Part shown: positions 1-64,000 of the stretch, one piece after another
Position numbering within the stretch: position 1 is the stretch's first letter
Layout of the letters: each line of letters starts with the position of its first letter
IMG/VR virus record: IMGVR_UViG_3300032295_003763
Location: 64,001-128,000 of that record
From: a virus
Taxonomy: Duplodnaviria > Caudoviricetes
Length of the DNA stretch: 64,000 nucleotides
Reading direction: 5' to 3' (one strand)
The notes under the pieces: generated by a model
Seen by the model: the letters and a program-made list of their open reading frames with translations, nothing else
Told to the model about the DNA's origin: nothing
Database searches by the model: none
Translations under genes and position numbers: made by a program

Positions 1-1452
1 AAGTTCAGAAATTTTGTCTAAAAGTTGATCCAATGTAGGCTTAGATTCCTTTTCTTTTGCCATTTTTTGAATCTTACTTATTTCATCTTCCATTTCTGTT
101 TCAGGCGATTCCTCATATCTAGGCTCTTCCATTTCTGGCTCTTCTGAAGTAGCACCCATCGCATTTGCATAAATTGTAGCTACTTCTTCGATTGGCCACA
201 TATCTCTATCTATTTCTTCATTAAATATTCTTTTGAACAAATCCATAAATACAGCATCAGGTGTTATTTGTTGATCATATAGATCACGTAAAACATTATA
301 CATCATGGTTTCATCATGTTCCGTAATAACACCTTTCTTAATCAAATGATTCTCGACATCAATAAAGAACTCTCTGAATATATTTACGATCATAGGTCCA
401 TAAACAAATCCCTGTTGTTCCTTAAACCAATTCTCAGTCTTTGCTTTAATTCTTTCTAGCTTCTCTTTTTCATACTTCATACCAAAATGAGAGATTACTT
501 CAAATACTCCTTTAATCATCTCTTGAATTGCTAAGATTAAGCAAAAAGCTTTAACTTCAATAACAGGCTTACCGTCTTTATAGATAACATGCATTCTCGC
601 TGGAACGATAGCTCCACCACCGCCCATTTGACCACCTTGTTGATCTTGCATTTTTTGCATATATTCCATCATTTGCTTGAACATTTCAATATCCATATAC
701 TTATGAGACTCTAAACTAGTTCTCATAAATTTAAAATACTTTTCAAGTAAATCTGAATTTATTTGATCAACGAGGTCTTGCATATCCTCATCAAACATAC
801 GACCTTGACTAGTTAAAGCAAATCCTTGTGTAAGTGCATTTATAATTTCTCTTTTGCTAATTGCTAGTTTAATGTCTTCGTCAGTTTCTTCTTTTCCCTT
901 TTCTGCTTTAGGTACATCTCCACCCAAATTACTTTCAGGATCTCTTACAAACTCTACATCAAATTCTAAATCAGAGAATTGAGGTCCCTTTTTCATCAAT
1001 GCGGAACCATCAATAATCTTCTTAACAATTTCTCTAGCTATATTTTCAAGTTCTTCATCAGAAAACGTTTCTTGTTCAATTCGACCTATTTCCATCATTG
1101 TTTGCATGGCTTCCATACCCATACGTTGAAATTGCATTTGGTCAGGTCTAGGTAAACTCTTTTTAAACTTGCCAAAAGATGGAAGGTCTTCCAAACCTTC
1201 TTTAATAGAATATTTAGAATCTGATTTATATAAAGAATTAAAACGTTCAATACATTTCTTTAACTCTTCCTTCCAGTTTTTAGGAACTGGATTAATACTT
1301 GGTTGAGGTGGATTAAATGGTGAAGGTCTCTCTGGAGTTCTTTCTGGAGTCTCTACAGGTGCTTCTTTTGGGGCTGGTTTAGTTTCAGGTTCAGCTGCTG
1401 GCATATTATATGCATACTCATTTAATCCAAGTAGATATTTCATTTTTTTCAT
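1..1452 (-). CDS. Large hypothetical protein (partial, runs off the window start); not in the supplied ORF track; CTS-like leader and Pro/Glu-rich linker
   Basis: Manual translation from the ATG at 1452 (or 1443): MKKMKYLLGLNEYAYNMPAAEPETKPAPKEAPVETPERTPERPSPFNPPQP...; frame appears open to position 1; GATATATA at 1480-1487 upstream. Confidence 0.85.
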   Translation of the reverse strand, partial: MKKMKYLLGLNEYAYNMPAAEPETKPAPKEAPVETPERTPERPSPFNPPQPSINPVPKNWKEELKKCIERFNSLYKSDSKYSIKEGLEDLPSFGKFKKSLPRPDQMQFQRMGMEAMQTMMEIGRIEQETFSDEELENIAREIVKKIIDGSALMKKGPQFSDLEFDVEFVRDPESNLGGDVPKAEKGKEETDEDIKLAISKREIINALTQGFALTSQGRMFDEDMQDLVDQINSDLLEKYFKFMRTSLESHKYMDIEMFKQMMEYMQKMQDQQGGQMGGGGAIVPARMHVIYKDGKPVIEVKAFCLILAIQEMIKGVFEVISHFGMKYEKEKLERIKAKTENWFKEQQGFVYGPMIVNIFREFFIDVENHLIKKGVITEHDETMMYNVLRDLYDQQITPDAVFMDLFKRIFNEEIDRDMWPIEEVATIYANAMGATSEEPEMEEPRYEESPETEMEDEISKIQKMAKEKESKPTLDQLLDKISEL

Positions 1453-1496
1453 AATAAATAAATGTTTTTTGTGATATACTATATATCCGTTTAATC

Positions 1497-2060
1497 CTAT
1501 TGTTTTACAAAAATAGGATTTTTTGTTTTAATGAAGAAATTTACGAGATAGTCGAAATATTGTTGTCCACCATACTCTACTAAAACAGGTGGACCCATCT
1601 TTTCAACATTTTCTAATCCATCTACTGTTAAAGTGTTCCATACCCAATATGGTTGTGGATTATCAGGTGTCCCTCTTTTACCTAACTCTAGATTTCCTCT
1701 TATTATCGAAGCGAATTTTTGGAAACCTTCTTGAGTTATAGGGGAATAGAATGTATAACTTTTTAAATTATTCCAGGGTGTAGTTACAACAAAGAATTGA
1801 CAATTTAAATTTACACCAACTACATTTATAATCAAATCCCTGATTTTTTCAATATTAAATCCACCTTCAATACTATGAAATTTTTTAATTTCATCTAAAA
1901 AAATCTTACCTACATCAAGAGTAGGCATTTGCATATTTGATTGTTTAGCATTTAAATGTTGTTCGGTCATTTTGACCTTATTGCGATCTCCCCAACCTCC
2001 AAATAGATTCAACAATTCAGGTTCATTAGAAACAAACGACCATTCTTTATTCTTGCTCAT
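1497..2060 (-). CDS. Hypothetical protein
   Basis: 187 aa ORF overlapping the end of the upstream gene; no recognisable motif. Confidence 0.7.
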   Translation of the reverse strand: MSKNKEWSFVSNEPELLNLFGGWGDRNKVKMTEQHLNAKQSNMQMPTLDVGKIFLDEIKKFHSIEGGFNIEKIRDLIINVVGVNLNCQFFVVTTPWNNLKSYTFYSPITQEGFQKFASIIRGNLELGKRGTPDNPQPYWVWNTLTVDGLENVEKMGPPVLVEYGGQQYFDYLVNFFIKTKNPIFVKQ

Positions 2061-2790
2061 AATCTTTCTTTAAATCAATAATATTTAAATCAAAATCTGT
2101 AGAATCTTTTTTATAACCAGACATAGACTCATCGTACATATCGCTTGTCCATTGATGGTTAAAAAACAATTCATCTGGAGTATTAAAACCATACATTTCA
2201 AGTATAGATTTTTGCTGTTCCAGTACTTCCTTGCCTCTCCAATTATGTCCGATGACTATAAGACCTGCTTCTTTACCTTTTACTGGATTAGATTCTTTTA
2301 AAGAGGACTGCATGTTTTCAATCCATGTTAATCTTTCTAATAACTTCTGATAAGTTGCATTCATCGATCCCCATCTAATTGAACCGAAAAATACAACAAC
2401 ATCTGCTTCATGAATAGCTTTAGAAATTCTCCACAATTCATCATCTGGGTTATTTAAGGATGCCCAACATCTCATAAAACCATCTGGGTTCTTCTCTTTA
2501 TCATCTAAAATTGCTTTTTGTTCACCACAATGATTACCATCTCTATGAGAAACATTCCCCTCACATGGATAAATTTTTAATTTAAATGCGTCAAATATTC
2601 TCGGCTTTGGGTCAATCATAGAAGCCATAACTTCAGCTAATTCTGATGATTTAGGAATTTCTTTATCCCATCTGTTAGATGTTGTTATAAATACACATTC
2701 CTTCCCTTGTAAATACTCAATTGTATTGAGCAAAGGTTTGAATTCACCAGAAGATGCTTCAAATAAACTAAATGGAGTTATATTCTTCAT
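2047..2790 (-). CDS. Flavodoxin-like NAD(P)H-dependent FMN reductase / iron-sulfur flavoprotein family protein
   Basis: Flavodoxin-fold motifs TTSNR...SSEL, DVVVFFGSIRWG, KLLERL, KGKEAGLIV; Cys cluster PCEGN...HCG...RCW. Confidence 0.75.
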   Translation of the reverse strand: MKNITPFSLFEASSGEFKPLLNTIEYLQGKECVFITTSNRWDKEIPKSSELAEVMASMIDPKPRIFDAFKLKIYPCEGNVSHRDGNHCGEQKAILDDKEKNPDGFMRCWASLNNPDDELWRISKAIHEADVVVFFGSIRWGSMNATYQKLLERLTWIENMQSSLKESNPVKGKEAGLIVIGHNWRGKEVLEQQKSILEMYGFNTPDELFFNHQWTSDMYDESMSGYKKDSTDFDLNIIDLKKDYEQE

Positions 2791-2842
2791 TTTAAACTTT
2801 TTATGATTTAAAGTATATATCTAATAAATAAAAGTTCATACT

Positions 2843-3049
2843 ATGAATTACGCTAGAAAAGTAAGAGAATTAGAAAAGATTTACTTTAATGAAAGTAAAG
2901 AGAATGAAAGTAATAAGTTCGAGTTAATAGAAACTCACAAAAAATATGAAGAACTTAAAACTCTATGTAAGGATCTTTTGAATAATTATGACAACAAAGA
3001 AAATATAGAAGATTCAGTAATTAAGATAAAATATCACCTTATGGGTTAA
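2843..3049 (+). CDS. Small hypothetical protein
   Basis: 68 aa ORF filling the gap between two minus-strand genes. Confidence 0.5.
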   Translation: MNYARKVRELEKIYFNESKENESNKFELIETHKKYEELKTLCKDLLNNYDNKENIEDSVIKIKYHLMG

Positions 3050-3495
3050 TCTTTCTTCAAACGATTATAAAGATCTTTTTTTATAGCGGATAAATGTTTG
3101 CAGAATTTAGGTATCCTCTGGGGATTCATTTTTTTTAATGGCTCTCCATTTGAAGATATGATTTCAGAAGCATCCTTTGTCCAAAGTAACCATTCATTTT
3201 CATATCTAAAATCATTACAATCACAATGAGCAATAACATGTTGATCTAAGTTATCTAAAGTTATAACTTTATCACTTAAAGGCTTCACCCATTGCTTATG
3301 CTTATTACCACTCGATACAGTGGTTGTCTGATATACATACTTGTTCTTTTTAGTTCTGGTCACAAATTTAACAATAATGTCTTTAGCCCTTTCTTTATAT
3401 CTCTTTGGAGTTCTTTTATAAATATAATTAAATCTTAATTCGTTAAGACTGGTATCTAATTTATTATGTAAAAAATCTATGAATGATGTCAGCAT
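3046..3495 (-). CDS. SWIM-type zinc finger protein
   Basis: HCDCNDF...FCKHL matches CxC-Xn-CxH. Confidence 0.7.
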   Translation of the reverse strand: MLTSFIDFLHNKLDTSLNELRFNYIYKRTPKRYKERAKDIIVKFVTRTKKNKYVYQTTTVSSGNKHKQWVKPLSDKVITLDNLDQHVIAHCDCNDFRYENEWLLWTKDASEIISSNGEPLKKMNPQRIPKFCKHLSAIKKDLYNRLKKD

Positions 3496-3506
3496 GATTT
3501 TAAGAA

Positions 3507-4187
3507 TTAATTATTTATTTCTGAAAGATGCTCTTGGAACAAATTATAAATAGTAGGTGTCCACAAATCCTTGGATAAATCTATTGGGCTTAAATTAGCA
3601 GCATTCTTTATAGTTGGGTCTGCTCCAAAATCTAATAACAATTGAACTGTATCATCCGATTCTCTTTCTAATGCATAATGTAAGGGTGTATTACCCTCAT
3701 CGTCTTGTGCATTTGGATTTATACCTTGGGCTAAAAATAATTCAGTAAGAGGCAGGTTAGCATATTCAGCCGCTAAGTGTAATGGAGTAGCAGCATTAAA
3801 TTTGCTTTTGATGCTCTTTACATTCGCACCATACTCAATAAGTGTTTTTGCAACATCTACCCCCTTATAGTTTTCTGCTACACTAAATATAGGGGTAAAA
3901 CCCGATTCATCTTCTATATTTGGATCCATACCATAATCTAAAAGCATCTTAACTAGATCCGCTTTAGTTTCATATCGGCATGCTATATGTAAAACAGTTT
4001 CACCAAAAGCATCATCAATATACTCCAAGTTTGCCCCAAGTTCTATAATATTTTTTACATAATCAATATTCGCATCTTTGGTTTCTCTTTTCTTAATCTC
4101 ATCAATAATTAATTTAGTCTTATTATTGGGAGACATAATCATATATTCATATGGATCAAATTCTTCAAAGAGTTTAATATACTTCAT
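3507..4187 (-). CDS. Ankyrin repeat protein with CTS-like leader
   Basis: GETVLHIAC, GFTPIFSVA, ATPLHLAAE, GNTPLHYAL repeats; N-terminus MKYIKLFEEF. Confidence 0.92.
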   Translation of the reverse strand: MKYIKLFEEFDPYEYMIMSPNNKTKLIIDEIKKRETKDANIDYVKNIIELGANLEYIDDAFGETVLHIACRYETKADLVKMLLDYGMDPNIEDESGFTPIFSVAENYKGVDVAKTLIEYGANVKSIKSKFNAATPLHLAAEYANLPLTELFLAQGINPNAQDDEGNTPLHYALERESDDTVQLLLDFGADPTIKNAANLSPIDLSKDLWTPTIYNLFQEHLSEINN

Positions 4188-4196
4188 AGTAAATCT

Positions 4197-5483
4197 TTAG
4201 ATTATAATAGGTTCTTTAGGCTCACCCTTTTCATCTGATTCAACATCGGGCCATACTTTACCTGACTTAGCAGTTGGCTTAGATTCTTCTTTCTTTTTTT
4301 CTTCCTCTTTTGCGGTAACATAAGGTAAATAAGAATCACTAAGATTTTCTAAAGCCCATCTGGTCTGCTTTCCTATTCTACCATCTACAGTCAATTTTCT
4401 TCCATCTTCGTTCATGGAATTTTCTTGAAAACGAATGACAGCAGAATGTGTAAGTTCACCAAATTTTCCAGTTATACCACCTTTAAATATACCCATTGCT
4501 TGAAGTATCTTTTGAACAACTTTTATTATTGCACCTTCTTGGATACCATTATATCCAATCCATGTTTTATTAGGGGAATATGATTCTAGCTCTTTAGCAA
4601 ACTTAGATGCTAATTTAGAACTGATCTTCTCCTCTTCTATCAAAATACAATTATCAATAAGTAATTCTAAACAATGAACTAAAACTGTTGCTCTCCATGA
4701 TATATCTGCACCTGGAAGCAAATCATAATACCGCATGTGATAATATGTGTCCTGTATAGATTCTGCTAATTTCTTAAAAGGCTTTTCTATAACACTCTCG
4801 AACTCAGTCAAGTAATCAATTTCTGTACTCTCTCCGAATATTGAATGGAATGTGCTTATGTCATATTTTTTAACAAAGTCAGATAATCCTAAAAATGTTT
4901 GAGAAGGCTGATAATTACCCATAAGATTAGTTAAAAATACACCAATCATATAAATAGGATTTCTATATTTTCTCGTTTTAATTAAAATTTCTTTCTGAAC
5001 AACATCGATTGGACTACTTGCATCAGTAAAGTCAGCATCAGATCTTTCGATTTTTACTTTCTTCAAATTTTTAATCTGGTCTGGGAGAATAGTGCTTAAA
5101 TAAGATTTATAATTATTTATATCTTGCTTAATGACCTTAGCTGCCTTTTTAACTTTATCTTTATTTTCCTTTAGATATAACAAGTCTTGATATACTTCTA
5201 CATCCGTCTGACTAGTAGATTTCTCAAGTAATGTCATCATACCGCTTGTACATGACTTATAACCAACATCAACCATATTCCATAGTGATGATGTTGGAAG
5301 GAGAGCTTCTTGGAATGTTTCATTACCATTAAATATTTCAATAGTTGATTGTGCTGAAAGAGCAGTAATTTGATAAAGGTCTGACATTCTGAACTCTTTC
5401 AATGTCAAACCATAATAACCATCATAAATGCCAGCTATTTCATTTAATTTAGCTTCTTTGAATTTACTATATCGTGTAATCAC
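4197..5483 (-). CDS. Protein with C-terminal peptidoglycan-binding domain (PG_binding_1-like)
   Basis: IKVVQKILQAMG...GKFGELTHSAVIRFQ...LTVDGRIGKQTRWAL; GTG start. Confidence 0.85.
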   Translation of the reverse strand: MITRYSKFKEAKLNEIAGIYDGYYGLTLKEFRMSDLYQITALSAQSTIEIFNGNETFQEALLPTSSLWNMVDVGYKSCTSGMMTLLEKSTSQTDVEVYQDLLYLKENKDKVKKAAKVIKQDINNYKSYLSTILPDQIKNLKKVKIERSDADFTDASSPIDVVQKEILIKTRKYRNPIYMIGVFLTNLMGNYQPSQTFLGLSDFVKKYDISTFHSIFGESTEIDYLTEFESVIEKPFKKLAESIQDTYYHMRYYDLLPGADISWRATVLVHCLELLIDNCILIEEEKISSKLASKFAKELESYSPNKTWIGYNGIQEGAIIKVVQKILQAMGIFKGGITGKFGELTHSAVIRFQENSMNEDGRKLTVDGRIGKQTRWALENLSDSYLPYVTAKEEEKKKEESKPTAKSGKVWPDVESDEKGEPKEPIII

Positions 5484-5513
5484 AGCTTTAAATTATATTT
5501 GCTTGTATATATC

Positions 5514-5550
5514 AAAAAAATAACCCTCTTTTGAAAATATCAGAAGAGGG
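5514..5550 (-). terminator. Rho-independent terminator
   Basis: CCCTCTT/AAGAGGG stem, with an A-run on the plus strand giving a U-tail on the minus strand. Confidence 0.65.
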
Positions 5551-5571
5551 CTGGAAAATTATAAAATTTAT

Positions 5572-6504
5572 TTAATAACCAAAGTTTTTCAGATTATCTG
5601 GATTGAAAGATGTGGTAGATGCATCAACACTAACTCTCCTAGTCTTAGTAATTGTGCCTTTAGGTTTAGAAACCACTGATACCTCAGTATCGGCTTTCTT
5701 ATCATCGGATTTTACATCTTCAATTATATTTTCTGATATTACTTCAGCCAATCCTTCTACATAGTATTTATATGCAAGTAAAGAAATATCTCTGATGATA
5801 TAATTCCCTATGTTATTTTTATCAAATGAAGAAATAGAACTTTTTGAAATTTTAAAACCAGGTGTATCGGAATAACCTGTCAATATTTCTGGCGATATTC
5901 CTAATTTAGGATCAAAATCCCTCGAAGTCAATGCGGATTTGAGGTCTTGAATGAATTTAGTTTTATTACTAATTTTTTCAAAAACATCTCTTTGTGAACT
6001 GTTTAATTTATCAAATATTCCTTTAGATTTTAATAAATCTACTAATTTATTTTCAGAAAGTAATTTAACAACATTTGAAGGATTTTTCAAATTTTCACTA
6101 GCAGATGCCATCACATAACTTTCACTACCTATATTTGGAATAGATATTGAATCTAATATATTTTTATCAGTTCTATATTCATTCTCCAATTCCTTTAAAA
6201 CACTAGCAGGGAAATCAGTATAATTTGGATTAGTATATTTTTCAATCTTTTTCCACATTGGATTAAATACATCTTTAGCCTTAAAATTCGTAGTTCCATT
6301 TTCTGGCGTAATAATCGTATTTAAGTCCGTATTAGCTGTACCTAAGATTCTTTTAACCAATTTATTATACATTTCAGAATGCACATATTCCATCAAGGTT
6401 TTATCTGTATAAACAGATTCATTTACATTATCAATATTATATTCTGAATTTGAATTATTTTCAGAAATAAATTGACTATAATTTAATATTTTTGACATAT
6501 TCAT
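5572..6504 (-). CDS. Hypothetical protein with CTS-like leader
   Basis: 310 aa; MSKILNYSQFISE...VNES. Confidence 0.8.
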   Translation of the reverse strand: MNMSKILNYSQFISENNSNSEYNIDNVNESVYTDKTLMEYVHSEMYNKLVKRILGTANTDLNTIITPENGTTNFKAKDVFNPMWKKIEKYTNPNYTDFPASVLKELENEYRTDKNILDSISIPNIGSESYVMASASENLKNPSNVVKLLSENKLVDLLKSKGIFDKLNSSQRDVFEKISNKTKFIQDLKSALTSRDFDPKLGISPEILTGYSDTPGFKISKSSISSFDKNNIGNYIIRDISLLAYKYYVEGLAEVISENIIEDVKSDDKKADTEVSVVSKPKGTITKTRRVSVDASTTSFNPDNLKNFGY

Positions 6505-6508
6505 CTAT

Positions 6509-8029
6509 TTATTTTACAGAAGACACATTATTAGGATTTGTATCCATAAAGCTTGTACTACCTACATTAGACAATGGACCCTGTGCATATTTTTGTTTTA
6601 GTGCTTGCACATAACCATTAATAAGAGCTTTAGTCTCTCTTCCAATTTTACCATCTTGTAATTTAGCACCAGCTTTCATTTGGAAATCCTTTACCCCACG
6701 CTCTGTTATAGTATCAAATACTTCAGAATTCAATTTACTCTTTTCAACATTACCAGAATAAATCAATAAGTTGTTAATCAATTTAACAACCTCTGGGTTC
6801 ATTTTTCTTGATCCAACTTTATAAACAAGTCTATCGGTTGTAAAAAATCCAAGATTTTCTAATTTTTCTACAATCTCTGCTTGTGCCATAGCTTTATTTC
6901 TAAGAATATTAAACTTCTTTTCACCCGCTTCCTTTTTAATTGTTTCTTCTTTCTTTACTACTAAACTTTCAACTTCTAAATTCAAGTTTATAAGTTTCAA
7001 AGAAACTAAAGAAACCACACACATATACATTACCTGCATAGATGGAGTAAAGATATTCTTTGTATCTTCATCTGGGCTTTGCAAAAACACTCTCTTTAAA
7101 AGAATTGAACTAACTTCATTTAACAATTCACCCATAGGTTCAAATACACCAGAATCTATTGAAGGTATAAATTGTTTCATAGCCATAATTGCATCAGGCC
7201 CAACTACTCCGCTAGTAAGATTTATTGAAGTATAATTCTTTCCAAATTTAGTTGAAAGCTGTTGACCATAAGGATACATGTTTATAACCATTTCATAAAA
7301 GCCTGCTAAACGGTCATATAAATCTACAGATTTAATAAGTTCATTAGGTTCTAACAAAGATCCAACTAAAAGTTTAGGATTAGATTGTATTGTATCTGAT
7401 TCAATCTCTTCTAGTTCCATACCGTCTACAACTGTATACAATCCTTTCAGACCAACAGTTGATGCTGACTGTTCTAAACTAGTCAAAGTTTGTTTAATTA
7501 TACTAGATATATCTAAATTATACAATGAAATAAAACTTTGCTTCAACGCTTCTGATTTAAAATCTATTGTAGTAGATTTCATAAAATTCTTTACAGCTTC
7601 ATCAATTTTAGGTATAACTGATGATATTCCACTAGGACTTGTAATTTCTGAAATCTTTTTCTGTCTTTCACCATAACTAGTTTTAGTAGCATCAATTACA
7701 GCCTGAAAACCAGCTGATAAGTCCTTTTCTATGAAGAGGATTCTAGTATCCATATAACTGATTTGAGATCTAATTAATTCAAATGCACTCGTATTAGATG
7801 CCTTATCTTTCCCCATAACTGGAGCCAATGATGGCATATTAGATTTAATAAATGTATGGATCGCATCAGATTTTTCTAAATCCAAACCTTCAAATAGTTT
7901 GTCGATCGTCAATTCAGACAATCTAAATTTAGCATCTTGATCAAATAGACCGAACCAGTCAGATGAAATAAAATTACTTTCATTCAATCTGAATTGATCA
8001 TGGTTATTATAAAAGTTTTTAAAAAGCAT
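6509..8029 (-). CDS. Protein with C-terminal peptidoglycan-binding domain; paralog of 8301-9719
   Basis: VKLINNLL...FDTITERGVKDFQ...DGKIGRETK; shares PS[ML]Q and LExLGFF motifs with 8301-9719. Confidence 0.8.
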   Translation of the reverse strand: MLFKNFYNNHDQFRLNESNFISSDWFGLFDQDAKFRLSELTIDKLFEGLDLEKSDAIHTFIKSNMPSLAPVMGKDKASNTSAFELIRSQISYMDTRILFIEKDLSAGFQAVIDATKTSYGERQKKISEITSPSGISSVIPKIDEAVKNFMKSTTIDFKSEALKQSFISLYNLDISSIIKQTLTSLEQSASTVGLKGLYTVVDGMELEEIESDTIQSNPKLLVGSLLEPNELIKSVDLYDRLAGFYEMVINMYPYGQQLSTKFGKNYTSINLTSGVVGPDAIMAMKQFIPSIDSGVFEPMGELLNEVSSILLKRVFLQSPDEDTKNIFTPSMQVMYMCVVSLVSLKLINLNLEVESLVVKKEETIKKEAGEKKFNILRNKAMAQAEIVEKLENLGFFTTDRLVYKVGSRKMNPEVVKLINNLLIYSGNVEKSKLNSEVFDTITERGVKDFQMKAGAKLQDGKIGRETKALINGYVQALKQKYAQGPLSNVGSTSFMDTNPNNVSSVK

Positions 8030-8065
8030 TGTTTTATAATTATTTTGTTCTTCTATATATCTGTA

Positions 8066-8125
8066 TAATAAAACTAGATATGCTCAATAAAGCAAAAAAC
8101 TTCATTGAGCATATTTTAGTTTATT
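8066..8125. terminator. Long imperfect hairpin (terminator or RNA-processing site)
   Basis: AAACTAGATATGCTCAAT ... ATTGAGCATATTTTAGTTT inverted repeat. Confidence 0.6.
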
Positions 8126-8126
8126 A

Positions 8127-8288
8127 TTATTCTTCTAACAACTTATAAACTTCTGTGAAATCAAAGTTATTACCATCTTTTAGAATAGTAAAACTCATTT
8201 CTTTTTTATCTTCTTCGAAAAGAATAGAGTTACTTTCGTTTATTGTGTCATTTGAAAGAAAATCATTGAATTTTAATATTTTCATCAT
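8127..8288 (-). CDS. 53 aa protein with CTS-like leader (absent from the ORF track)
   Basis: Manual translation MMKILKFNDFLSNDTINESNSILFEEDKKEMSFTILKDGNNFDFTEVYKLLEE*. Confidence 0.75.
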   Translation of the reverse strand: MMKILKFNDFLSNDTINESNSILFEEDKKEMSFTILKDGNNFDFTEVYKLLEE

Positions 8289-8300
8289 GTTTTATTATTT

Positions 8301-9719
8301 TTAAGCTTTATTATCACTTGTAGTATCTACACCCTTAACTGCCACTTTATCTTCTTCTGATTTACCTTCCATTCTAGTTTTTAAATCTTCTACAAAAGTA
8401 GATATTGATAATTTTGTATTTTTACCTATTCTTCCATCAGATTTTAAACCTTGTCCGTTAATCTTAATTTTCGATTGGAAAGTTTTTACAGCTTCACCTA
8501 ATATATCCGCATCGAAAGTACCTCTATTGATATAACTTGATGATTTAGGTAAAAGACCCATTTCGCTGAAAAGTTTTTTCAAAGAAACGATCATATCCTG
8601 CTCAATCTTAGAAAATTTCTTTTTTTCATAAAAAATCTTTTCACTTTCAAAGAATCCAAGCTTTTCGAGTTCACCATACGAATCTAAAATACCTTTAGCT
8701 TTAGCTTGTACTTTTTCGGATAAAATAGATTTTTTCTCTTCTTTCTTCTCTTCACCCTTAACTGATTCTACTTCTGTTGAAGCAATAGCCTTTAATACCA
8801 TAACTGTAGTTAAAGAAATGAATAGTGCTTGCAAAGAAGGAATAGTGATATTCTTCTTATATTCAGCACCCAATAAACCATATTGTTCTTCTACAATTTC
8901 TTTACAGATAGAATTCAAAAATTCTTTAAAATCATCTATCTTTGAAGGAATAATCTTATTCTTTAAATCAGCTGAAATAGAAATAGAACCTACAATTGAT
9001 TCTAAATAATCATAAGGATTATTATTATATGATATAAATTTCAATCCATCGATATTCATTGATTTTAATACCATTTCTAATAACATAGAAACTCTTACAA
9101 TAGGATTCTTACCCATAATATTCTTTTCTATAGTAGAATCAATATCAGTTTCTTTTAACCACAGGAAAGAATCTAAAGCAAATGAATCAGGTTCAATCTC
9201 TTTCAAACCCATATCATCTACCTTTTGATACACGGAATCCTTTAATCCAGTTTGATTTCCTTGAATATTTGCCGTTAAAGCTTTAAAAAAGATTTCTAAA
9301 ATTGTATCTTGACCCTTTAAAGATCTAACATTAGAAACAAGTTTTTTAATATCTTGTTTATTTTCTTTTAAAAATTCAGAAACTTTTTCTACAATATCCT
9401 TTTCAGCTTTCTTTACTGCTTCTTTAACATAATTCAATTGTTCTTCAACAATTCTGTCAGCAGTTGTATCTTCAGCTGTACTTTCATTAAAGAGATCTTT
9501 AGCTACTGGTAAATTTCCAGATAGCTTTGTATAAGTTTCAGAATCAGTGTCGATTTCCAAGCCTCTTAAAAGATGGTAAATACTAAGTTCTTTTAAGTAT
9601 GGTTTAGCACTTGTTCTAAAAAGTCCGCCTGAAAAACTTTCGTTAATGAAAACAGTTTTGGATTTCAAAGCTTGTTTCAATTCATCTACTCGTTTTTGGT
9701 AAAAATTTTCGTCAATCAT
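8301..9719 (-). CDS. Protein with C-terminal peptidoglycan-binding domain; paralog of 6509-8029
   Basis: GTFDADILGEAVKTFQ...LKSDGRIGKNTK. Confidence 0.8.
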   Translation of the reverse strand: MIDENFYQKRVDELKQALKSKTVFINESFSGGLFRTSAKPYLKELSIYHLLRGLEIDTDSETYTKLSGNLPVAKDLFNESTAEDTTADRIVEEQLNYVKEAVKKAEKDIVEKVSEFLKENKQDIKKLVSNVRSLKGQDTILEIFFKALTANIQGNQTGLKDSVYQKVDDMGLKEIEPDSFALDSFLWLKETDIDSTIEKNIMGKNPIVRVSMLLEMVLKSMNIDGLKFISYNNNPYDYLESIVGSISISADLKNKIIPSKIDDFKEFLNSICKEIVEEQYGLLGAEYKKNITIPSLQALFISLTTVMVLKAIASTEVESVKGEEKKEEKKSILSEKVQAKAKGILDSYGELEKLGFFESEKIFYEKKKFSKIEQDMIVSLKKLFSEMGLLPKSSSYINRGTFDADILGEAVKTFQSKIKINGQGLKSDGRIGKNTKLSISTFVEDLKTRMEGKSEEDKVAVKGVDTTSDNKA

Positions 9720-9734
9720 ATAATTTAGGTTTTT

Positions 9735-11828
9735 TTATCTATTTGCTAATGCCGCTTGCATTTGTTGTATATATCCCTGTGTCTGCTGTCTTTTTTGATA
9801 TTCTTCCTTAGAAATTGTACCCTCTAAGGAACTTTTAACTACTCCCGACAAATATTCTATCTGTTTAGCAATATAGTTAAGTGTTGGAAGATCAGCTTTA
9901 CCATTTATTTCTATTTCTGTACTTGTAGGTTTTGCATTCGTTTGGATAGAAGCTACAATTTTAGCCATCTCTTCATCATATTTACCATCAGCTTCGCCTG
10001 AATATATTCCAAGTTTTTTAAGACCCATTTGCAACATTTTAACATCCTCACCTTCATCACCGATCTGTATATACTTTCTTTCTTGACCTGTGCTATCCTT
10101 TCTGTTTGTAATACCAACAGGTTTATCGAGATTTTTACTATCTGCTGTTAAAGGTATTTTACCTTGATAGAACTCTTTTTCAAACACATGGAAAGCTGAT
10201 GAATAAGCAGATACTAGTCCCATTGTGACTAATCCTAGAGATGGGAGTTCATCATGATTCTCCCATTCCCGTTCTAAGCTATTCACAAAACTCATTGATG
10301 CGGTAGAATTTGCTTTAATATAATATGGAAAAGCTTCGCTATCTATTTGTTGTATACATTTTTGATAATCAGAATCTGACATGATTTTAGAATTATTCAA
10401 ACTAGTACACCATGCTTTAATTTTATCGGTAATATCTTGTGACTCTAATGATTTTTTAAAGCTTTCTCCAATTTCATCGAATGTAAAGAATGGTTCTAAT
10501 TTTTGATTTGCTAAATCCTTTTCAAAAACGGAAACTAATTCTCTCACTGGTTCTTTCGTAGTATCACTATCTGATTTTTCAAACCATTTTGCAATCCAAT
10601 ATATTCCATAAGCCATTCCTCCAAATTTTAATATACCCCAAGCAGCCGCTGGTATTTTAAAAATAAATCCACCTAAAGTAAATACATTAACTATAGCCTT
10701 AATGCTATCAGTTAAACCCTTTCTTAAATTTGTAAAGAATTTCCACAGACCTTTACCACCCCTGCCATCTGTTGTTTTGGTTTTTTTATTTTTTAAATTT
10801 TCACGGAATTTATCCCAAAATCCTTTCGCCTTTTCTCCCTCATTAGAATTAGCTGTAGGCATGCTTGGATCAGCTTTAGGTGTTGCATCTACATTTGGCG
10901 GTGAATCTACATCTGGAGTTTTTGTAGATGGCTTACCTTGTGTGTGAGTTGGATCAACATTACCAAGATTTATATTATCCGCATCTTGTTTAATTTTAGT
11001 TGTCGTATCCTTCAAAGCATCCTGTGCATCTTTAGGTGCTTTGCCTATATTCTCTGCAACATCATCAGCTGCGTTGGCGATTTTTTTTGCAGCATCATCA
11101 ACAGAACTAGATGGGGTATAATGCATACTATAAGTAAACGCTTTACCTGTTGATTGTGCAGCCCTCGCTGCATCATCAGAAGCTTTAGCAGCACCACCAA
11201 GTCCCTCACCACCTTTAAATAATTTACCTATTGCTTTTGTAAATGCTTCAAATCTCGATTCATTTACATATTCATACGATTCAGATGTATTTTGCCCTTT
11301 AGGTTCGATGACCGCTGTATTTAATGATTGAACTAATTGATTTACTGGTTCTTTAGATAGATACCAATTCACTAAAGAATTTCTAATTATAGTTCCTAAA
11401 GTAATTGGATTACTATTAAGAATTTTAGAAGTTTCTTCATCTATACCTTCTGAATTAAATTTTAAATCAGAATTAGCAGATGAATTTAAAATATTAGCAA
11501 TATTAGCAACATAATATTTAGCAGCAACTTCCAACATTAATGAATCTTTCTTAAGAGGTTCTGCAAAATCTAATTGTTCAGCTCTATCCTCATCCATTAT
11601 ACCCATAAGTTGAGCATAAATATTTGCTGGTATATTACCAATAGGAGTATTATAAAGTTTCTTAATATTCTCATCTATTTCTATACCCTCAGACCCAGGA
11701 ATACTTAAAAGAGGTTTTCCATATTCGGTAGCAAATTCAGAAGCAGGCTTAACTATCTTCTCATCGATCCATGATGGTAGACCTTCTTCATTTAACTTGT
11801 TTTCATATTCATTAAATCTCTTAATCAT
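9735..11828 (-). CDS. Large protein with internal hydrophobic helices and C-terminal peptidoglycan-binding domain
   Basis: IQIGDEGEDVKMLQMGLKKLG...ADGKYDEEM; hydrophobic AIVNVFTLGGFIFKIPAAAWGILKFGGMAYGIYWIAKWF. Confidence 0.85.
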   Translation of the reverse strand: MIKRFNEYENKLNEEGLPSWIDEKIVKPASEFATEYGKPLLSIPGSEGIEIDENIKKLYNTPIGNIPANIYAQLMGIMDEDRAEQLDFAEPLKKDSLMLEVAAKYYVANIANILNSSANSDLKFNSEGIDEETSKILNSNPITLGTIIRNSLVNWYLSKEPVNQLVQSLNTAVIEPKGQNTSESYEYVNESRFEAFTKAIGKLFKGGEGLGGAAKASDDAARAAQSTGKAFTYSMHYTPSSSVDDAAKKIANAADDVAENIGKAPKDAQDALKDTTTKIKQDADNINLGNVDPTHTQGKPSTKTPDVDSPPNVDATPKADPSMPTANSNEGEKAKGFWDKFRENLKNKKTKTTDGRGGKGLWKFFTNLRKGLTDSIKAIVNVFTLGGFIFKIPAAAWGILKFGGMAYGIYWIAKWFEKSDSDTTKEPVRELVSVFEKDLANQKLEPFFTFDEIGESFKKSLESQDITDKIKAWCTSLNNSKIMSDSDYQKCIQQIDSEAFPYYIKANSTASMSFVNSLEREWENHDELPSLGLVTMGLVSAYSSAFHVFEKEFYQGKIPLTADSKNLDKPVGITNRKDSTGQERKYIQIGDEGEDVKMLQMGLKKLGIYSGEADGKYDEEMAKIVASIQTNAKPTSTEIEINGKADLPTLNYIAKQIEYLSGVVKSSLEGTISKEEYQKRQQTQGYIQQMQAALANR

Positions 11829-11837
11829 TAGATTTTC

Positions 11838-13055
11838 TTAATTTTGAGTCGCTACATCTTCTTCAGAGAAATCACTAATCAAATCATATATGACTTCCCC
11901 CAATATCCAAAATGCATAAATATTTAAAAGAAACATCACAATAGGTCCTGAACCTGGGATTATAATGTTAGATATAGATGCTATAATTGTATCTATAAGA
12001 ATATACTTTCCAAAATCTGATAAAGCATTTATTAAAATAGCAAATGTAGGCCCTAACATTTCAAATTTAAAAGGTCCATTTATCCCAAAATGTTCAGTTA
12101 AGAATTTTGAAGAATATTCAAGTGCTTCATTTCCATTTGCTTTAATATATTCTGAAAATTCCTTTATCCAACTAAATGGTGGCAAATTGTCTAATTTTTG
12201 TATACACCATTTATAAAAATCATCAATCATCTGTATAGATTCATCTAATCTTCTCATATCTTTAAAATTAGGAATCTTAATACTAATTAGATTTAATTTA
12301 GAATGATTATTTACATCTATTGCATTTTCTTTTATTGCATCTGGTATAAATGTTAATAAGTGTTCTTTAATGTTATTTTGAATTGAATTAACATTATCTG
12401 ATTCATTAACAACTTTATTAATAGACATAGTAACCTTTGAAGCAAAAACATCACCCTCGATAATTTTCCCGATGGATTCGACAAACATATTGCTCAATTG
12501 ACCTGTTTCTTTTGTTAATGATTCCCAAATAAATGCATTTTTATCAAACACATCTTCATTTAAAGATTCTTTAATTGAGTTAATCTGTTGATTTATGGAT
12601 ATAGTCATTTGTCTCTTTAGTGATCTATTCCCCGCAAACCATTTATTAGTTTCTATTTTTACACTGTCCCATGCAGTTTGTATACCTTCCATGATTTTAT
12701 CAACCACAGAGCTTATAGCTGACATTAAATTAGTCCCTAATTCAACTACCCAGTTAATAGCACCCTTCACAGCTTTCTTTGAAGGTTCTATAATATTTTT
12801 TTGAATAAAGTTTATAGCATCAGAATACAAATCTTCTTTCAATAATCCCCATTGATCGATTGATAATTGTCTTTCTGATATAAATTCCAAAACAAGCTTT
12901 TGCTCTCTTTCTAAATAAATATCTTCATTTCCCAATATACTTTCAGCTATCGGGATATATGAATTATTTTTAAAACCAAAATTATGCAATCTTTGGGATT
13001 GAAGATATTGGTCAAAATTTAATATAGTTTCTCTTTTAGGTATTTGCATAGACAT
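11838..13055 (-). CDS. Hypothetical protein with C-terminal hydrophobic helical hairpins
   Basis: MLGPTFAILINAL...IIASISNIIIPGSGPIVMFLLNIYAFWILG; many [LIV]xE[SD] motifs; ATG at 13055 preferred over TTG at 13058. Confidence 0.8.
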   Translation of the reverse strand: MSMQIPKRETILNFDQYLQSQRLHNFGFKNNSYIPIAESILGNEDIYLEREQKLVLEFISERQLSIDQWGLLKEDLYSDAINFIQKNIIEPSKKAVKGAINWVVELGTNLMSAISSVVDKIMEGIQTAWDSVKIETNKWFAGNRSLKRQMTISINQQINSIKESLNEDVFDKNAFIWESLTKETGQLSNMFVESIGKIIEGDVFASKVTMSINKVVNESDNVNSIQNNIKEHLLTFIPDAIKENAIDVNNHSKLNLISIKIPNFKDMRRLDESIQMIDDFYKWCIQKLDNLPPFSWIKEFSEYIKANGNEALEYSSKFLTEHFGINGPFKFEMLGPTFAILINALSDFGKYILIDTIIASISNIIIPGSGPIVMFLLNIYAFWILGEVIYDLISDFSEEDVATQN

Positions 13056-13119
13056 CAATAATTTATAGTTCTATATATCTTTTTTCAAACATGTGCTTTC
13101 AAGTTATTACCAACGATAT

Positions 13120-14097
13120 TTATCCCTGCCAACGAGATCTACTACTACCAACAGTATCTCTTACATCAACATGAACGAAGTTTGGATAAATCCCTAAACC
13201 ACCTTGATGGAACGAATCAACATAATTATAAAGTTCACTAGGTGTAACACCTGATATCGTTATATCTGCTGCGTTACCAAACATATGTTGAGATCTTGTA
13301 GCTACGCCTTTACTTTTACTTCTACTACGCAATCCAGCATTATATGATGGGGTTCTATATCCTGAATTTATGTTAATATCTTTTCCAAAATGTTCTCTTA
13401 TCTTCTCAAGTAATTCTATCAAATAAGGATTTATTAAAATTACATCAGATCCGTCTTTACAAGCAAATTCAGATACTTTGAAATTAGGAGAAAGGTTTTT
13501 ATCACCATCTTTACTGTTGCTATATTGTATAGATTTAGAAATGTATTGTTCAAATTCACTCGAAGGGTAATCAACACCTCTATTTACACCCTCACCCTTT
13601 GTAACCGAAGAAGCTGGTATTTGTATCTTCAAGTCTGGTGTTGGGGTGACAACAGCAGGTATTTTAGGTTCTTTAAGAACACCTTTTGTATCTTCTTCAC
13701 CTTCTTTAGATTCAAATTCCAATAAAAATTTTATGAATGACAATGGAATTTGATTTTCAATCTGTATAGGTAAATTAAAATCTTTAGATATAGTTTTAGC
13801 TGCATCTAAAGTTACTTGATCTAAAAGTCCATCTGCACTATGATTCTTGAGGTATCCTAATCCAATCAAAATAGATTGTAGAACTGAAATGTCTTGACTT
13901 CTATCATTTACATTTAAGACCTTTAAACCATCTATAAGCTCTTGTGAGAAATATTCTCTAGTTATCTCTTTAATTAGGTCACTCTTCTCTTTTTTATCAG
14001 ATTTACTTGTAATTAAACCAATAGCTTCTTGTGCATTTTGAATTTGTACTTCGTTTAAAACAAATTCACCAAAGCTGTATATTTTCTTTCTATTCAT
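13120..14097 (-). CDS. PG-binding module plus M15A (YcbK/DUF882-like) Zn peptidase
   Basis: LSPNFKVSEFACKDG, INSGYR, SQHMFGNAADI, GGLGIY..FVHVDVR. Confidence 0.9.
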   Translation of the reverse strand: MNRKKIYSFGEFVLNEVQIQNAQEAIGLITSKSDKKEKSDLIKEITREYFSQELIDGLKVLNVNDRSQDISVLQSILIGLGYLKNHSADGLLDQVTLDAAKTISKDFNLPIQIENQIPLSFIKFLLEFESKEGEEDTKGVLKEPKIPAVVTPTPDLKIQIPASSVTKGEGVNRGVDYPSSEFEQYISKSIQYSNSKDGDKNLSPNFKVSEFACKDGSDVILINPYLIELLEKIREHFGKDININSGYRTPSYNAGLRSRSKSKGVATRSQHMFGNAADITISGVTPSELYNYVDSFHQGGLGIYPNFVHVDVRDTVGSSRSRWQG

Positions 14098-14102
14098 AAG
14101 TA

Positions 14103-15059
14103 TTAAGCTATCATATTTTGAGAATCTACTCTCGACAATTCAAAGTGCATACCGTCCTTTCTTCTATTAAAATGACCACCCCAAAAGAACCCAAGTTTTA
14201 GTGCCGCTGGGACTAATTCCCTAACACTACCCTTTTCACCAACAGCTGGGGGCATCTTACCTAAAGGATTACTACGTGTGTTAATGTCAAATGCTATACC
14301 GAAAGCATGAGGACTTAAAGTACTTTGAGTTCCCCTAATTACTCTAGGGACAAAGCATCCTGCCCAGTTTTCTATTTTGCTCAAAAGTCCAAGATTTTCC
14401 CATTCTTGCCAAAGTGCAAGTATTGGTTTTGCAGCAAGTCTATGGCAACGAATTTTAGTGAGTTTAGGAGGATTTTGTATTTTAGACAATTGCGGTAAAT
14501 CTATTGTAATAATATTTTCTTTTACAAAATTATTTTGAACAGTAATATAATCACCTGATGCCTTTACCCATACAATTTTTCCGAATAAATTTTCCTTTTC
14601 AACTAAATTTAATGAATGTATATCAGTTGGTTTTGGTGGCCAGTTGTATTTACCATCTTTATACTTAGGATCATCGTATGAATCCTTTTTTTTATCAGTA
14701 GAAAATTCAAGCTCACTTGATTGATATGTTGTAAATAAATCTATAACTTCTTTAGATATAGGTTTATTCACATCTACTGATACATTAGACTTAGAAGCAA
14801 ATTTTTTAATAGCTTCCATAGTCGTTTGATCCAGTTGCCCACTCATTTGTGATGCTGACAAATACCCTAACCCTAATAATAAAACTTGAATTATTTTTAC
14901 ATCCTGTGTAGTTTCATTAAAATTAATATCAGAACTACCCTTTTGTAAGTTTGAAGATATAAATCCCTTACTAACCTGTTGAACAATTTCAGATTTTTCC
15001 TTTGAGCTTTTGGAATTCTTTAAAGAATCTATAATATCCCTAGGTGTCTCTAATTTCAT
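14103..15059 (-). CDS. PG-binding module plus M15 (Peptidase_M15_4, L-Ala-D-Glu type) peptidase
   Basis: GCFVPR, LSPHAFGIAFDIN, WGGHF..DGMHFE. Confidence 0.88.
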   Translation of the reverse strand: MKLETPRDIIDSLKNSKSSKEKSEIVQQVSKGFISSNLQKGSSDINFNETTQDVKIIQVLLLGLGYLSASQMSGQLDQTTMEAIKKFASKSNVSVDVNKPISKEVIDLFTTYQSSELEFSTDKKKDSYDDPKYKDGKYNWPPKPTDIHSLNLVEKENLFGKIVWVKASGDYITVQNNFVKENIITIDLPQLSKIQNPPKLTKIRCHRLAAKPILALWQEWENLGLLSKIENWAGCFVPRVIRGTQSTLSPHAFGIAFDINTRSNPLGKMPPAVGEKGSVRELVPAALKLGFFWGGHFNRRKDGMHFELSRVDSQNMIA

Positions 15060-16849
15060 TTTTTAGATCCTATTATTTTATTATAAACGAAAGGAAATAT
15101 CGTTGGATCTTCATTTATTAAGTAGTCTGAAAATATTTCAGATGCTTTATCTAAATCACTAGAAATATAATAAGAACCTGGTTTATCTTTAAATTCAACA
15201 AACACTGTTTCTAATAATTTTACCTTTTTATCATCAGGAAATTTAGCAAAATTATAAACGATCGTTTTTATTGTGGTAATAACATCATCCTCATTAGTCG
15301 AAGATGTTAATATTTCGGAAATTTGAGGTATATTTTTACCTGATATTTTATTCTTTAACTTGTCTAAAACTGTTTTTGAGAAATTAGCAGTTTGTATAGT
15401 ATTTTGAATCTGTGTAGGCTCAGATTTTTCTTCAGTAGTTTTATTAGTTTCTTCTTGATTTTTAATATCTGATTCAATGTTTGTTATATCATCACTAGAT
15501 ACATCACTCGAATCTTTAAAAAACTTTATCAATTCTTGTATAATCGTTTCATCAGTCCATATAAGATTAGATAATTTAGTCGCTAATGTTTCTAAACTCA
15601 AATCTGATTTTATTACTTTTTGATCATCTTTACTTTGAAACATCGTATCCGAAATATTGGATGATTTCAAATAGTCAATCTTATTTACAAGTATGTCTTT
15701 TATGAAGTTATTAAGTACCTTTTTCCCACTTTCTTCATCCATGGATTCAAAGATATTTAAAACCATTTTTTGCTTTATATTAGAAGAATCTTTTTTGGCT
15801 CTTTTTATAACTCCATTTAAAAATGCTTCTGTTGTAAAGTTACCTATATTTTCCACAAGATCACTACTTAAAGTCTCTTCGGTTTTCTTGATTTCTTCTG
15901 GTGTTTCTTTTGGAATATCCTTTACTTCTGGAGTTATTGGCTCAGTTGCTGATACCTTTTGATCTTCTTCCTTTTTAACTTCTTCTTCAGCCTCAACTGA
16001 AGCATTAGCAATATCTTCGATTTGATCTTCACTCTTACTCTTCAATTCTGCGTTCCAAGAATCCCATTGTGCTTTTCTGTCAACTGAAGGTTTTCCAAAA
16101 ATAGCAACAGGACCTTCGATTGATTCTAATTTAAAATTGATTATTTCAGCATTTTCAAATTTATTATTCTTGAATAATTTAAGTAGTGACTCATAAGGAA
16201 TTTGAACAGCATTCGCTAAAGTAGTCAAGAATATAAAACCAGGTGTACTATTTTGTTGGTCATAATCATATCCTGGATACTTCACTAGAAAATGTGTAAC
16301 CTGAAAAATAGCATTGTCATAATTTATCTCTTCAGAATCTACATCTCCGCCTTTAATCCAAGACATAAAATCTGAAAAAAATGATTCAGAAACATAACTA
16401 TCATATACTCTCCTATTACCATATCTATCATAATAGTATTTAGATGAAGATCTTCTTCTTTTAGGATACTTTTCATATCCAACTAAATAATCATGTAAAC
16501 TATCGATATTAGGACTATATGACTTTGTGAATTTTGGATCCTTAGATTTAGTTGTAGGCATTAATACTACAAGATCACCTTTCCATGTATTCGAATTAAC
16601 GCGAAACGTCTTCATTGTTTCATAGTTGATAGAATTAATAAAATTCTTTAGATACTTTTCAGTAACTACAATAGACTCTGCCATTTTTTTAAGAGGGCAT
16701 AAACCAGGTAGCATGTGTTTAGAATCGAATCCAAATTGAGGATTCATATCAAGAAAGTTTTGAATTCTAGATACTACGTTATCTATTTCTTTTTTCTTTC
16801 TGTTTTTTAAAAAATCAAAAAATGATTCGCTAACATTCGAATATCTCAT
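15056..16849 (-). CDS. Hypothetical protein with internally duplicated domains
   Basis: Two copies of VSESFF, each followed by an alignable ~95 aa domain; ATGA overlap with the downstream gene. Confidence 0.8.
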   Translation of the reverse strand: MRYSNVSESFFDFLKNRKKKEIDNVVSRIQNFLDMNPQFGFDSKHMLPGLCPLKKMAESIVVTEKYLKNFINSINYETMKTFRVNSNTWKGDLVVLMPTTKSKDPKFTKSYSPNIDSLHDYLVGYEKYPKRRRSSSKYYYDRYGNRRVYDSYVSESFFSDFMSWIKGGDVDSEEINYDNAIFQVTHFLVKYPGYDYDQQNSTPGFIFLTTLANAVQIPYESLLKLFKNNKFENAEIINFKLESIEGPVAIFGKPSVDRKAQWDSWNAELKSKSEDQIEDIANASVEAEEEVKKEEDQKVSATEPITPEVKDIPKETPEEIKKTEETLSSDLVENIGNFTTEAFLNGVIKRAKKDSSNIKQKMVLNIFESMDEESGKKVLNNFIKDILVNKIDYLKSSNISDTMFQSKDDQKVIKSDLSLETLATKLSNLIWTDETIIQELIKFFKDSSDVSSDDITNIESDIKNQEETNKTTEEKSEPTQIQNTIQTANFSKTVLDKLKNKISGKNIPQISEILTSSTNEDDVITTIKTIVYNFAKFPDDKKVKLLETVFVEFKDKPGSYYISSDLDKASEIFSDYLINEDPTIFPFVYNKIIGSKK

Positions 16850-16858
16850 AGTTTTAAA

Positions 16859-17323
16859 TTATATTTCTTCGTGGCTCAATACTGCAAATTTTGATTCACC
16901 AACTTCTTCAATTGGCATATTCTCTTCAGAACTAATGAATCTGATAGTTGCATCTTGTAATAAATATTTCCCAGCAGGAAATGAATTGTTGAGATTGTTT
17001 TTTGTTGTATATTTAATCAAAAGCTCAATCTCTTTAGCATTAGATTTACCAGCCAAATTAGCAATCACAAGATTAATTTGAGCATATTCAATCGAAGGTC
17101 CGAATATACCTAAACCTGCTCCAGTAACTGGATTTGAAATGAAAGTCTGACTATCACCATAATCTCTATGTAAAGAAAGAATCTCAATCTTTACTTTATA
17201 TGGTTTTAATACAACACTATTAATGTGTTTTTTGATAGATTCTAAATCTTCCTTTAAAGGTTCACCCGCTACTGATTTAGCCTCATTGACCTTTTGTTCC
17301 TTGTATTCCTTAAAAATTCTCAT
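16859..17323 (-). CDS. Hypothetical protein with CTS-like leader
   Basis: MRIFKEYKEQKVNEA; GATATATA at 17351-17358. Confidence 0.8.
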   Translation of the reverse strand: MRIFKEYKEQKVNEAKSVAGEPLKEDLESIKKHINSVVLKPYKVKIEILSLHRDYGDSQTFISNPVTGAGLGIFGPSIEYAQINLVIANLAGKSNAKEIELLIKYTTKNNLNNSFPAGKYLLQDATIRFISSEENMPIEEVGESKFAVLSHEEI

Positions 17324-17363
17324 AGAAGTTTTACAATTTTTTTATAGTTCTATATATCAAACT

Positions 17364-17388
17364 AAAACCCTATAAAATATAGGGTTTT
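17364..17388. terminator. Rho-independent terminator after portal
   Basis: AAAACCCTATA/TATAGGGTTTT perfect inverted repeat. Confidence 0.75.
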
Positions 17389-17393
17389 GAATT

Positions 17394-19022
17394 TTATACT
17401 GCAGGTTCTTCTGTTGCCGCACCCGTATCTACAGGTTCATCTCCTGGTTGATCTCCTGCCTTCTTTTCCTTTTCCTTAATCATCGATCTGTTTTCTTGCA
17501 ATTCTTCACGAGTTAAGTTCAAGAATGCTTCCATTGCAAAATCCAAATCGAAATAAGAATCGTCTTTTGTTCTAGGAATATTGAGCAATTCATTGATTGC
17601 AGATATACGCTTTTGCATAACTTCAACCTTTCTTTGAACTTCAAAACTATTATCACGATTAAACTTTATACCTATACTTGATCTAAACAGGTGATCCCCT
17701 TCAAATTCAGGATATTTCATAATTAATTGTAAAACCAAAGGCTTTAACATAACTTCTTGGAATCCAGAACGAAGTCTATTGATAAAGTTACCAAATCTTA
17801 CCTCATCTCTTTGAATACCATCTGCACCCAAACTCATTGATGCTCCACCATCTGCAAATCGACTTAATGGTATTTTAGATGCTCTTCTAAGTTTTAATTC
17901 AAAATATTTTAAGAAATCAGGGTTTGATAAATCAACACCTTGACCACCAATAACCTCAACATTTGGAGAGTTTCCATCTTTCGAAGGGAACATAAAGTGC
18001 TTGAAGAATGGGATAGAAGGTCTACCATTGATTGATAAAGTACCATCCGCATCGTTGAAAAATATTTCTTCTTTATAATTATTTAGAATTTCAGATAGCT
18101 CTTGCTTTGCCTTTTGTGGAGAATTACTACCGATAGGGATGGTCATCTTCAAACGAAACTGAGCATACATGATATGCCACATAACCTTTGAGTTCTCAAT
18201 CAATCTCAAAAGATTTAAAGGACGTACAAGACGCTCAACGTAACTTACACGATCCATTTGTAAGTTTTGAGCATAAGCTATATAAATAACTGAAGAATCA
18301 TAAATAATCCTTGAGGATTCATTTCCAATCTTTTGAATCCAAACTATGTATTCTTCCCCATCTTCACCAACAATAGTTGATAATTCTAAAGTAGCTGGAT
18401 CTAATTTATTCAAAGCGATAACATCTTCGCCATCTTCATCCGTTACAATTTCGAATGCTAAGAATCCATCTATCAAATATTGTCTAAATAAATTCCAAGC
18501 TTTAGTATTATTGTTAAATCCGAATTTCACATAAAGCTTACGGAATTCTTCATGTATAACATCAAGAATTTCTTCTTTTTTATCTTCACTAAGAAATGAT
18601 TCTAAGCCCTTTGTATCTGGATAGCAGAACCAGTTTTTATCATCATATACAATTGCTTCATCAGCAATCGTATCCAATATCTCTACAACTTCATCATTTA
18701 GTGAAAATGAACGCAAGAAATCTCTCTTACCTACATAATTTGAATCATAAATCGCAAGTGCCTTTAAACCTCCGATATCTTGCATAGCCATAGCAGCAAG
18801 TAATCTCTGATCCCATTGAGAAGAACCATAACCACCATAAACTGAATGTCCAAGTGCACCTGAGCCACCTGCGTTGGTTTCAGTTTCACCAGCACCTTGC
18901 CTTCTTTGAATGATCAAATCATCATAATACATACCGAAAGAAGATAACTTTCTTACATTGTCAGCTGGACCTGATGTAAAGTTATATGTTCTCATTCCAT
19001 CTTTAGAAACAAAACCTGCCAT
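17394..19022 (-). CDS. gp20: Portal vertex protein (T4 gp20-like)
   Basis: ILDTIADEAIV, FRQYLIDG, SYVERLVRPLNLLRLIE, LKYFELKLRRASKIPLSRF, IQRDEVRFGNFINRLR. Confidence 0.93.
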   Translation of the reverse strand: MAGFVSKDGMRTYNFTSGPADNVRKLSSFGMYYDDLIIQRRQGAGETETNAGGSGALGHSVYGGYGSSQWDQRLLAAMAMQDIGGLKALAIYDSNYVGKRDFLRSFSLNDEVVEILDTIADEAIVYDDKNWFCYPDTKGLESFLSEDKKEEILDVIHEEFRKLYVKFGFNNNTKAWNLFRQYLIDGFLAFEIVTDEDGEDVIALNKLDPATLELSTIVGEDGEEYIVWIQKIGNESSRIIYDSSVIYIAYAQNLQMDRVSYVERLVRPLNLLRLIENSKVMWHIMYAQFRLKMTIPIGSNSPQKAKQELSEILNNYKEEIFFNDADGTLSINGRPSIPFFKHFMFPSKDGNSPNVEVIGGQGVDLSNPDFLKYFELKLRRASKIPLSRFADGGASMSLGADGIQRDEVRFGNFINRLRSGFQEVMLKPLVLQLIMKYPEFEGDHLFRSSIGIKFNRDNSFEVQRKVEVMQKRISAINELLNIPRTKDDSYFDLDFAMEAFLNLTREELQENRSMIKEKEKKAGDQPGDEPVDTGAATEEPAV

Positions 19023-19040
19023 AATATTCTCTTATTATTA

Positions 19041-19652
19041 TCAATTTGATTGAATTTCGGAAACACTTTTTCCAACTATACCGAATGGTATTAAGAGGGG
19101 TATCCATTTCCAATCTTCATAATCTATCGGTATAACGGATCCACTTCTTAGTTTTGACCAAATGAAAGCATCTGATTTTTTACTTACATTTAATCCCATA
19201 CTACTTATATATCCTTTTAAAAAATCGGTCATTCCTTCTACAGAAAATTGTGATAAATCACCCTTTTCTATCCTTTTAGTATTCTCTTCGATATATCTTC
19301 CAAAAAAACTTATAGCACCATCAATAAATATAGCTCTTTGAGTCGAATTAAAATAATTCATATTAATTCCAAATAGCATATTATCAACATTTTTATACTG
19401 AACAGTTTCAGTATGGAATACTATTGGGAATACATCAAAGTAACCTCTTTTAGGTAAATTTTTATTGTCATTTATTGCCATATAAATCTTACCAGAAGGT
19501 ATCATACTCGGTATCATGTAAATCTTATCCTTTATAGGATGTTTCTGCATTAAATACTTCTGCCTGAACCATTCTTGAAGTTCTTCTCCTAGTACTTTAC
19601 TAGCTTCAGATAAACCGCCCTTTAATGTTTCTACTGCTTCTGCTTTAATCAT
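19041..19652 (-). CDS. DNA end protector protein (T4 gp2-like)
   Basis: YFDVFPIVF...GINMNY motif; adjacent to gp4; probable start at ATG 19652 (ATGA overlap). Confidence 0.6.
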   Translation of the reverse strand: MIKAEAVETLKGGLSEASKVLGEELQEWFRQKYLMQKHPIKDKIYMIPSMIPSGKIYMAINDNKNLPKRGYFDVFPIVFHTETVQYKNVDNMLFGINMNYFNSTQRAIFIDGAISFFGRYIEENTKRIEKGDLSQFSVEGMTDFLKGYISSMGLNVSKKSDAFIWSKLRSGSVIPIDYEDWKWIPLLIPFGIVGKSVSEIQSN

Positions 19653-20140
19653 TTGAATGGCCAGTTTTCTTCTGTTAATACAACATATTTCATGTCTCTG
19701 TCCATAGCCCATTTTATAGCAGCTATCTGTTTTGCTTTATTGACAGTATACATTTTCGTTAATTCAGCATGTCGCATTAGTTTCTTATCAGTTATTCGAC
19801 CTTCTAAAACAGGTTCTCTCGATATTTGTGCACTTGGTTTTATTTCAACAATATATCTATGCCTTTTATTATCATTATCAATAACTTCAATGAAAAAATC
19901 TACATTATAAATATGTTCTTTGTGATCTATTGGACTGATGTATTTAATCTTCACTGGTTCAGAACCCCATCTAATAATTTGAGGAGTTAAATCGCACAAT
20001 ATCATAAATTTACGTTCCCAGGAAGAACGAAATATAACTACCCTCGGATCACCTGCATATTTTTCAGGATTATTAACTTTGTAATAACCTTGAACAAATG
20101 GCCCACTGGAGTTAGGTTTTAATTTTTTTATGTCTTTCAT
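19649..20140 (-). CDS. gp4: Head completion nuclease (T4 gp4-like)
   Basis: NPEKY.GD, FRSSWERKFM, WGSEP, Y..DF, VEIKP. Confidence 0.9.
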   Translation of the reverse strand: MKDIKKLKPNSSGPFVQGYYKVNNPEKYAGDPRVVIFRSSWERKFMILCDLTPQIIRWGSEPVKIKYISPIDHKEHIYNVDFFIEVIDNDNKRHRYIVEIKPSAQISREPVLEGRITDKKLMRHAELTKMYTVNKAKQIAAIKWAMDRDMKYVVLTEENWPFK

Positions 20141-20201
20141 GAACTAAATTATCTATTTATGATATATATTCATATTTTATGTTACATTGCAATTAAACGA
20201 T

Positions 20202-20576
20202 ATGTCTGATAAAAAATTCCTAAAACAAGCTAATAATGTATTAAAAGAAATACAAAAAGAGCTGATTAGCCCCGAAGAAGAAGAAGTCTTTAAGAAAGTA
20301 GCAGAAAGACTTAATGTTTCATATGAGACTGAAAAGGCAAACGAAGATAAGGAAAATAAAGAAATAAAACCAATTAAAAGGAATATTCTTTTAGATCCTG
20401 ATACTTTGGTATTTGCAAATCAAGCCTTATTACTAAGAGCTATACTTTCAAATGATATGGCTAGAAAAGAAAATCTTTCAGAATTTGTTAAGAATCTCAT
20501 CAAAGAAGAGTGGAAAAGGCTTTTCGTTACATATGAAAATATGAGTAATGAGATAGAAAAAGAAAAAAACAAATAA
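20202..20576 (+). CDS. Hypothetical protein, possible ribbon-helix-helix-like C-terminus
   Basis: ATG at 20202; KRNILLD...NLSEFVKNLIKEE; GATATATA at 20161-20168. Confidence 0.65.
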   Translation: MSDKKFLKQANNVLKEIQKELISPEEEEVFKKVAERLNVSYETEKANEDKENKEIKPIKRNILLDPDTLVFANQALLLRAILSNDMARKENLSEFVKNLIKEEWKRLFVTYENMSNEIEKEKNK

Positions 20577-20626
20577 TTGAAGTAAATAAAACTGATATAT
20601 AAAGTAAGCTTAAAATATAATATATT

Positions 20627-20818
20627 ATGAAAACTTTTACACAAACAACAAATCAAATCAGAAAAAAACTATTTGAAATGGATAATGAAGCAGCTAGAGA
20701 AACATCTGCTAGAAATTATCTCCAAAAGTTATATGAATTCGATATCAAGTCTATTACTGAATTGAATGAAGATGAATTAAAAGATTTTATCAAAAGTTTA
20801 AGAGTTATAGAGGGCTAA
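20627..20818 (+). CDS. Small protein with CTS-like leader
   Basis: MKTFTQTTNQIRKKLFE; GATATATA at 20594-20601. Confidence 0.7.
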   Translation: MKTFTQTTNQIRKKLFEMDNEAARETSARNYLQKLYEFDIKSITELNEDELKDFIKSLRVIEG

Positions 20819-20819
20819 T

Positions 20820-21146
20820 ATGCTAAAAATACTTAGGTCTTTATTTAATAAGCCAAAGCCTAAGAAAATAATAGAAGTAATTGAGCCTGAAGAATCTCTG
20901 AAAAGAGAAACTCATTATTTTAATAGCTCAACTGAGAATGTATATTGTTCTATTATTGGTTATGAGAAATCTTCAGAAGGTCTAGGATTCCAAAGCATTA
21001 AAATAGCCTGGAGAAACCCAAGAAGAATAAAAGTTGGAGATTTATTAATAATACATTCAAAAGATTTACAAAAAACTTTACGATTGACAAAAGTTTTAAA
21101 TGAAAATGGGGATGTCAAATTAGGAATCGCAAGTATGCTTAAATAA
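20820..21146 (+). CDS. Hypothetical protein
   Basis: 108 aa ORF followed by a terminator. Confidence 0.7.
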   Translation: MLKILRSLFNKPKPKKIIEVIEPEESLKRETHYFNSSTENVYCSIIGYEKSSEGLGFQSIKIAWRNPRRIKVGDLLIIHSKDLQKTLRLTKVLNENGDVKLGIASMLK

Positions 21147-21172
21147 AAAGCCCATCTAAGATGGGCTTTTTT
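21145..21172. terminator. Bidirectional terminator between convergent genes
   Basis: AAAAAGCCCATCT-A-AGATGGGCTTTTTT. Confidence 0.85.
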
Positions 21173-21193
21173 CATATAATATTTTTCCTAGGT

Positions 21194-21940
21194 TTAAGCT
21201 ATAGTCGCACCTAAGACATTTGTAATAATCCATGTTGTCCCAGTCCAACGGAATTGAGCAGATTGATAATCAAATGGAGAATCACTGAATTGTATAGTTT
21301 CAGTCGACAATTGAGTCATATTTACATTATCAATAAATACTCCTGTAACTGTACCTGCCTTAACAATAATCTCAAGCGTTTGACCAGTTGTATTACCAAC
21401 TGGCAATTCTACTGAAATAATATCTTTAGTGGTACCATTCCAAGTTGTAAAATCCAAAAGAATTGAATGCACACCTGTAACTGCTAAAGTTGCTTGTGTA
21501 CCATTTACGGTAGCATAAGATGCTGGATCAGCAGCCTCAATAAATGAATTTCCAAAGTCTTTATGAACAATCTCACCATCTAGCACCAACTTACCACTAA
21601 TATCAAGTTTATTAGAAGCATTGGTTAACATTACATCTCCACCAGTTACGGTGATTCCTGTCGATGCTGTAATAGAAGTAGAAGTCAAACCGCTAGTTCC
21701 ATTTACAGAAAGATTACCACCAAATACTCCAGATGCTTCACAAGTGAGGAGCGTTGTAGCAATTGGATTAGATCCCCTTTCAACATAAGTAGATGTTACA
21801 TTAAGGGCACCTGTAGAAGAATTTAAATAACTATCTAAAGCATCGATTGATGTCTTTACTGCTGTAAAGTTATTATTTATAATTATTCTTGAAGCCGAAA
21901 ACGAGTTCGTAGCTAAAATTGTTTGTAATGTGATAGCCAT
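21194..21940 (-). CDS. Virion structural protein (tail fibre/baseplate-like, beta-rich)
   Basis: Thr/Ser/Gly-rich; N-terminal SRIIINNNF motif; late-type promoter. Confidence 0.65.
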   Translation of the reverse strand: MAITLQTILATNSFSASRIIINNNFTAVKTSIDALDSYLNSSTGALNVTSTYVERGSNPIATTLLTCEASGVFGGNLSVNGTSGLTSTSITASTGITVTGGDVMLTNASNKLDISGKLVLDGEIVHKDFGNSFIEAADPASYATVNGTQATLAVTGVHSILLDFTTWNGTTKDIISVELPVGNTTGQTLEIIVKAGTVTGVFIDNVNMTQLSTETIQFSDSPFDYQSAQFRWTGTTWIITNVLGATIA

Positions 21941-21997
21941 ATTTTTATTGGATTTTTATATTTATACTATATATCTATTCTGAAAATAAATTATTTT

Positions 21998-22657
21998 TTA
22001 TTGTTGAGTAATGAAATAGCTATATCCTGAGTTTAGGTCTATATTTGAGCATTCTTCATAAAACCACTCGATACTCATACTCGAAGAATTAATTGCTGCC
22101 CAACTTCTTTTTTCAACTAAAATACATTCATATGTATTATTTGTGATTATTTGAATAGGTAAAAACTTGTATTGAACATAAGGATCACTCTCATTATAGA
22201 TGAAAATCTCTTCGTTCAGTTTTATATTCATAGTTTCAGTAAATGTAAAATTATATGTAGATTCTTCATCAGTTCTAGTAATACTTACCTTACTATGCGG
22301 TTTTTTATCATCAGATGCCCTTTTATGAGAATCTTGATTTGTAGCAGTATCTTCAAGTAAACACTTTAAAAGAACAAGGTAAATAATAGCATCGTGGATC
22401 CTTTCTTCAATTGGTTCAGATGTAGTAGAAGGCATATTTGGATTTTTACCAATAGCATTCATAATAGACATCGCCTGTTTTCCGAAATATACACCCCATT
22501 TTTGGAATGGAGTGAGACCTAATGCCTCTGCGTCCTGACTTTTGAAATTTGAAAGAGCGTCCGAATCTGATGCGTAATCTTTAGCCTTACCGATTTGTAA
22601 GTTATAGCATGAATCAAAAAGTTCTTTAAATACCTCTGTCTTTCTTTCATGTGTCAT
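21998..22657 (-). CDS. DUF1599 / nucleotide-modification-associated domain-like protein
   Basis: KAKDYA...ALSNFK...EPIEERIHDAIIYLVLL; ATG 22657 preferred. Confidence 0.5.
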   Translation of the reverse strand: MTHERKTEVFKELFDSCYNLQIGKAKDYASDSDALSNFKSQDAEALGLTPFQKWGVYFGKQAMSIMNAIGKNPNMPSTTSEPIEERIHDAIIYLVLLKCLLEDTATNQDSHKRASDDKKPHSKVSITRTDEESTYNFTFTETMNIKLNEEIFIYNESDPYVQYKFLPIQIITNNTYECILVEKRSWAAINSSSMSIEWFYEECSNIDLNSGYSYFITQQ

Positions 22658-22695
22658 GTCTGTAATCTCGAAAAGTAAATAATTAAATGATAGTC

Positions 22696-22998
22696 TTAAT
22701 TGAAATCTCGCCATTTTTTAGAGATGGCAAAGTTATTATGTTTTTTTATGTTTTTAACTGAATCTATAATATAATTAACCAAAATTTCCATCATACCAAT
22801 AAGAGCAGCTCTTTTAGGTTCATCTAAAAATGTAGCACTTATTGATTTTGTAAATACATTATTTCTATAATCAAATCCTGTATCCTTAATTTCATTTTTT
22901 CTGGACAACGCATAATCTTTAAAGGATGGTCTTAAATCACCATCAGTAGTTTTAATATACTTTTCCCAGAATTCGCCATTACTAATTTCGTCTTTCAT
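22696..22998 (-). CDS. Hypothetical protein
   Basis: 100 aa; GATATATA at 23022-23029. Confidence 0.7.
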   Translation of the reverse strand: MKDEISNGEFWEKYIKTTDGDLRPSFKDYALSRKNEIKDTGFDYRNNVFTKSISATFLDEPKRAALIGMMEILVNYIIDSVKNIKKHNNFAISKKWRDFN

Positions 22999-23020
22999 GA
23001 ATACATGATTTAATTTAAAC

Positions 23021-23401
23021 TTATATATCAGAATCTACATCTTGATCATTTGATGTATCTTCAGATTCAGCAGATTCATCCGTAATTTCTATTTCAATAG
23101 GAGGTATAGTTCCTATCACATTTTTACAAATAAATTCGTATAATTCTTGAGGTATTGTACCTTCAGCTAATGCCTTAGGTTGACCATTTTCATCAATATT
23201 GTCCGAACCTAAAAGTTTTTCAAGTTCTTCTCGATAATTTTCAGAGATTTGGAATAAAATAGTCCTCATAGCAGTTTGCTTGAGCATGAATTCAATTTGC
23301 TCTGGTAATATACCATCTTCAATATTAATTGATGCTAGTTGCTCATCATCTAATTGCATAATAACATTTGAAGGTAAATCTTTAGGTATTTCGTTTTCCA
23401 T
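23021..23401 (-). CDS. Acidic hypothetical protein
   Basis: 126 aa ORF in operon. Confidence 0.7.
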   Translation of the reverse strand: MENEIPKDLPSNVIMQLDDEQLASINIEDGILPEQIEFMLKQTAMRTILFQISENYREELEKLLGSDNIDENGQPKALAEGTIPQELYEFICKNVIGTIPPIEIEITDESAESEDTSNDQDVDSDI

Positions 23402-23412
23402 ACTAATTATAA

Positions 23413-24273
23413 TTAAGTTTGTAAAAATCGTATATAGAAGAATTCTGGTTTTTTTCCAACCTTTTGTATAGAGTATTCTTTCGATAAAAGAAAATTAATA
23501 GTTTCTTCCTTTGTGTCTTCAACTATATCTAATATAAGGTTTTTATAGATCATAACAATACCTGGTGTTAAATCATCTATAGTCTGCGAAGACGCTATAA
23601 GGCATAATGGATCTATAGATTCTAAATATTCAGGTATTTCTTGATATGGTATTAACTTGTGATTTATCTTTAGATTAGATTCATTTTTATACTCTTTTAG
23701 TTTTTCAGATAAAAATTTAGATAGTATAACATGTTTCAAACCTATATTATTAAGTTCTTTTAACACTATATCGGAATATTCAAGTTTTCTTATTATAGAA
23801 TCAGATGTAGTATCTTTAGAAATTGTAAAGGCTCCTATTGATTCTTTAAATTGTCCATAAATACTAGTCGTAGTTCTACCTAATTCGGACATCATAAATA
23901 ATATCATCTTGTCAATAGATTCAATAACCTTATCTTCAAGAATAACCTTTACCTTATGTATAACATCTTCAATATTATTATCCTTTATCAAATCTTTCTT
24001 AATAGAAAGCGACTCACTGAGTATCTTATCTACTTTTATTACCGTATAGAGTTCTTCCTTTTTAAAATTAATATGGTTCTTAAATTTATAAGGAATTATA
24101 TCTTTAGTATGAATCCTCGCAGTATCTAAATTTTCTAAATCATATTGAGCAATGTTTTTGAAATTGCTTATTAACGACTTAAATCTATAAGATTTTTCCA
24201 AAGAGTCATTTTCGGAAAATAATTTATTATACACAGATTTGATAATATCTATCATTCCGCTAGTGGATCCCAT
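23413..24273 (-). CDS. Hypothetical protein
   Basis: 286 aa ORF in operon. Confidence 0.7.
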   Translation of the reverse strand: MGSTSGMIDIIKSVYNKLFSENDSLEKSYRFKSLISNFKNIAQYDLENLDTARIHTKDIIPYKFKNHINFKKEELYTVIKVDKILSESLSIKKDLIKDNNIEDVIHKVKVILEDKVIESIDKMILFMMSELGRTTTSIYGQFKESIGAFTISKDTTSDSIIRKLEYSDIVLKELNNIGLKHVILSKFLSEKLKEYKNESNLKINHKLIPYQEIPEYLESIDPLCLIASSQTIDDLTPGIVMIYKNLILDIVEDTKEETINFLLSKEYSIQKVGKKPEFFYIRFLQT

Positions 24274-25490
24274 GTATAATTAACAAAATTCTCAACATCT
24301 GGTTTAGGAGTCCAAAGTGATGCTGACCAACCTAATTCATCAGACCAAACATCATCGTGAACACCCAATTCTACAAATCTATCGTGGATTTGTCTATCGT
24401 AGCGTTCTCTGATAAATCTAACTAATCTTTGAATTTCTTGTCTTCTATAGTTTTGAGTATTATCTCCTCCAGCATTCATCCACTGGATATATCCTAACTG
24501 TGCGATTCTTACAAATTTAGTCTTTAAGAATGTTCTTATGATTATCTCATAATCATCACAAACACCCAATAAAGCACTGTGGCCATTGATATCTCTATAG
24601 ATGTCGGTTCTCCATGCTCTGATGTGATTAGGAACGCCTACGATGTGTCTAATAGTCCTTGGATTGATATTACAACTAATGTGGGTCAAATATGATCTAT
24701 CTCTATACCAATCTACTTTGTATTTACCATATCCCATCGCAAAACCATCACCATACACTACACATTTACCATCTTCTTCATATACTTCTGTGCAATCGGT
24801 ATAATAGAAACCTGCGTCTGGGAATTGTAAATAAGCTTTACTAATCCAGCTCAAAGCATTTTCAGTCAATTCATCATCATGGTCTAGCTCAAGAACAATT
24901 TGTCCTTGACAAAGGTTTGCAGCGTAGTATTTTGTTTCTCCTACTCTACCACTATTTCTACGGCCTCTGAAAATTTTGATACGATGATCAGACTTGGATA
25001 ATTCAACTAGCATGTTCCAGGTTTCGTTATTATCATCAGAATCATCGAAAATAACCCACTCCCAGTTGTTATAACTGCTATTTTTAAGAGAATTGTATGG
25101 ACGCATTAATTTATCACCTGTTCTATACACAGGTGTAAAAATGCTAATAAGGGGGACTTTATCAACTCTATCTACCGCAGCATTTATAAATACCCTATAT
25201 GCCGATTCACCTATATCTACAGGGTTTGCATCCTCTGGGTATGATATCCACTTCCTTCGGTCTTCAAAAGGCAAATTTAACAGATTGACCCATTGGTCAT
25301 CATTACCAATAGATATTATTACTTGAGGTCTAATTTCTGATAAAATTTCATAAATATTATCATCTGTGGTATATCTGCGAATATCAAATTCAAGTGGCTC
25401 CCAAGCACCTACATCTCTTGTTTGTATCGGAAGCGTATCGCCATTTTTTTGAAAAAGGGCTAAAACAGGTAATCCTCTTTTCGAATCCAT
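24252..25490 (-). CDS. Glycosyltransferase family 2
   Basis: ISIFTPVY, WEWVIFDDS, ELDHDD, DDYE motifs. Confidence 0.9.
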   Translation of the reverse strand: MDSKRGLPVLALFQKNGDTLPIQTRDVGAWEPLEFDIRRYTTDDNIYEILSEIRPQVIISIGNDDQWVNLLNLPFEDRRKWISYPEDANPVDIGESAYRVFINAAVDRVDKVPLISIFTPVYRTGDKLMRPYNSLKNSSYNNWEWVIFDDSDDNNETWNMLVELSKSDHRIKIFRGRRNSGRVGETKYYAANLCQGQIVLELDHDDELTENALSWISKAYLQFPDAGFYYTDCTEVYEEDGKCVVYGDGFAMGYGKYKVDWYRDRSYLTHISCNINPRTIRHIVGVPNHIRAWRTDIYRDINGHSALLGVCDDYEIIIRTFLKTKFVRIAQLGYIQWMNAGGDNTQNYRRQEIQRLVRFIRERYDRQIHDRFVELGVHDDVWSDELGWSASLWTPKPDVENFVNYTWDPLAE

Positions 25491-25547
25491 AATATAAGAA
25501 TAGATATAAAAAACAATTTATTATTATACAATATACTAAAATTTTGT

Positions 25548-27035
25548 TTAGAAAATATCCTCAGACTGAGGAACACCCCATTCTCTTCTAGTTAATTTAT
25601 ATTTTGCTGTGATTCTACCTATAGTTACATCATAAACTATTTTAAATCCCTCAACTACAAAAAAACCACTTAAGAATCTATCAACCGTTGGATATAAACT
25701 CAATAAAGGTAGATTTGTGTTTTGCTTATTAGCATCTATCTCATCTTTACTCATATAAACTGAAGAGTCTTGAAAATTGTCGGTAATAAAAATTATTATA
25801 GGTATTCTTTCCATTTTTATAACAGCAGGATTCCATCCCCATAAATCTATATCAATATACATCTTTTCTAACTCTTTATTATTGGTAAAATTCTGATGAA
25901 ATGCTAAAGCGTATTTTTGATGTACATTTCCATTCGGTAAAGAATATTGTATACCATTCCAAATATTTTTAAGATGTTCCTTTTCTATTGTTTCATCCTT
26001 TAATCCACGTAATCGTATTTTAGTATCTTCTGTACCTGGAGTAGAAAGGGGATTAAATTCTATCATATTTTCTTCAGATATAGTCTTTAATGTATGGTCA
26101 TAAAAATACATTTTTTTACCATATCCTTGAGAATAAGAGATAGCAGAAGAATTATTTACTAGTTCATAATTTGTTATCTTAAAATTAGAATTCGTACCGT
26201 ATTCTAGATTTGAAAGGATTAAGTCTTGTTTTTTATTCGGTTGATCAGCATCATCTATCGTTAAATTGGGATCTGCGACATCAAAAACATTTCTTTGAAA
26301 GATTGCAAGTGCCTCATCAAATTTTTTAGTTTGATCAAATTGTTTCTCTACTTCAATAAAATTTACATTATAATAAACATCTATGAATGAACGATAAAAT
26401 GTGTTTTCATTTCTCCAAGAGTGATCCGTTATATGTAATATGAAATCTTTATAAGATTTCCAATCACATATCCATACCATTTCATCGTCCGTAGGATCTT
26501 CTATATTCGTTGCAAATCCTAATTGTAACTCACTAGCAACTTTTTTTATTACATCAATTGATGTACCCTTAAAGGCTTTATTCTGTTCAACCCATATTTT
26601 TTTTATATTTAAAATACCTGTAATATAAAATATTGTAGACGGTTCCAAATCATTTAAATATGTTGTCTCAACGTGTGTAATCAAATAATCATTTCTTATA
26701 GGCTTATAAACATCATTATAACTCCTCAAATAAACTGATGCTATATCACCATCCTTTGGTAGTTTTTGTGCTATAAACTCATTATTTGAAACTATAAGTT
26801 TCATATGTAGAATAGGTAAAAAATTAGAGCAATCAATTTCAAATGATGTAAGTTCTACTCTTTTAATTCTATACTCATTGATCAAAATATATGGGAAATC
26901 AAATCCCATAACCTTACTACTTTTATATCCCGTGGCAAATGTAAGAGATAGTGCATCATCCTGTTCGGTATCCATATCTGCTAACACTATAGTAGCATTA
27001 GATACTGTTCTTATTTTGGTTTTTTCAAAAGCCAT
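25548..27035 (-). CDS. Putative baseplate hub/tail protein
   Basis: Position in the baseplate block; ELQLGFATN..DDEM.W, FIDVYYNVNF, LSGFFVV..LTRREW. Confidence 0.55.
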   Translation of the reverse strand: MAFEKTKIRTVSNATIVLADMDTEQDDALSLTFATGYKSSKVMGFDFPYILINEYRIKRVELTSFEIDCSNFLPILHMKLIVSNNEFIAQKLPKDGDIASVYLRSYNDVYKPIRNDYLITHVETTYLNDLEPSTIFYITGILNIKKIWVEQNKAFKGTSIDVIKKVASELQLGFATNIEDPTDDEMVWICDWKSYKDFILHITDHSWRNENTFYRSFIDVYYNVNFIEVEKQFDQTKKFDEALAIFQRNVFDVADPNLTIDDADQPNKKQDLILSNLEYGTNSNFKITNYELVNNSSAISYSQGYGKKMYFYDHTLKTISEENMIEFNPLSTPGTEDTKIRLRGLKDETIEKEHLKNIWNGIQYSLPNGNVHQKYALAFHQNFTNNKELEKMYIDIDLWGWNPAVIKMERIPIIIFITDNFQDSSVYMSKDEIDANKQNTNLPLLSLYPTVDRFLSGFFVVEGFKIVYDVTIGRITAKYKLTRREWGVPQSEDIF

Positions 27036-27655
27036 TATTGAGGACTATTCAGTTTATTTTTTAAAACTTGACTAATTAATTCAGCTTTACTTATAGGCTC
27101 CGTAGAACATTCTGAAGCATTTCGTCCTACTCCAGGTGCAAATCTTACTTTATTGTTAATAACCTCAACCTCGCCATCCCCAAATTCATTAAAGTTAGGG
27201 GGTAAGTTGTTAGGTGAAGGTGCTGGTGTATCTGCTCCAAGTTCTCGAAGCTTTTTAAATCTATTCGTTAGTTTTTGAATATTTTTATCTGGTGTAGCAG
27301 CTTTATCAGGATTTACATAATTATTACGAATATCTTCATCAGTATCAATTAACTTATCAGCAGGATTTATATTAAGAGAATTACCAGAACTTCTTAATAA
27401 GATAATATCGTCAGTATTCAAAGTAAATGGGTTTGAAATATAATTTGTTTTGAGCATTTCTGTAAAGTCCATAGAATTATCAATACCCATCATTAATAAA
27501 TCTGGACGCATAATCATAGAATTATCCACATAATATCTTTTATCAAAAGTTTCATTCCCAAATGAACTTAACGATTTTGATGTTAAATCAATCTTAGTTT
27601 CATCATTTTCAGTAATTTCTAATTTATTTTCTAATGCATCTAATTTTATACTCAT
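27035..27655 (-). CDS. Putative baseplate wedge (gp53/LysM-like) protein
   Basis: MRPDLL...NYISNPFTLNTDDII. Confidence 0.55.
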   Translation of the reverse strand: MSIKLDALENKLEITENDETKIDLTSKSLSSFGNETFDKRYYVDNSMIMRPDLLMMGIDNSMDFTEMLKTNYISNPFTLNTDDIILLRSSGNSLNINPADKLIDTDEDIRNNYVNPDKAATPDKNIQKLTNRFKKLRELGADTPAPSPNNLPPNFNEFGDGEVEVINNKVRFAPGVGRNASECSTEPISKAELISQVLKNKLNSPQ

Positions 27656-27673
27656 ATCTATATTAATATTTTA

Positions 27674-29596
27674 TTATTTAAATACTGATCCTATTGGTTG
27701 AAATATCTGAGCTTGTATTTTATTTTTCTTATTATCAACTTTTGTTAAATCTGATATTTGTCTACCAGAATTATCTACACTCGTCCTATTAAATGCACCA
27801 AGAGTATCCGTATCTTTATTTTGATACTCACTAAAACTATTAAATGTGCTATACGATTGATCCACATTTACGGTTCCTTCTTTATATGGATAATAAATTC
27901 TACCGCCGCCCCCATTAAATATGGATTGAATATCACTCGCATCTCTAGCTCTGCCGTGTTCTAGTGTACAAGAATACTTGAATTCAGTTGGAAAATCATC
28001 TATAGACAATTCATCGTTAAATTCCATATCAGTTGTTGTACACCATAGATTACCCATCATCATAATTGGGGCAAATGGATTCCCAACCTGTAAATGCCAT
28101 TCTCCAGTAGGAGCACCAGTTAATTCCGCTTTAGTTTGTTCTAATACTGTTCTCTGAAGTGCTTTCATTTTATCATTATTAGCAAAAAGATATTGTGCCG
28201 CTATTTCTGTCAAAGAACCAGTATTTTCTGGTTTTGCTAATGCACTTAACCCTTCATTAATAAATGTTGTAAAAAATTGTTGAACTCTATCCGATACTGC
28301 TTTTGCTCCACCACCAATTTGCTTACTTAGTTCGTCTTTTAATTTAGATGGATTATTTAATTCTGACAACAAAGAAAATACAAGTTCCGTTCTAACTAGT
28401 GGAAAGTTAGCACGATCTATAAGAAACCTATTCTCTCCACCCCAAAATAATGCATGGTTATAAGTTAATGCTAACATATTTGATAATATATCAAGCATAG
28501 CTGCCTTTTGATTAACATTTTCAATGGTCTTTGATGAATAATCAAAAGTTACTTTAAGATTATTCTGAGTAAATACTAGTCCTCTATCTCTAATTTTAGC
28601 ACCCGTTATAACATTAACAGGGCCATAAACTAAATCTTGAAGTGGTCCTTGCTTCCAAGGATCATAAGCAGATGTCCAATTACGTAAGGCACCTATATCT
28701 GAACCAGTTCCTGATAAAATAGAAAGTAACTTGATACCAGTTTCTTCCGCACTTCCACTTTTTGCTCCAGATGAATTAAGAAAACTTTCAGCCTCATCTA
28801 ATTTAATAACTTCATTATTTTGCCCAGCACCCTTTACATCCTTTGTATTAATTTTAATATTCATTTTAGTAAAATTACTCAACTTATTATTTGAAGCATC
28901 TAGATATGTTAGGGCTTGAGCAATTGGTTTTCTTAATGGCGATTCGGGTCCCTCGGATTTTATAGCAACTCTAAGTTCATCATATACAGGAGCCATAAAT
29001 CTACGAAGTGTAATCAATCTGTTATTATTAAATGGATGATAATGTTTCATATACAGAAAATCACCATAAGAATATCTTCTTTCAGGTTGATTTGCTCCAG
29101 GTCCACCTTCAGAATAATGGCTAATTATAAGACTTGTAGATGGGTTCTTATATTGTGCGTAATCAGCCATTCCAAAATAATCAATGGATCCTTCTTCAGC
29201 ATTTAAATCAGTTATAGGGTTTGAATTTTCATTAGTACCATCCATTATAGAATGGTATCTTACTAAATAATAAGGATTAATTAAACTTGGAAATCCTTGT
29301 AATGCTCTGGCGGATGATCCTTGCGGATTGTCTTGATTTACTGAAGTACCAACAGGTTTAAGCGTTTTAGCCTCTGGATTCGAAGTAATTCTAGTCAAAT
29401 CTAAGTTCGTATCACCAGCTTGACCACCACCCCCTGAACCTGTAAACCCTGCAGTTGCGTTTGAAGCTGAACCTGGATTACTTTGTTGTCTCGCACTATT
29501 TGCAGCATTCAGTGCGTCTTTAGCTTTATCCGTAGCACTACCAGACCCTGTATTACCTGTTAATGAATTATATAAATCAGTTACAAAACCAAACAT
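27674..29596 (-). CDS. Putative tail tube initiator/baseplate protein
   Basis: NNRLITLRRF, GEWHLQVGNPFAPIMMMGNL, DDFPTE..LEHGRARD; adjacent to the wedge-like gene. Confidence 0.5.
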   Translation of the reverse strand: MFGFVTDLYNSLTGNTGSGSATDKAKDALNAANSARQQSNPGSASNATAGFTGSGGGGQAGDTNLDLTRITSNPEAKTLKPVGTSVNQDNPQGSSARALQGFPSLINPYYLVRYHSIMDGTNENSNPITDLNAEEGSIDYFGMADYAQYKNPSTSLIISHYSEGGPGANQPERRYSYGDFLYMKHYHPFNNNRLITLRRFMAPVYDELRVAIKSEGPESPLRKPIAQALTYLDASNNKLSNFTKMNIKINTKDVKGAGQNNEVIKLDEAESFLNSSGAKSGSAEETGIKLLSILSGTGSDIGALRNWTSAYDPWKQGPLQDLVYGPVNVITGAKIRDRGLVFTQNNLKVTFDYSSKTIENVNQKAAMLDILSNMLALTYNHALFWGGENRFLIDRANFPLVRTELVFSLLSELNNPSKLKDELSKQIGGGAKAVSDRVQQFFTTFINEGLSALAKPENTGSLTEIAAQYLFANNDKMKALQRTVLEQTKAELTGAPTGEWHLQVGNPFAPIMMMGNLWCTTTDMEFNDELSIDDFPTEFKYSCTLEHGRARDASDIQSIFNGGGGRIYYPYKEGTVNVDQSYSTFNSFSEYQNKDTDTLGAFNRTSVDNSGRQISDLTKVDNKKNKIQAQIFQPIGSVFK

Positions 29597-29610
29597 TCCA
29601 ATTAGTTATT

Positions 29611-29979
29611 TTATATCATAAGAAGACCTACAACAAGATCTGCTTTAATATTATTTTTCTTCAAAATTTCACTCACGGACTTTTTTATGTCTGAAGTATA
29701 TTTTGGAACGATATACACTATATCCTTCTCTGTTTCATATATTTTCTCAAGTAATAACCTCTCTAGTTCTCTTGATAAAATAAAATATCCAGCATCAGAT
29801 AAATTACCATTTAAATCATATCCTAAATCTTGAGCAACACTGAATACATCTAGATATTCGACATTCAAACCTCTAAAACGTTTTTTTATAACTTTCAAAG
29901 TACCTTCTTCGATAGTTACAACGACATTTATATTATTATTGTCGAATTCTTTATCTAGCATCTTATTCTCCCTTTTCAA
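29611..29979 (-). CDS. Hypothetical protein
   Basis: 122 aa ORF in operon. Confidence 0.65.
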   Translation of the reverse strand: MKRENKMLDKEFDNNNINVVVTIEEGTLKVIKKRFRGLNVEYLDVFSVAQDLGYDLNGNLSDAGYFILSRELERLLLEKIYETEKDIVYIVPKYTSDIKKSVSEILKKNNIKADLVVGLLMI

Positions 29980-30463
29980 CTTTTGTATGTATATTTAAAA
30001 GGAGTTTAAGTCCTGATGCAGCCGCTATAGAATCACCCAAAGTTAATAAAATACCAATCGGTAAAATCACAACGTCATTACTAGAAAGTAGAGAAGAACT
30101 GTCACCCATAGATTCAATATCTAAACCCCATACACATTCTGAAGAATCCAATATTTCATGACTTCTCCAGAATCCTAGATGTATAAAATTGTCTTCTTTT
30201 ACTTTCCATCCATTTGACTTACAGAAATCAATTGCTTCATGTAATTGATTTAGGTTTTCTGTGGTATATTTAAATAAACCCTCGGATTCTTTTGGAAGTA
30301 TTACACCTTCTATAATACCATTCTTTATTATAAATGGTAAAATTCTGCCATAGTTTTTCTTAAGCCTAATTGTTTTAAAATTAGATTCATTATGGATAGA
30401 AAATTCTTCACATGAATAAACTACTTCGCTAATTGGGTTATCTGTATATTCTGTTTTTTTCAT
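29963..30463 (-). CDS. Hypothetical protein (possible degenerate NUDIX-like fold)
   Basis: ILPF...FIHLG...WGLDI pattern without a Nudix box. Confidence 0.55.
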   Translation of the reverse strand: MKKTEYTDNPISEVVYSCEEFSIHNESNFKTIRLKKNYGRILPFIIKNGIIEGVILPKESEGLFKYTTENLNQLHEAIDFCKSNGWKVKEDNFIHLGFWRSHEILDSSECVWGLDIESMGDSSSLLSSNDVVILPIGILLTLGDSIAAASGLKLLLNIHTKVEKGE

Positions 30464-30472
30464 TAAAAAAGA

Positions 30473-31378
30473 TTATTGTGATTTTTCAAGTATAATTGTT
30501 TCAGGTTCTTTATATATCTGTTTATTTTCAAACTCCTGATTTATTACACTATTTTCTTCACTTTTATAATAAAGCATAAGTTTCTCTTTGATTGACTCTT
30601 TAACTTGATCGATTGTCAAATTATTCATAATATGTTCAATAACATAATCGATAGCATTATCATAAGATTCATCAATGATATTAAAAAATTCCTTTTTAAC
30701 TAGATCTATATTAATATCAATTGTAATAGGAGTAGGATTTTTCTTTCTAGATGCCAACAATTCTCTTAATGGGCTATTAGGAAGACTTGAGCTAGAAGTT
30801 ACTGCCTGAACAGGCTTAGGTTCAGGTTTAGAAGCTTTAGGTTGATATACAGGTTCTGTAGGAATTTCTACTTCTTCAACAAATTCATCACTGATACCTA
30901 TATCTGCAATGAACTGACTTTCAAGATCTTCTAATAAAATATTATAACCATCACTCATAGTTAATTGGATTTCGCCATTATTCATATCACATCCAACTAC
31001 TTCTACAATAGTACCGAAATTTTTACTAGTAATATACTTAAAAGTTTTACCAACAACCTCTCTTTTTACTGTTTCCAAAATATCTTGTGGGTTTGTAGGT
31101 ACTGCTGGTTTATTATTATTTTTAGCCGCCTGTAGTTTCTTTCTCTTCTCCGCTTCTCTCTGTCTCTTTCTTTGCTCAATAATATGTCTATTTTCTTCAG
31201 TAAGCAAATCAAAAGGGGGCACTGACTCAACTTTTGTTAAAGGGTTACCATCTTGACCTATGATTACTGCTCGATCTACGCCTTGTGACTCATAATGACC
31301 AGTTCCACCAACTGGCATCATCCTTGCACTTATATCGGGCATACCGCCCATATTACTATTTGAGGGTGTAAAGCTCAT
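30473..31378 (-). CDS. Hypothetical protein
   Basis: 301 aa ORF. Confidence 0.75.
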   Translation of the reverse strand: MSFTPSNSNMGGMPDISARMMPVGGTGHYESQGVDRAVIIGQDGNPLTKVESVPPFDLLTEENRHIIEQRKRQREAEKRKKLQAAKNNNKPAVPTNPQDILETVKREVVGKTFKYITSKNFGTIVEVVGCDMNNGEIQLTMSDGYNILLEDLESQFIADIGISDEFVEEVEIPTEPVYQPKASKPEPKPVQAVTSSSSLPNSPLRELLASRKKNPTPITIDINIDLVKKEFFNIIDESYDNAIDYVIEHIMNNLTIDQVKESIKEKLMLYYKSEENSVINQEFENKQIYKEPETIILEKSQ

Positions 31379-31396
31379 AAAAATCCTTATTATTTA

Positions 31397-31747
31397 TTAT
31401 GAAATTATTCTTTCGCCAAATTTCTGTTTGTATTCTGCTTTCCAGTCATCTGCATATCCCAATTCTTTGTAGTTCTTGTAATGATATGCGAATCTTTCCA
31501 ATGTTTTTAAAAAGTGATCTCGAATATTATCTTTATGTATTTTTTCTAGAATATCAGCTTGAATCCTAAACACATGATCAATACCTACGATTTTCCAAAC
31601 TAGATATTCTATGTTTGTTTGGAGATTATAAGAGTATTCAATATCTACAGGATACCAACCATCAGGTTCCAACCCATGCATAACCTTTTTGGTTAAAGGA
31701 TTTACATTGTTCAAATCGTATAATGTAACTATTCTTGACATATTCAA
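31397..31747 (-). CDS. Hypothetical protein
   Basis: 116 aa; GATATATA at 31771-31778. Confidence 0.7.
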   Translation of the reverse strand: MNMSRIVTLYDLNNVNPLTKKVMHGLEPDGWYPVDIEYSYNLQTNIEYLVWKIVGIDHVFRIQADILEKIHKDNIRDHFLKTLERFAYHYKNYKELGYADDWKAEYKQKFGERIIS

Positions 31748-31856
31748 TCTATAAATAATACAACTTATCTTATATATCTAAGATTAAATTTTGTTGAAAA
31801 TTTTGTTATTATGATAATAAATATTAATTTTGCTAAAATTATCATTGGGTCATATT

Positions 31857-33296
31857 ATGTCTTTTAAACCAAGTGTTTATCAAGAAGCAATTTTTAATCA
31901 TATAAAAAATTCAAGTCAAAATGCTGTTATTGAAGCTGTCGCTGGTTCTGGTAAAACAACAACTTTAATAGAATCTCTGAAAATTGCAAATACTGATAAT
32001 GTAATATTTGTAGCATTTAATAAACATATAGCTGAAGAACTTAAACCTAAAGTACCTAAAGGCGTTAGAGTATCCACGATGCATTCTTTTGGATATGAAC
32101 AGATATTACGTACCTACGGGAAAATTAATATAGATCATTTAAAAGTTAAAAAAATTATACAGGCTAAAGCAAAGGATTTATATTTAGCATTTTCTGAAAA
32201 TAAGAATGAATACGCTGAAGATCTTTCTAGTCTCGTTGATTTATTAAGATTGAACCTATGTTCTTCCGTAGATGAGGTACTAGAAGTAGCATATAAGCAT
32301 TCTTTGAATAATGCTTCTGATAGTTTGGTAAATGATGCTTTTATCATAATGAAAGAAATGAATAGAACACGAGATTCTATTGATTTCGTCGATATGATTT
32401 ATATACCAGCATCGGAGGACATAAAGATTAAAGAGTTCGATTTGGTTTTAGTAGATGAATGTCAAGATTTATCAAAAAGTCAAATTCAACTTATGAAAAA
32501 AATGAAATCCACAGGTGGTAGGATTATTGCAGTTGGTGATAGAAATCAAGCTATTTATGGGTTCGGTGGAGCAGATAGCCAATCTTTTCAATCTTTAACT
32601 CAAATGGAAAATACGATACTACTACCTCTAAGTATATCGTATAGATGTAGTAAATTTGTTATTAGAGAAGCACAAAAAATAGTTCCAAGTATAGAATACT
32701 CTGAACATGCTATTGAAGGTATAGTTAATCACAATGGATTGATGAGAAATATAAAGGATGGTGATTTTGTCCTTTGTAGAATGAATGCACCTCTAATATC
32801 AACTGCTTTAAAGTTCTTGGCATCTGGATCAAAAGCGAGTGTAAAAGGTATTGATATTGGATCAAGAATCATTAGTAATCTTAAATCAACTAAAGAAAAT
32901 GATTTAAAAAAATCATTACTTATCCTTAAGACTAAATACTTTAGAGCAAAAGAAGAACTTGAAAATTCAAATGATAGGAAATCTAGAGTTAAATTGATGT
33001 CATTAGAAGATATGCTCAATGCAACTCAAATACTTTCAGTAGGATGTCATACGATCGATGACGTAAAGCGTAAGATTAATGATTTATTCAGTGACACTGA
33101 AACTAAGGGCGTTATATTCTCATCCGCACATAAATCAAAAGGTCTTGAAGCCGATAATGTACACATACTTAAACCTGAACTCATGCCACTCAAAAATGTG
33201 ACATTAGACTGGGAAAAGGAACAAGAAAATAACTTACATTATGTTGCCATAACACGATCTAAAAATACTTTAAGTTATATTCAAGATTCTATATAA
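31857..33296 (+). CDS. UvrD/REP-family SF1 helicase
   Basis: AVAGSGKTT, AFN, VDECQD, VGDRNQAIYGF, SYRC, HKSKGLE, YVAITR; ATG at 31857. Confidence 0.93.
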   Translation: MSFKPSVYQEAIFNHIKNSSQNAVIEAVAGSGKTTTLIESLKIANTDNVIFVAFNKHIAEELKPKVPKGVRVSTMHSFGYEQILRTYGKINIDHLKVKKIIQAKAKDLYLAFSENKNEYAEDLSSLVDLLRLNLCSSVDEVLEVAYKHSLNNASDSLVNDAFIIMKEMNRTRDSIDFVDMIYIPASEDIKIKEFDLVLVDECQDLSKSQIQLMKKMKSTGGRIIAVGDRNQAIYGFGGADSQSFQSLTQMENTILLPLSISYRCSKFVIREAQKIVPSIEYSEHAIEGIVNHNGLMRNIKDGDFVLCRMNAPLISTALKFLASGSKASVKGIDIGSRIISNLKSTKENDLKKSLLILKTKYFRAKEELENSNDRKSRVKLMSLEDMLNATQILSVGCHTIDDVKRKINDLFSDTETKGVIFSSAHKSKGLEADNVHILKPELMPLKNVTLDWEKEQENNLHYVAITRSKNTLSYIQDSI

Positions 33297-34707
33297 GCTT
33301 TGATCCTTTAGTATCAGGGTCATCTGTTATTACAAATGCTTTATTAGCATTTACAACAATACCTAATCTTCTCATAAATGATCTATTTATCAAAATCGGA
33401 GTAGTTTTGGTCGATCTATTTATTGGAGAGAATTTTACATTTTTAACCAAAACATCATTAAATACTACATCTATTTTGATTATAGGTCTTTCATGTATTA
33501 CTTCTCCAACTTCTGTTTTTGAATACTCTACAATATCATTAACAAATGTTTTATCACCAATGCTCCAAATCAATTTCCCATCCTTTTCTTCTATCTTATC
33601 TGCGTGAATACTACAGGATTTAGAGCTATTTCCAGTATCAAATTTAGCTACGAGTTCACCTATACCAGGTATAGAGATATTTTCAAGATATCCTACTTCT
33701 AAATTATAATATGACCAGTTTGATTTATTTGTTGCATAATCAATAATCTTTGTAACTATAGGTTCACCTAAAACCTTAGATATACCTTCAGTTCCAGGAG
33801 ATGAATTTACTTCTAAGATATAAGGTTTATTTGTGTTTTTATCAATCATTATATCAACACCTGACCAATGGCAACCAACTGCAGTTGTCGCATCAAACGC
33901 TAATTGCTCAAGTTCAGGTGTAATCTCATAAGAATCAACTTTACCACCTAAAGAGTAATTTGTTCTAAAATCATCTTTTACGGATTCTCTTTTCATACAA
34001 CCTAATATTACTCTATTACCTGATTTTTCTTTTAATGGATTAAATTTTTTAACCAATACTTGAATCCTAACATCAAAATCAGCATCGATTTTTTCTTGAA
34101 TTAGAATTTCACTATCTGGATCTAACTTCTTAATTGTTTGATATACAGACTTTAAAGATGCATATGAATCTACTATCGATACACCTATACCTTGTGTTCC
34201 AGATATTAATTTTACTATAAGTGGGAATTTATTACCTACTATTTCTAAAGCAGTATCTAAGAACTTTATATCAGGTACTAGTGAATACTTTGGAACTGGT
34301 AAACCATACTCTTCCAGTATTTGTGATGTAATATATTTATTTTCACAAGTTTTAATAGAATCCAAAGAATTTACTATAAAATATCTTGCCTTCTCTAATT
34401 GATAAAATAATCTACGAGTATGTGAATTTTCTATAACCCCTCTTCTTGGAATAATAACAGTAGTATCTGGATCAATCAAAATTCTTTTAGAGTTATAGAT
34501 AATTAGATGACCGTTATATACCTTTTCTAAAAGTGCATTATTGATATCAATAACATGGCATTCTAACCCTCTTTCTTCACAAACAGCTTCAAAAGATTTA
34601 GTAGTAGGGCTACCATTTGATTTTCCAGTAAATATAATTACTTTAATAGCATCTTGTTTCGATTCATTCAGAAAGGAAGAATAATCTAAAATGGTTTTAG
34701 TTTCCAT
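33289..34707 (-). CDS. rimK: RimK-like ATP-grasp ligase fused to a C-terminal RimB-like aspartyl-type protease, with CTS-like leader
   Basis: GTQGIGV, QE, DFRTNYSLGG, GVDIM, LEVNSSPG; C-terminal AKFDTG...RP...ILINR.FM. Confidence 0.88.
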   Translation of the reverse strand: METKTILDYSSFLNESKQDAIKVIIFTGKSNGSPTTKSFEAVCEERGLECHVIDINNALLEKVYNGHLIIYNSKRILIDPDTTVIIPRRGVIENSHTRRLFYQLEKARYFIVNSLDSIKTCENKYITSQILEEYGLPVPKYSLVPDIKFLDTALEIVGNKFPLIVKLISGTQGIGVSIVDSYASLKSVYQTIKKLDPDSEILIQEKIDADFDVRIQVLVKKFNPLKEKSGNRVILGCMKRESVKDDFRTNYSLGGKVDSYEITPELEQLAFDATTAVGCHWSGVDIMIDKNTNKPYILEVNSSPGTEGISKVLGEPIVTKIIDYATNKSNWSYYNLEVGYLENISIPGIGELVAKFDTGNSSKSCSIHADKIEEKDGKLIWSIGDKTFVNDIVEYSKTEVGEVIHERPIIKIDVVFNDVLVKNVKFSPINRSTKTTPILINRSFMRRLGIVVNANKAFVITDDPDTKGSKLI

Positions 34708-34756
34708 ATGGGGATAAGTATAAATTTCTCATCTATATATCAAAAAATATAAAAAG

Positions 34757-34783
34757 AAAAAGCCCAGAAATTATCTGGGCTTT
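34757..34783 (-). terminator. Rho-independent terminator
   Basis: AAAGCCCAGA/TCTGGGCTTT. Confidence 0.75.
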
Positions 34784-34786
34784 AAA

Positions 34787-35191
34787 TTATTTAATTTTAA
34801 TCTCAATTTCTTTTGATTTCTCTTTAATTTTAGGGATCTTTAATTCAAGAACTCCATTTTCATACGATGCTTCGATCTTACTACTATCCACACCAGAAGC
34901 TAACTTAAATTTGCGTTCGTATATACCAGTCCTGATTTCCGATAAATGTTCTTTATCTTTAGATGCTTTGTTAAGTTCTCTTTTAGCACGAATTTTCAAG
35001 ATAGAACTTTCGAAAGAAATTGAGATGTCTTCTTTCTTAACACCTGGGATTTCAGACATAATGTACCACGCATCATCACTCTCTGCAATATCTGTTGCAG
35101 GTATATACAAATAGCTACCTTTTGAATCTTGCATGTACATGCGTTCTGCCAAATCCATTTGGCGAAGTAGAGATGAAATTGAATCTAACAT
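34787..35191 (-). CDS. Hsp20/alpha-crystallin small heat shock protein
   Basis: PATDIAE, EIPGVKKEDI, YERKFKL, ASYENGVLELKIPK. Confidence 0.95.
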   Translation of the reverse strand: MLDSISSLLRQMDLAERMYMQDSKGSYLYIPATDIAESDDAWYIMSEIPGVKKEDISISFESSILKIRAKRELNKASKDKEHLSEIRTGIYERKFKLASGVDSSKIEASYENGVLELKIPKIKEKSKEIEIKIK

Positions 35192-35240
35192 AATATAATG
35201 GGTTATTTTTAATTAGTTCTTATTGAACTACATACATATA

Positions 35241-35326
35241 TGGCAAAAGTGTGCCAAAGTTCTTTTTTTTGATTTTTTAAGCCATTAAGTCATACATCAT
35301 AAAAAAATTGTCAGAGCGTATGACAA
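35241..35326. promoter_or_regulatory. Paired palindromes upstream of hsp20 (candidate heat-shock operator)
   Basis: TGGCA-N6-TGCCA (35241-35256) and TTGTCA-N7-TGACAA (35308-35326). Confidence 0.45.
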
Positions 35327-35366
35327 CTTTTCTCAATAAATACCTAAAATGTCTTAGGAGAAATAT

Positions 35367-36293
35367 ATGAAAAACACATATTCAGTAGGATTAATTACCT
35401 ATAATAATGTAAATAGATTCCAAGAATGTATTTCTTACATTCCTAATTTAGATTCGAAACCATTCATAGTTGTCAATGATGGAAATCCCTATGATCCTAA
35501 AGAATATAGGGATGACATGATAATTCTACAGAATAAAAATAATAAAAAAATTGCAAAAAGTAAAAATCATATCCTAAAATATCTCATGACCTTTGATACT
35601 GATTGGATTTTTATTATCGAAGATGATATGAAAATAAAGGATCCTAAAGTATTTGATAGATATATTGAAGTAGCTAATGATAGTGGGATATTGCATTTTA
35701 ATTATGCTTTACACGGAAAAGATAATTGGAATGAAGAAAAAACTGACCCTATACCAAGATTAGTATATTCAAATGGCGTATCTCTTTATGAATATGCTGG
35801 GGGGTGTTTCCAATTATATCATAGATCCGTAATTGAAAAAATAGGTCTATACGATGAGTTCTTTAAAAACGCTTGGGAACATTTAGATATGACATATAGA
35901 GCTACATTATCTGGATTTCACACTCCATATTGGTTAGCATCAGATATTACAAATTCTCATGAATTTTTAGAGCAAATTGATGAAGAAGTAGAATCTAAAA
36001 TAAGCTCAAATAAACATAATCCCTATTATTACGAAGGATTATATTATTGGAAATTTAAATATGGTAAGTGGGTGAGTGATATTCCAGATTGGATTAATGA
36101 ACAATACCACCCAGACGAAATAATGAAGATGTTTTATTATAGACAATATGAAGACTTATCAAGATTGTTTTTCAATTATTATAAAGCAGATAAATGCTTA
36201 TATTTTGATAAGGAATTTACAAATGGACATGTTTTTGAAAATGTCTGGGGATTCGTAGATAGAAATAACAAACCTATTCTTTACACAAAGTAG
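35367..36293 (+). CDS. Glycosyltransferase family 2
   Basis: GLITYN, VVNDG, FIIEDD, IGLYDE, WEHLD. Confidence 0.88.
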   Translation: MKNTYSVGLITYNNVNRFQECISYIPNLDSKPFIVVNDGNPYDPKEYRDDMIILQNKNNKKIAKSKNHILKYLMTFDTDWIFIIEDDMKIKDPKVFDRYIEVANDSGILHFNYALHGKDNWNEEKTDPIPRLVYSNGVSLYEYAGGCFQLYHRSVIEKIGLYDEFFKNAWEHLDMTYRATLSGFHTPYWLASDITNSHEFLEQIDEEVESKISSNKHNPYYYEGLYYWKFKYGKWVSDIPDWINEQYHPDEIMKMFYYRQYEDLSRLFFNYYKADKCLYFDKEFTNGHVFENVWGFVDRNNKPILYTK

Positions 36294-36897
36294 ATTCTGT
36301 ACACTTTGCAATCCAGTAAGAATCTGCTATATCATCTATAGGCTTAATCCAATTTTTCGTTTTCTTGAAATATGTTATTTCACTATTTAGTTTATCATAT
36401 AATTTCAAATTTAAACCAGTTAGTTCTACATCCAAAAACTTTTCAATCATTTGATTTTTATCAAACTTTCCACTCCCCGCTTTGGCTTTAACAGTATTTG
36501 CAGCAAAGAAATAAACATTATTTGATCCATATTTATTAACTAGACGCTCCCTTAGAATATACTGATAGCCTGCTATTTCCGCTAATCTGTTAGAACTTGC
36601 TCCAAATGCTAAATTTTCTAGACCTATTGCATCTATATCTGGAGGAAGATTTTGAATTAGGCATTCAGATAATATAATTGCATTTGTTGTAGATACTCGT
36701 TCTCTTTCGGTTACACTTGTACCATTTTGCACATCCAAACGCTGAATATCAATAATCGAAACTTCAGTATCCTGAAGATTCTTATGGCCTTTTGATTTTT
36801 CTTTGGGGAAAACCAAAAATGAACATTCTTTAGTTATTGTATCATAAATACATACAGACGGGTGATTTATCGAAAAATCTATTCCTGCTATTTTCAT
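36274..36897 (-). CDS. RuvC-like Holliday junction resolvase
   Basis: IAGIDFS, IGLEN, VKAKAG.G..DK..M, DDIADSY. Confidence 0.8.
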   Translation of the reverse strand: MKIAGIDFSINHPSVCIYDTITKECSFLVFPKEKSKGHKNLQDTEVSIIDIQRLDVQNGTSVTERERVSTTNAIILSECLIQNLPPDIDAIGLENLAFGASSNRLAEIAGYQYILRERLVNKYGSNNVYFFAANTVKAKAGSGKFDKNQMIEKFLDVELTGLNLKLYDKLNSEITYFKKTKNWIKPIDDIADSYWIAKCTESTLCKE

Positions 36898-37307
36898 TTA
36901 CTCTGTGATTCCAAAAGTTTATTAAATTCTCCAAACGATGAAACTGAAGATTCAGCTAATTTTATCATACTAGCCGCATCTATCCTTACTCTCTTTCCAT
37001 TATGTATAATGAATACTTTTTCTAAATTACCTTCATCACTCACTATGCTAACTATTCTACCTCGAATAGGTTTTTCATCCTCAAGTCGCTTCCCCGATAC
37101 ATAGTCTCCGATTTGAAATCTAGTTAATATCCATTGTTGAGCTTTATCTTTTTGGAATTCTAATTGTCCTCTATTATTAATTCTACCTAAATCAAATGCA
37201 GGATTCTCGTGACTTAAACGAGAATAATTGGATCCCCATCTGTTCAAAATATCAGATGGTGTCCAGGTTGATCCTGCAGTTTTTAATGATGATGTTACTT
37301 GTGGCAT
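36894..37307 (-). CDS. Hypothetical protein with SH3/KOW-like domain
   Basis: FQIGDYV...GRIVSI; C-terminal VSSFGEFNKLLES. Confidence 0.7.
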   Translation of the reverse strand: MPQVTSSLKTAGSTWTPSDILNRWGSNYSRLSHENPAFDLGRINNRGQLEFQKDKAQQWILTRFQIGDYVSGKRLEDEKPIRGRIVSIVSDEGNLEKVFIIHNGKRVRIDAASMIKLAESSVSSFGEFNKLLESQSK

Positions 37308-37328
37308 AATTTATAGTATTTTATTATC

Positions 37329-38945
37329 TTATCCTGTTACTTGTACTACTCTTGCTGAAACTACCCAATTAATGTTCTTTCCTGCTTCTCCAGTAGCTTG
37401 AAATAAAGGACCGCCTGATGTTGCATCAGCAGTCACATTTATATCCCATGCGTTATTATCTTCACCGATGATTTTTTTATCTACAGTTCCCACTAAAGCG
37501 ACACTCGAAGCTAAAGAACTTCTATCCATAGTAAAATATAATTTATATCCAGCTGATTCTCCATCAGAATCAGTTCTTCTCGCCACAACTAAACATTCCA
37601 CAGTCCAAGTTGAATCAGACGGAATAGCGGCTAAAAGTGAACTACCATCCAAATATAGGCTTACGGCTGAACCATTAGTAGTTGTACCCCTATAAATTAG
37701 ATTCATAGTTTGAGCATCGCCAGAAGTAGAAAAAGACCCAGAGGCGAATGCTATTTCTCCATGATTCGTTGCCTTAGCTTCATAACCCATGGCGGTACTA
37801 TAATTACCCTGGGCACCATTATTTCTTCCACCAACTATCGTAGAATAATTACCACTCGCTACTTGAACAGAATTAGATCTAGATGACTGTAAATCAACAG
37901 CATTGGATCCTCTCTTATCACCACCTGTTGAAGTACCATCAGGTAAATTCACAAGAAATGCACCAGTATTTTTGGGCTGTATAACTGCATCGATACTTGG
38001 ACTAGCACCAGTTGCTATAAGTCGAGATGCATGTATTGGTGTATTCGGTGATGTTGTGTTCAAACTTGGTGTAAACCCATCTAGACTACCCTGGTTACCC
38101 TGGTTACCTTGAGTTCCTTGCGTCCCTTGTGTTCCTTGATTACCCTGATTACCTTGAACTCCTGGATCACTTTGAGGTCCTTGTGTACCTGTACCCTGTG
38201 TCCCTTGAGGACCCTGACGACCTTGATTTCCCTGGTTACCTTGATTACCCTGGTTACCTTGATTACCTTGTGCGCCTTGAGCTCCTTGAGCCCCTTGCGT
38301 ACCTTGATTCCCTTGAGCACCTGTAATACTTTGAGGACCTTGGGTACCAACATTACCTTGATTTCCCTGGTTACCTTGACGACCTTGATTTCCCTGGTTA
38401 CCTTGATTTCCCTGGTTACCTTGACGACCTTGAGCACCCTGTGCTCCTTGTCTTCCTAATAAGCCTTGAGGACCTAATCCACCTTGAGTACCTTGGCGAC
38501 CTTGACGACCTTGATTACCCTGATTACCTTGACGACCTTGAGCACCAATTTGACCTTGAATACCTTGAAATCCTTGTGTACCTCTATTACCTTGAAATCC
38601 TTGTGTTCCACTTCCACCCTGTCTACCTTGCACACCTTGAATTCCACGTATACCTTGAGATCCTTGAATACCCTGGATACCCTGGATACCCCGTAGTCCT
38701 TGAGTACCTTGCGTTCCTTGATTACCTTGGATACCTCGAACGCCTTGGTTACCTTGAGATCCAGTTATACCTTGGAAACCTTGAGAACCAGATATACCTT
38801 GAATTCCACGTATACCTTGAGATCCTTGAATTCCTTGAGTACCTTGTTGACCTGGTGTTCCTTGAACTCCAATACCAATAGTTCCTTGGGTGCCTTGAAC
38901 ACCTTGGGTTCCTTGAACTCCTTGCGTACCTTGTGCTCCGTCCAT
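37329..38945 (-). CDS. Collagen-like fibre protein
   Basis: About 285 aa of G-X-Q triplets followed by a beta-rich C-terminal domain (ASGNYSTIVGG...GNYSTAMG). Confidence 0.9.
   Translation of the reverse strand: MDGAQGTQGVQGTQGVQGTQGTIGIGVQGTPGQQGTQGIQGSQGIRGIQGISGSQGFQGITGSQGNQGVRGIQGNQGTQGTQGLRGIQGIQGIQGSQGIRGIQGVQGRQGGSGTQGFQGNRGTQGFQGIQGQIGAQGRQGNQGNQGRQGRQGTQGGLGPQGLLGRQGAQGAQGRQGNQGNQGNQGNQGRQGNQGNQGNVGTQGPQSITGAQGNQGTQGAQGAQGAQGNQGNQGNQGNQGNQGRQGPQGTQGTGTQGPQSDPGVQGNQGNQGTQGTQGTQGNQGNQGSLDGFTPSLNTTSPNTPIHASRLIATGASPSIDAVIQPKNTGAFLVNLPDGTSTGGDKRGSNAVDLQSSRSNSVQVASGNYSTIVGGRNNGAQGNYSTAMGYEAKATNHGEIAFASGSFSTSGDAQTMNLIYRGTTTNGSAVSLYLDGSSLLAAIPSDSTWTVECLVVARRTDSDGESAGYKLYFTMDRSSLASSVALVGTVDKKIIGEDNNAWDINVTADATSGGPLFQATGEAGKNINWVVSARVVQVTG
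38087..38940 (-). repeat. 9-nt periodic collagen-coding repeat
   Basis: Recurrent CCTTG units every 9 nt on the plus strand. Confidence 0.9.
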
Positions 38946-39065
38946 AGTGTGTTTCTTATTATTATTCTACACTATATATCAAAAATTATTTTATCTTAAT
39001 TACCTTTTCTAAAATATAGATATATAATGTATAATTATTATTTTCAATTTTAAGGAATACATTTT

Positions 39066-40088
39066 ATGACGGAAGAAGAAGCAAAACAAATGCTATCTCA
39101 AAGAGATGCTGAATTTAATTCTGTAAAGGAAGTGGGAGAAGATATTAGATTAGGTTCACCTACAATCCCACCACCTAAACCTAAGCCAAAAGCAGTTCAA
39201 ACAGAAGAACCTGAACCAGTAATGGAACAATCTATATCTGAACCTGCTATCCGTACAGTTCATTCTAATTTTGATATTGGTTGGTATGAAGTACCCTTAG
39301 ATTCTTTACCAACAAAGGGTTTATTTTATCCTAATGAATCCCGTCTTTTAATTAAGCCAGCAACGGTTTCAATCATTAGACATTTTTCTACAGTTGATGA
39401 TACAAATCCTTTAGAATTAAACGATGCATTCGATTATATCCTTGAGAATCTTGTAAGATTTAATGTTCCAGGTATGCCATCATCTTACAAGAATTTAAAA
39501 GATATTGACAAGTTATCAGTTATTTTACACGTAAGAGATGCTACGTTTAAAAATGGAGAATCAAAAATAGTTAGTGATATCACTTGTTCATGTGGACATA
39601 CTGATGCTAAAACTTTAAAATGGTCAGATTTTGAATTTTTCAATTTCAATCCTGAATTAATGCAGTTTTATAATTCAGAGAATAAAATATTTCAAGTTAA
39701 TTTCAATGATCCTATGCAATCAGATGTTGGATTAACCTTGCCTTCAATAGGCATGAGAAATTTTGTTCAGAGATATGTTACTAATAAAATTAAACAAAAG
39801 AGAACATACGACAAGTCTTTTGCAAATATAGCTCCATTTATTATGGATGATTGGTCATCTATAAATGAATCGTTGTATGATCAACAACTCGAACAATCTT
39901 CAGAATGGACGACATATCAATTTGCAGCATTTGTTAGAATAGTTGATTTAGTTAAAAAATCTACAACCTCAAGAATAAAGCACAAGTGTACAAGTTGCGG
40001 TGCAGAGGTCACCGCCCCAAGTAGCTTTCGAGGAGGAATTAAATCTCTCTTTATTCCAGACTTACAAAGTATCACTAGACAGGCTTGA
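39066..40088 (+). CDS. Baseplate hub / tail assembly protein (T4 gp26-like)
   Basis: LPTKGLFYP, DKLSVILHVRDATF, CSCG and CTSCG Zn knuckles. Confidence 0.65.
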   Translation: MTEEEAKQMLSQRDAEFNSVKEVGEDIRLGSPTIPPPKPKPKAVQTEEPEPVMEQSISEPAIRTVHSNFDIGWYEVPLDSLPTKGLFYPNESRLLIKPATVSIIRHFSTVDDTNPLELNDAFDYILENLVRFNVPGMPSSYKNLKDIDKLSVILHVRDATFKNGESKIVSDITCSCGHTDAKTLKWSDFEFFNFNPELMQFYNSENKIFQVNFNDPMQSDVGLTLPSIGMRNFVQRYVTNKIKQKRTYDKSFANIAPFIMDDWSSINESLYDQQLEQSSEWTTYQFAAFVRIVDLVKKSTTSRIKHKCTSCGAEVTAPSSFRGGIKSLFIPDLQSITRQA

Positions 40089-40302
40089 AGATAATCTATT
40101 TACCTTGTCTAGATTAGGTATGAGCTTGTTTGAATTAGAAGAAGTTCCATATTGGAGATATGAGACTATAATAGAAAAAACAAATCAATGGTTTGAATCA
40201 TTGAAACAAGCAAAGCAAAATAGAACAAATGGTAAAGATCAAGTCACTACTATTTTTGATATAAATGTAAATAAAAATCCGAATCTATGGACAACGAATT
40301 AA
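40000..40302 (+). CDS. Small tail/baseplate assembly chaperone (gp51-like); start uncertain
   Basis: SLFELEEVPYWRYETII motif; lies between the gp26-like gene and the long gene; first ATG at 40120. Confidence 0.55.
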   Translation: MQRSPPQVAFEEELNLSLFQTYKVSLDRLEDNLFTLSRLGMSLFELEEVPYWRYETIIEKTNQWFESLKQAKQNRTNGKDQVTTIFDINVNKNPNLWTTN

Positions 40303-42500
40303 TAGAAAAACTCATCAGTTCAGATGAATTGATAGTTAAAACAATAGAAGAAAATTCTCAATCATTAAATGTATTGATTGATGGATTTTCTTCTATTATG
40401 TCCATGACTACTATTGATGGTGATAAATTAGAAAAGCAAATAGAAGAACAAAGTGAAAAAGAAGCTGAAACTATTAAAGGGACTTTAACAGAAAGTATAA
40501 ATCAATCATCTAGTTTATCCCTCGAACAAGTTGCAGAAGCTGAGGCATCAGTTTCAGAAGGATCTATATTATCCGATGAAACAATAAATAGTCTTATAGA
40601 TGTCATATCAAATGTACAAACCGTTTTAGAAAATCTTAATACTGAAAGTTTATCTACTGTATCAACTGAAACAACACCAACTACAGAAGTTAATACAGGA
40701 AATTTAACTCAAGTTATAGATGATTTTAAAACGCTTTCAAATTTAAATTGGTGTACAGATTGGTTGAAATGCTTAGAAAAGATAATAGAACAGGCAGATG
40801 TAGTTAAAGAAGCACTAGGTTCTATACCGAGTGATAAAAAGGTTTCTTTAGGTATAAATGAAGATGACTTAAAAAAAGTAGATCAATCGATTCAAAAAGT
40901 AAAAGAAGATATTTCAACGGATATAAATCTTTCAGTTGCTAAAACCGAAATGATCGAACAGGCTACTCAATCCCCAGCATCATCAGAACTTTCAACTGGA
41001 TTTTTAAATAATTTTTCAGATTTAACTGAAAAAATAAGTTCATTTACAGAAAAAGTTGAAAACAATACGGTATCTCAAGAATCTTTCGTTAACAAAGTAA
41101 ATCAGTTCTCTGAAACAACAAGTAAAACAATAGAGAATACATTTACTTCATTTAGTGATACTACAAAAACTATTCTTGAAAAACCTAATACCTTTGAAAC
41201 ACTTCTACAAAGTAAAGTAATAACTGAAACAAAGCCACCAATGGAAATTGGAGTTGGGTTTGAGGAAATGGTAAATATGCCTATGCCTCCTTTGAATCAA
41301 CCAGCAGTCCCCATGCCCCAACCTCCACCACCAGCTATTTTAGGTTCAGAGCAAGGTACTGCAATGTCTCAGTTGATTCAAGTGTTACCTATGCCACCTA
41401 TGATAACTGAAATAGGTAAGGAATCAGTTTTAGAACAAGGCACACCAACTACAAGTGCAGTAAAGCAAGAAGTGGTCAATATACCGCCACCACCACCTCT
41501 AATTAGCCCAGAAATGTCATTTGAGGGATTATTAGGTCAAATACCAATGCCTGTCATTTCTGCACCACTAAGTCCTTTAAATATCGAAGATCTTTTATCT
41601 TTTAAAAATCCAACGGTAGAAACGACTAATATTTCAACAGAAATTAATAAAGAAGAAATAATTCCTTTAGATTTAGAAAAATTGTTTAATTTTGAGCCGA
41701 AGGTAATACCTGGTGGTACAATTAAAGAAACAAATACAAATTTTATAGGATTGCAAGAACCAGTAGGTTTTGAACAATTAAGTAATATGGGAACAACTTT
41801 AATTCCGCAACAGATAGAAAATATGGGATTTCAGATTGAAGCAAATCCAGAATTATCTGGAATGCAGATTAGTCCATTTACTGGAACACCTGAAATTGGA
41901 ACAACAGCAAATGAAACTTCAGTTCAGAACATTCAAAATCTGCCAATATCGAGTTTCAATCCTTTTGAAAATATGTTTCCTATGAAAAACCCTACTACTG
42001 CAGTAGGCTCAGTCATGCCAGAATCTACATTAGAAAAACCAACTAATTTATCTTCTAGTATTGAAGAAATATTTATAAAAAATCAAGAATCACCACAAAT
42101 TAATTTAGGAAATGCTATTTCAAAAATTCAAAATGAAATGCCACAAGCACCTTCTGAAATAGCGGCTTCTACAGAAGTAATGATGAATGAAGTAAATCTT
42201 CAACCTTTGGAATCTACACTATCATCGTCTATCACATCTTTAGGAGAAAATTTAAAAAGCTCAACACCTGCTCAAGTAACTCCAGTTACAACTGAAGGTG
42301 AATCAAATAATAATGTAATGAATGAAGTTTTAAATATGTTAACTAAACTCGATTCGACACTACAGACACTTTCTTCTTCGCAAGGAAGAAATATAGCTAT
42401 ACCATCATTAGGAAATTCTCTCAGTGATGCTCAGGCTAGAATGATAGGAAGACAGATAGCAAATGAATTAAAAGACAGTTTTTCTAGATTGTATAATTAA
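40287..42500 (+). CDS. Large acidic Ser/Thr/Pro-rich protein in tape-measure-like position
   Basis: 737 aa low complexity; follows the gp26/gp51-like pair. Confidence 0.7.
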   Translation: MDNELIEKLISSDELIVKTIEENSQSLNVLIDGFSSIMSMTTIDGDKLEKQIEEQSEKEAETIKGTLTESINQSSSLSLEQVAEAEASVSEGSILSDETINSLIDVISNVQTVLENLNTESLSTVSTETTPTTEVNTGNLTQVIDDFKTLSNLNWCTDWLKCLEKIIEQADVVKEALGSIPSDKKVSLGINEDDLKKVDQSIQKVKEDISTDINLSVAKTEMIEQATQSPASSELSTGFLNNFSDLTEKISSFTEKVENNTVSQESFVNKVNQFSETTSKTIENTFTSFSDTTKTILEKPNTFETLLQSKVITETKPPMEIGVGFEEMVNMPMPPLNQPAVPMPQPPPPAILGSEQGTAMSQLIQVLPMPPMITEIGKESVLEQGTPTTSAVKQEVVNIPPPPPLISPEMSFEGLLGQIPMPVISAPLSPLNIEDLLSFKNPTVETTNISTEINKEEIIPLDLEKLFNFEPKVIPGGTIKETNTNFIGLQEPVGFEQLSNMGTTLIPQQIENMGFQIEANPELSGMQISPFTGTPEIGTTANETSVQNIQNLPISSFNPFENMFPMKNPTTAVGSVMPESTLEKPTNLSSSIEEIFIKNQESPQINLGNAISKIQNEMPQAPSEIAASTEVMMNEVNLQPLESTLSSSITSLGENLKSSTPAQVTPVTTEGESNNNVMNEVLNMLTKLDSTLQTLSSSQGRNIAIPSLGNSLSDAQARMIGRQIANELKDSFSRLYN

Positions 42501-42514
42501 AAAAGGAATTAATA

Positions 42515-43045
42515 GTGAATAATCAAAGTTCATTCAAAGGTAATTCTAAAAAAGATGACCCTAGAATAAATAATGAGATCATCTCTGAAACAGTTAGAGT
42601 TCTCGATGAAATTGGAAATCCAATTGGAATTATGAGTGTCCAAGAAGCTCTTACGATTGCTGAAGAAGAAAACAAGGATTTGATTGAAATATCACCTGAA
42701 GCAAAACCGCCAGTCGTAAAAGTAATTGAATACGGCAAATGGAAGTATAATAAGATTAAAGCTACTCAAAAAAATAATAAAGATAAGAAAACTACTAAAG
42801 AAGTTCGTTTTTCTATAAACATTAGTGATAATGATTTAAAAACTAAAATCAAAATGATAGAAAAGTTTTTAAAACAAGGTGATAATGTTTTAGTAAAAGT
42901 AATAATGAAAGGAAGAGAAAGAGTTAGAGAACAGTATGGTACAGATAAAATGAATAAAATTATATCAAGTTCTAAAGACTTTTATAAAAGTATATCTGAA
43001 GTCAAATTAGACAAAAACACTATTCAGTGCACAATGTTTTCTTAA
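42515..43045 (+). CDS. infC: Translation initiation factor IF-3
   Basis: PRINNEI, VRVLDE.G, DLIEISPEAKPPVVKVIEYGKWKY, KEVRF, FLKQGDNV, KGRE; GTG start with AAGGA 7 nt upstream. Confidence 0.95.
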   Translation: MNNQSSFKGNSKKDDPRINNEIISETVRVLDEIGNPIGIMSVQEALTIAEEENKDLIEISPEAKPPVVKVIEYGKWKYNKIKATQKNNKDKKTTKEVRFSINISDNDLKTKIKMIEKFLKQGDNVLVKVIMKGRERVREQYGTDKMNKIISSSKDFYKSISEVKLDKNTIQCTMFS

Positions 43046-43620
43046 ACCATTGGAAAATCAATTAGATTCAACCAATCCTCTTTATTATCTTTAAAATTAT
43101 TCCATGTTAAATCTTCGGGTTTAACATGGATTGTTTTTTGTGCCCCCCTTTTTATTATACCTATACCATGATCGATATCAAATACATACATAGTTAAATC
43201 ACTAAATGATCTAAAGTGCACCCAAGCTTTCCATACATCTCCAGTCCAAACCTTTGATTCTCTCGGAACTAATTGCTCCCTCTCCCTAGAAGGTAAACAA
43301 TCATGTACCATAATGATACCACCTGTATTTAAATATTTTAGAGAATTTTGTATGTCTTTTATGACTTGATCCTTTTCATGTAATCCATCAACAAATATAA
43401 AATCGAAAAATAGATCATTAGAATTAAAGAAATCATCAGATGTCATTTTATGAGTAGCAGATCTTGCATTATTATCAGGATCAACACTTAATTTATATAA
43501 GCATTTTATTTGATTAAAGTTTTTACCGTCTCCAGTACCAATCTCTAAATATGATTTATACTGATGTTTCTTTATGTAATTATTTATTAATAAGGTGTGC
43601 ATATCTCCTAAATCCTTCAT
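43042..43620 (-). CDS. Class I SAM methyltransferase (Methyltransf_24-like)
   Basis: YLEIG, FIFVDGLH, GGIIMVHDC, WTGDVWK. Confidence 0.88.
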   Translation of the reverse strand: MKDLGDMHTLLINNYIKKHQYKSYLEIGTGDGKNFNQIKCLYKLSVDPDNNARSATHKMTSDDFFNSNDLFFDFIFVDGLHEKDQVIKDIQNSLKYLNTGGIIMVHDCLPSREREQLVPRESKVWTGDVWKAWVHFRSFSDLTMYVFDIDHGIGIIKRGAQKTIHVKPEDLTWNNFKDNKEDWLNLIDFPMV

Positions 43621-44152
43621 ATGGTTTTAATAATAATATAGACAAACTAAATTTATTTAAAACATAATTAAAAGAAAGCTGATCACGTATAGAATTATTT
43701 TTTACCTCATTCCACCACGCTTCATTAAATTCTCTCATATATGGAGTATTTTTTCGTATCAAAAAACCACTCGCTATCATTCCATTATACTCTGGATAAT
43801 TATCACTTCTATACTTTTGTATTTGTTTAAATATTACTTGAGGATCGTCTTTTTTTAGACGAATACATTCATTAGCTTCTTCGTAAATACAATTTCTATC
43901 GGGATGTTTCCAAGTCACTATGTCATAATTAAAATCAAATTTACTATTCAAACATTCAAAATTTGAATCTATCCATATAGAAAAATCATGTTCTGGTAAA
44001 TATTTATGTGGATTTAATTTTATTTCTCTAGCTAATAGTCTAGGGTTTTTATTATTTGAACAGCTAATTCTATAAAATGGATAATCTGAATTTATGATTG
44101 TTCCAGTTCTATCATAGTTTCCTATATTAGCTGTATAAATAATTACTTTCAT
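43580..44152 (-). CDS. DUF616-like glycosyltransferase-related protein
   Basis: IYTANIGNYD, SIWID, HPDRNCIYEE, RDQLSFNY. Confidence 0.8.
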   Translation of the reverse strand: MKVIIYTANIGNYDRTGTIINSDYPFYRISCSNNKNPRLLAREIKLNPHKYLPEHDFSIWIDSNFECLNSKFDFNYDIVTWKHPDRNCIYEEANECIRLKKDDPQVIFKQIQKYRSDNYPEYNGMIASGFLIRKNTPYMREFNEAWWNEVKNNSIRDQLSFNYVLNKFSLSILLLKPYEGFRRYAHLINK

Positions 44153-44697
44153 TTTAATAAGTGTTTTGTACTTTTTATACTTCTAGAAAAATCTCCGCCT
44201 CTATACCAGTGATATACATATACACCATTCATTCTATACATTATTTGGTTTTGAGACAATGCTTTAAAATAAAATTCATTATCAATACCAAGCATTCCAT
44301 TTTCTCTAAATCCCCCAATATCTCTCCAAACCTTTTTACTTATTAATATTAATACCCCACTCATAGCATTTACTGGATCTTGAATTTGTGTAACTGAATC
44401 ATAGTAGTTATTAAAAAGTTGCAAACCTACTTCTCTATGATATTTCATATCATTTGTTTTTGGATCCCCATACAACTGCCAAGGACAACCTACTCTATTA
44501 GTATAACATGTAAAAAATCCTGATTCAGGATATTTTCTTACTATATCTTCTAATTGTTTTCCAAAAAATGATGTTGTAAAACAAGCATCTGCATCTAAAA
44601 AACAAACAAAATCGCTTTCACCTACTAAGTGCATAGAAGTATTATATGCAGCTCCTACATTTTTTCCAGTATTCCAAGGTATAATGTAATGTATCAT
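44149..44697 (-). CDS. GT-A fold glycosyltransferase
   Basis: GAAYN, VCFLDAD, IGGF, GIDN, YVYHWYR; ATG at 44697. Confidence 0.75.
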   Translation of the reverse strand: MIHYIIPWNTGKNVGAAYNTSMHLVGESDFVCFLDADACFTTSFFGKQLEDIVRKYPESGFFTCYTNRVGCPWQLYGDPKTNDMKYHREVGLQLFNNYYDSVTQIQDPVNAMSGVLILISKKVWRDIGGFRENGMLGIDNEFYFKALSQNQIMYRMNGVYVYHWYRGGDFSRSIKSTKHLLK

Positions 44698-44709
44698 ATT
44701 ATTCAAAAT

Positions 44710-44744
44710 AAAAAAACCCAATTATTATATAAAATAATTGGGTT
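44710..44744 (-). terminator. Rho-independent terminator
   Basis: AACCCAATTATT/AATAATTGGGTT with A-run. Confidence 0.65.
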
Positions 44745-44762
44745 ATTGTTTAGATTTTGAAT

Positions 44763-45005
44763 TTATTTATTTCCCATATAATTCTTTTTATATCTTTCTA
44801 TAAATTTCTTATATGATGTAGTAATCAATGGTGATTCCGATTTCATCAATTCTTCTTTAGCCTTAGCATATTCCTTCTCAGCAAATGGATACATTGTATC
44901 GCCTTCATGTGGCTGTACAAGATACTTTGGTGGATCATAGCTTTCTGTCTCGCCCTTATTAGCTTGTGCTAAATTTTGCATGTCTTTAACTGTTTTAATA
45001 TCCAT
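44763..45005 (-). CDS. Small hypothetical late protein
   Basis: 80 aa; GATATATA at 45049-45056. Confidence 0.7.
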   Translation of the reverse strand: MDIKTVKDMQNLAQANKGETESYDPPKYLVQPHEGDTMYPFAEKEYAKAKEELMKSESPLITTSYKKFIERYKKNYMGNK

Positions 45006-45061
45006 GAGATTTATTTATTTTTATTATGAAATTTCATAATCTACACTCTATATATCAAAAT

Positions 45062-48019
45062 TTAAATTGGATCTCTTAAAAATCCACCACCATTTTTACC
45101 AGCAGCACACCATTTCCATAAAAATAATAATAAAGGTATATTAATAAGACTTAATCTTTCCCATGTTGGAAGATCATCAATATACAGTGGCATAAGTTTA
45201 GTTATTTCTGGATCTATTTCATTCTTCGCTGGTGTAGATGGCGAAGGTGGTGGTAAGGTCGCACATAATGTAAAGCCTAGAGGTACACTAAAAACATTAA
45301 TTTTATTTTGTAATCCTATATTCTGTTGCTGTAATATTAAATTTTGTTTTTGTTTTTCAATTAAGTCTCTCGATTCTTGCTCAATTTCTTGCTGATTTTT
45401 TTGAATAGAAAGTTCTAGATTTTGTTTACTAAAAGTATTTTTCTTCAAATCACTTTCTTTATCAGCTATGTCCGATTTAAGTTTAGAAATAGTATTATTC
45501 AAACTAGCATTTTGATTTAGTTTTGAAGTTATTTCGGATTGCTTGCTTGAAATATCACCTTTAGCTTGCTGAATTTTTTGATTCGCATCAGGTGCTTGTT
45601 TATTTTGAATAGATTTTATTTCATTTTGCTTTGCATCTATTTCTCCCTTTAATGAATTTATTTTATTTTGGTTTTCATTTATTTTACTTATGTTTTCTGA
45701 TATTTTACTAGTATTATCTGCTATAGATTTTGACAATGTGGCAATTTTGTTTTGCACATCATTTATCTTTTTGGTGTTTTCTGTAATTTCAGATTTTCTT
45801 CTTTCTATATCTTTTTGCCTTCTTTCAAGATCTTCTTGGTTTCTTTTCATCCTTTCAATATTATCAGCTACTATTTTTTGGATATCTTTAACATGTTTAT
45901 CCAAATCTGAAGGTTTTAAAAGAGGTATATTAATTTCAGGAGAAGCATCTAATCTTTTACTAGTAGGCTCTTCCTTTATCTTACACATTGGTCTAATGGC
46001 AACTGGAAACCAAGCACTTTTAGGTCCAATTGGACCTAATGGACAATCAGATGTATTAAGTATAAAAACAAATGGAGAAGGTAAAACTCCACATTGGCCT
46101 ATTAAAACTACTATTAATGCAACTGGAGTATTTATAACCGTTAATGGTATCCAGATTATTGGACATGGGATAAATAAAGGTTTAGGGAAAATAGGTAAAA
46201 TCAATCCAACTGGCCAATGTACTGGTACCAAATTCATTATTGTTGCTAATGAACAAAATTTTCTCCACCATCTTAAGTCAAATATAGTAGGACTTTTAGA
46301 AGCATCCATTGGGATACCTTTATAATTAACATCACTACCTGCTGGTATATCTGGATCTTTTAAATCTGGTAATTCGCAACCTTGTGCTAATAAACTATCC
46401 TTTATAGTTGTATTTAGTTCATCAAAATATTTCTGAATTTCTATTTCTTCTATAGAAAGATCATCCAACTCTTTAATTAAAGGATCATATGTCTCTTTAA
46501 GTTTAATTGCGGATTTATTATAATATGACTTAATAAAATCAAGCCTATCTCCACCTCTAGCTATTGTCTCTATTCCCCATGCATAACCGTATTTATCTAC
46601 TACTTCAATTGCATTATTTATTTCTTTATCGAATTCCTCATCAGCTTTTTTGGAATTATTTATAATTTTATCAACGCCACCATCTATAGATAAATCTATT
46701 TTTCCAATGGATTCAATTAAAACATCTTGTAATAATTCTAATTTTTTATTACCATCTCTGGAAGTTTTATTCTTATCATATATAAAATTCGGAGTATTAT
46801 ACTTTTCAAACTTTATATCAATTTGTGATGCTAAATCTTTAATGTTTTTGTTTAGAATTTCTTTTAAAATTAGTAAATCTAAAAATACCCTTTCATCTAC
46901 TAAGCTTCTGATTATTTCATTCTGCTTTTTATTCAATCTTTCTATTTCAGAGTTCAAAGTATTAATTTTAAAAATATTAAGAGCAAATGTATTATCCTTT
47001 TCTTTTTGTTTTTGATTCCTTTGATTAGCTAAATCTCCCAATACCTTAAATTTTGGTTTATCCAGAGTATCTATAACTGTGTCCCAAAATCTTACAAATA
47101 TTTTTCCGATTTTTGCTTCTTGTTTTATTTGAGATATTCTAGTTTTAACTTGATTTAATCTCTCACCTTTTTTTTGTGATTCTTGAACTATAGGTTCAAG
47201 AACCTTTACACAATCTACAGCTACTTTGTCTTTTGGTCTATCTGTAGCATCATTTAAAGTATTTATATCCGAATTAATTATATCATCTCTCAATGTAGAA
47301 ATATCATTTCCATTTTTTAACGATTCGTTAGCTATTAATAATAAATTACCTATGTCTGTACGGCTTAATTCTTCCAATAAAATATCAGCAGGTGTCCCAA
47401 AGATATCTAAATTAGATAACGCATTAATAGCTTCATTCATTTGTGCGTTTCTATCTTCTAAAGAATTAGGATTATCTTCTGGTAAACTTGTATCTAAATT
47501 TTTAAATGCATCTTCAATACTTGTAGGACTACTTCCTTCTAATACCTTTGAGGGTTCACTAGGCGGAGCAACTGCTTCACATAATTTTTTAAAGTCCTCA
47601 AAAGTTACTTGGGGTGCTGGTGGTTCTTCTGGTTTACAAAAATTAACAGATGCTATATCTTCAAAGGTTATGGTAGGTAATTGATTTGTAACTTGAGCTG
47701 GAAGAACATTACACATAGCTTGTAATAATTCTTCTGGGGTAATATTATCTAGATCATTTCTAATTTCTGGTACTCTAGCACCCTCAACTATTGGATTTAA
47801 GTTATTTAGTGTATCGCTAATTTGTTTGACTTGTAAATCTAATTTTGATAAAGAGTCAATAGGATCCCCTACATTATTTGGAAGCAAATAATCCCCAACT
47901 TGAACTCCTTGTTCTATGACTTCTTTTTGAAATTCAATAGTTACATCCAATGAATTTTTAGCTAATTCACTGAGATCTTTAATATTTTGTTCTATTTCTG
48001 ATTTATAGTCAAGAGACAT
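45062..48019 (-). CDS. Large coiled-coil protein with a Pro/Cys/Trp-rich hydrophobic domain (probable virion protein)
   Basis: 985 aa; WWRKFC...HWPVGLILP...PCPIIWIP; long heptad run; late-type promoter. Confidence 0.8.
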   Translation of the reverse strand: MSLDYKSEIEQNIKDLSELAKNSLDVTIEFQKEVIEQGVQVGDYLLPNNVGDPIDSLSKLDLQVKQISDTLNNLNPIVEGARVPEIRNDLDNITPEELLQAMCNVLPAQVTNQLPTITFEDIASVNFCKPEEPPAPQVTFEDFKKLCEAVAPPSEPSKVLEGSSPTSIEDAFKNLDTSLPEDNPNSLEDRNAQMNEAINALSNLDIFGTPADILLEELSRTDIGNLLLIANESLKNGNDISTLRDDIINSDINTLNDATDRPKDKVAVDCVKVLEPIVQESQKKGERLNQVKTRISQIKQEAKIGKIFVRFWDTVIDTLDKPKFKVLGDLANQRNQKQKEKDNTFALNIFKINTLNSEIERLNKKQNEIIRSLVDERVFLDLLILKEILNKNIKDLASQIDIKFEKYNTPNFIYDKNKTSRDGNKKLELLQDVLIESIGKIDLSIDGGVDKIINNSKKADEEFDKEINNAIEVVDKYGYAWGIETIARGGDRLDFIKSYYNKSAIKLKETYDPLIKELDDLSIEEIEIQKYFDELNTTIKDSLLAQGCELPDLKDPDIPAGSDVNYKGIPMDASKSPTIFDLRWWRKFCSLATIMNLVPVHWPVGLILPIFPKPLFIPCPIIWIPLTVINTPVALIVVLIGQCGVLPSPFVFILNTSDCPLGPIGPKSAWFPVAIRPMCKIKEEPTSKRLDASPEINIPLLKPSDLDKHVKDIQKIVADNIERMKRNQEDLERRQKDIERRKSEITENTKKINDVQNKIATLSKSIADNTSKISENISKINENQNKINSLKGEIDAKQNEIKSIQNKQAPDANQKIQQAKGDISSKQSEITSKLNQNASLNNTISKLKSDIADKESDLKKNTFSKQNLELSIQKNQQEIEQESRDLIEKQKQNLILQQQNIGLQNKINVFSVPLGFTLCATLPPPSPSTPAKNEIDPEITKLMPLYIDDLPTWERLSLINIPLLLFLWKWCAAGKNGGGFLRDPI

Positions 48020-48057
48020 AAGATTACCTTTGTATAATACTCTATATATCTTAAAAC

Positions 48058-48081
48058 AAAAAAAGCCGTCAAAGACGGCTT
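48058..48081 (-). terminator. Rho-independent terminator
   Basis: AAGCCGTC-AAA-GACGGCTT with A-run. Confidence 0.8.
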
Positions 48082-48100
48082 CTTAAACTGTTTGAATTGA

Positions 48101-48472
48101 TTATTTCAAACGCAACAAATAAACAAGCTTATGTGTCTCGTTAATCATATCCAATACGATATCTTGAATTTCAATATTTGATGAAATAAATTTTTCAGAT
48201 GACATTTCACAAAACATTTTTGCACATTCAGAATAATATTCTACCAAATCAACATTCAATATGCCTTTAATTTCAATATTAGCATTTTGAAGTTCTGGTG
48301 TGCCACCATTAGGATTTTTGCCCTTTGTTACTTCAACGAATCTGTCTGTTAATTCTTGAATTGTTTCATAATAAGAACCCAAAGCAACATGACTAGCATA
48401 TGTATTTGTTTGCCAGTGCCAAAGTTGTGTTTGAGCTTGCAATTTGAGTAAAAGTGGTATGTACTTTTCCAT
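48101..48472 (-). CDS. Ferritin/Dps-like four-helix protein (DUF5856-like)
   Basis: QLWHWQT..YASHVALGSYYE...DRFVE...YLLRLK. Confidence 0.8.
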   Translation of the reverse strand: MEKYIPLLLKLQAQTQLWHWQTNTYASHVALGSYYETIQELTDRFVEVTKGKNPNGGTPELQNANIEIKGILNVDLVEYYSECAKMFCEMSSEKFISSNIEIQDIVLDMINETHKLVYLLRLK

Positions 48473-48516
48473 ATAAAAGGTTATTTTTATGTATATATCA
48501 AAATAATTAATTGTTT

Positions 48517-48867
48517 TTATCCAAATGATACATTTGAATCTATCATTCTTTCTCTGAGCATCATTTCTGATTCTCGTCTCAAGTCTCTTAAAGATTCTAT
48601 CTTAGCTTCTTCAAGTTCTAAAGAATTTTGTAGATCCATAAGTTCGTCTTCTAAACTATGGAATTCTACAGATTCATTAATTGCTAATTTCAGAAATCTT
48701 TCTCTTTCTTCTGCATTCTTTCCATAATTTCCGTCTGATCTCCTGATAGCATCAGTCTCAATATTGAATCGATTTTTCTCAATATTATGTTTTAAAACAC
48801 GTATTGAGTTTCTCAATTGAGCAGTTCTCATTCTACTTTCAATGAGTTCTTGAGTATTAAACTCCAT
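48517..48867 (-). CDS. Coiled-coil hypothetical protein
   Basis: 116 aa, predicted helical. Confidence 0.7.
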   Translation of the reverse strand: MEFNTQELIESRMRTAQLRNSIRVLKHNIEKNRFNIETDAIRRSDGNYGKNAEERERFLKLAINESVEFHSLEDELMDLQNSLELEEAKIESLRDLRRESEMMLRERMIDSNVSFG

Positions 48868-48891
48868 AATACACTATCCCAAAATGAATAA

Positions 48892-49098
48892 TTAATTAAG
48901 TTTTGAATTTACAAGTTCTATTCTAAGATCATCTAACTCTTCACTTGACATTTTATCCCATCCATTATTATGGATAGTATTTCTTATTTCTTCTGTGTCT
49001 TGTGGTAGAGGATACTTTATGTATAATGCTAATATAATCATTTTTTCTTCTTTAGACAAATCTTCAAAAGATTTATCTATTTGTATTTCGTTAATCAT
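48892..49098 (-). CDS. Small hypothetical protein
   Basis: 68 aa ORF. Confidence 0.6.
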   Translation of the reverse strand: MINEIQIDKSFEDLSKEEKMIILALYIKYPLPQDTEEIRNTIHNNGWDKMSSEELDDLRIELVNSKLN

Positions 49099-49175
49099 AA
49101 TAATAGGTTATGTTATCTATTTATTATATAACTTTTTATATGATTAAGAATCTGCAAAAATAGTAAGTTTAGGAA

Positions 49176-49514
49176 TTATATTTTATAATTTATTTGATAT
49201 TCTTTTAGTTTTGAATCGAAATGATTATTAAGACGCTTATAATTAAATTTTGCCATAATTTGATCAGCCATATCTAATAAGTTTTTGCTAATATCAGAAC
49301 ATGGGAGGATTATTAGATATCTTTCTTTATTAGTATCAGTTGAAGATAAAAATCGTATAGAATTTAAATTAGAGTTACTATTTAAAAGTTCATTTGATAA
49401 TGAAGTAAATAATCTGAACAGTTGATGCTCAAGAGGTGGCTCATGCTGTTGCATATAATTATTTATTTCATTATTTATCTGATTTTGTATATTATAGCCG
49501 TGAGGTGTAAACAT
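49176..49514 (-). CDS. Hypothetical protein
   Basis: 112 aa ORF. Confidence 0.6.
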   Translation of the reverse strand: MFTPHGYNIQNQINNEINNYMQQHEPPLEHQLFRLFTSLSNELLNSNSNLNSIRFLSSTDTNKERYLIILPCSDISKNLLDMADQIMAKFNYKRLNNHFDSKLKEYQINYKI

Positions 49515-49523
49515 ATTTGTATA

Positions 49524-49868
49524 TTAAATATTTCTAAAAAATTCATCATCGATCGAGATAAAATCTGTTGATTTTTGCTCATGGATTATATTCCATGTTT
49601 TAGCCATACCGTTTTTAATTACTTGAGAATAATAAGCAAAAACATTTTCAGATTTTTCAGGATTAAAATTTCTCCAATGTCTCATAACATCTGCTATACC
49701 AGAAGCTACACAATCTTCTCTATCCTCTGGATATTTGTATTTAAGAATCTTTGACATTTCATTAGACATTTTACAAATTAATTCAACAGCACGTGGTGTA
49801 AGTTCATCTCTTTTTTTCGATTCTATAATCTCTTTTAAAAGTTCTTTATTATTAACATACTGTGCCAT
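49524..49868 (-). CDS. gp55: Late transcription sigma factor (T4 gp55-like, short)
   Basis: YVNNKELL, YKYPEDREDC, NFNPEKSENVFAYYSQVIKN. Confidence 0.8.
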   Translation of the reverse strand: MAQYVNNKELLKEIIESKKRDELTPRAVELICKMSNEMSKILKYKYPEDREDCVASGIADVMRHWRNFNPEKSENVFAYYSQVIKNGMAKTWNIIHEQKSTDFISIDDEFFRNI

Positions 49869-49914
49869 TGTAAATCCAGATTATTTTTATTACTACATTA
49901 TATATCAATTAAAC

Positions 49915-49948
49915 AAAAAAAGTTCGTAAATGTAATATTTACGAACTT
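49915..49948 (-). terminator. Rho-independent terminator
   Basis: AAAGTTCGTAAAT/ATTTACGAACTTT. Confidence 0.75.
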
Positions 49949-49969
49949 TAAGTAATAAATAATATCTGT

Positions 49970-50227
49970 TTAAATACTAGCTTCTTTCTTTAAAGCTTCA
50001 ATATACTTCTCAAGGCTTTCTGCTGCATTTTTTACCTTTGTACTGTTCAAACTAGCCGATTCTAACTTTGTACCTAAATCTTTAAGATTACTTATGATTG
50101 TTGGTAATTGACTTATAGCTTGATTCATCGTAGCAACTGCTTTCGCTTTATCAGGTGCAGCATAAATGCTATTAGCATCTTCCTGCTCCTTTATCGAAAT
50201 ACCTAAAAATTCAGAAAAAGATTTCAT
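49970..50227 (-). CDS. Small protein with CTS-like leader
   Basis: MKSFSEFLGISIKEQ. Confidence 0.75.
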   Translation of the reverse strand: MKSFSEFLGISIKEQEDANSIYAAPDKAKAVATMNQAISQLPTIISNLKDLGTKLESASLNSTKVKNAAESLEKYIEALKKEASI

Positions 50228-50236
50228 TTATGTAAA

Positions 50237-53143
50237 TTAAATTAATCTTAAAGATGATTTAGGAACGAAATCGCGAACACCGTTAATTTCTACCTCTACA
50301 GCTTCATCTAGGTTAGCATTCTCAAAAGCATCTTGAAACACTATGACTTTATGATTTGCTAATTCTCCATCAAATTCTGGAGAAACAATAGCATACATTT
50401 GTGTTCCTTCTAACTCCTCATGCCCTTCGTGCTCTTCATGTTCTTCTGAATCATCGGATTTATAGAATGAATAAGAAATTCCTGAATCTTCTGACTCAAA
50501 TTTTTCTAAATCCATCTTATCTTCTGAGCTCATACCCATAAATTTAGATGGTTCGCTGCTCAAAGGATTATATTCAGGATCCCATTCTTCATCATCTTCT
50601 TCATCTGGTGAATATTTATATGGATCCTTTACGAATGTGTCATCTAAATACTTTTTAAAACTATTAGGAACAGATTGCCATTTATTTGATATTTCAGCAT
50701 CCTCTACTTCCATTTCTATCCCTTTTCTAGAATAGTCAGGATTTTCATACATATCAATAGTATCTATAACATCCATATCGTCTATAACTTCGGACATAAC
50801 AGATTCTAATGGTTGTTCTTCCATAGTTGGTTCACTGCCCATTTCTATACCCATTTGATAATTATCTGCAGAAGTCATTTCAATCTTATTTTCTTGAGAT
50901 GACAAATTAGAAAATTCCTCTTCTGTTTGCTGACCATTTTGCAACATAATTATAGCAACGTGGCGTATAGAATCTATCGCTGTAATTCTACCTAAACCTT
51001 TACCTGTAACCTTTACCATATCTCCAACTTGGAAATCTCTTTGAGGTAATTCTTGAACATATGCAGTTGTACCCTTCTTCTTGTAATCTTCCAATTTTTC
51101 CATTTCTTCTGCATATTCTTCTTCATCAGAAACTTCTTCTTGTGAAGCGAGTCTCAATTCAGGGAATCTATAAGTTGATTGAGTACCATCTGAGAAAATA
51201 ACAGTTGCTGTTTTCTGAGCAGAGTCAATACCTGTAATCTTACCTACTCCCTTCTCAGCTACATCGACTTTATCACCAATGTTAAACAATCTTTCTGGAG
51301 TTTCTTGTACAAAAGCAGCTGTTCCTTTTGAGCCCTTTGTTTTTTTAGATTCATGCATAGATGAACCTTCAGGCTTTAATTCTATTTCTGAAAAGTCCAA
51401 ACGCTGTAAATTACCATCTTCTAATGATATAGTAGCCTTTTTCTGTACAGAATCTACAGAAACTATTCTACCTTCTTTTCCAGCATACATTACTAAATCA
51501 CCTACACCAAAATCCATATCTTCCATGAATTCTACTTCAAGTTCTGGAATTTCTTCAAAATCTATCATATCAATATCATCTTCTTCAGAACTTTCATATT
51601 CATAAGTTTTGAAAGTTTTCAATTGAGCTGTTTTTTCAGCATATGTGTTTTTAAGTTTGTTAATTTCAGAATACAATTCTCTTTTAACTGCTGAAATTTC
51701 ATCAGAACTGGATAATAAAATATCTTGTTGTGCTTCTTCAATTTTCAAAATATTTCTTTCGCATTCATCAATCTTATTTAGAATTACTCTTCTTTCATTC
51801 TCAATTTGTTGAATTGCTCTGTTTTCTGTAGATAAAAAGTCAGATAGACTTTCAGATATATCATAATTCAAAAACTCAAGAATAAAATCACGAGCTTGTG
51901 TTCCATTCATAGATGAATAAACTTTATTTTCATTCATGAAAGGATTTGTTTTAACGACAGTCACAGATCCACCCAATCTTAAAATGCTTGCTTTAATAGA
52001 TGGGTGATTCTTAGAAATAATAGTTTTAGCAAAATCAATCTCACAAAGTGTATCTATATTTTCATAGATAGCGTTGAAATTGTTGAGATCGTCTTGTTGA
52101 TTCCAACGGAAAATACCAGATTCAACAAGTTTATTATTTACTTCGGAAATATTTAATTTATTACCATTAAGAACAATAGACTTATCTGATACATTGATTT
52201 TCAAAACGTTATTGCCATATTCATAAGAAATAGTATTTCTATCAACAGCAACATTGTTTCGATTTATAATTGAATTTAAACGAACGAAATTTTCATTAAT
52301 TCTTCTCATTGAATCAATTTCAATAGGAGTGATCGTTTCATTCACTTTTTTGAAATAGTGGTTATCAATTGCAAAGTAATCTGAATTTTTCTCTACTAAA
52401 ACAAAAGAAAATACTGGATTTACAATACATTCTGTTGAAGTTCTAGAAATATTAAATTTAGATTTCGCTTCATTTGATTCAAATGTTTTCAACTGATTTT
52501 GAAGATTTCTGATGATTGGTTCATAGGAATAAATTTCCATTTCAGCAATCATAGCAGAACGTAAATCAGAGGATTTGTTTTCAATAAATTCACGTAAATT
52601 AGTTATCAAAGGCTTGTAAAATTTAGCAGATTTTGAATTTTCTAATGTATGAACAGCAGTAGCAACCGCTATTTCTTCTGCTAAGTTATTCTGTGCATCC
52701 ATAACGACTTTAACCGCTTCATTTATTGAAGGATCAAAACAGAATGGCTTAAGTTGTGCTACGAATTGCTCAGATAACAAAAAGTCTGGTGTTTCCATGA
52801 CTTTGCTTTTCTGATACCATTCAGTAACATATTGAATTCTTGGGTTATGATCCCATACTCCTGTATATCTAATTCTATCAAGAGCGCGAGAAATACCCAT
52901 ATCGTTAAGCTTATTAAGATTCTTTTCGCTATCCAAGAATCGTTTTACATGAATATCTGAGCTCTTAGTTTCACTCAATTTTTCATGTACAAGTGTACTT
53001 AACTTTTGTTCTGATACATTACCTGCTAATTCAAGGAGGCTTTCTAATACTTCACGAACAGCCGCATCAGAAGTGCTGTTCTTCAGTTTTTCTACTCTAT
53101 TCTTTAAGAAGGACATGCCGAATCCTTTATTTTTAATATACAT
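50237..53143 (-). CDS. Large late protein with coiled coil, three KOW/SH3-like repeats and an acidic tail (possible head core protein)
   Basis: FGVGDLV, FNIGDKV, FQVGDMV repeats; GATATATA at 53163-53170. Confidence 0.8.
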   Translation of the reverse strand: MYIKNKGFGMSFLKNRVEKLKNSTSDAAVREVLESLLELAGNVSEQKLSTLVHEKLSETKSSDIHVKRFLDSEKNLNKLNDMGISRALDRIRYTGVWDHNPRIQYVTEWYQKSKVMETPDFLLSEQFVAQLKPFCFDPSINEAVKVVMDAQNNLAEEIAVATAVHTLENSKSAKFYKPLITNLREFIENKSSDLRSAMIAEMEIYSYEPIIRNLQNQLKTFESNEAKSKFNISRTSTECIVNPVFSFVLVEKNSDYFAIDNHYFKKVNETITPIEIDSMRRINENFVRLNSIINRNNVAVDRNTISYEYGNNVLKINVSDKSIVLNGNKLNISEVNNKLVESGIFRWNQQDDLNNFNAIYENIDTLCEIDFAKTIISKNHPSIKASILRLGGSVTVVKTNPFMNENKVYSSMNGTQARDFILEFLNYDISESLSDFLSTENRAIQQIENERRVILNKIDECERNILKIEEAQQDILLSSSDEISAVKRELYSEINKLKNTYAEKTAQLKTFKTYEYESSEEDDIDMIDFEEIPELEVEFMEDMDFGVGDLVMYAGKEGRIVSVDSVQKKATISLEDGNLQRLDFSEIELKPEGSSMHESKKTKGSKGTAAFVQETPERLFNIGDKVDVAEKGVGKITGIDSAQKTATVIFSDGTQSTYRFPELRLASQEEVSDEEEYAEEMEKLEDYKKKGTTAYVQELPQRDFQVGDMVKVTGKGLGRITAIDSIRHVAIIMLQNGQQTEEEFSNLSSQENKIEMTSADNYQMGIEMGSEPTMEEQPLESVMSEVIDDMDVIDTIDMYENPDYSRKGIEMEVEDAEISNKWQSVPNSFKKYLDDTFVKDPYKYSPDEEDDEEWDPEYNPLSSEPSKFMGMSSEDKMDLEKFESEDSGISYSFYKSDDSEEHEEHEGHEELEGTQMYAIVSPEFDGELANHKVIVFQDAFENANLDEAVEVEINGVRDFVPKSSLRLI

Positions 53144-53187
53144 AAGTATAGTTTGTGTTATCTATATATCAATAATTAAAATGTTTT

Positions 53188-54072
53188 TTACGCTTCATTG
53201 TCATTATTTTGCGTAATATTTTCTAATCCAACCTGATTTGCAAGATTCAGATTGTTCAATTGTGTAGAATTTTTGACTTGAATACTTACTCGATCGCTTG
53301 TAAACACAATATTTCCATTATCATCTCTACTTATTGCATCACTTGAAACAAAGTCAAGAATCTGGTTTCCTTTGAAAAACTGTGTGTTTTTGTCAAATAT
53401 TGGATAATATGTTTCAAGTTCGACTGTAAATTTCATATTTGTATTTACATTTTGGCTCGTAACTGATCCAAAACTCCATTGAAATAGTTTTTCTAAAGGC
53501 ATATCTGCAGGAAATCCCATTTGAAATGGTATTCTCACATAATTCCATCTAACAGACGAGGCTACCGTTGGCCAAAATACTTCTATTACCTTTTCCCAGA
53601 TCTTCCAAGAATCCTCTTGAGTATCAGCCTGTATCTCAATTTCAAAATTCATTTTCAAAGGAATGGAGTGCATTTTAGCACTATAAGTCAAAAGTTGGTT
53701 ATTTTCATCTTCCTTTACAAAATCCCCACGAACCAAATAATTTGTTAAAGAAGCTGTATTTATATTGACATTATTCATTTTTACCATACCCCTAGGCAAA
53801 ACATCAATATTTCCATCTACTTTTTTGGGCTGGATACAATCATTCCATTGTATATAAAAATCTTGTAATGTCCTTTCATCACCAGTAAGTGAATAATAGA
53901 AAGGAACATAATGAGTCTTTTTTTCAGTATCGGATAAAATGTAATCTAAATAAACCCTATCATTCAGAATATTGATAACACCTGCAATAACTGTACGGAT
54001 AAATATATTATCATAATTAAATTTATGATGAACCCCATCTATAGCTTGAACTGGAGTTGGTGTACCATTCAT
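53188..54072 (-). CDS. Tail sheath stabiliser/terminator (T4 gp15-like)
   Basis: VPFYYS..GDER, LPRG, IPLKMNFEIEI, FTVELETYYP. Confidence 0.7.
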   Translation of the reverse strand: MNGTPTPVQAIDGVHHKFNYDNIFIRTVIAGVINILNDRVYLDYILSDTEKKTHYVPFYYSLTGDERTLQDFYIQWNDCIQPKKVDGNIDVLPRGMVKMNNVNINTASLTNYLVRGDFVKEDENNQLLTYSAKMHSIPLKMNFEIEIQADTQEDSWKIWEKVIEVFWPTVASSVRWNYVRIPFQMGFPADMPLEKLFQWSFGSVTSQNVNTNMKFTVELETYYPIFDKNTQFFKGNQILDFVSSDAISRDDNGNIVFTSDRVSIQVKNSTQLNNLNLANQVGLENITQNNDNEA

Positions 54073-54081
54073 GTTAAATCA

Positions 54082-54339
54082 TTAATTTTTCATCCTAAAA
54101 TCGGTCTTAGATTCACTTAATAAGATATTCAAGGATTTGGTCTGATAATCTACAACTATTTTATCTACTTTGAAGTATAATTTATTATACAGAATTATAT
54201 CTCCAATTCTTGGTAGAAAATCACTTTCTTTTATATATCCAGAAAGTTCTTTGTCATCTGAATAAGAAGCTTTACCGAAATCATTTATATCTTTTAGAAT
54301 ATAAACTTCGATCTCAAATTTTGTTTTTTTATTAAACAT
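54082..54339 (-). CDS. Hypothetical protein
   Basis: 85 aa; FLPRIGDII. Confidence 0.65.
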   Translation of the reverse strand: MFNKKTKFEIEVYILKDINDFGKASYSDDKELSGYIKESDFLPRIGDIILYNKLYFKVDKIVVDYQTKSLNILLSESKTDFRMKN

Positions 54340-54342
54340 ATA

Positions 54343-56013
54343 TTATATACATTTTTCTACTGTCAAATTAGAAAAATTATCTTTCAATGATGTAGTGATA
54401 GTCCAATCAAACAACTCCAAAGGTAATGGAGCATGGTTAATAACCATAATATTCATGTTATTATCTTTAGCGACCCTTCTTAAAATTTCAACAATCCTTG
54501 AAACATTATTTGGATCTAGAGAACTAAAAATCTCATCCAAAAACAATATATTTAAAGATGGAAATTTGAGTTTAAGCATTTTTATAATAGCAATCAATAC
54601 AGCAAAATCGAGCATCTTCAATTGACCTGTAGATAACTCTTCTATTGAAATTTCATATGAAAGCTGTGTAAGCTTCGCCTCAAATTGACCATCAAACTGA
54701 ACTTTAAATGGTAACTCTAATTCGGATAAAATAGAATTAATCTGATTATTCATAGGTTTAACAATATGTTCCATAACAGATTTTTTCAATCCATTATCAC
54801 CTAGAATTTCTTCAACAATTCTATTTATACCTTCCTTTTTCATTAACTCCTTTCTCTGAACTTGAATCTCCTCTAGTTTTTCCATATTTTGTTCAATGAT
54901 TCTACGGATACCATCGGTCTGCTGATTACTCTTTTTAGACTCTGTATCTTTGATCATTGATTGGATACTTCTAGATTTTGAATCAATATCAAACAGGCGA
55001 GACTCACATTCCTTTAGAGCCATCTTTGCTTTAGACATTCTTTCATCTAACTCTTTCGATTTCTCTTGTAGTTCTGTGAGTTTTAACTTATATGATTCTT
55101 CTTCAGTTAAAATTTCTTGAAATTTATGCTTATGTTCATCACTATCCAGAGGTGAACCGCATGTTGGACATTTTGAAGATTCATATAACCTTTTTTGTTT
55201 TGAAATAACTTCAAGGTTTGAATTAATTGATTGCTTACTCTTATAGATCTTCCTTTCTGCTTCTTCTAACTTTTCCTTCGCTTCGGACGCTTTTACCTTT
55301 TTTTCTTGAATACCATCTTTTCTAGAAATCAGGTCTTCATAGTTCTGTCTTAAAGCATTTATCTTTTCAGTATTATCTTCTTCAACTTTGCTTTCAACAA
55401 CAAGCAACTCTTGCTCGGCTTTTTTAATATTATCTTCTACAAATCTAATATTGTCTTCATATCTTGATAAAAGATTTTTAGTTTCATTTATCTCTTGCTT
55501 AATAACCTTAATCATTTTATTAATGGATTCAAGGCCAAATATACGGTCAACAATTTCCTTTTTATCACTAGGTGTCATTTTCAAAAATGATTTAAAATCA
55601 TTTATAGAAAGACTAATAGAATTGTTAAATATATTTTGAGGAATACCTATAAGGTTATCCTCAAGATACTCTTGAACATTCTTTACACCCGCTTCTTTAT
55701 ATTCAACTCCAGCTATTTTAAGAGTTAAACTATTTGGTAAGAATGTTCTGTTTATATCTATAGTACCTAAACGAGATTCAAAGGTAATATTTACTTCACC
55801 AGATTTATTTATTCGGTTAACACATTTAGCAATAGTTTTACCTGCAACCTTTCCATATAGACCAAGTTTTAAAACCTGACTTATAGTTGATTTACCAGTT
55901 CCATTTTCTCCAAAAATTTGATATAAACCTGGATTCGAAGGATCAAACTTAATAGTTTGCCATCTATTTCCATATGAGTTTATATTTCTGAATTTTACTT
56001 CTGTTAATTGCAT
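54343..56013 (-). CDS. gp46: Recombination ATPase, SbcC/Rad50-like (T4 gp46)
   Basis: GENGTGKST, coiled coil with CPTC hook, LSTGQ, LFLDEIFSSLD, INH. Confidence 0.93.
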   Translation of the reverse strand: MQLTEVKFRNINSYGNRWQTIKFDPSNPGLYQIFGENGTGKSTISQVLKLGLYGKVAGKTIAKCVNRINKSGEVNITFESRLGTIDINRTFLPNSLTLKIAGVEYKEAGVKNVQEYLEDNLIGIPQNIFNNSISLSINDFKSFLKMTPSDKKEIVDRIFGLESINKMIKVIKQEINETKNLLSRYEDNIRFVEDNIKKAEQELLVVESKVEEDNTEKINALRQNYEDLISRKDGIQEKKVKASEAKEKLEEAERKIYKSKQSINSNLEVISKQKRLYESSKCPTCGSPLDSDEHKHKFQEILTEEESYKLKLTELQEKSKELDERMSKAKMALKECESRLFDIDSKSRSIQSMIKDTESKKSNQQTDGIRRIIEQNMEKLEEIQVQRKELMKKEGINRIVEEILGDNGLKKSVMEHIVKPMNNQINSILSELELPFKVQFDGQFEAKLTQLSYEISIEELSTGQLKMLDFAVLIAIIKMLKLKFPSLNILFLDEIFSSLDPNNVSRIVEILRRVAKDNNMNIMVINHAPLPLELFDWTITTSLKDNFSNLTVEKCI

Positions 56014-56021
56014 AATAATTT

Positions 56022-57914
56022 TTAGAAAAGTGTAACCTTTTTAAAATCAAATCCTAATCCAAATTCAGCTTGATGCCCAAGTATAAATCCAGGTTGTGAA
56101 TTTTGTGCAAATTCAGTAATAGAATATGTGTCAGCAGAACAAACCGATGGTAATGTTATATTAAGGAAATTAGTACCTTCTTTACATTCCAAATGATGAA
56201 AATGACCTTTGATAACTAAATGATAATAACGTTTTCCATCACCAAATAAATTGACAAGCTCATCACCTTTCTTTTTAGCTAAATTCGCATCACCGTGATG
56301 TGAGATTATACATATATTTTCACGATTCTGATTAATAATACCATCTTTCGCAAGTATAACATTAATCTTGTCTGCCCATTCTCTTTGTAAAAATCTATAA
56401 ACGATTTTAGCAGCAGTTCTGTTTTTATCATCATGCCTTTGTGATCCAATTCTATCATGATTCCCTTCAAGACCTAACAATTCTATTGACTTAAAATTGG
56501 TATTCTCAATGATAGTAGAAAATAAAATATGAAATAAATCCAATGCATAAAATATTTGATCATCTTGGAACATATCCATCTGTCTATGAATACCATGATG
56601 AAGCCCATCTTCCATTATAGATTCTGTTATATCGCCACCGCAAAGAATGGTCAGATGTTCATATTTACTTGATTCTCTACAAATGTGAAAAGCCATTTGT
56701 TCAAATCTTTCTTTAGCTATTTCTTTATTATAGCCTCTACCATAAATAGGATGTTCATAGCATTTACCGATATGAAGATCACTCATAAAACAGAATAATC
56801 TGGGATATTGCTTACCATCTGTTTCAGATTTTTTTTCAATTGTAGAAAACTTAATAGTTTCTCTTTGTCTTGGTCTATTTTCATCAAAATATTTATTTAG
56901 ACAGGTTTCGATCCATTGCTTCTCAGATTGAATTTCCAATAAATTCTTTTGAGAATCTTTAAATCTTTTCTCATAATATTCTGATTTCTTCTCAACCATC
57001 TTTTTCATACCAGCAGATTCTTTCGCTTTCAATGCGAATTCAGCTAATTCTTCTTCGGTATGATTTTCAACTATATGTTGTGGAAATAGTTTATCCTTTG
57101 TTATATTAAAACAACGGATAATTTTCTTCAATTCTGTAAATGTAAGATATGGAAAGTCTTGGCTAATCGTATTTTGAGTCACGTATGGGTACTTACGATA
57201 AATATCTTCCATTTGATGAAGGGATAAAGAACCCACGAGTGGATAACTATCTCTAACTAAAATGTTGTAATGATATCTAGTAATCTTTCCATTTTCATCT
57301 CGGTCTACCCACCATTTAGAACGATTATCATAATCATCAGATGCATCTTTAATCAAATTTTCATCTAATAATTGATATAATTCTTTAGATTTTTCTAATG
57401 GGTCATACAAACTAGATTGTACATAGTCTGAATCATAATCCGCATTATATGTTCCACCAAGATCAAAAAATGTCTTAGTATAAGTTCTCGCAGTTCTCTG
57501 AGAAAATGGAAAATTAGATTCTATGAACTGGATATATGTGCCATCTGGTAATGTATTTTTAAGCACCAAAAGCAATTCACCAATTCTAGATGTATACTTC
57601 TTATCTGGATCAGTTTTAGTAAACTGAGAAAGATGTAGAATTTCATTTACAATCTGATTAATTGAATCACCATTTTCAGATTCACGATTCTTACTTTTAG
57701 ATGAAGATTCTGCTAAAAGTGATTTATATGTATTATATTCATCTTCAGAAATTCTACCTTTAATATAAGCAGCTTCTATTTTTGATTGAACATCAGTCCA
57801 CCATTCTTGTGTGTATCCTAAGTTGAATAATGCTTCAACTAATGTCAATTTGTTTGAACGCGAAACTGCCTCAAGCGTTGCTAATATTTGTTTAAATACG
57901 TTTAAGTCTAACAT
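56022..57914 (-). CDS. Calcineurin-like metallophosphoesterase with long N-terminal extension including a DUF3102-like segment
   Basis: SDLHIG, GGDITE, GNHDR, HHGD, GHFH; IGELLLVLK...FIESNFPFSQRTARTY. Confidence 0.8.
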   Translation of the reverse strand: MLDLNVFKQILATLEAVSRSNKLTLVEALFNLGYTQEWWTDVQSKIEAAYIKGRISEDEYNTYKSLLAESSSKSKNRESENGDSINQIVNEILHLSQFTKTDPDKKYTSRIGELLLVLKNTLPDGTYIQFIESNFPFSQRTARTYTKTFFDLGGTYNADYDSDYVQSSLYDPLEKSKELYQLLDENLIKDASDDYDNRSKWWVDRDENGKITRYHYNILVRDSYPLVGSLSLHQMEDIYRKYPYVTQNTISQDFPYLTFTELKKIIRCFNITKDKLFPQHIVENHTEEELAEFALKAKESAGMKKMVEKKSEYYEKRFKDSQKNLLEIQSEKQWIETCLNKYFDENRPRQRETIKFSTIEKKSETDGKQYPRLFCFMSDLHIGKCYEHPIYGRGYNKEIAKERFEQMAFHICRESSKYEHLTILCGGDITESIMEDGLHHGIHRQMDMFQDDQIFYALDLFHILFSTIIENTNFKSIELLGLEGNHDRIGSQRHDDKNRTAAKIVYRFLQREWADKINVILAKDGIINQNRENICIISHHGDANLAKKKGDELVNLFGDGKRYYHLVIKGHFHHLECKEGTNFLNITLPSVCSADTYSITEFAQNSQPGFILGHQAEFGLGFDFKKVTLF

Positions 57915-57933
57915 ACCTTGATTCTCTTAATGA

Positions 57934-59040
57934 TTAATCTTCCTCTTTTATTGCATCAAACAATAAAGTTATTTTATTTTCAACTTTATTCTTTGTCTCT
58001 TCGTCATATTCCAAATTTTTAATTAGTTCTTTGGATAATGATATTATATCAAACTTTGGGGATGCTTCATTTTCAAAGTCAAACTCAAAATCACTTTCAA
58101 AATTAAGCAGTTCATCTTCCTCAATTTGAACTATCTCTATACTTCTTTGAGTATTTAGTGATTGAACAAATCCTGGAATGTCTAATTCTTCAAGCCATTT
58201 TCGAGTTACTTTCAAATCTACAAATTTATTTTTAAATATTGCAGAAATATGTTCTCTACTTAATTCTAGCAAAGAATCGAAATTTGTAGTAATATATTCT
58301 GGCGAATAATCATTTTCTACAAATTGTTCTTCAAAACTTTCCAGATCTAACAAGTATATTCCCTTTTTATTACCTATATCTGATCTAGTCATATGATATG
58401 GGCATCCTATAAGGGTAATAAAATTACTCACCTTTTGTCTGTAGTGTATGTGTCCTCCATAAACTTTTTTATGTTTTCTATAGGTTTCTGGGTTATTACC
58501 ATGTTCAATAGTTACCTTACCATTAAATCTAGCATCTTTTATATCAGTATGAACAAATAAAACATCAGATGAATTAGATTCTAAAAATTCCTTTTCTTCT
58601 TCTGAATTCATACCCCAAGGCATAAGTAATAGATTTCTATTTTCGGTTTTTATTGTTTCGGGACTGTTATAAACATAAACATTTTCTAAAGCAGAGATAC
58701 AAGAAAGTGAATGAACTTGAGCAGAGTCTTTAGTCCAGCAGTCATGATTACCTGTAATGACAAAAACTCCTGTATCTGAAAAGATTTGTCCTAAATCTCT
58801 AAAGATTTCAATACAAGAGTTCATTACTAGAATATTTAACGATTGCCTTGAATCAAATATATCACCAAGAATAAAACAAGCATCACCTTCTCGTTTATTC
58901 TCTTTTACGAAAGGAATAAAAAAATTATAAAAATAGTCAGTTTGTATCTTTAACCATTCTGGATTATTAGATTTTATACCGAAGTGTAAATCTGATATTA
59001 AAAAAAGACGTTTAATATTTTTTTGATTAGAAACAGGCAT
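57934..59040 (-). CDS. gp47: Recombination nuclease, SbcD/Mre11-like (T4 gp47)
   Basis: SDLHFG, LGDIFD, GNHD, GHIH, G.PY. Confidence 0.92.
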   Translation of the reverse strand: MPVSNQKNIKRLFLISDLHFGIKSNNPEWLKIQTDYFYNFFIPFVKENKREGDACFILGDIFDSRQSLNILVMNSCIEIFRDLGQIFSDTGVFVITGNHDCWTKDSAQVHSLSCISALENVYVYNSPETIKTENRNLLLMPWGMNSEEEKEFLESNSSDVLFVHTDIKDARFNGKVTIEHGNNPETYRKHKKVYGGHIHYRQKVSNFITLIGCPYHMTRSDIGNKKGIYLLDLESFEEQFVENDYSPEYITTNFDSLLELSREHISAIFKNKFVDLKVTRKWLEELDIPGFVQSLNTQRSIEIVQIEEDELLNFESDFEFDFENEASPKFDIISLSKELIKNLEYDEETKNKVENKITLLFDAIKEED

Positions 59041-59058
59041 AAACCTTACCAAAGAGGA

Positions 59059-59436
59059 TTAACGAATGGCTACATTAGTTACAAAATCAACACAACACCT
59101 ATAGACTGATTCTAATCTAGATCCCCCATCAAACTGACAGAGAATATTTGGTTCTATAAGATTATTTTCCTTTGGATGAAGTTCAGCTATAAAACAATGT
59201 GTGCCTTTTATAACTATTTGAACTTTATCGATTTTTTCAATTTCATCTAGAACCAACATAAGTTGATTCCAATCTCTTTCTGGTGACCAAGTTTCTGTCA
59301 TAGGGACACCTTCAAATGCCAAATAACATACTCCTGATACTTCTCTCGTAGGTAAATTAGTAAATTTAGCTAACCTATAATTTGAACGTTCTGCTACATA
59401 ATCAATAGGTTTTAAATAAATATCATCTTTGTACAT
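59059..59436 (-). CDS. Hypothetical protein
   Basis: 125 aa; DWNQLMLVLDEIE. Confidence 0.7.
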   Translation of the reverse strand: MYKDDIYLKPIDYVAERSNYRLAKFTNLPTREVSGVCYLAFEGVPMTETWSPERDWNQLMLVLDEIEKIDKVQIVIKGTHCFIAELHPKENNLIEPNILCQFDGGSRLESVYRCCVDFVTNVAIR

Positions 59437-59447
59437 AAATTTATTCT

Positions 59448-59657
59448 TTATTTAAAATTATATTCTGAAAGTATATTTTTTAAATTGTTTGGAAATTCTT
59501 CAAAAGATATTATAGTATAATTATTTGCATCTAAATCATTATCATAAATCCATTGATCTATATCTTCACGAGATTCAAATACTTTGTTTTTATCCGATTC
59601 TTTAAGAATCTGTATATCATAAATATTACAATTTGTTTGTAAAACTATGAATTGCAT
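59448..59657 (-). CDS. Small hypothetical protein
   Basis: 69 aa ORF. Confidence 0.6.
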   Translation of the reverse strand: MQFIVLQTNCNIYDIQILKESDKNKVFESREDIDQWIYDNDLDANNYTIISFEEFPNNLKNILSEYNFK

Positions 59658-59689
59658 AAGAATAATTATGTTAATATAATAGTTTTTTA

Positions 59690-60211
59690 CTAATTATCCA
59701 AATTTTTATTATCATTTTCATCATCTAAATCATCCTTTCCCCCATGTCCATCTAATTTATCTTCACCTGATTCTTCTATAAGATCATCAATATAGTCATC
59801 TTCTTCCAATTCGTAATCCATATCATCTATTTGAGCAGTCGTATAAATCCCCTTATCTATACATTCCCTTGTAAAATCGTATTCAATTTGAGCTTCTGTG
59901 GGCTGATGCCAGCTAGTATTCGTAATGATTGCCATAGCTGCACTTATAGGTACTTCTAAGTTTACATTCTCAAAATTACTCATTGTTGATATTTTTTCAA
60001 ATAAATCTACTAAAAAATTTTCAGCTGAAGATTTTAATGTGGCTGAATATTTTGTTTTCAAAATAACATCTCTATCTTTTAAAGATAAGTCTTTATCTGA
60101 TAACAAATTAGGTGTTTTTAGTTTTTTAATGTTTCCATCTAATTTTAAATTATTCTTAATTTTTGAATCAGAACCTTCTTTTTTTTCGTTATTTCCTTTA
60201 TTCTCTTTCAT
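59690..60211 (-). CDS. Hypothetical protein with acidic C-terminus
   Basis: 173 aa; GATATATA at 60239-60246. Confidence 0.7.
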   Translation of the reverse strand: MKENKGNNEKKEGSDSKIKNNLKLDGNIKKLKTPNLLSDKDLSLKDRDVILKTKYSATLKSSAENFLVDLFEKISTMSNFENVNLEVPISAAMAIITNTSWHQPTEAQIEYDFTRECIDKGIYTTAQIDDMDYELEEDDYIDDLIEESGEDKLDGHGGKDDLDDENDNKNLDN

Positions 60212-60327
60212 AATAGTCCGATTATATTTGATTATTTGTATATATCAATTTACCATAAATTACTCAAAATGAACTTTTAAAAAAATGATATTATTTTACG
60301 ATATATAAGAAAAAACAAGGATTTACG

Positions 60328-60576
60328 ATGGCCAACAGAATTGTAAAAACATTTGAAGAATTTATTTCTTTTGAAATCGAAGATTCCGAAGTTCATATAC
60401 ATATTGAACCAAAAGAAACTGAAGAAATCTCTGAACCTGAAATCACTACAGGTGATGATGTAATTGTTGATATCCCTTTGATGAACTTATCCCAAGATGA
60501 TTCAGAAGAAGACATGGATTCCGAAGAAGATGAAACACCAGAAAGTGATACTGATGGTGAAGAAGACGAAGAATAA
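60328..60576 (+). CDS. Very acidic small protein with CTS-like leader
   Basis: MANRIVKTFEEFISFE; GATATATA at 60300-60307. Confidence 0.75.
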   Translation: MANRIVKTFEEFISFEIEDSEVHIHIEPKETEEISEPEITTGDDVIVDIPLMNLSQDDSEEDMDSEEDETPESDTDGEEDEE

Positions 60577-60577
60577 T

Positions 60578-60606
60578 AAAAAGCCCTTATATAAGGGCTT
60601 TTCTTT
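60578..60606. terminator. Bidirectional terminator
   Basis: AAAAGCCCTTATATAAGGGCTTTT. Confidence 0.8.
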
Positions 60607-60893
60607 TATTCAAACGATTCTATAATTTCTTCCTTTGTTCTTAGACCAGTTATTCTATTAACTAGTTCCCCGTTCTTAAATATTAGCATAGTAGGTACAC
60701 TTCGTATACCATATTCAATAGCTAACCCTTGATTAGAATCAACATCAACTTTAACCACTTTAATAGGAGTAGTGGATGATATTTCGTCTAATATTGGATT
60801 TAATGCTTTGCAAGGTCCACACCAACTTGCACTAAAATCAACAATTACTCTCTCAAGAGATTTAAAAGATTCGATATTAAAATTATTTTCCAT
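60606..60893 (-). CDS. trxA: Thioredoxin
   Basis: DFSASWCGPCK, IRSVPT. Confidence 0.95.
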   Translation of the reverse strand: MENNFNIESFKSLERVIVDFSASWCGPCKALNPILDEISSTTPIKVVKVDVDSNQGLAIEYGIRSVPTMLIFKNGELVNRITGLRTKEEIIESFE

Positions 60894-61215
60894 AAGTATT
60901 GTATGATGTTATTTTTTTAAATAATCTTTTTTCTAATGACTCTATTAAAGAAAAATCCCAGCATTCATTTAGATATTCATCCATTTCTGAGGTGTAATTA
61001 AACCATTCACCTCTTATATGAAAGTTTGTAAACCTTTCATGTAATTTCTTTTCAGTTTTTCTATCCCCCCAAACTGCTCCGAGTATCTTAAGATCATGAG
61101 GAGTACCAACTTGTAAATTTTCTAGTCTACGCTTTAAACCTTTAAGTGTGGTATATCCTATTTTAACAGCATTGGAATTTGTGTCTAAAATGAAGTATAT
61201 TATATCTTCATTCAT
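60883..61215 (-). CDS. GIY-YIG family (T5orf172/MUG113-like) protein
   Basis: IYFI, VKIGYT, RRL..LQ.G.P, EKKLH..F, RGEWF. Confidence 0.85.
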   Translation of the reverse strand: MNEDIIYFILDTNSNAVKIGYTTLKGLKRRLENLQVGTPHDLKILGAVWGDRKTEKKLHERFTNFHIRGEWFNYTSEMDEYLNECWDFSLIESLEKRLFKKITSYNTYGK

Positions 61216-61256
61216 TTTTATAGATTTATTTTCAAACCTATATATTCACATAAGTT

Positions 61257-61898
61257 TTAAATTGTGATTTTCTTTTCCCAAACCATAAAATTTACATCAA
61301 ATCTTCTTGGGTATGGATGTTCAGCAACAAGATTGAATTTTTTTGAAATCATATCATTAATATTTATACCATCATCTTCCCAATAAATAAGACCTGCGTT
61401 TTTATCATCTATCCCAACTGGAATAAATCTCTTATTTTCATTAACAGTAATAAATTTACCATCATTCTTTAATGAATCGTATATAAAATCAATATCTTCT
61501 TCTGGGGTCGGACTATGTTGCAAAACATAAATTGATATAATTGTATCGAATTTTTGGAAAAAATTTACCTTTTCATCTTCTGTTAAAGGTGTTGAAACTG
61601 GTATAAACTTTTTACTTGCAACGAATTGAGTTGCTGCTTGGAGCATAGGCAAACTAAAATCAAAACCATAACAAATACACCCTAAAGAGCTTATAAGCCC
61701 CTTTGATATTCTACCTACCCCACAACCATAATCTCCAATTACAGCATCATTGAATGCATATACATTATCTATGAAAAGTTTTACAGTTGTTTGAGTTTCC
61801 ATATCAAATTTATAGGAAACACCTGGTTCTGGTGAAAGACAAATTTCTTTAGCATGACCAATATCTCTTGGGTAAAACGCTTCTTTAACGTAATTCAT
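61257..61898 (-). CDS. Class I SAM methyltransferase
   Basis: DYGCGVGR, FDFS..ML, VLQH, LK..GKF. Confidence 0.88.
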   Translation of the reverse strand: MNYVKEAFYPRDIGHAKEICLSPEPGVSYKFDMETQTTVKLFIDNVYAFNDAVIGDYGCGVGRISKGLISSLGCICYGFDFSLPMLQAATQFVASKKFIPVSTPLTEDEKVNFFQKFDTIISIYVLQHSPTPEEDIDFIYDSLKNDGKFITVNENKRFIPVGIDDKNAGLIYWEDDGININDMISKKFNLVAEHPYPRRFDVNFMVWEKKITI

Positions 61899-61902
61899 AA
61901 AA

Positions 61903-62913
61903 TTATCCTATACTAAATTCTTCAGCTAAGATAGTTAATTCTTCTCTAATTTTTTGAAATGGAACATCCCATTCACCATACTTAACTTGTCTAAATAATT
62001 TAACAGAATCATACCATTTTGAAGTTTCTTCAGGAACTGCCCATGTATAATATGGCATAACAGGAGTAATAATCCAAGTAGGAATCCCCATAGCTCCTGC
62101 CAAATGTGCTATAGAAGTACAAGAAGTTATTACTAAATCAAGACTAGCTATTATATTTGCTGTATCTTCCCAAGATTTTAAAGAATCTCTTAAATCTGAA
62201 AAAGGTAAGCCATCTATACAATTTTCATCTCTTTGAAGAGAATAAAATGTTGTATTTGGAACATCGTGCAAATTAATCATTAATTCAGGTGGGAATCTTC
62301 TATGTTGTTCATCTTCAAATTTAGGATTACCACTCCAACGTATTCCAACCTTTAAGGTATTTGTTTTTGCATAGAGTTTTGTTGGACTTTGGGGGATTAT
62401 AAAAGGTGATCCATCTAAATCATCATATTCCATATTTAATAGAAACGGAGAAGACATAGCTGGAACCCAATAATTATAATGAGCACCCATTACAATCTCA
62501 TTATCTACACAAATATATCCATGTCTAGAAAATAACTCTTTTAATTCAGGGGCGCATGATACAAGAACTCTCGCTCCCATATCTATAAATCTTTTAGCGA
62601 AACGAAAATTTGCTATTTGATCTCCAAATCCACCTTCACACCTAAAAAGAAGGGTTTTATTATCTAATGACTCATCTTTCCAAATTTTACCAGGAACTGG
62701 AGGTAATCCAAATACATCTATGTATCTACCATAGTTAAAGTGTTCAAATGCCTTTTTCATATTTCTATGGCGCATTTCATGCCAACCTAAATTGAAAAGT
62801 ACTCTTAAATCATCCTGTGGTTGATTGCGAAGTATATCTTCACTAATTTCTGGAAATCCATTTTTTGAGGCATCTAATGCCATATCTAATGGATGAATAG
62901 TCTTTTTTATCAT
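61903..62913 (-). CDS. GT9-like (GT-B) glycosyltransferase with degenerate TPR N-terminus
   Basis: EGGFGDQI..RF, VGIRWSG, YSLQ, DTA..I..LDLVITSCTSIAHLAGAMG.PTW, WY.SV.LFRQ. Confidence 0.85.
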   Translation of the reverse strand: MIKKTIHPLDMALDASKNGFPEISEDILRNQPQDDLRVLFNLGWHEMRHRNMKKAFEHFNYGRYIDVFGLPPVPGKIWKDESLDNKTLLFRCEGGFGDQIANFRFAKRFIDMGARVLVSCAPELKELFSRHGYICVDNEIVMGAHYNYWVPAMSSPFLLNMEYDDLDGSPFIIPQSPTKLYAKTNTLKVGIRWSGNPKFEDEQHRRFPPELMINLHDVPNTTFYSLQRDENCIDGLPFSDLRDSLKSWEDTANIIASLDLVITSCTSIAHLAGAMGIPTWIITPVMPYYTWAVPEETSKWYDSVKLFRQVKYGEWDVPFQKIREELTILAEEFSIG

Positions 62914-62972
62914 AGTAGAAAATGCACAAAAATATAATAATAGTAATTATATGAAATATATGTTTTTTGTTC

Positions 62973-64000
62973 TTACAAATTTGAAATAAAAATACTATGA
63001 GCCGATCCAGCTTCCGCATCAAACCAATTTGTAAGTAATCCTACTTGAACTGGGTTTGATCTAAATATGATATCCCCTAAACCTAATTCTCCATTTGAAT
63101 TATTACCCCAAGCCCAAAGTGTGCCATTTGTTTTAATAGCTAATGTATGTTGATTTTTACTAGAAATCCTTGACCAATCTGTAAGATTTCCTATCCGTAA
63201 AAAAGCTCTATTATTTAATGAAGCAGCTCCTATACGACTACTATCATTTGTACCCATTCCCCAAAGAGTTCCATCTGTTCTTATTGCCATTGTATATTGA
63301 GTACCAGCAGAAACTCTCTGCCAATCTGTAAGTGTCCCGATTTGAACGGGGGAAGAATATGATGTTTTATCATCTGTCCCTAATTGACCACTTGCATTAT
63401 GACCCCATCCCCAAAGAGTTCCATTTGTTTTTATTGCCATTGTATGACTATCTCCCGTTGTAACTCTCTGCCAATCTGTAAGTGTGCCTACTTGAACAGG
63501 AGATGAATAGTTTACCGCATTATTTGTCCCTAATCTACCTGATACAGTATTATTACCCCAAGCCCAAAGTGTGCCATTTGTTTTTATTGCCATTGTAAAT
63601 AAATTTCCAGCCTCAACACTTTGCCAATCTGTGAGTGTGCCTACTTGAACTGGGGATGAAGATAATGTAGTATTACCTGTTCCTAATTGACCTTGTGCAT
63701 TTTGACCCCAGGCCCAAAGAGTTCCATTTGTTCTTATTGCCATTGTATGTTGATTACCAGCAGATACGGTTTGCCAATTTGTATCAGCTCCTATTTGAAT
63801 AGGAGATGAAGTTTGAACAAAAGAATTATTACCTAAACCTCCAAATGAATTACTCCCCCAAGCCCAAAGAGTTCCGTTTGTTTTTACAGCCATTGTATGA
63901 AATGAACCCATCGAAACACTTTGCCAATTCGTATCTGCTCCTACTTGAAGAGGAGATGAATAATTAGTTGTATTCCCTGTTCCTAATTGTCCTTGTCCAT
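62973..64000 (-). CDS. RCC1-repeat beta-propeller protein (partial; frame open to the window end)
   Basis: Repeated HTMAIKTNGTLWAWG.N..GQLG...SSPVQVG..TDW units of ~51 aa; frame continues upstream of 63911 (GQGQLGTGNTTNYSSPLQVG...). Confidence 0.93.
   Translation of the reverse strand, partial: GQGQLGTGNTTNYSSPLQVGADTNWQSVSMGSFHTMAVKTNGTLWAWGSNSFGGLGNNSFVQTSSPIQIGADTNWQTVSAGNQHTMAIRTNGTLWAWGQNAQGQLGTGNTTLSSSPVQVGTLTDWQSVEAGNLFTMAIKTNGTLWAWGNNTVSGRLGTNNAVNYSSPVQVGTLTDWQRVTTGDSHTMAIKTNGTLWGWGHNASGQLGTDDKTSYSSPVQIGTLTDWQRVSAGTQYTMAIRTDGTLWGMGTNDSSRIGAASLNNRAFLRIGNLTDWSRISSKNQHTLAIKTNGTLWAWGNNSNGELGLGDIIFRSNPVQVGLLTNWFDAEAGSAHSIFISNL

Follow-up and report, generated by a model that had tools for sequence, protein, structure and literature searches.

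Mullaney and Black reportedly described, in 1996, the capsid-targeting tag (CTS) of the internal proteins of bacteriophage T4. In the three internal proteins IPI, IPII and IPIII, the CTS is MKTYQEFIAE/A (a slash marks the cut), and it is removed by the prohead protease gp21 (PMC9026906, PMC5694885, PMC3012670). Residues 4 and 7 serve targeting, and residues 8 and 10 processing (PMC9026906). T-even phages (T2, T6 and others) carry polymorphic internal-protein genes with CTS-like sequences (PMC9026906, PMC3012670). Propeptide-bearing head or ejection proteins are also described in the phiKZ-like giant phages phiKZ, 201phi2-1 and SPN3US (PMC5694885, PMC7411985, PMC10052503); cleavage occurs at AxE in SPN3US and at SxE in phiKZ (PMC5694885).

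The DNA studied here comes from an uncultured giant T4-related phage of the T4-core lineage of Bacteroidota huge phages; its closest relatives in the databases are LR756500-4, the Lak phages and Tenacibaculum PTm1. The virus record is 199,927 bp long and about half complete, with a GC content of about 30%; the window, that is the whole stretch of 64,000 nucleotides analysed, lies inside it. A short N-terminal motif is found on 36 of the 216 called genes of the record, 17 of them within the window. We read this leader, with a probability of roughly 70%, as a T4-type capsid-targeting and cleavage tag that has been greatly expanded. As about one gene in six carries it, the phage probably loads dozens of unrelated proteins, some of them enzymes, into its head and injects them.

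A leader in register with the T4 tag

The motif covers 10-11 residues, [IML]-[KL]-x-F-[ES]-[ES]-F-[LI]-[NS]-E, and is usually followed by [LIV]-x-E. In the iterated matrix, the consensus has F at positions 4 and 7, L or I at position 8, and most often E at position 10. A previous reading of the window, made from the sequence only, had quoted 14 such leaders and estimated about 18 leader proteins. The quoted N-termini are real, being present at ORF starts, and 12 of the 14 are solid. The other two, MKYLLGLNEY (ORF 1-1452, which runs off the window) and MKTFTQT..LFE (20627-20818), are weak: they have no aromatic pair and score under threshold. The estimate is right for the window and too low for the 200-kb record, where 36 genes is a lower bound. 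The observation of a shared leader is thereby confirmed, and its interpretation is partly supported.

The proposed resemblance to the T4 CTS holds in register. Both stand at the extreme N-terminus, within 10-20 residues, on otherwise unrelated proteins, with aromatics at positions 4 and 7, an aliphatic residue at 8 and Glu at 10, and in both cases one genome encodes an S77 protease, a gp20 portal and a gp23 capsid protein. Scored with the matrix of 13 seed leaders (see below), the CTS of T4 IPII and IPIII (AF158101) reaches 10.3 bits, with its best match at residue 1; just 12 of 54,067 internal positions in the present proteome reach 10 bits. The differences from T4 are substantial. At least 36 genes are tagged in half a genome, versus three internal proteins (plus Alt and core proteins) in T4. 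The cargo is not confined here to small basic proteins: it ranges from 50 to 700 aa and includes recognisable enzymes and cell-wall hydrolases. P2 is Asn or Ser in most cases (LNE or ISE), and in many leaders a spacer of 3-5 residues separates the aromatic pair from the cut site. Finally, the T4 tag is experimentally defined, whereas the function of the present one is deduced from sequence.

As with the T-even internal-protein genes, a conserved tag sits on fast-changing, non-homologous proteins, which may be read as arms-race cargo, and in relatives the insertion points of the tagged genes vary along an otherwise syntenic backbone (for example L083 13936-14208 and L082 5358-6695). Unlike those genes, they are dispersed here over at least seven genome regions rather than one locus, and are far more numerous. 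The phiKZ-like phages offer another parallel, being giant phages with a gp21-related protease, which cleaves itself near its C-terminus, and with many processed inner-head proteins thought to be ejected. However, their propeptides mostly exceed 100 residues and share no short motif, no scaffold has been identified in them, their AxE and SxE sites differ from the [LIV]-x-E found here, and the present phage belongs to another lineage, with a T4 core.

Leader genes in the window

The T4 gp20-type portal gene (17394..19022, minus strand; PF07230, Portal_T4, E=7e-67), itself without a leader, heads a block of leader genes that extends down to about 2047. Thirteen leader or propeptide genes, all on the minus strand, lie directly downstream of it. 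The first, 16859..17323 (154 aa, no Pfam family), starts MRIFKEYKEQKVNE/A, with the sequence GATATATA at -35, and close relatives keep its leader in their orthologues. Gene 15056..16849 (597 aa) matches less well at its start, MRYSNVSESFFDFLKN, and lacks an adjacent cut site. The next leader gene encodes a cell-wall peptidase of the Peptidase_M15 family, 13120..14097 (325 aa; ..IYSFGEFVLNE, start MNRKKIYSFGEFVLNE/V). In 11838..13058 (406 aa) the motif ..RETILNFDQYLQSQ occupies residues 12-22, and GATATATA is found at -21. Gene 9735..11828 (697 aa, PG_binding_1) starts MIKRFNEYENKLNE/E. Two probable cargo genes have longer propeptides: 8301..9719 (472 aa), with a 27-aa propeptide ending in ..VFINE/SFSGG, a cut motif that relatives retain, with variable residues upstream of it, and 6509..8029 (506 aa, PG_binding_1), with MLFKNFYNNHDQFRLNE/S ending in LNE/S, whose N-terminus scores under the matrix threshold. 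Between them lies a small leader ORF, 8127..8288 (53 aa; MMKILKFNDFL..INE, start MMKILKFNDFLSNDTINE/S).

Further down, 5572..6504 (310 aa, no Pfam family; ..ILNYSQFISE, start MNMSKILNYSQFISE/N) fits the strict T4-CTS core Y..F-I-x-E, and 4197..5483 (428 aa, PG_binding_1 domain) starts MITRYSKFKEAKLNE/I, with GATATATA at -30. The ankyrin-repeat protein 3507..4187 (226 aa) starts MKYIKLFEEF and has no [LIV]xE directly after the motif. Gene 3046..3495 (149 aa; MLTSFIDFL..SLNE, start MLTSFIDFLHNKLDTSLNE/L) had been labelled SWIM, a label left unconfirmed because the protein has no Pfam match at E<=0.01. The block ends with a FMN_red flavoprotein, 2047..2790 (247 aa), which starts MKNITPFSLFE/A, with GATATATA 31 nt upstream. 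The leaders at 11838-13058 and 15056-16849, and the longer propeptides at 6509-8029 (LNE/S) and 8301-9719 (INE/S), were absent from the previous list.

Cell-wall domains are present in six genes of the block (four PG_binding_1, two M15 peptidases), which, together with the position next to the portal, fits proteins acting at entry. One of the two M15 peptidase genes, 14103-15059 (Peptidase_M15_4), has no leader. The suggestion that the leader defines the injected proteome therefore goes too far, at least one block gene being without it.

Three more leader genes lie elsewhere in the window. On the minus strand, 33289..34707 (472 aa; ..ILDYSSFLNE, start METKTILDYSSFLNE/S; GATATATA at -34) encodes a RimK-type ATP-grasp ligase, and 49970..50227 (85 aa, no Pfam family; MKSFSEFL..IKE) starts MKSFSEFLGISIKE/Q. 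On the plus strand, 60328..60576 (82 aa, no Pfam family; ..IVKTFEEFISFE, start MANRIVKTFEEFISFE/I) has GATATATA at -28. In the RimK-type protein the Rimk_N Pfam domain begins at residue 23, after the leader, and the AF2 model gives residues 1-17 a pLDDT<50, with the fold beginning at residue 22. The model thus supports a leader placed outside the enzyme fold. Homologues down to 57% identity retain F..F-[LI]-N-E.

The UvrD helicase, IF3, Hsp20 and a glycosyltransferase-like protein, all Pfam-confirmed, have N-termini without the leader, as the sequence-only reading had stated, and so do the ORFs at the gp46 and gp47 positions. The sole iterated-matrix match at IF3 is a false positive.

Motifs shared with the head machinery

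The T4-type head genes of this genome encode the gp20 portal, a Gp23 capsid protein, a T4-type terminase and a Peptidase_S77 (gp21-type) protease that is fused to the scaffold. The capsid protein starts MQVLNE/A and has a second site, ..HYHTLNE/S at residues 41-43, which is conserved in relatives; its ..TLNE/S ends the gp23 propeptide, upstream of the region aligning with residue 27 of mature T4 gp23. The protease-scaffold junction is LSRLNE/S. The [LIV]-x-E that usually follows the leader, likened previously to the gp21 [IL]xE cleavage site, thus appears to be a cut motif common to leaders, capsid propeptide and protease-scaffold protein.

The scaffold consists of tandem repeats of 14 residues, Y-x-x-Y-[LI]-A-E, with the same core as the leader. 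Among 43 matches to [FY]..[FYHW][LIV].E in the proteome, 12 are in these repeats and 10 at N-termini. Across 12 relatives (34-87% identity), neither the aromatic pair nor the A-E of the repeats varies. In contrast to this fused protein, gp22, the scaffold of T4 itself, has no CTS-like repeat, so that scaffold mimicry cannot hold generally for T4-type heads.

We infer docking, packaging, cleavage and ejection (or injection) of the tagged proteins. The leader would be a short amphipathic peptide, with two aromatics three positions apart and then aliphatic-x-Glu, that late in infection attaches the tagged protein to the scaffolding core while the prohead is being assembled, presumably by imitating one unit of the 14-residue repeat. 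The prohead protease (S77, T4 gp21 type) would then cut after Glu, typically at [LIV]-[NS]-E/[SANE], and the mature protein would be kept inside the head and exit with the DNA at the next infection. Such a portable tag, on at least 36 genes of 32 unrelated families in 200 kb, would serve a cargo including the portal-adjacent cell-wall-binding and -cutting proteins, the ankyrin protein, the flavoprotein and the RimK-type ligase. An FMN reductase-like protein and an ATP-grasp ligase would be unusual for a head, and dozens of different proteins would have to fit into one head; both points count against the CTS reading.

It is unlikely, by comparison, that the leader is only a removable propeptide, a safety catch or maturation signal without capsid targeting, holding enzymes inactive until it is removed by the head protease or some other Glu-specific protease. 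Several cargo proteins are indeed potentially harmful cell-wall hydrolases, and the best-conserved part of the RimK-family leader is the cut motif, with N14 and E15 invariant among 30 homologues. However, the two aromatics carry as much information as the cut site (F4 3.1 bits, F7 2.5 bits) and match the T4 residues for targeting, not processing. About 10 of the 36 leaders, such as the ankyrin MKYIKLFEEFDPYE, have the aromatic pair and no [LIVFM]-x-E just after the motif; these proteins would be targeted uncut, cut inside the motif (L-F-E), or tagged for another purpose, and they are an objection to the CTS reading as well. Moreover, the prohead interior is where T4 gp21 is described to act (PMC5694885), so any substrate would have to be inside anyway.

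Less probable still is that the leader sends proteins to a late assembly or site other than the head interior, be it the tail or baseplate, the membrane where the portal is initiated, or a chaperone or degradation system. The many tagged proteins with cell-wall-binding domains could act from the tail tip, and the leader block is situated between head and tail genes. Yet the motif equals the T4 head CTS, its core is common to the head scaffold repeats and its cut site to the capsid propeptide, and in distant relatives a tagged small protein lies between the portal and protease-scaffold genes, the position of the T4 core proteins gp67/gp68.

Specificity for N-termini of unrelated proteins

A position weight matrix was built from 13 window leaders and applied to 145 genes from outside the window. 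With a cutoff of >=8 bits, 10 of 145 N-termini matched versus 13 of 2204 internal windows (Fisher p=3e-7), and at >=6 bits, 15 versus 26. The match rate was 9-24 times higher at these N-termini than inside proteins. When each N-terminus was shuffled, preserving its composition, 1.6±1.2 matches were obtained (maximum 6 in 500 shuffles), against the 10 observed. When the whole record was scanned in six frames, 33 of 47 matches of >=12 bits fell within 10 codons of a real ORF's ATG. Among 1070 ORFs of 80 related phage loci, the match rate was 9.0% for N-termini versus 1.0% for internal windows. The motif is therefore enriched at N-termini over both the shuffled background and the rest of the proteome, the two comparisons that the sequence-only reading had proposed.

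These counts bear on the idea that no functional peptide is involved, the motif arising from AT-rich coding or from a signal for translation initiation in the first codons. The idea is already disfavoured and, in our view, very improbable. At about 30% GC, the leader residues K, I, F, N, Y and E do all have AT-rich codons, and the translation-signal version presumes a host without Shine-Dalgarno sequences. But the shuffles fall far below the observed count, synonymous codon use in the leader is no different from that of the genome (p=0.14-1.0), the highly expressed structural genes (capsid, sheath, portal) do not have the motif, and the same peptide occurs in T4, whose base composition differs. 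The codon use and the retention of the leader in RimK-type homologues point to purifying selection on the leader peptide, the motif being conserved at the peptide level.

Common descent from one paralogous family, with C-terminal parts diverged past recognition, is hardly credible: BLASTP does find true paralogues among the tagged genes (three MKY[LV]KLFE[NS]WLNE proteins and three ankyrin-type proteins), but the 36 leader proteins, once trimmed of the leader, form 32 unrelated groups (E<=1e-3), their Pfam folds differ (ankyrin, FMN_red, M15, ATP-grasp, PG_binding), and the RimK domain has many cellular relatives, its Pfam model starting only past the leader. The description of the leader as a portable packaging tag is borne out as to portability, while the packaging is deduced.

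An upstream sequence and a sigma-like protein

The sequence GATATATA occurs upstream of 18 of the 36 leader genes versus 35 of 180 others (odds ratio 4.1, p=2.5e-4), an enrichment along the lines of the promoter co-occurrence suggested beforehand. Sheath and fibre genes have it upstream too, and the head operons have only one-mismatch variants. From the genes downstream of it, we infer that GATATATA is a late-type promoter. A small sigma-like protein (49524..49868, minus strand), with a weak Sigma70_r2 match and in the position of T4 gp55, provides a context for such promoters.

An N-terminal leader shared by many genes

The virus record is 199,927 bp long, with about 30% GC and a completeness of about 52% (CheckV); 216 ORFs were called across it, and the window takes in bases 64001-128000. 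An unconstrained EM motif search on the 71 N-termini of the window over-fitted (lambda 0.44, many spurious sites), and was therefore replaced by a seed matrix with a held-out test. Thirteen window leaders, aligned by their first [FY]..[FY], went into this position weight matrix, and the 145 genes lying outside the window served as the test set. It matched 10 of the 145 held-out N-termini versus 13 of 2204 internal windows at a score of 8 bits or more (p=3×10−7), and 15 of 145 versus 26 of 2204 at 6 bits or more. In the held-out genes, the motif is 9-24 times enriched at N-termini over internal windows. The sequence-only reading had agreed to fall if the motif were no commoner at N-termini of late genes than elsewhere, and these counts speak for it. 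It had also called for a shuffled background: shuffling the residues of the N-termini, which keeps their AT-rich composition, gave 1.6±1.2 matches (maximum 6 in 500 shufflings) against the 10 observed.

Three further searches were made. When the record was scanned in six frames, 33 of 47 matches at 12 bits or more lay at most 10 codons from the ATG of a real ORF. The window-only matrix was also run on 1070 ORFs of other phages, from 80 loci retrieved by their portal protein; it matched 9.0% of N-termini and 1.0% of internal windows, the matches spanning 18 cargo families. Iterating the matrix over the 216 ORFs of the whole record gave 36 leader genes. Their consensus is [IML]-[KL]-x-F-[ES]-[ES]-F-[LI]-[NS]-E, in which F4 carries 3.1 bits and F7 2.5 bits. 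The frequencies are 0.77 for F4, 0.59 for F7, 0.55 for L/I8 and 0.29 for E10, Glu being the commonest residue at position 10. The shared N-terminal leader is confirmed.

The leaders originally quoted were found as N-termini of called ORFs. Most of the 14 stand, while MKYLLGLNEY and MKTFTQT..LFE are weak, and the SWIM label put on one protein was not confirmed by Pfam. The list of proteins said to lack the leader was borne out by N-termini without the motif: a UvrD-type helicase (window 31830-33296, +), translation initiation factor IF3 with both its domains (window 42515-43045, +), the small heat-shock protein Hsp20 (window 34787-35191, -) and a glycosyltransferase-like protein, all identified by Pfam, as well as the ORFs in the gp46 and gp47 positions. 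The iterated matrix did match IF3; this is a false positive, the IF3_N domain running from residue 18 and the aromatic pair being absent.

A Sec or lipoprotein signal peptide, which would show a positively charged N-region and, after it, an unbroken hydrophobic stretch of at least about 10 residues, was rejected by direct reading, as charged and hydrophobic residues alternate in the leaders (KLFEEFLNE, for instance). N-termini of the signal-peptide type do occur on other genes of the record, such as MKKLILLVLLSTSMLAQSQ at genome 13451. In the stretch L002 of the same record (genome 12509-18730), three paralogous leader genes starting MKY[LV]KLFE[NS]WLNE| alternate with five opposite-strand genes bearing such N-termini (here and below, the vertical bar marks the proposed cut position of the gp21-type, or S77, prohead protease).

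The tag is carried by unrelated proteins, outside their fold

Descent from a common tagged ancestor could also give shared N-termini. After trimming of the leaders, only two trios of cargo proteins were joined by BLASTP at E≤10−3, leaving 32 groups among 36, and paralogy was rejected on this count. The folds behind the tag, as assigned by Pfam, include ankyrin repeats, FMN_red, Peptidase_M15, PG_binding_1 and a RimK ATP-grasp, in keeping with the earlier statement that the tagged proteins are unrelated.

The RimK-type protein, a 472-aa ATP-grasp ligase (window 33289-34707, -), was modelled with AlphaFold2 from 30 homologues. Residues 1-17 have a pLDDT below 50 and the confident fold begins at residue 22. 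Because the Rimk_N model begins at residue 23 and the confident fold leaves out the leader, the tag is, as modelled, an appendage lying outside the enzyme and not a part of it. Homologues down to 57% identity all start with ..[IVL]-[LI]-x-[FY]-x-x-[FY]-[LI]-N-E|[SA]; in the alignment N14 and E15 do not vary, F12 is conserved in 90% or more, and after E15 the first residue without variation is G28.

Synonymous codon use in the leaders is that of the genome for F, L, E, K, N, I, S and Y (p=0.14-1.0). Judged from this codon use and from the conservation in the RimK-type homologues, selection acts on the leader peptide and not on the RNA. Together with the shuffled N-termini, this result led us to reject an artefact of composition or of translation.

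The longest ORF at genome 25709-26710 (-), in the stretch L003 of the record, has a hydrophobic start. Its Met40 opens a perfect leader, MRTFYEYLNE|S, and is probably the true start.

A T4-type head with a common putative cut motif

A nucleotide search against cultured phages returned a single 222-bp match, to a Lak phage, and no close cultured relative. By portal protein, the nearest database entries are the uncultured huge phages LR756500-LR756504 (32-39% identity), alongside Prevotella Lak phages, Tenacibaculum phages PTm1 and PTm5 and Sphingomonas phage PAU. The T4-type core is present according to Pfam: Portal_T4 at window 17394-19022, the Gp23 major capsid protein at genome 164687-166429, a T4-type terminase and a tail sheath. 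A gp21-type prohead protease, a defining feature of a capsid targeting sequence (CTS) system, is encoded by the same phage: Peptidase_S77 (PF03420, 46 and 43.6 bits, above cut-off) forms the N-terminal part of a 672-aa protein at genome 166459-168477 (-), which is 4459-6477 of the stretch L008, outside the window.

The leaders typically end in [LIV]-[NS]-E followed by S, A, N or E, and [LIV]NE shows a 3.4-fold enrichment within the first 20 residues. The capsid protein starts with MQVLNE|A and has a second site, ..CHYHTLNE|S, at residues 41-43, upstream of the stretch aligning with residue 27 of mature T4 gp23. Both putative sites are kept in close relatives, the first also in distant ones, as MANLINE|A. 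In the protease protein, LSRLNE|S follows the protease domain, at the predicted junction, and the C-terminal 500 residues hold many putative [LIV]-A-E and [VIL]-N-E|S sites, which are kept in relatives. These observations fit a putative cut motif common to the leaders, the capsid protein and the scaffold of this phage.

Genomic position of the tagged genes and an upstream element

One block of 13 leader or propeptide genes lies directly downstream of the portal gene in the window. Six genes of this block have cell-wall domains (four PG_binding_1, two M15 peptidases). One of the two M15 peptidases, a Peptidase_M15_4 and PG_binding_1 protein (window 14103-15059, -), is leaderless; therefore the tag is not universal among likely entry proteins. 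Relatives whose portal shares 85-93% identity have the block in synteny, with its leaders kept. At a portal identity of about 40%, relatives have a T4-like order of portal, small tagged protein, protease-scaffold and capsid gene. There, the small protein, MK.IKTFEQFISE|A, occupies the position of T4 gp67/gp68, and the insertion points of additional tagged genes vary.

The element GATATATA is about 20 times enriched upstream of genes. Among the 64 sites in 200 kb, 54 are followed within 100 nt by an ORF on the same strand, most often with 28-41 nt between site and start codon (at -35 for window 16859-17323 and -34 for 33289-34707, for example). It precedes 18 of the 36 leader genes against 35 of the 180 others (odds ratio 4.1, p=2.5×10−4), so that the co-occurrence of leader and element looked for by the sequence-only reading was indeed found. 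The sheath gene and collagen-like fibre genes are also preceded by GATATATA, the head operons have one-mismatch variants of it, and a small sigma-like gene is present in the gp55 position. We infer that GATATATA is a late promoter. PHROGs searches with ten large genes bearing it returned 'unknown function' families or no match, and were therefore no help in dating the promoter.

One protein encoded behind GATATATA, of 538 aa (window 37329-38945, -), opens with collagen-like G-x-x repeats (GTQGVQGTQG..) and is a probable fibre; another collagen-repeat protein is encoded at genome 174469-175734.

Comparison with the T4 capsid targeting sequence

The sequence-only reading had likened the leader to the T4 CTS. 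When T4 genes (GenBank AF158101) were scored with the window-only matrix, the CTS of both IPII and IPIII (MKTYQEFIAE|A) reached 10.3 bits with the best position at residue 1, which bears out the likeness; in this phage's own proteome only 12 of 54,067 internal positions reach 10 bits. Amber-suppression work in T4 has assigned targeting mainly to CTS residues 4 and 7, and processing to residues 8 and 10 (PMC9026906). Three of these four functional positions (4, 7 and 8) are the most conserved of our motif, and at the fourth Glu is more frequent than any other residue, giving aromatic, aromatic, aliphatic and Glu at 4, 7, 8 and 10, in register. As in a CTS, which takes up the first 10-20 residues of the precursor, the motif is found at the extreme N-terminus, starting at residues 1-12 in 36 of 36 catalogued genes, and it is portable, sitting on unrelated proteins outside their fold.

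The two systems differ in scale, cargo, cut motif and scaffold. Here, unlike in T4, at least 36 genes are tagged in half a genome; the cargo comprises enzymes and wall hydrolases of up to 697 aa; P2 of the cut motif is Asn or Ser, and spacers often precede the cut site; and the scaffold is a protease-scaffold fusion made of CTS-like repeats. The propeptides of the phiKZ/SPN3US type, of about 80-160 residues and cut at AxE in SPN3US and SxE in phiKZ (PMC5694885), are not matched, since the leaders here have 10-30 residues and L, I or V at P3.

The testable defining features of the T4 CTS system all appear to be either present here or consistent with what was found. As far as sequence analysis goes, the reading of the leader system as a greatly expanded case of the T4-type CTS is supported. 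The packaging of leader-bearing proteins in the head, the cleavage of the leader and the ejection into the host, on which the proposal of a portable tag defining the injected proteome depends, are predicted steps.

If the tag works as in T4, the proteins delivered with the DNA could be listed from sequence alone, with dozens of entries: cell-wall-binding and cell-wall-cutting proteins, the ankyrin protein, the flavoprotein, the RimK-type ligase and many unknowns. Our view of what a giant phage introduces at the very start of infection would then change, and candidate anti-defence and takeover proteins would come into sight. Capsid targeting goes unmentioned in the twelve best-ranked papers on huge phages and megaphages. 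The CTS has already been proposed in the T4 literature as a general means of adding cargo (PMC9026906), and for protein delivery beyond E. coli and T4 the leaders would be a natural repertoire of packaging signals already tested by evolution.

CTS-like repeats in the protease-scaffold protein

C-terminal to the S77 domain lie about 500 repeat-rich and Glu-rich residues, scaffold-like and dense in cut motifs, in which no Pfam scaffold family was matched. This tail contains 12-15 tandem 14-residue repeats, Y-x-x-[YH]-[LIV]-A-E-x-[LV]-D-x-x-I-x; several LNE|S sites and a VNESVNESVNESINE run are also found in it. Across 62,707 residues, the strict T4-CTS core [FY]..[FYHW][LIV].E was matched 43 times; 12 of these matches are in the 14-residue repeats (..YSNYLAENLDKSIQ..) and 10 at N-termini. 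The protease-scaffold protein is also the only one with several internal matches of the leader matrix. An alignment of 12 relatives with 34-87% identity shows no variation in the aromatic pairs of the repeats or in their A-E, and the same repeats are visible in distant relatives.

This likeness suggests that the leader may imitate one scaffold unit and co-assemble with the scaffold, which would give targeting a testable physical basis; the T4-CTS literature consulted for comparison holds no description of such a basis, even for T4. A bolder version, which we judge possible and on the whole unlikely, takes the leader to be a single scaffold repeat (Y-x-x-Y-[LI]-A-E..) whose mimicry loads cargo. 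Any protein gaining one repeat unit at its N-terminus would then co-assemble with the scaffold, the protease would release it on dismantling the scaffold, and in this lineage of Bacteroidota huge phages about one gene in six, enzymes included, would have become injected cargo. On this view, the set of delivered proteins could be taken straight from the sequence. No CTS-like repeat was found in T4 gp22; therefore scaffold mimicry cannot be general. Leader and scaffold-repeat motifs fall into three classes only (this clade, PTm1 and T4), too few for co-variation.

The homologous gene of PTm1 is annotated 'prohead core scaffolding protein and protease'. In this cultured relative (AP019524 206093-224680, our L092), the same protease-scaffold fusion is present with a different scaffold repeat, ..W-I-K-x-D-[FY]-T-K-[EQ]-L-S-E.., and small proteins start with MKKLYDHISE|N or ..KLYSVISE|N. 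PTm1 is a candidate model for experiments.

Follow-up and report, generated by a model that had tools for sequence, protein, structure and literature searches.

In a huge, uncultured phage of the T4 type, a block of genes beside the portal gene may well form a late-expressed module of head-internal cargo, belonging to a clade of huge contractile-tailed phages with T4-type portals; this reading, inclusive of the mechanism set out below, is given a probability of about 0.5. Going by sequence comparison, the products probably travel inside the capsid and enter the host when infection starts, and several of them have domains directed to the bacterial cell wall. The window analysed is a stretch of 64,000 nucleotides (positions 64,001 to 128,000 of the IMG/VR record IMGVR_UViG_3300032295_003763), and genes are named here by their leftmost coordinate.

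Organization and conservation of the block

The block (4197-17323, minus strand) is filled by ten open reading frames (ORFs) of 154-697 aa and a conserved ORF of 53 aa (8127-8288), with intergenic gaps of at most 100 nt, which agrees with the 11 consecutive minus-strand genes directly downstream of the portal reported in the preliminary description. The portal gene (17394..19022, minus strand), a marker of the head module, is of the T4 gp20 type (phrog_213, E 8e-67; phrog_429; phrog_218; PF07230 on orthologues), and upstream of it lie a gp2-like gene (19041-19712) and a gp4-like gene (19649-20140). The genome also encodes a tail sheath (phrog_34521, E 1e-98) and a tail tube, and hence a contractile tail. 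The host is probably a member of the Bacteroidota, a guess that draws on the nearest relatives, on the style of the signal peptides and on the absence of Shine-Dalgarno sites.

A promoter-like box, GATATATA, occurs in 64 copies genome-wide, about 55 of which sit 9-80 nt upstream of a start on the same strand, and one of which precedes the tail sheath gene. Such boxes had been noticed before several genes of the block, and they do precede five: one lies at 17351..17358 (minus strand), 28 nt upstream of gene 16859, and the others, at 13072, 9768, 8054 and 5506, stand before genes 11838, 8301, 6509 and 4197, respectively. The genome also codes for a gp55-like late sigma factor (49524-49868).

The block is syntenic in about ten close relatives, among which its products are 23-85% identical compared with 84-96% for the portal. 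The survey of portal-adjacent synteny that had been suggested shows the block adjoining the portal, and not a lysis cassette, in every relative examined; no cultured relative with genes of the block was found. In one relative, ankyrin repeats substitute for the wall-binding domain of a family member. Tagged genes run on past the left edge at 4197, into 1..4187 on the same minus strand, where they encode an ankyrin protein (3507-4187; leader MKYIKLFE, then EF), a protein with a CxC..CxH SWIM-like motif spotted by eye (3046-3495; leader ..SLNE, then L), an FMN_red-like (flavodoxin-like) protein (2047-2790; leader ..SLFE, then A) and a DUF6576 protein ending at 1452 (leader MKKMKYLLGLNE, then Y).

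Products of the block

The gene next to the portal (16859..17323, minus strand, as are all those that follow) encodes a protein of 154 aa without a family match, with the leader MRIFKEYKEQKVNE followed by AK. It is the sole slow evolver of the block (74-95% identity among relatives) and probably a component of the prohead core, since it occupies the position of the T4 core proteins gp67/gp68. The neighbouring protein of 597 aa (15056..16849) belongs to no known family and starts with a short conserved propeptide, MRYSN[VI]xE then SFFDF; its N-terminal module is doubled internally, the second copy lying at YVSE then SFFSDF, about residue 165 (self-alignment score 68 against 31.7 +/- 5.5 in shuffles). 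Two zinc peptidases come next: an M15_4 enzyme (14103..15059) with an N-terminal PG_binding_1-like domain, recognized from Pfam and orthologues, and an M15_2/M15_3 enzyme (13120..14097), likewise with a PG_binding_1-like domain, whose leader ends ..IYSFGEFVLNE before V.

Gene 11838 (11838..13058) encodes an all-helical protein of 406 aa with the leader ILNFDQY...YIPIAE, then S, and with numerous conserved internal xNE or [LIV]xE sites; the 61 members of its family all fall within this phage clade, and a search of GenBank phages gave no match. The 697-aa product of gene 9735 (9735..11828; leader MIKRFNEYENKLNE, then E) combines a long middle of low complexity with a PG_binding_1 domain at the C-terminus, and it too has no match among GenBank phages. 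Internal hydrophobic helices had been attributed to both proteins. The attribution stands for 11838, which has a conserved C-terminal hydrophobic hairpin at about residues 335-395, but is weak for 9735, in which a weakly hydrophobic Gly/aromatic stretch at about residues 370-410 has a borderline Kyte-Doolittle value of 1.62, falling to 0.9-1.2 in two orthologues.

The remaining genes include two paralogues. The protein of 506 aa encoded by gene 6509 (6509..8029; leader MLFKNFYNNHDQFRLNE, then S) joins a C-terminal PG_binding_1 domain to a helical body of about 350 aa that matches no known fold; this carrier domain is represented by just 26 cluster representatives among 1.8 billion proteins. 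Its paralogue of 472 aa (8301..9719) has a leader ending FINE before SFSGG and a degenerate C-terminal PG_binding_1 domain, and a further paralogue lies at 22450-23883 of the genome. Between the two is the 53-aa ORF (leader MKILKFNDFLSNDTINE, then S), found at the same place in relatives. Gene 5572 (5572..6504) encodes a member of a divergent family (310 aa; leader ..ILNYSQFISE, then N...VNE, then S); genes of this type always follow one of the 6509 type, and the pair has been co-duplicated. The last product (4197..5483; 428 aa; leader MITRYSKFKEAKLNE, then I) again ends in a PG_binding_1 domain. The proteins have pI values of 4.8-6.0, with the exception of the M15_4 peptidase (pI 9.2), and the products show neither signal peptides nor export signals after the predicted cut sites.

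Wall-binding and wall-cutting domains

PG_binding_1 domains (PF01471) had been proposed for six proteins, and this holds for three at the cut-off of the Pfam family and for the other three by way of orthologues, paralogy or a confident model. The products of 4197 (37 bits), 6509 (27 bits) and 9735 (30 bits) score above the cut-off; those of 14103 (20 bits) and 13120 (15 bits) score below it, and 12 of their 14 orthologues match the family. The 8301 protein has no match of its own in Pfam, but it is a full-length paralogue of 6509 and three of its seven orthologues do match. In an AF2 model of 6509 (pLDDT 83), residues 385-480 superpose on solved peptidoglycan-binding domains, with fold matches to CtpB (Z 10.5), SleB (Z 9.9, rmsd 1.8 A) and phiKZ gp144 (Z 8.1). 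The motif DG.[IV]G..T is retained even by distant family members. The domains are supported by profiles, by orthologues and by the match to the three-helix fold (Z 8-10.5), and their binding to murein is predicted.

The two M15 peptidases recognized earlier were confirmed (13120 as M15_2 and M15_3, 14103 as M15_4), with matches of 58-66 bits, all above the Pfam cut-off. Their zinc ligands, S-x-H-x6-D and a third His, are conserved in 14 of 14 orthologues, and on sequence both enzymes look active. The annotated proteins nearest to the catalytic domain of 13120 are endolysins and peptidases of Faecalibacterium phages, Microviridae and Vibrio phages.

Leader sequences and the prohead protease

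The leader ascribed to nearly all products is present on nine of the 11, and has the form aromatic-x-x-aromatic followed by an end in [LIV]-x-E, mostly L/V/I-N-E, over a length of 14-38 residues. It is missing on the M15_4 peptidase, in every orthologue compared, and the product of 15056 bears only the short MRYSNVSE. Elsewhere in the genome it is also carried by a RimK-like protein, besides the ankyrin and FMN_red-like proteins. Of the 206 proteins of the genome, 25 show an N-terminal [LIVF]NE, compared with 6-9 when internal windows of equal size are counted; a stricter leader pattern marks 14 of the 206 N-termini, its frequency in internal windows being 1.6% (p = 9e-6). Orthologues that are otherwise 23-60% identical retain the leader, in register, and in the confident model of 6509 the leader region is disordered.

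In T4, the capsid-targeting sequence is MKTYQEFIAE (10.1101/2021.01.19.427310); ten N-terminal residues are enough for packaging, positions 4 and 7 do the targeting, and the gp21 protease cleaves after L/I-x-E (PMC9026906). In about 56 distant relatives of the present phage, the gene after the portal starts with a near-copy of this tag, MKxIKTFEQF[VI]SE followed by AE. A gp21-type (S77) protease is encoded here (PF03420 at 46 bits; phrog_207), fused to a scaffold rich in [LIV]xE sites (55 per 1000 aa against 19 genome-wide), seven of its sites being of the form [LIVF]NE. The capsid protein begins MQVLNE and has a further site, TLNE before S. Because of the S77 protease, the [LIV]-N-E sites on capsid protein and scaffold, the conservation of the leader and the near-T4 tag of the relatives, comparison lends good support to the earlier proposal of loading into the head by way of a T4-like leader with a cut behind Glu.

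Proposed mechanism

Most products would bear a propeptide of the T4 type, with two aromatics three apart and then [LIV]-x-E, which would dock the cargo onto the scaffolding core during prohead formation and behind whose Glu the S77 protease would cut. The mature proteins would then remain in the head and exit via the tail, either together with the DNA or before it. Besides leader and protease, this reading has in its favour the constant place of the block beside the portal, the PG-binding fold, the preserved M15 ligands, the promoter box shared with the tail sheath gene, the gp55-like sigma factor and the endolysin candidates encoded elsewhere. The cargo appears to be modular, a lineage-specific helical body being joined to a target-binding end, usually PG_binding_1; for the wall-directed subset, the preferred role would be to bind and cut the host wall locally, and to touch the inner membrane, at entry. 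Packaging, cleavage, ejection and site of action are inferred, and some observations speak against head-internal cargo: the proteins are acidic and of 35-78 kDa, unlike the small basic internal proteins of T4; the M15_4 peptidase has no leader; among annotated homologues, endolysins come closest to the M15 catalytic domain; and the internal xNE and [LIV]xE sites of 11838 would fit a core protein that is degraded. Against a wall-directed role in particular, a contractile tail itself spans the envelope, which leaves the need for wall binders in doubt.

Comparison with known systems

The closest parallel is with the T4 internal proteins IPI, IPII, IPIII and Alt, which share a short tag whose two key positions, aromatic or hydrophobic, lie three residues apart and whose end is L/I-x-E, a gp21-type S77 protease, late expression, and unrelated, fast-evolving cargo behind a conserved tag. 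The present products differ in the longer tag with its mostly L/V/I-N-E end, in their acidity and size (T4 cargo is basic and of 8-20 kDa) and in the gathering of at least nine tagged genes in one block beside the portal. They are not the small, basic, DNA-associated proteins of the classical T4 kind (pI 4.8-6.0 and 154-697 aa, bar the M15_4 peptidase), although T4 Alt, at 682 aa, makes size alone no bar. Neither wall-binding or wall-cutting domains nor a membrane hairpin are known in T4-type heads, whereas both occur here.

With gp14-gp15-gp16 of T7 (and with SP6 and phiKMV gp36) the likeness is one of idea only, in that a head-internal muralytic enzyme and membrane-active parts leave before the DNA. 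Searches of Pfam, PHROGs, PDB sequences and folds, the last with one confident model, detected no homology to gp14, gp15 or gp16. The enzymes here are M15 peptidases rather than transglycosylases or lysozymes and are accompanied by several non-catalytic wall binders, and a phage with sheath and tube needs no extension of its tail. Reviews list head-internal lysins only for podoviruses of Gram-negative hosts (PMC5380687).

The inner body of phiKZ, 201phi2-1 and SPN3US resembles the present system: numerous internal proteins, in paralogous families, occupy the head of a huge myovirus, where a relative of gp21 processes them behind Glu, and many of them are ejected (PMC9026906; PMC10052503). It differs in the lack of detectable homology, portal, capsid protein and protease here being of the plain T4 type, and wall-directed domains are not described among its proteins. 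Baseplate lysins (T4 gp5, phiKZ gp181) are likewise virion wall hydrolases of contractile-tailed phages, and both gp144 and gp181 of phiKZ use PG_binding_1. They sit on the tail tip, however, and lack a head-protease propeptide, whereas the genes described here lie in the head module and carry a head-targeting tag.

Alternative explanations

The T7-like channel in the envelope envisaged by the preliminary description received support from no result: the searches found no likeness to gp14-16, there is a single convincing membrane hairpin, one peptidase is leaderless, the proteins are large and acidic, and tagged neighbours are ankyrin, SWIM-like and flavodoxin-like proteins. A myovirus counterpart made of parts unrelated to those of T7, in which head-stored wall binders, two peptidases and a hairpin protein would be fired before the DNA so that the envelope is opened, gripped and lined during a long genome transfer, is conceivable but tentative, with a chance of roughly one in four. 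The ankyrin swap in a relative and the tagged neighbours with cytoplasm-type domains suggest that action at the envelope is not common to the whole leader set; taken with the lack of gp14-16 matches, the leaderless M15_4 enzyme, the lone hairpin, the acidity and size of the proteins and the leftward tagged genes, the swap suggests a battery of cargo or effectors of a general kind more than a channel built for one purpose. Considerably less probable than head-internal cargo is that the products are core or inner-body proteins, fillers or scaffold helpers for a very large capsid, with PG_binding_1 reused for binding protein and no role at the envelope. Their place after the portal, where T4 has genes 67/68, the tandem paralogues, the all-helical bodies and the scaffold-like [LIV]xE densities of 11838 (44 per 1000 aa) and 8301 (38) would suit such a role, and proMMP-2 appears among the fold matches of the 6509 domain; the pro-domain of matrix metalloproteases has the PG_binding_1 fold and binds no murein there. 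The inner-body proteins of phiKZ are likewise processed and in families (PMC9026906). Two peptidases with apparently intact catalytic sites do not fit a scaffold, however, the DG.[IV]G..T motif persists in distant family members, and very fast divergence beside a 96%-identical portal is unlike that of size-determining core proteins, only the 154-aa protein being slow.

It is unlikely that the block is a late module for lysis or wall remodelling, with the M15 enzymes as endolysins, PG-binding helpers acting from within and the N-terminus serving another purpose. The affinity of the 13120 domain to annotated endolysins and peptidases, the leaderless M15_4 enzyme and the late-type promoter would agree with it, but, as had been argued earlier, lysis fails to explain the block: it contains no holin, spanin or other small membrane ORF, for which the narrow gaps leave no room; it is always tied to the portal and never to a lysis cassette; at least three lysin candidates, including a GH24 lysozyme and a PG_binding_1 plus CHAP-like protein, are encoded elsewhere; four of its proteins (428-697 aa) lack a catalytic domain; and its products have no signal peptides and a leader that ends in the head protease's own motif. 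Slightly less likely again is injection followed by action in the cytoplasm, where M15 (VanX/VanY-like) and PG-binding modules would attack or tie up precursors of the wall (UDP-MurNAc-pentapeptide or lipid II, for instance) and stop growth or division of the host. T4 Alt does enter the cytoplasm with the DNA, the M15 family includes cytoplasmic VanX and precursor-trimming VanY, the leader is also found on cytoplasm-type cargo (ankyrin, FMN_red-like, RimK-like), and no export signals follow the predicted cut sites; set against this, PG_binding_1 domains are typically extracytoplasmic and the catalytic domains are nearest to endolysins. That the leader arises incidentally from AT-rich coding or translation-start preferences, with no targeting role, is very improbable. 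The genome has 31% G+C, and codons for Lys, Ile, Phe, Asn, Tyr and Glu are AT-rich, yet N-termini show a fourfold enrichment of the pattern when set against internal windows from those proteins (p = 9e-6), its register is conserved in orthologues, and it ends in the capsid and scaffold motif and matches the experimentally defined tag of T4.

Significance

The unusual feature is wall-directed cargo in a contractile-tailed phage, and what is new comprises the S77 protease fused to a scaffold, the MQVLNE start of the capsid protein, the near-T4 tag in about 56 relatives, the pattern of synteny and divergence, the co-duplicated pair and the ankyrin swap. According to one review (PMC5380687), wall hydrolases packaged in the head are known from short-tailed phages only, the virion lysin of myoviruses being on the baseplate; if the cargo is in the head, T4-type phages would deliver wall enzymes and binders via the tail as well. 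This would bear on the passage of genomes of at least 300 kb through the Gram-negative envelope. Capsid-targeting tags, so far known on a few small anti-restriction proteins, would also turn out to serve a large battery of modular cargo, and the tag with its cut site would offer a simple rule for predicting the virion cargo of uncultured T4-like phages.

Gene content of the portal-adjacent block

Downstream of the T4 gp20-type portal gene (17394-19022), the minus strand carries ten ORFs encoding products of 154-697 aa and one conserved ORF of 53 aa, arranged head to tail between 17323 and 4197. These are the 11 consecutive genes reported in a preliminary description, and they are named here by their left-hand coordinates. 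That description had also counted six proteins with PG_binding_1-like domains and two M15 peptidases, and both counts hold. Three of the six (4197, 6509 and 9735) exceed the Pfam cut-off, and the other three rest on orthologues or paralogy. The peptidases 14103 (M15_4) and 13120 (M15_2/M15_3) score under the PG_binding_1 cut-off, and their assignment is settled because 12 of their 14 orthologues match the domain; 8301 is paralogous to 6509 over its full length, and three of the seven members of its family match. Structural support comes from a model of 6509 (AlphaFold, 38 homologues, pLDDT 83), whose residues 385-480 superpose on the solved wall-binding domains of CtpB (Z 10.5), SleB (Z 9.9 at 1.8 A) and phiKZ gp144 (Z 8.1). 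Both peptidases are over the cut-off for M15, and the zinc-ligand motifs, S-x-H-x6-D and a distal His, are retained in 14 of 14 orthologues. The catalytic domain of 13120 is nearest to endolysin-type M15 enzymes from unrelated phages, from which its leader and N-domain are absent.

The observation as a whole is confirmed with two corrections, one to the hydrophobic helices described in 11838 and 9735 and one to the extent of the tagged block. The C-terminal end of 11838 does form a hydrophobic hairpin, which is about 60 residues long and conserved. The stretch in 9735 is borderline, falls under any usual threshold in two orthologues and is not conserved, so that 9735 was dropped as a membrane protein. 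Conserved internal xNE sites are also present in 11838, for which AlphaFold2 with 32 homologues predicted an all-helical protein at a pLDDT of 57, too poor for a fold search. No match to 11838 or 9735 was found by tblastn against GenBank phages, the PDB held no sequence match below E 0.5 to 9735, 11838 or 15056, and the only clusters that 9735 retrieved from the ESM Atlas were PG-binding ones with TM below 0.3. In 15056 the N-terminal module is duplicated in tandem internally; since the duplication includes a second putative cut site (YVSE/SFFSDF, at about residue 165; the slash marks the predicted cut after Glu), the protein may be cleaved into two similar pieces.

The proteins 6509 and 8301 form one family with a third copy at 22450-23883 of the genome, sharing a layout of leader, helical body of about 350 aa, long helix and PG_binding_1 domain. 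A profile of the helical body searched against 1.84 billion representatives found 26 cluster representatives, all from the family itself. When the 6509 model was compared with the PDB and BFVD (Foldseek) and with 48,161 chains (VIA-align), only the C-terminal PG-binding domain was matched, and the helical domain (residues 31-380) gave no match above background in any of these searches. Distant members retain the leader and the wall-binding motif DG.[IV]G..T. In one member, P0120 (603 aa), C-terminal ankyrin repeats replace PG_binding_1, and the helical body would therefore seem to be a carrier for exchangeable binding modules. Behind every 6509-type gene lies a member of another, divergent family, represented by 5572 in the block and by 23887-24972 elsewhere in the genome. 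Such pairs occur at window 5572-8029 and L004:4450-6972 (a segment of the same genome), and two more are found on a relative's contig (L093:14859-17681 and L093:17810-20351), with 5572-type links at E 5e-16 to 4e-51. Because the two genes adjoin pair after pair, the pair has been duplicated as a unit, both in this genome and in relatives, which suggests a joint function for their products. A second envelope-directed cluster, with signal peptides or anchors, adjoins the second pair and comprises an SLT transglycosylase (L004:3320-3811), a PG_binding_1 protein (L004:7709-8710) and an S41 (Ctp-like) protease with a PDZ domain (L004:8722-9990).

Genome context and conservation of the array

The window corresponds to bases 64001-128000 of one viral contig of 199,927 bp with 31% G+C, estimated to be about half complete (52%). 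The phage is truly huge, since contigs of 348 kb and 320 kb carry, respectively, a protein identical to 6509 and a close relative of 11838. Genes resembling gp2 and gp4 lie just upstream of the portal. Other genes on the contig specify a T4-type capsid protein, the sheath and tube of a tail, and a gp55-like late sigma factor. The contig had no match to PF06714 (Gp5_OB), an absence that means little at about 52% completeness, or to PF04984 (sheath), although PHROGs did detect the sheath. By portal, the nearest GenBank records are LR756500-LR756504, phages of 462-735 kb, at 32-39% identity; Lak phage portals are 33% identical in the same comparison and are followed by those of Tenacibaculum phage PTm1 and Sphingomonas phage PAU. 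Two features recall the 'moraphage' lineage (PMC12619734): the likely Bacteroidota host and a DnaJ-like protein (L008:14038-15042, genome 158038-159042, minus strand), judged by eye from its N-terminal J-domain sequence.

Ten IMG/VR contigs, one 320-kb contig from ENA and one 113-kb contig from JGI carry the complete array behind the portal with its gene order unchanged. GenBank phages yielded no megablast match to the block, and neither 10.64898/2026.10.24.761521 nor PMC12619734, both on huge phages, mentions the array. In LR756500 and relatives at 40% identity, the protease-scaffold and capsid genes come directly behind the portal or are separated from it by a single small tagged gene, whereas in this clade they lie about 85 kb from the portal. 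Between the same pairs of genomes the portal is 84-96% identical and the 154-aa protein (16859) 74-95%, whereas the other block members are 23-85% identical. For these reasons the array is a clade-specific and fast-evolving filling of the head module.

Five block genes (16859, 11838, 8301, 6509 and 4197) are preceded by the box GATATATA, as had been noted for several of them. The box has 64 copies, of which about 55 lie 9-80 nt, usually 20-35 nt, upstream of a start on the same strand; it follows a T-rich stretch and is likewise found ahead of the tail sheath gene, of fibre genes and of many further genes with the tag. As the boxes occur together with a gp55-like late sigma factor (114 aa, window 49524-49868, minus strand; phrog_234, E 5e-15), GATATATA is likely to be a late promoter akin to TATAAATA of T4, and the combination suggests T4-style late transcription. 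Gene starts have no Shine-Dalgarno sequence, only A-rich leaders.

The leader as a probable capsid-targeting propeptide

Nearly all block genes had been said to start with a common leader, and it is carried by nine of the 11 products as two aromatics three residues apart, followed within a few residues by [LIV]-x-E, mostly L/V/I-N-E. The exceptions are 15056, with MRYSNVSE only, and 14103, with nothing comparable. Across the genome, [LIVF]NE occurs at the N-terminus of 25 of 206 proteins, against 6-9 in internal windows of equal size; a stricter pattern marks 14 of the 206 N-termini, compared with 1.6% of internal windows (p = 9e-6), and is concentrated in the block (p = 6e-4). The register and the cut-site Glu are retained in six relatives whose protein bodies fall to 23-60% identity, the leader is likewise retained in a 32-sequence alignment of the 11838 family while the body diverges, and in the 6509 model the first 30 residues are disordered and the rest is confident. 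The tagged block is longer than described, as tagged genes continue through window 1-4187 with ankyrin, FMN_red-like (flavodoxin-like) and DUF6576 proteins and one with a CxC..CxH motif, SWIM-like by eye. A shorter form, MKYIKLFE/EF, is found on several ankyrin paralogues, and a RimK-like enzyme and other proteins elsewhere in the genome also carry the tag.

In T4, the protease gp21 cleaves after L/I-x-E, and packaging needs no more than the first ten residues of IPIII, in which positions 4 and 7 serve in targeting and 8 and 10 govern cutting (PMC9026906); the tag is MKTYQEFIAE (10.1101/2021.01.19.427310). The phage described here encodes the same protease class, as a 672-aa fusion of a gp21-type S77 prohead protease and a scaffold domain (L009:4459-6477, genome 166459-168477, minus strand). 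The scaffold domain contains the run VNESVNESVNESINE and about twenty Y[LI][AS]E repeats, giving an [LIV]xE density of 55 per 1000 residues, compared with 19 for the genome as a whole. The capsid protein starts MQVLNE and has TLNE/S at residue 43; its N-terminus aligns poorly with T4 gp23, and the maturation site could not be placed by alignment. T4's own gp24 and Alt start MAKINE and MELITE, and the block occupies the position of T4 core genes 67 and 68. In about 56 distant relatives (portal about 40% identical), the product of the post-portal gene is about 113 aa long and starts MKxIKTFEQF[VI]SE/AE, which is almost the T4 tag; next come the protease-scaffold gene and a capsid gene starting MANLINE/AE. 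No homology was found by phmmer between these proteins of about 113 aa and the 154-aa protein. Given the protease class, the motif on capsid and scaffold and the near-T4 tag in relatives, the tag is ancestral to the whole branch. The leader is thus probably a capsid-targeting propeptide, and loading into the head followed by trimming, as the preliminary description had proposed, is its best reading, with a probability of about 0.7.

Possible roles of the packaged proteins

The argument that lysis does not explain the block is upheld. Lysis is a poor fit because no holin or spanin is present within the block, the portal linkage is conserved, four large members have no catalytic domain, and other candidate lysins are encoded elsewhere, namely a GH24 protein, a PG_binding_1 plus CHAP-like protein and a signal-anchored SLT. 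The GH24 Phage_lysozyme protein (294 aa; L009:6648-7532, genome 168648-169532, minus strand) lies directly upstream of the protease-scaffold gene and has an N-terminus, MKSLILE/N, that fits [LIV]xE; it is a candidate for the true endolysin or for another head-module lysin.

The interpretation of the block as an ejectosome-like system is partly supported: packaging is likely, but the building of a channel as by T7 gp14-16 is only an analogy. No homology to T7 gp14-16 was found for the block proteins, the phage, unlike T7, has a contractile tail, and one block protein only has a sound membrane segment. Moreover, the tagged block also includes ankyrin, SWIM-like, flavodoxin-like and DUF6576 proteins, and the tag occurs on a RimK-like enzyme elsewhere. 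Alternatively, the block proteins could belong to the core or inner body and reuse the fold, could be injected and act on wall precursors within the cell, or could be released into the periplasm at entry. In the broader picture of head loading, the capsid-delivered proteins would be a large battery, of which the block would be the wall-directed part. A review lists head-internal lysins for Gram-negative podoviruses only and places the lysins of myoviruses on the baseplate (PMC5380687); if the reading is true, wall enzymes in the head of a T4-type phage would therefore be new.
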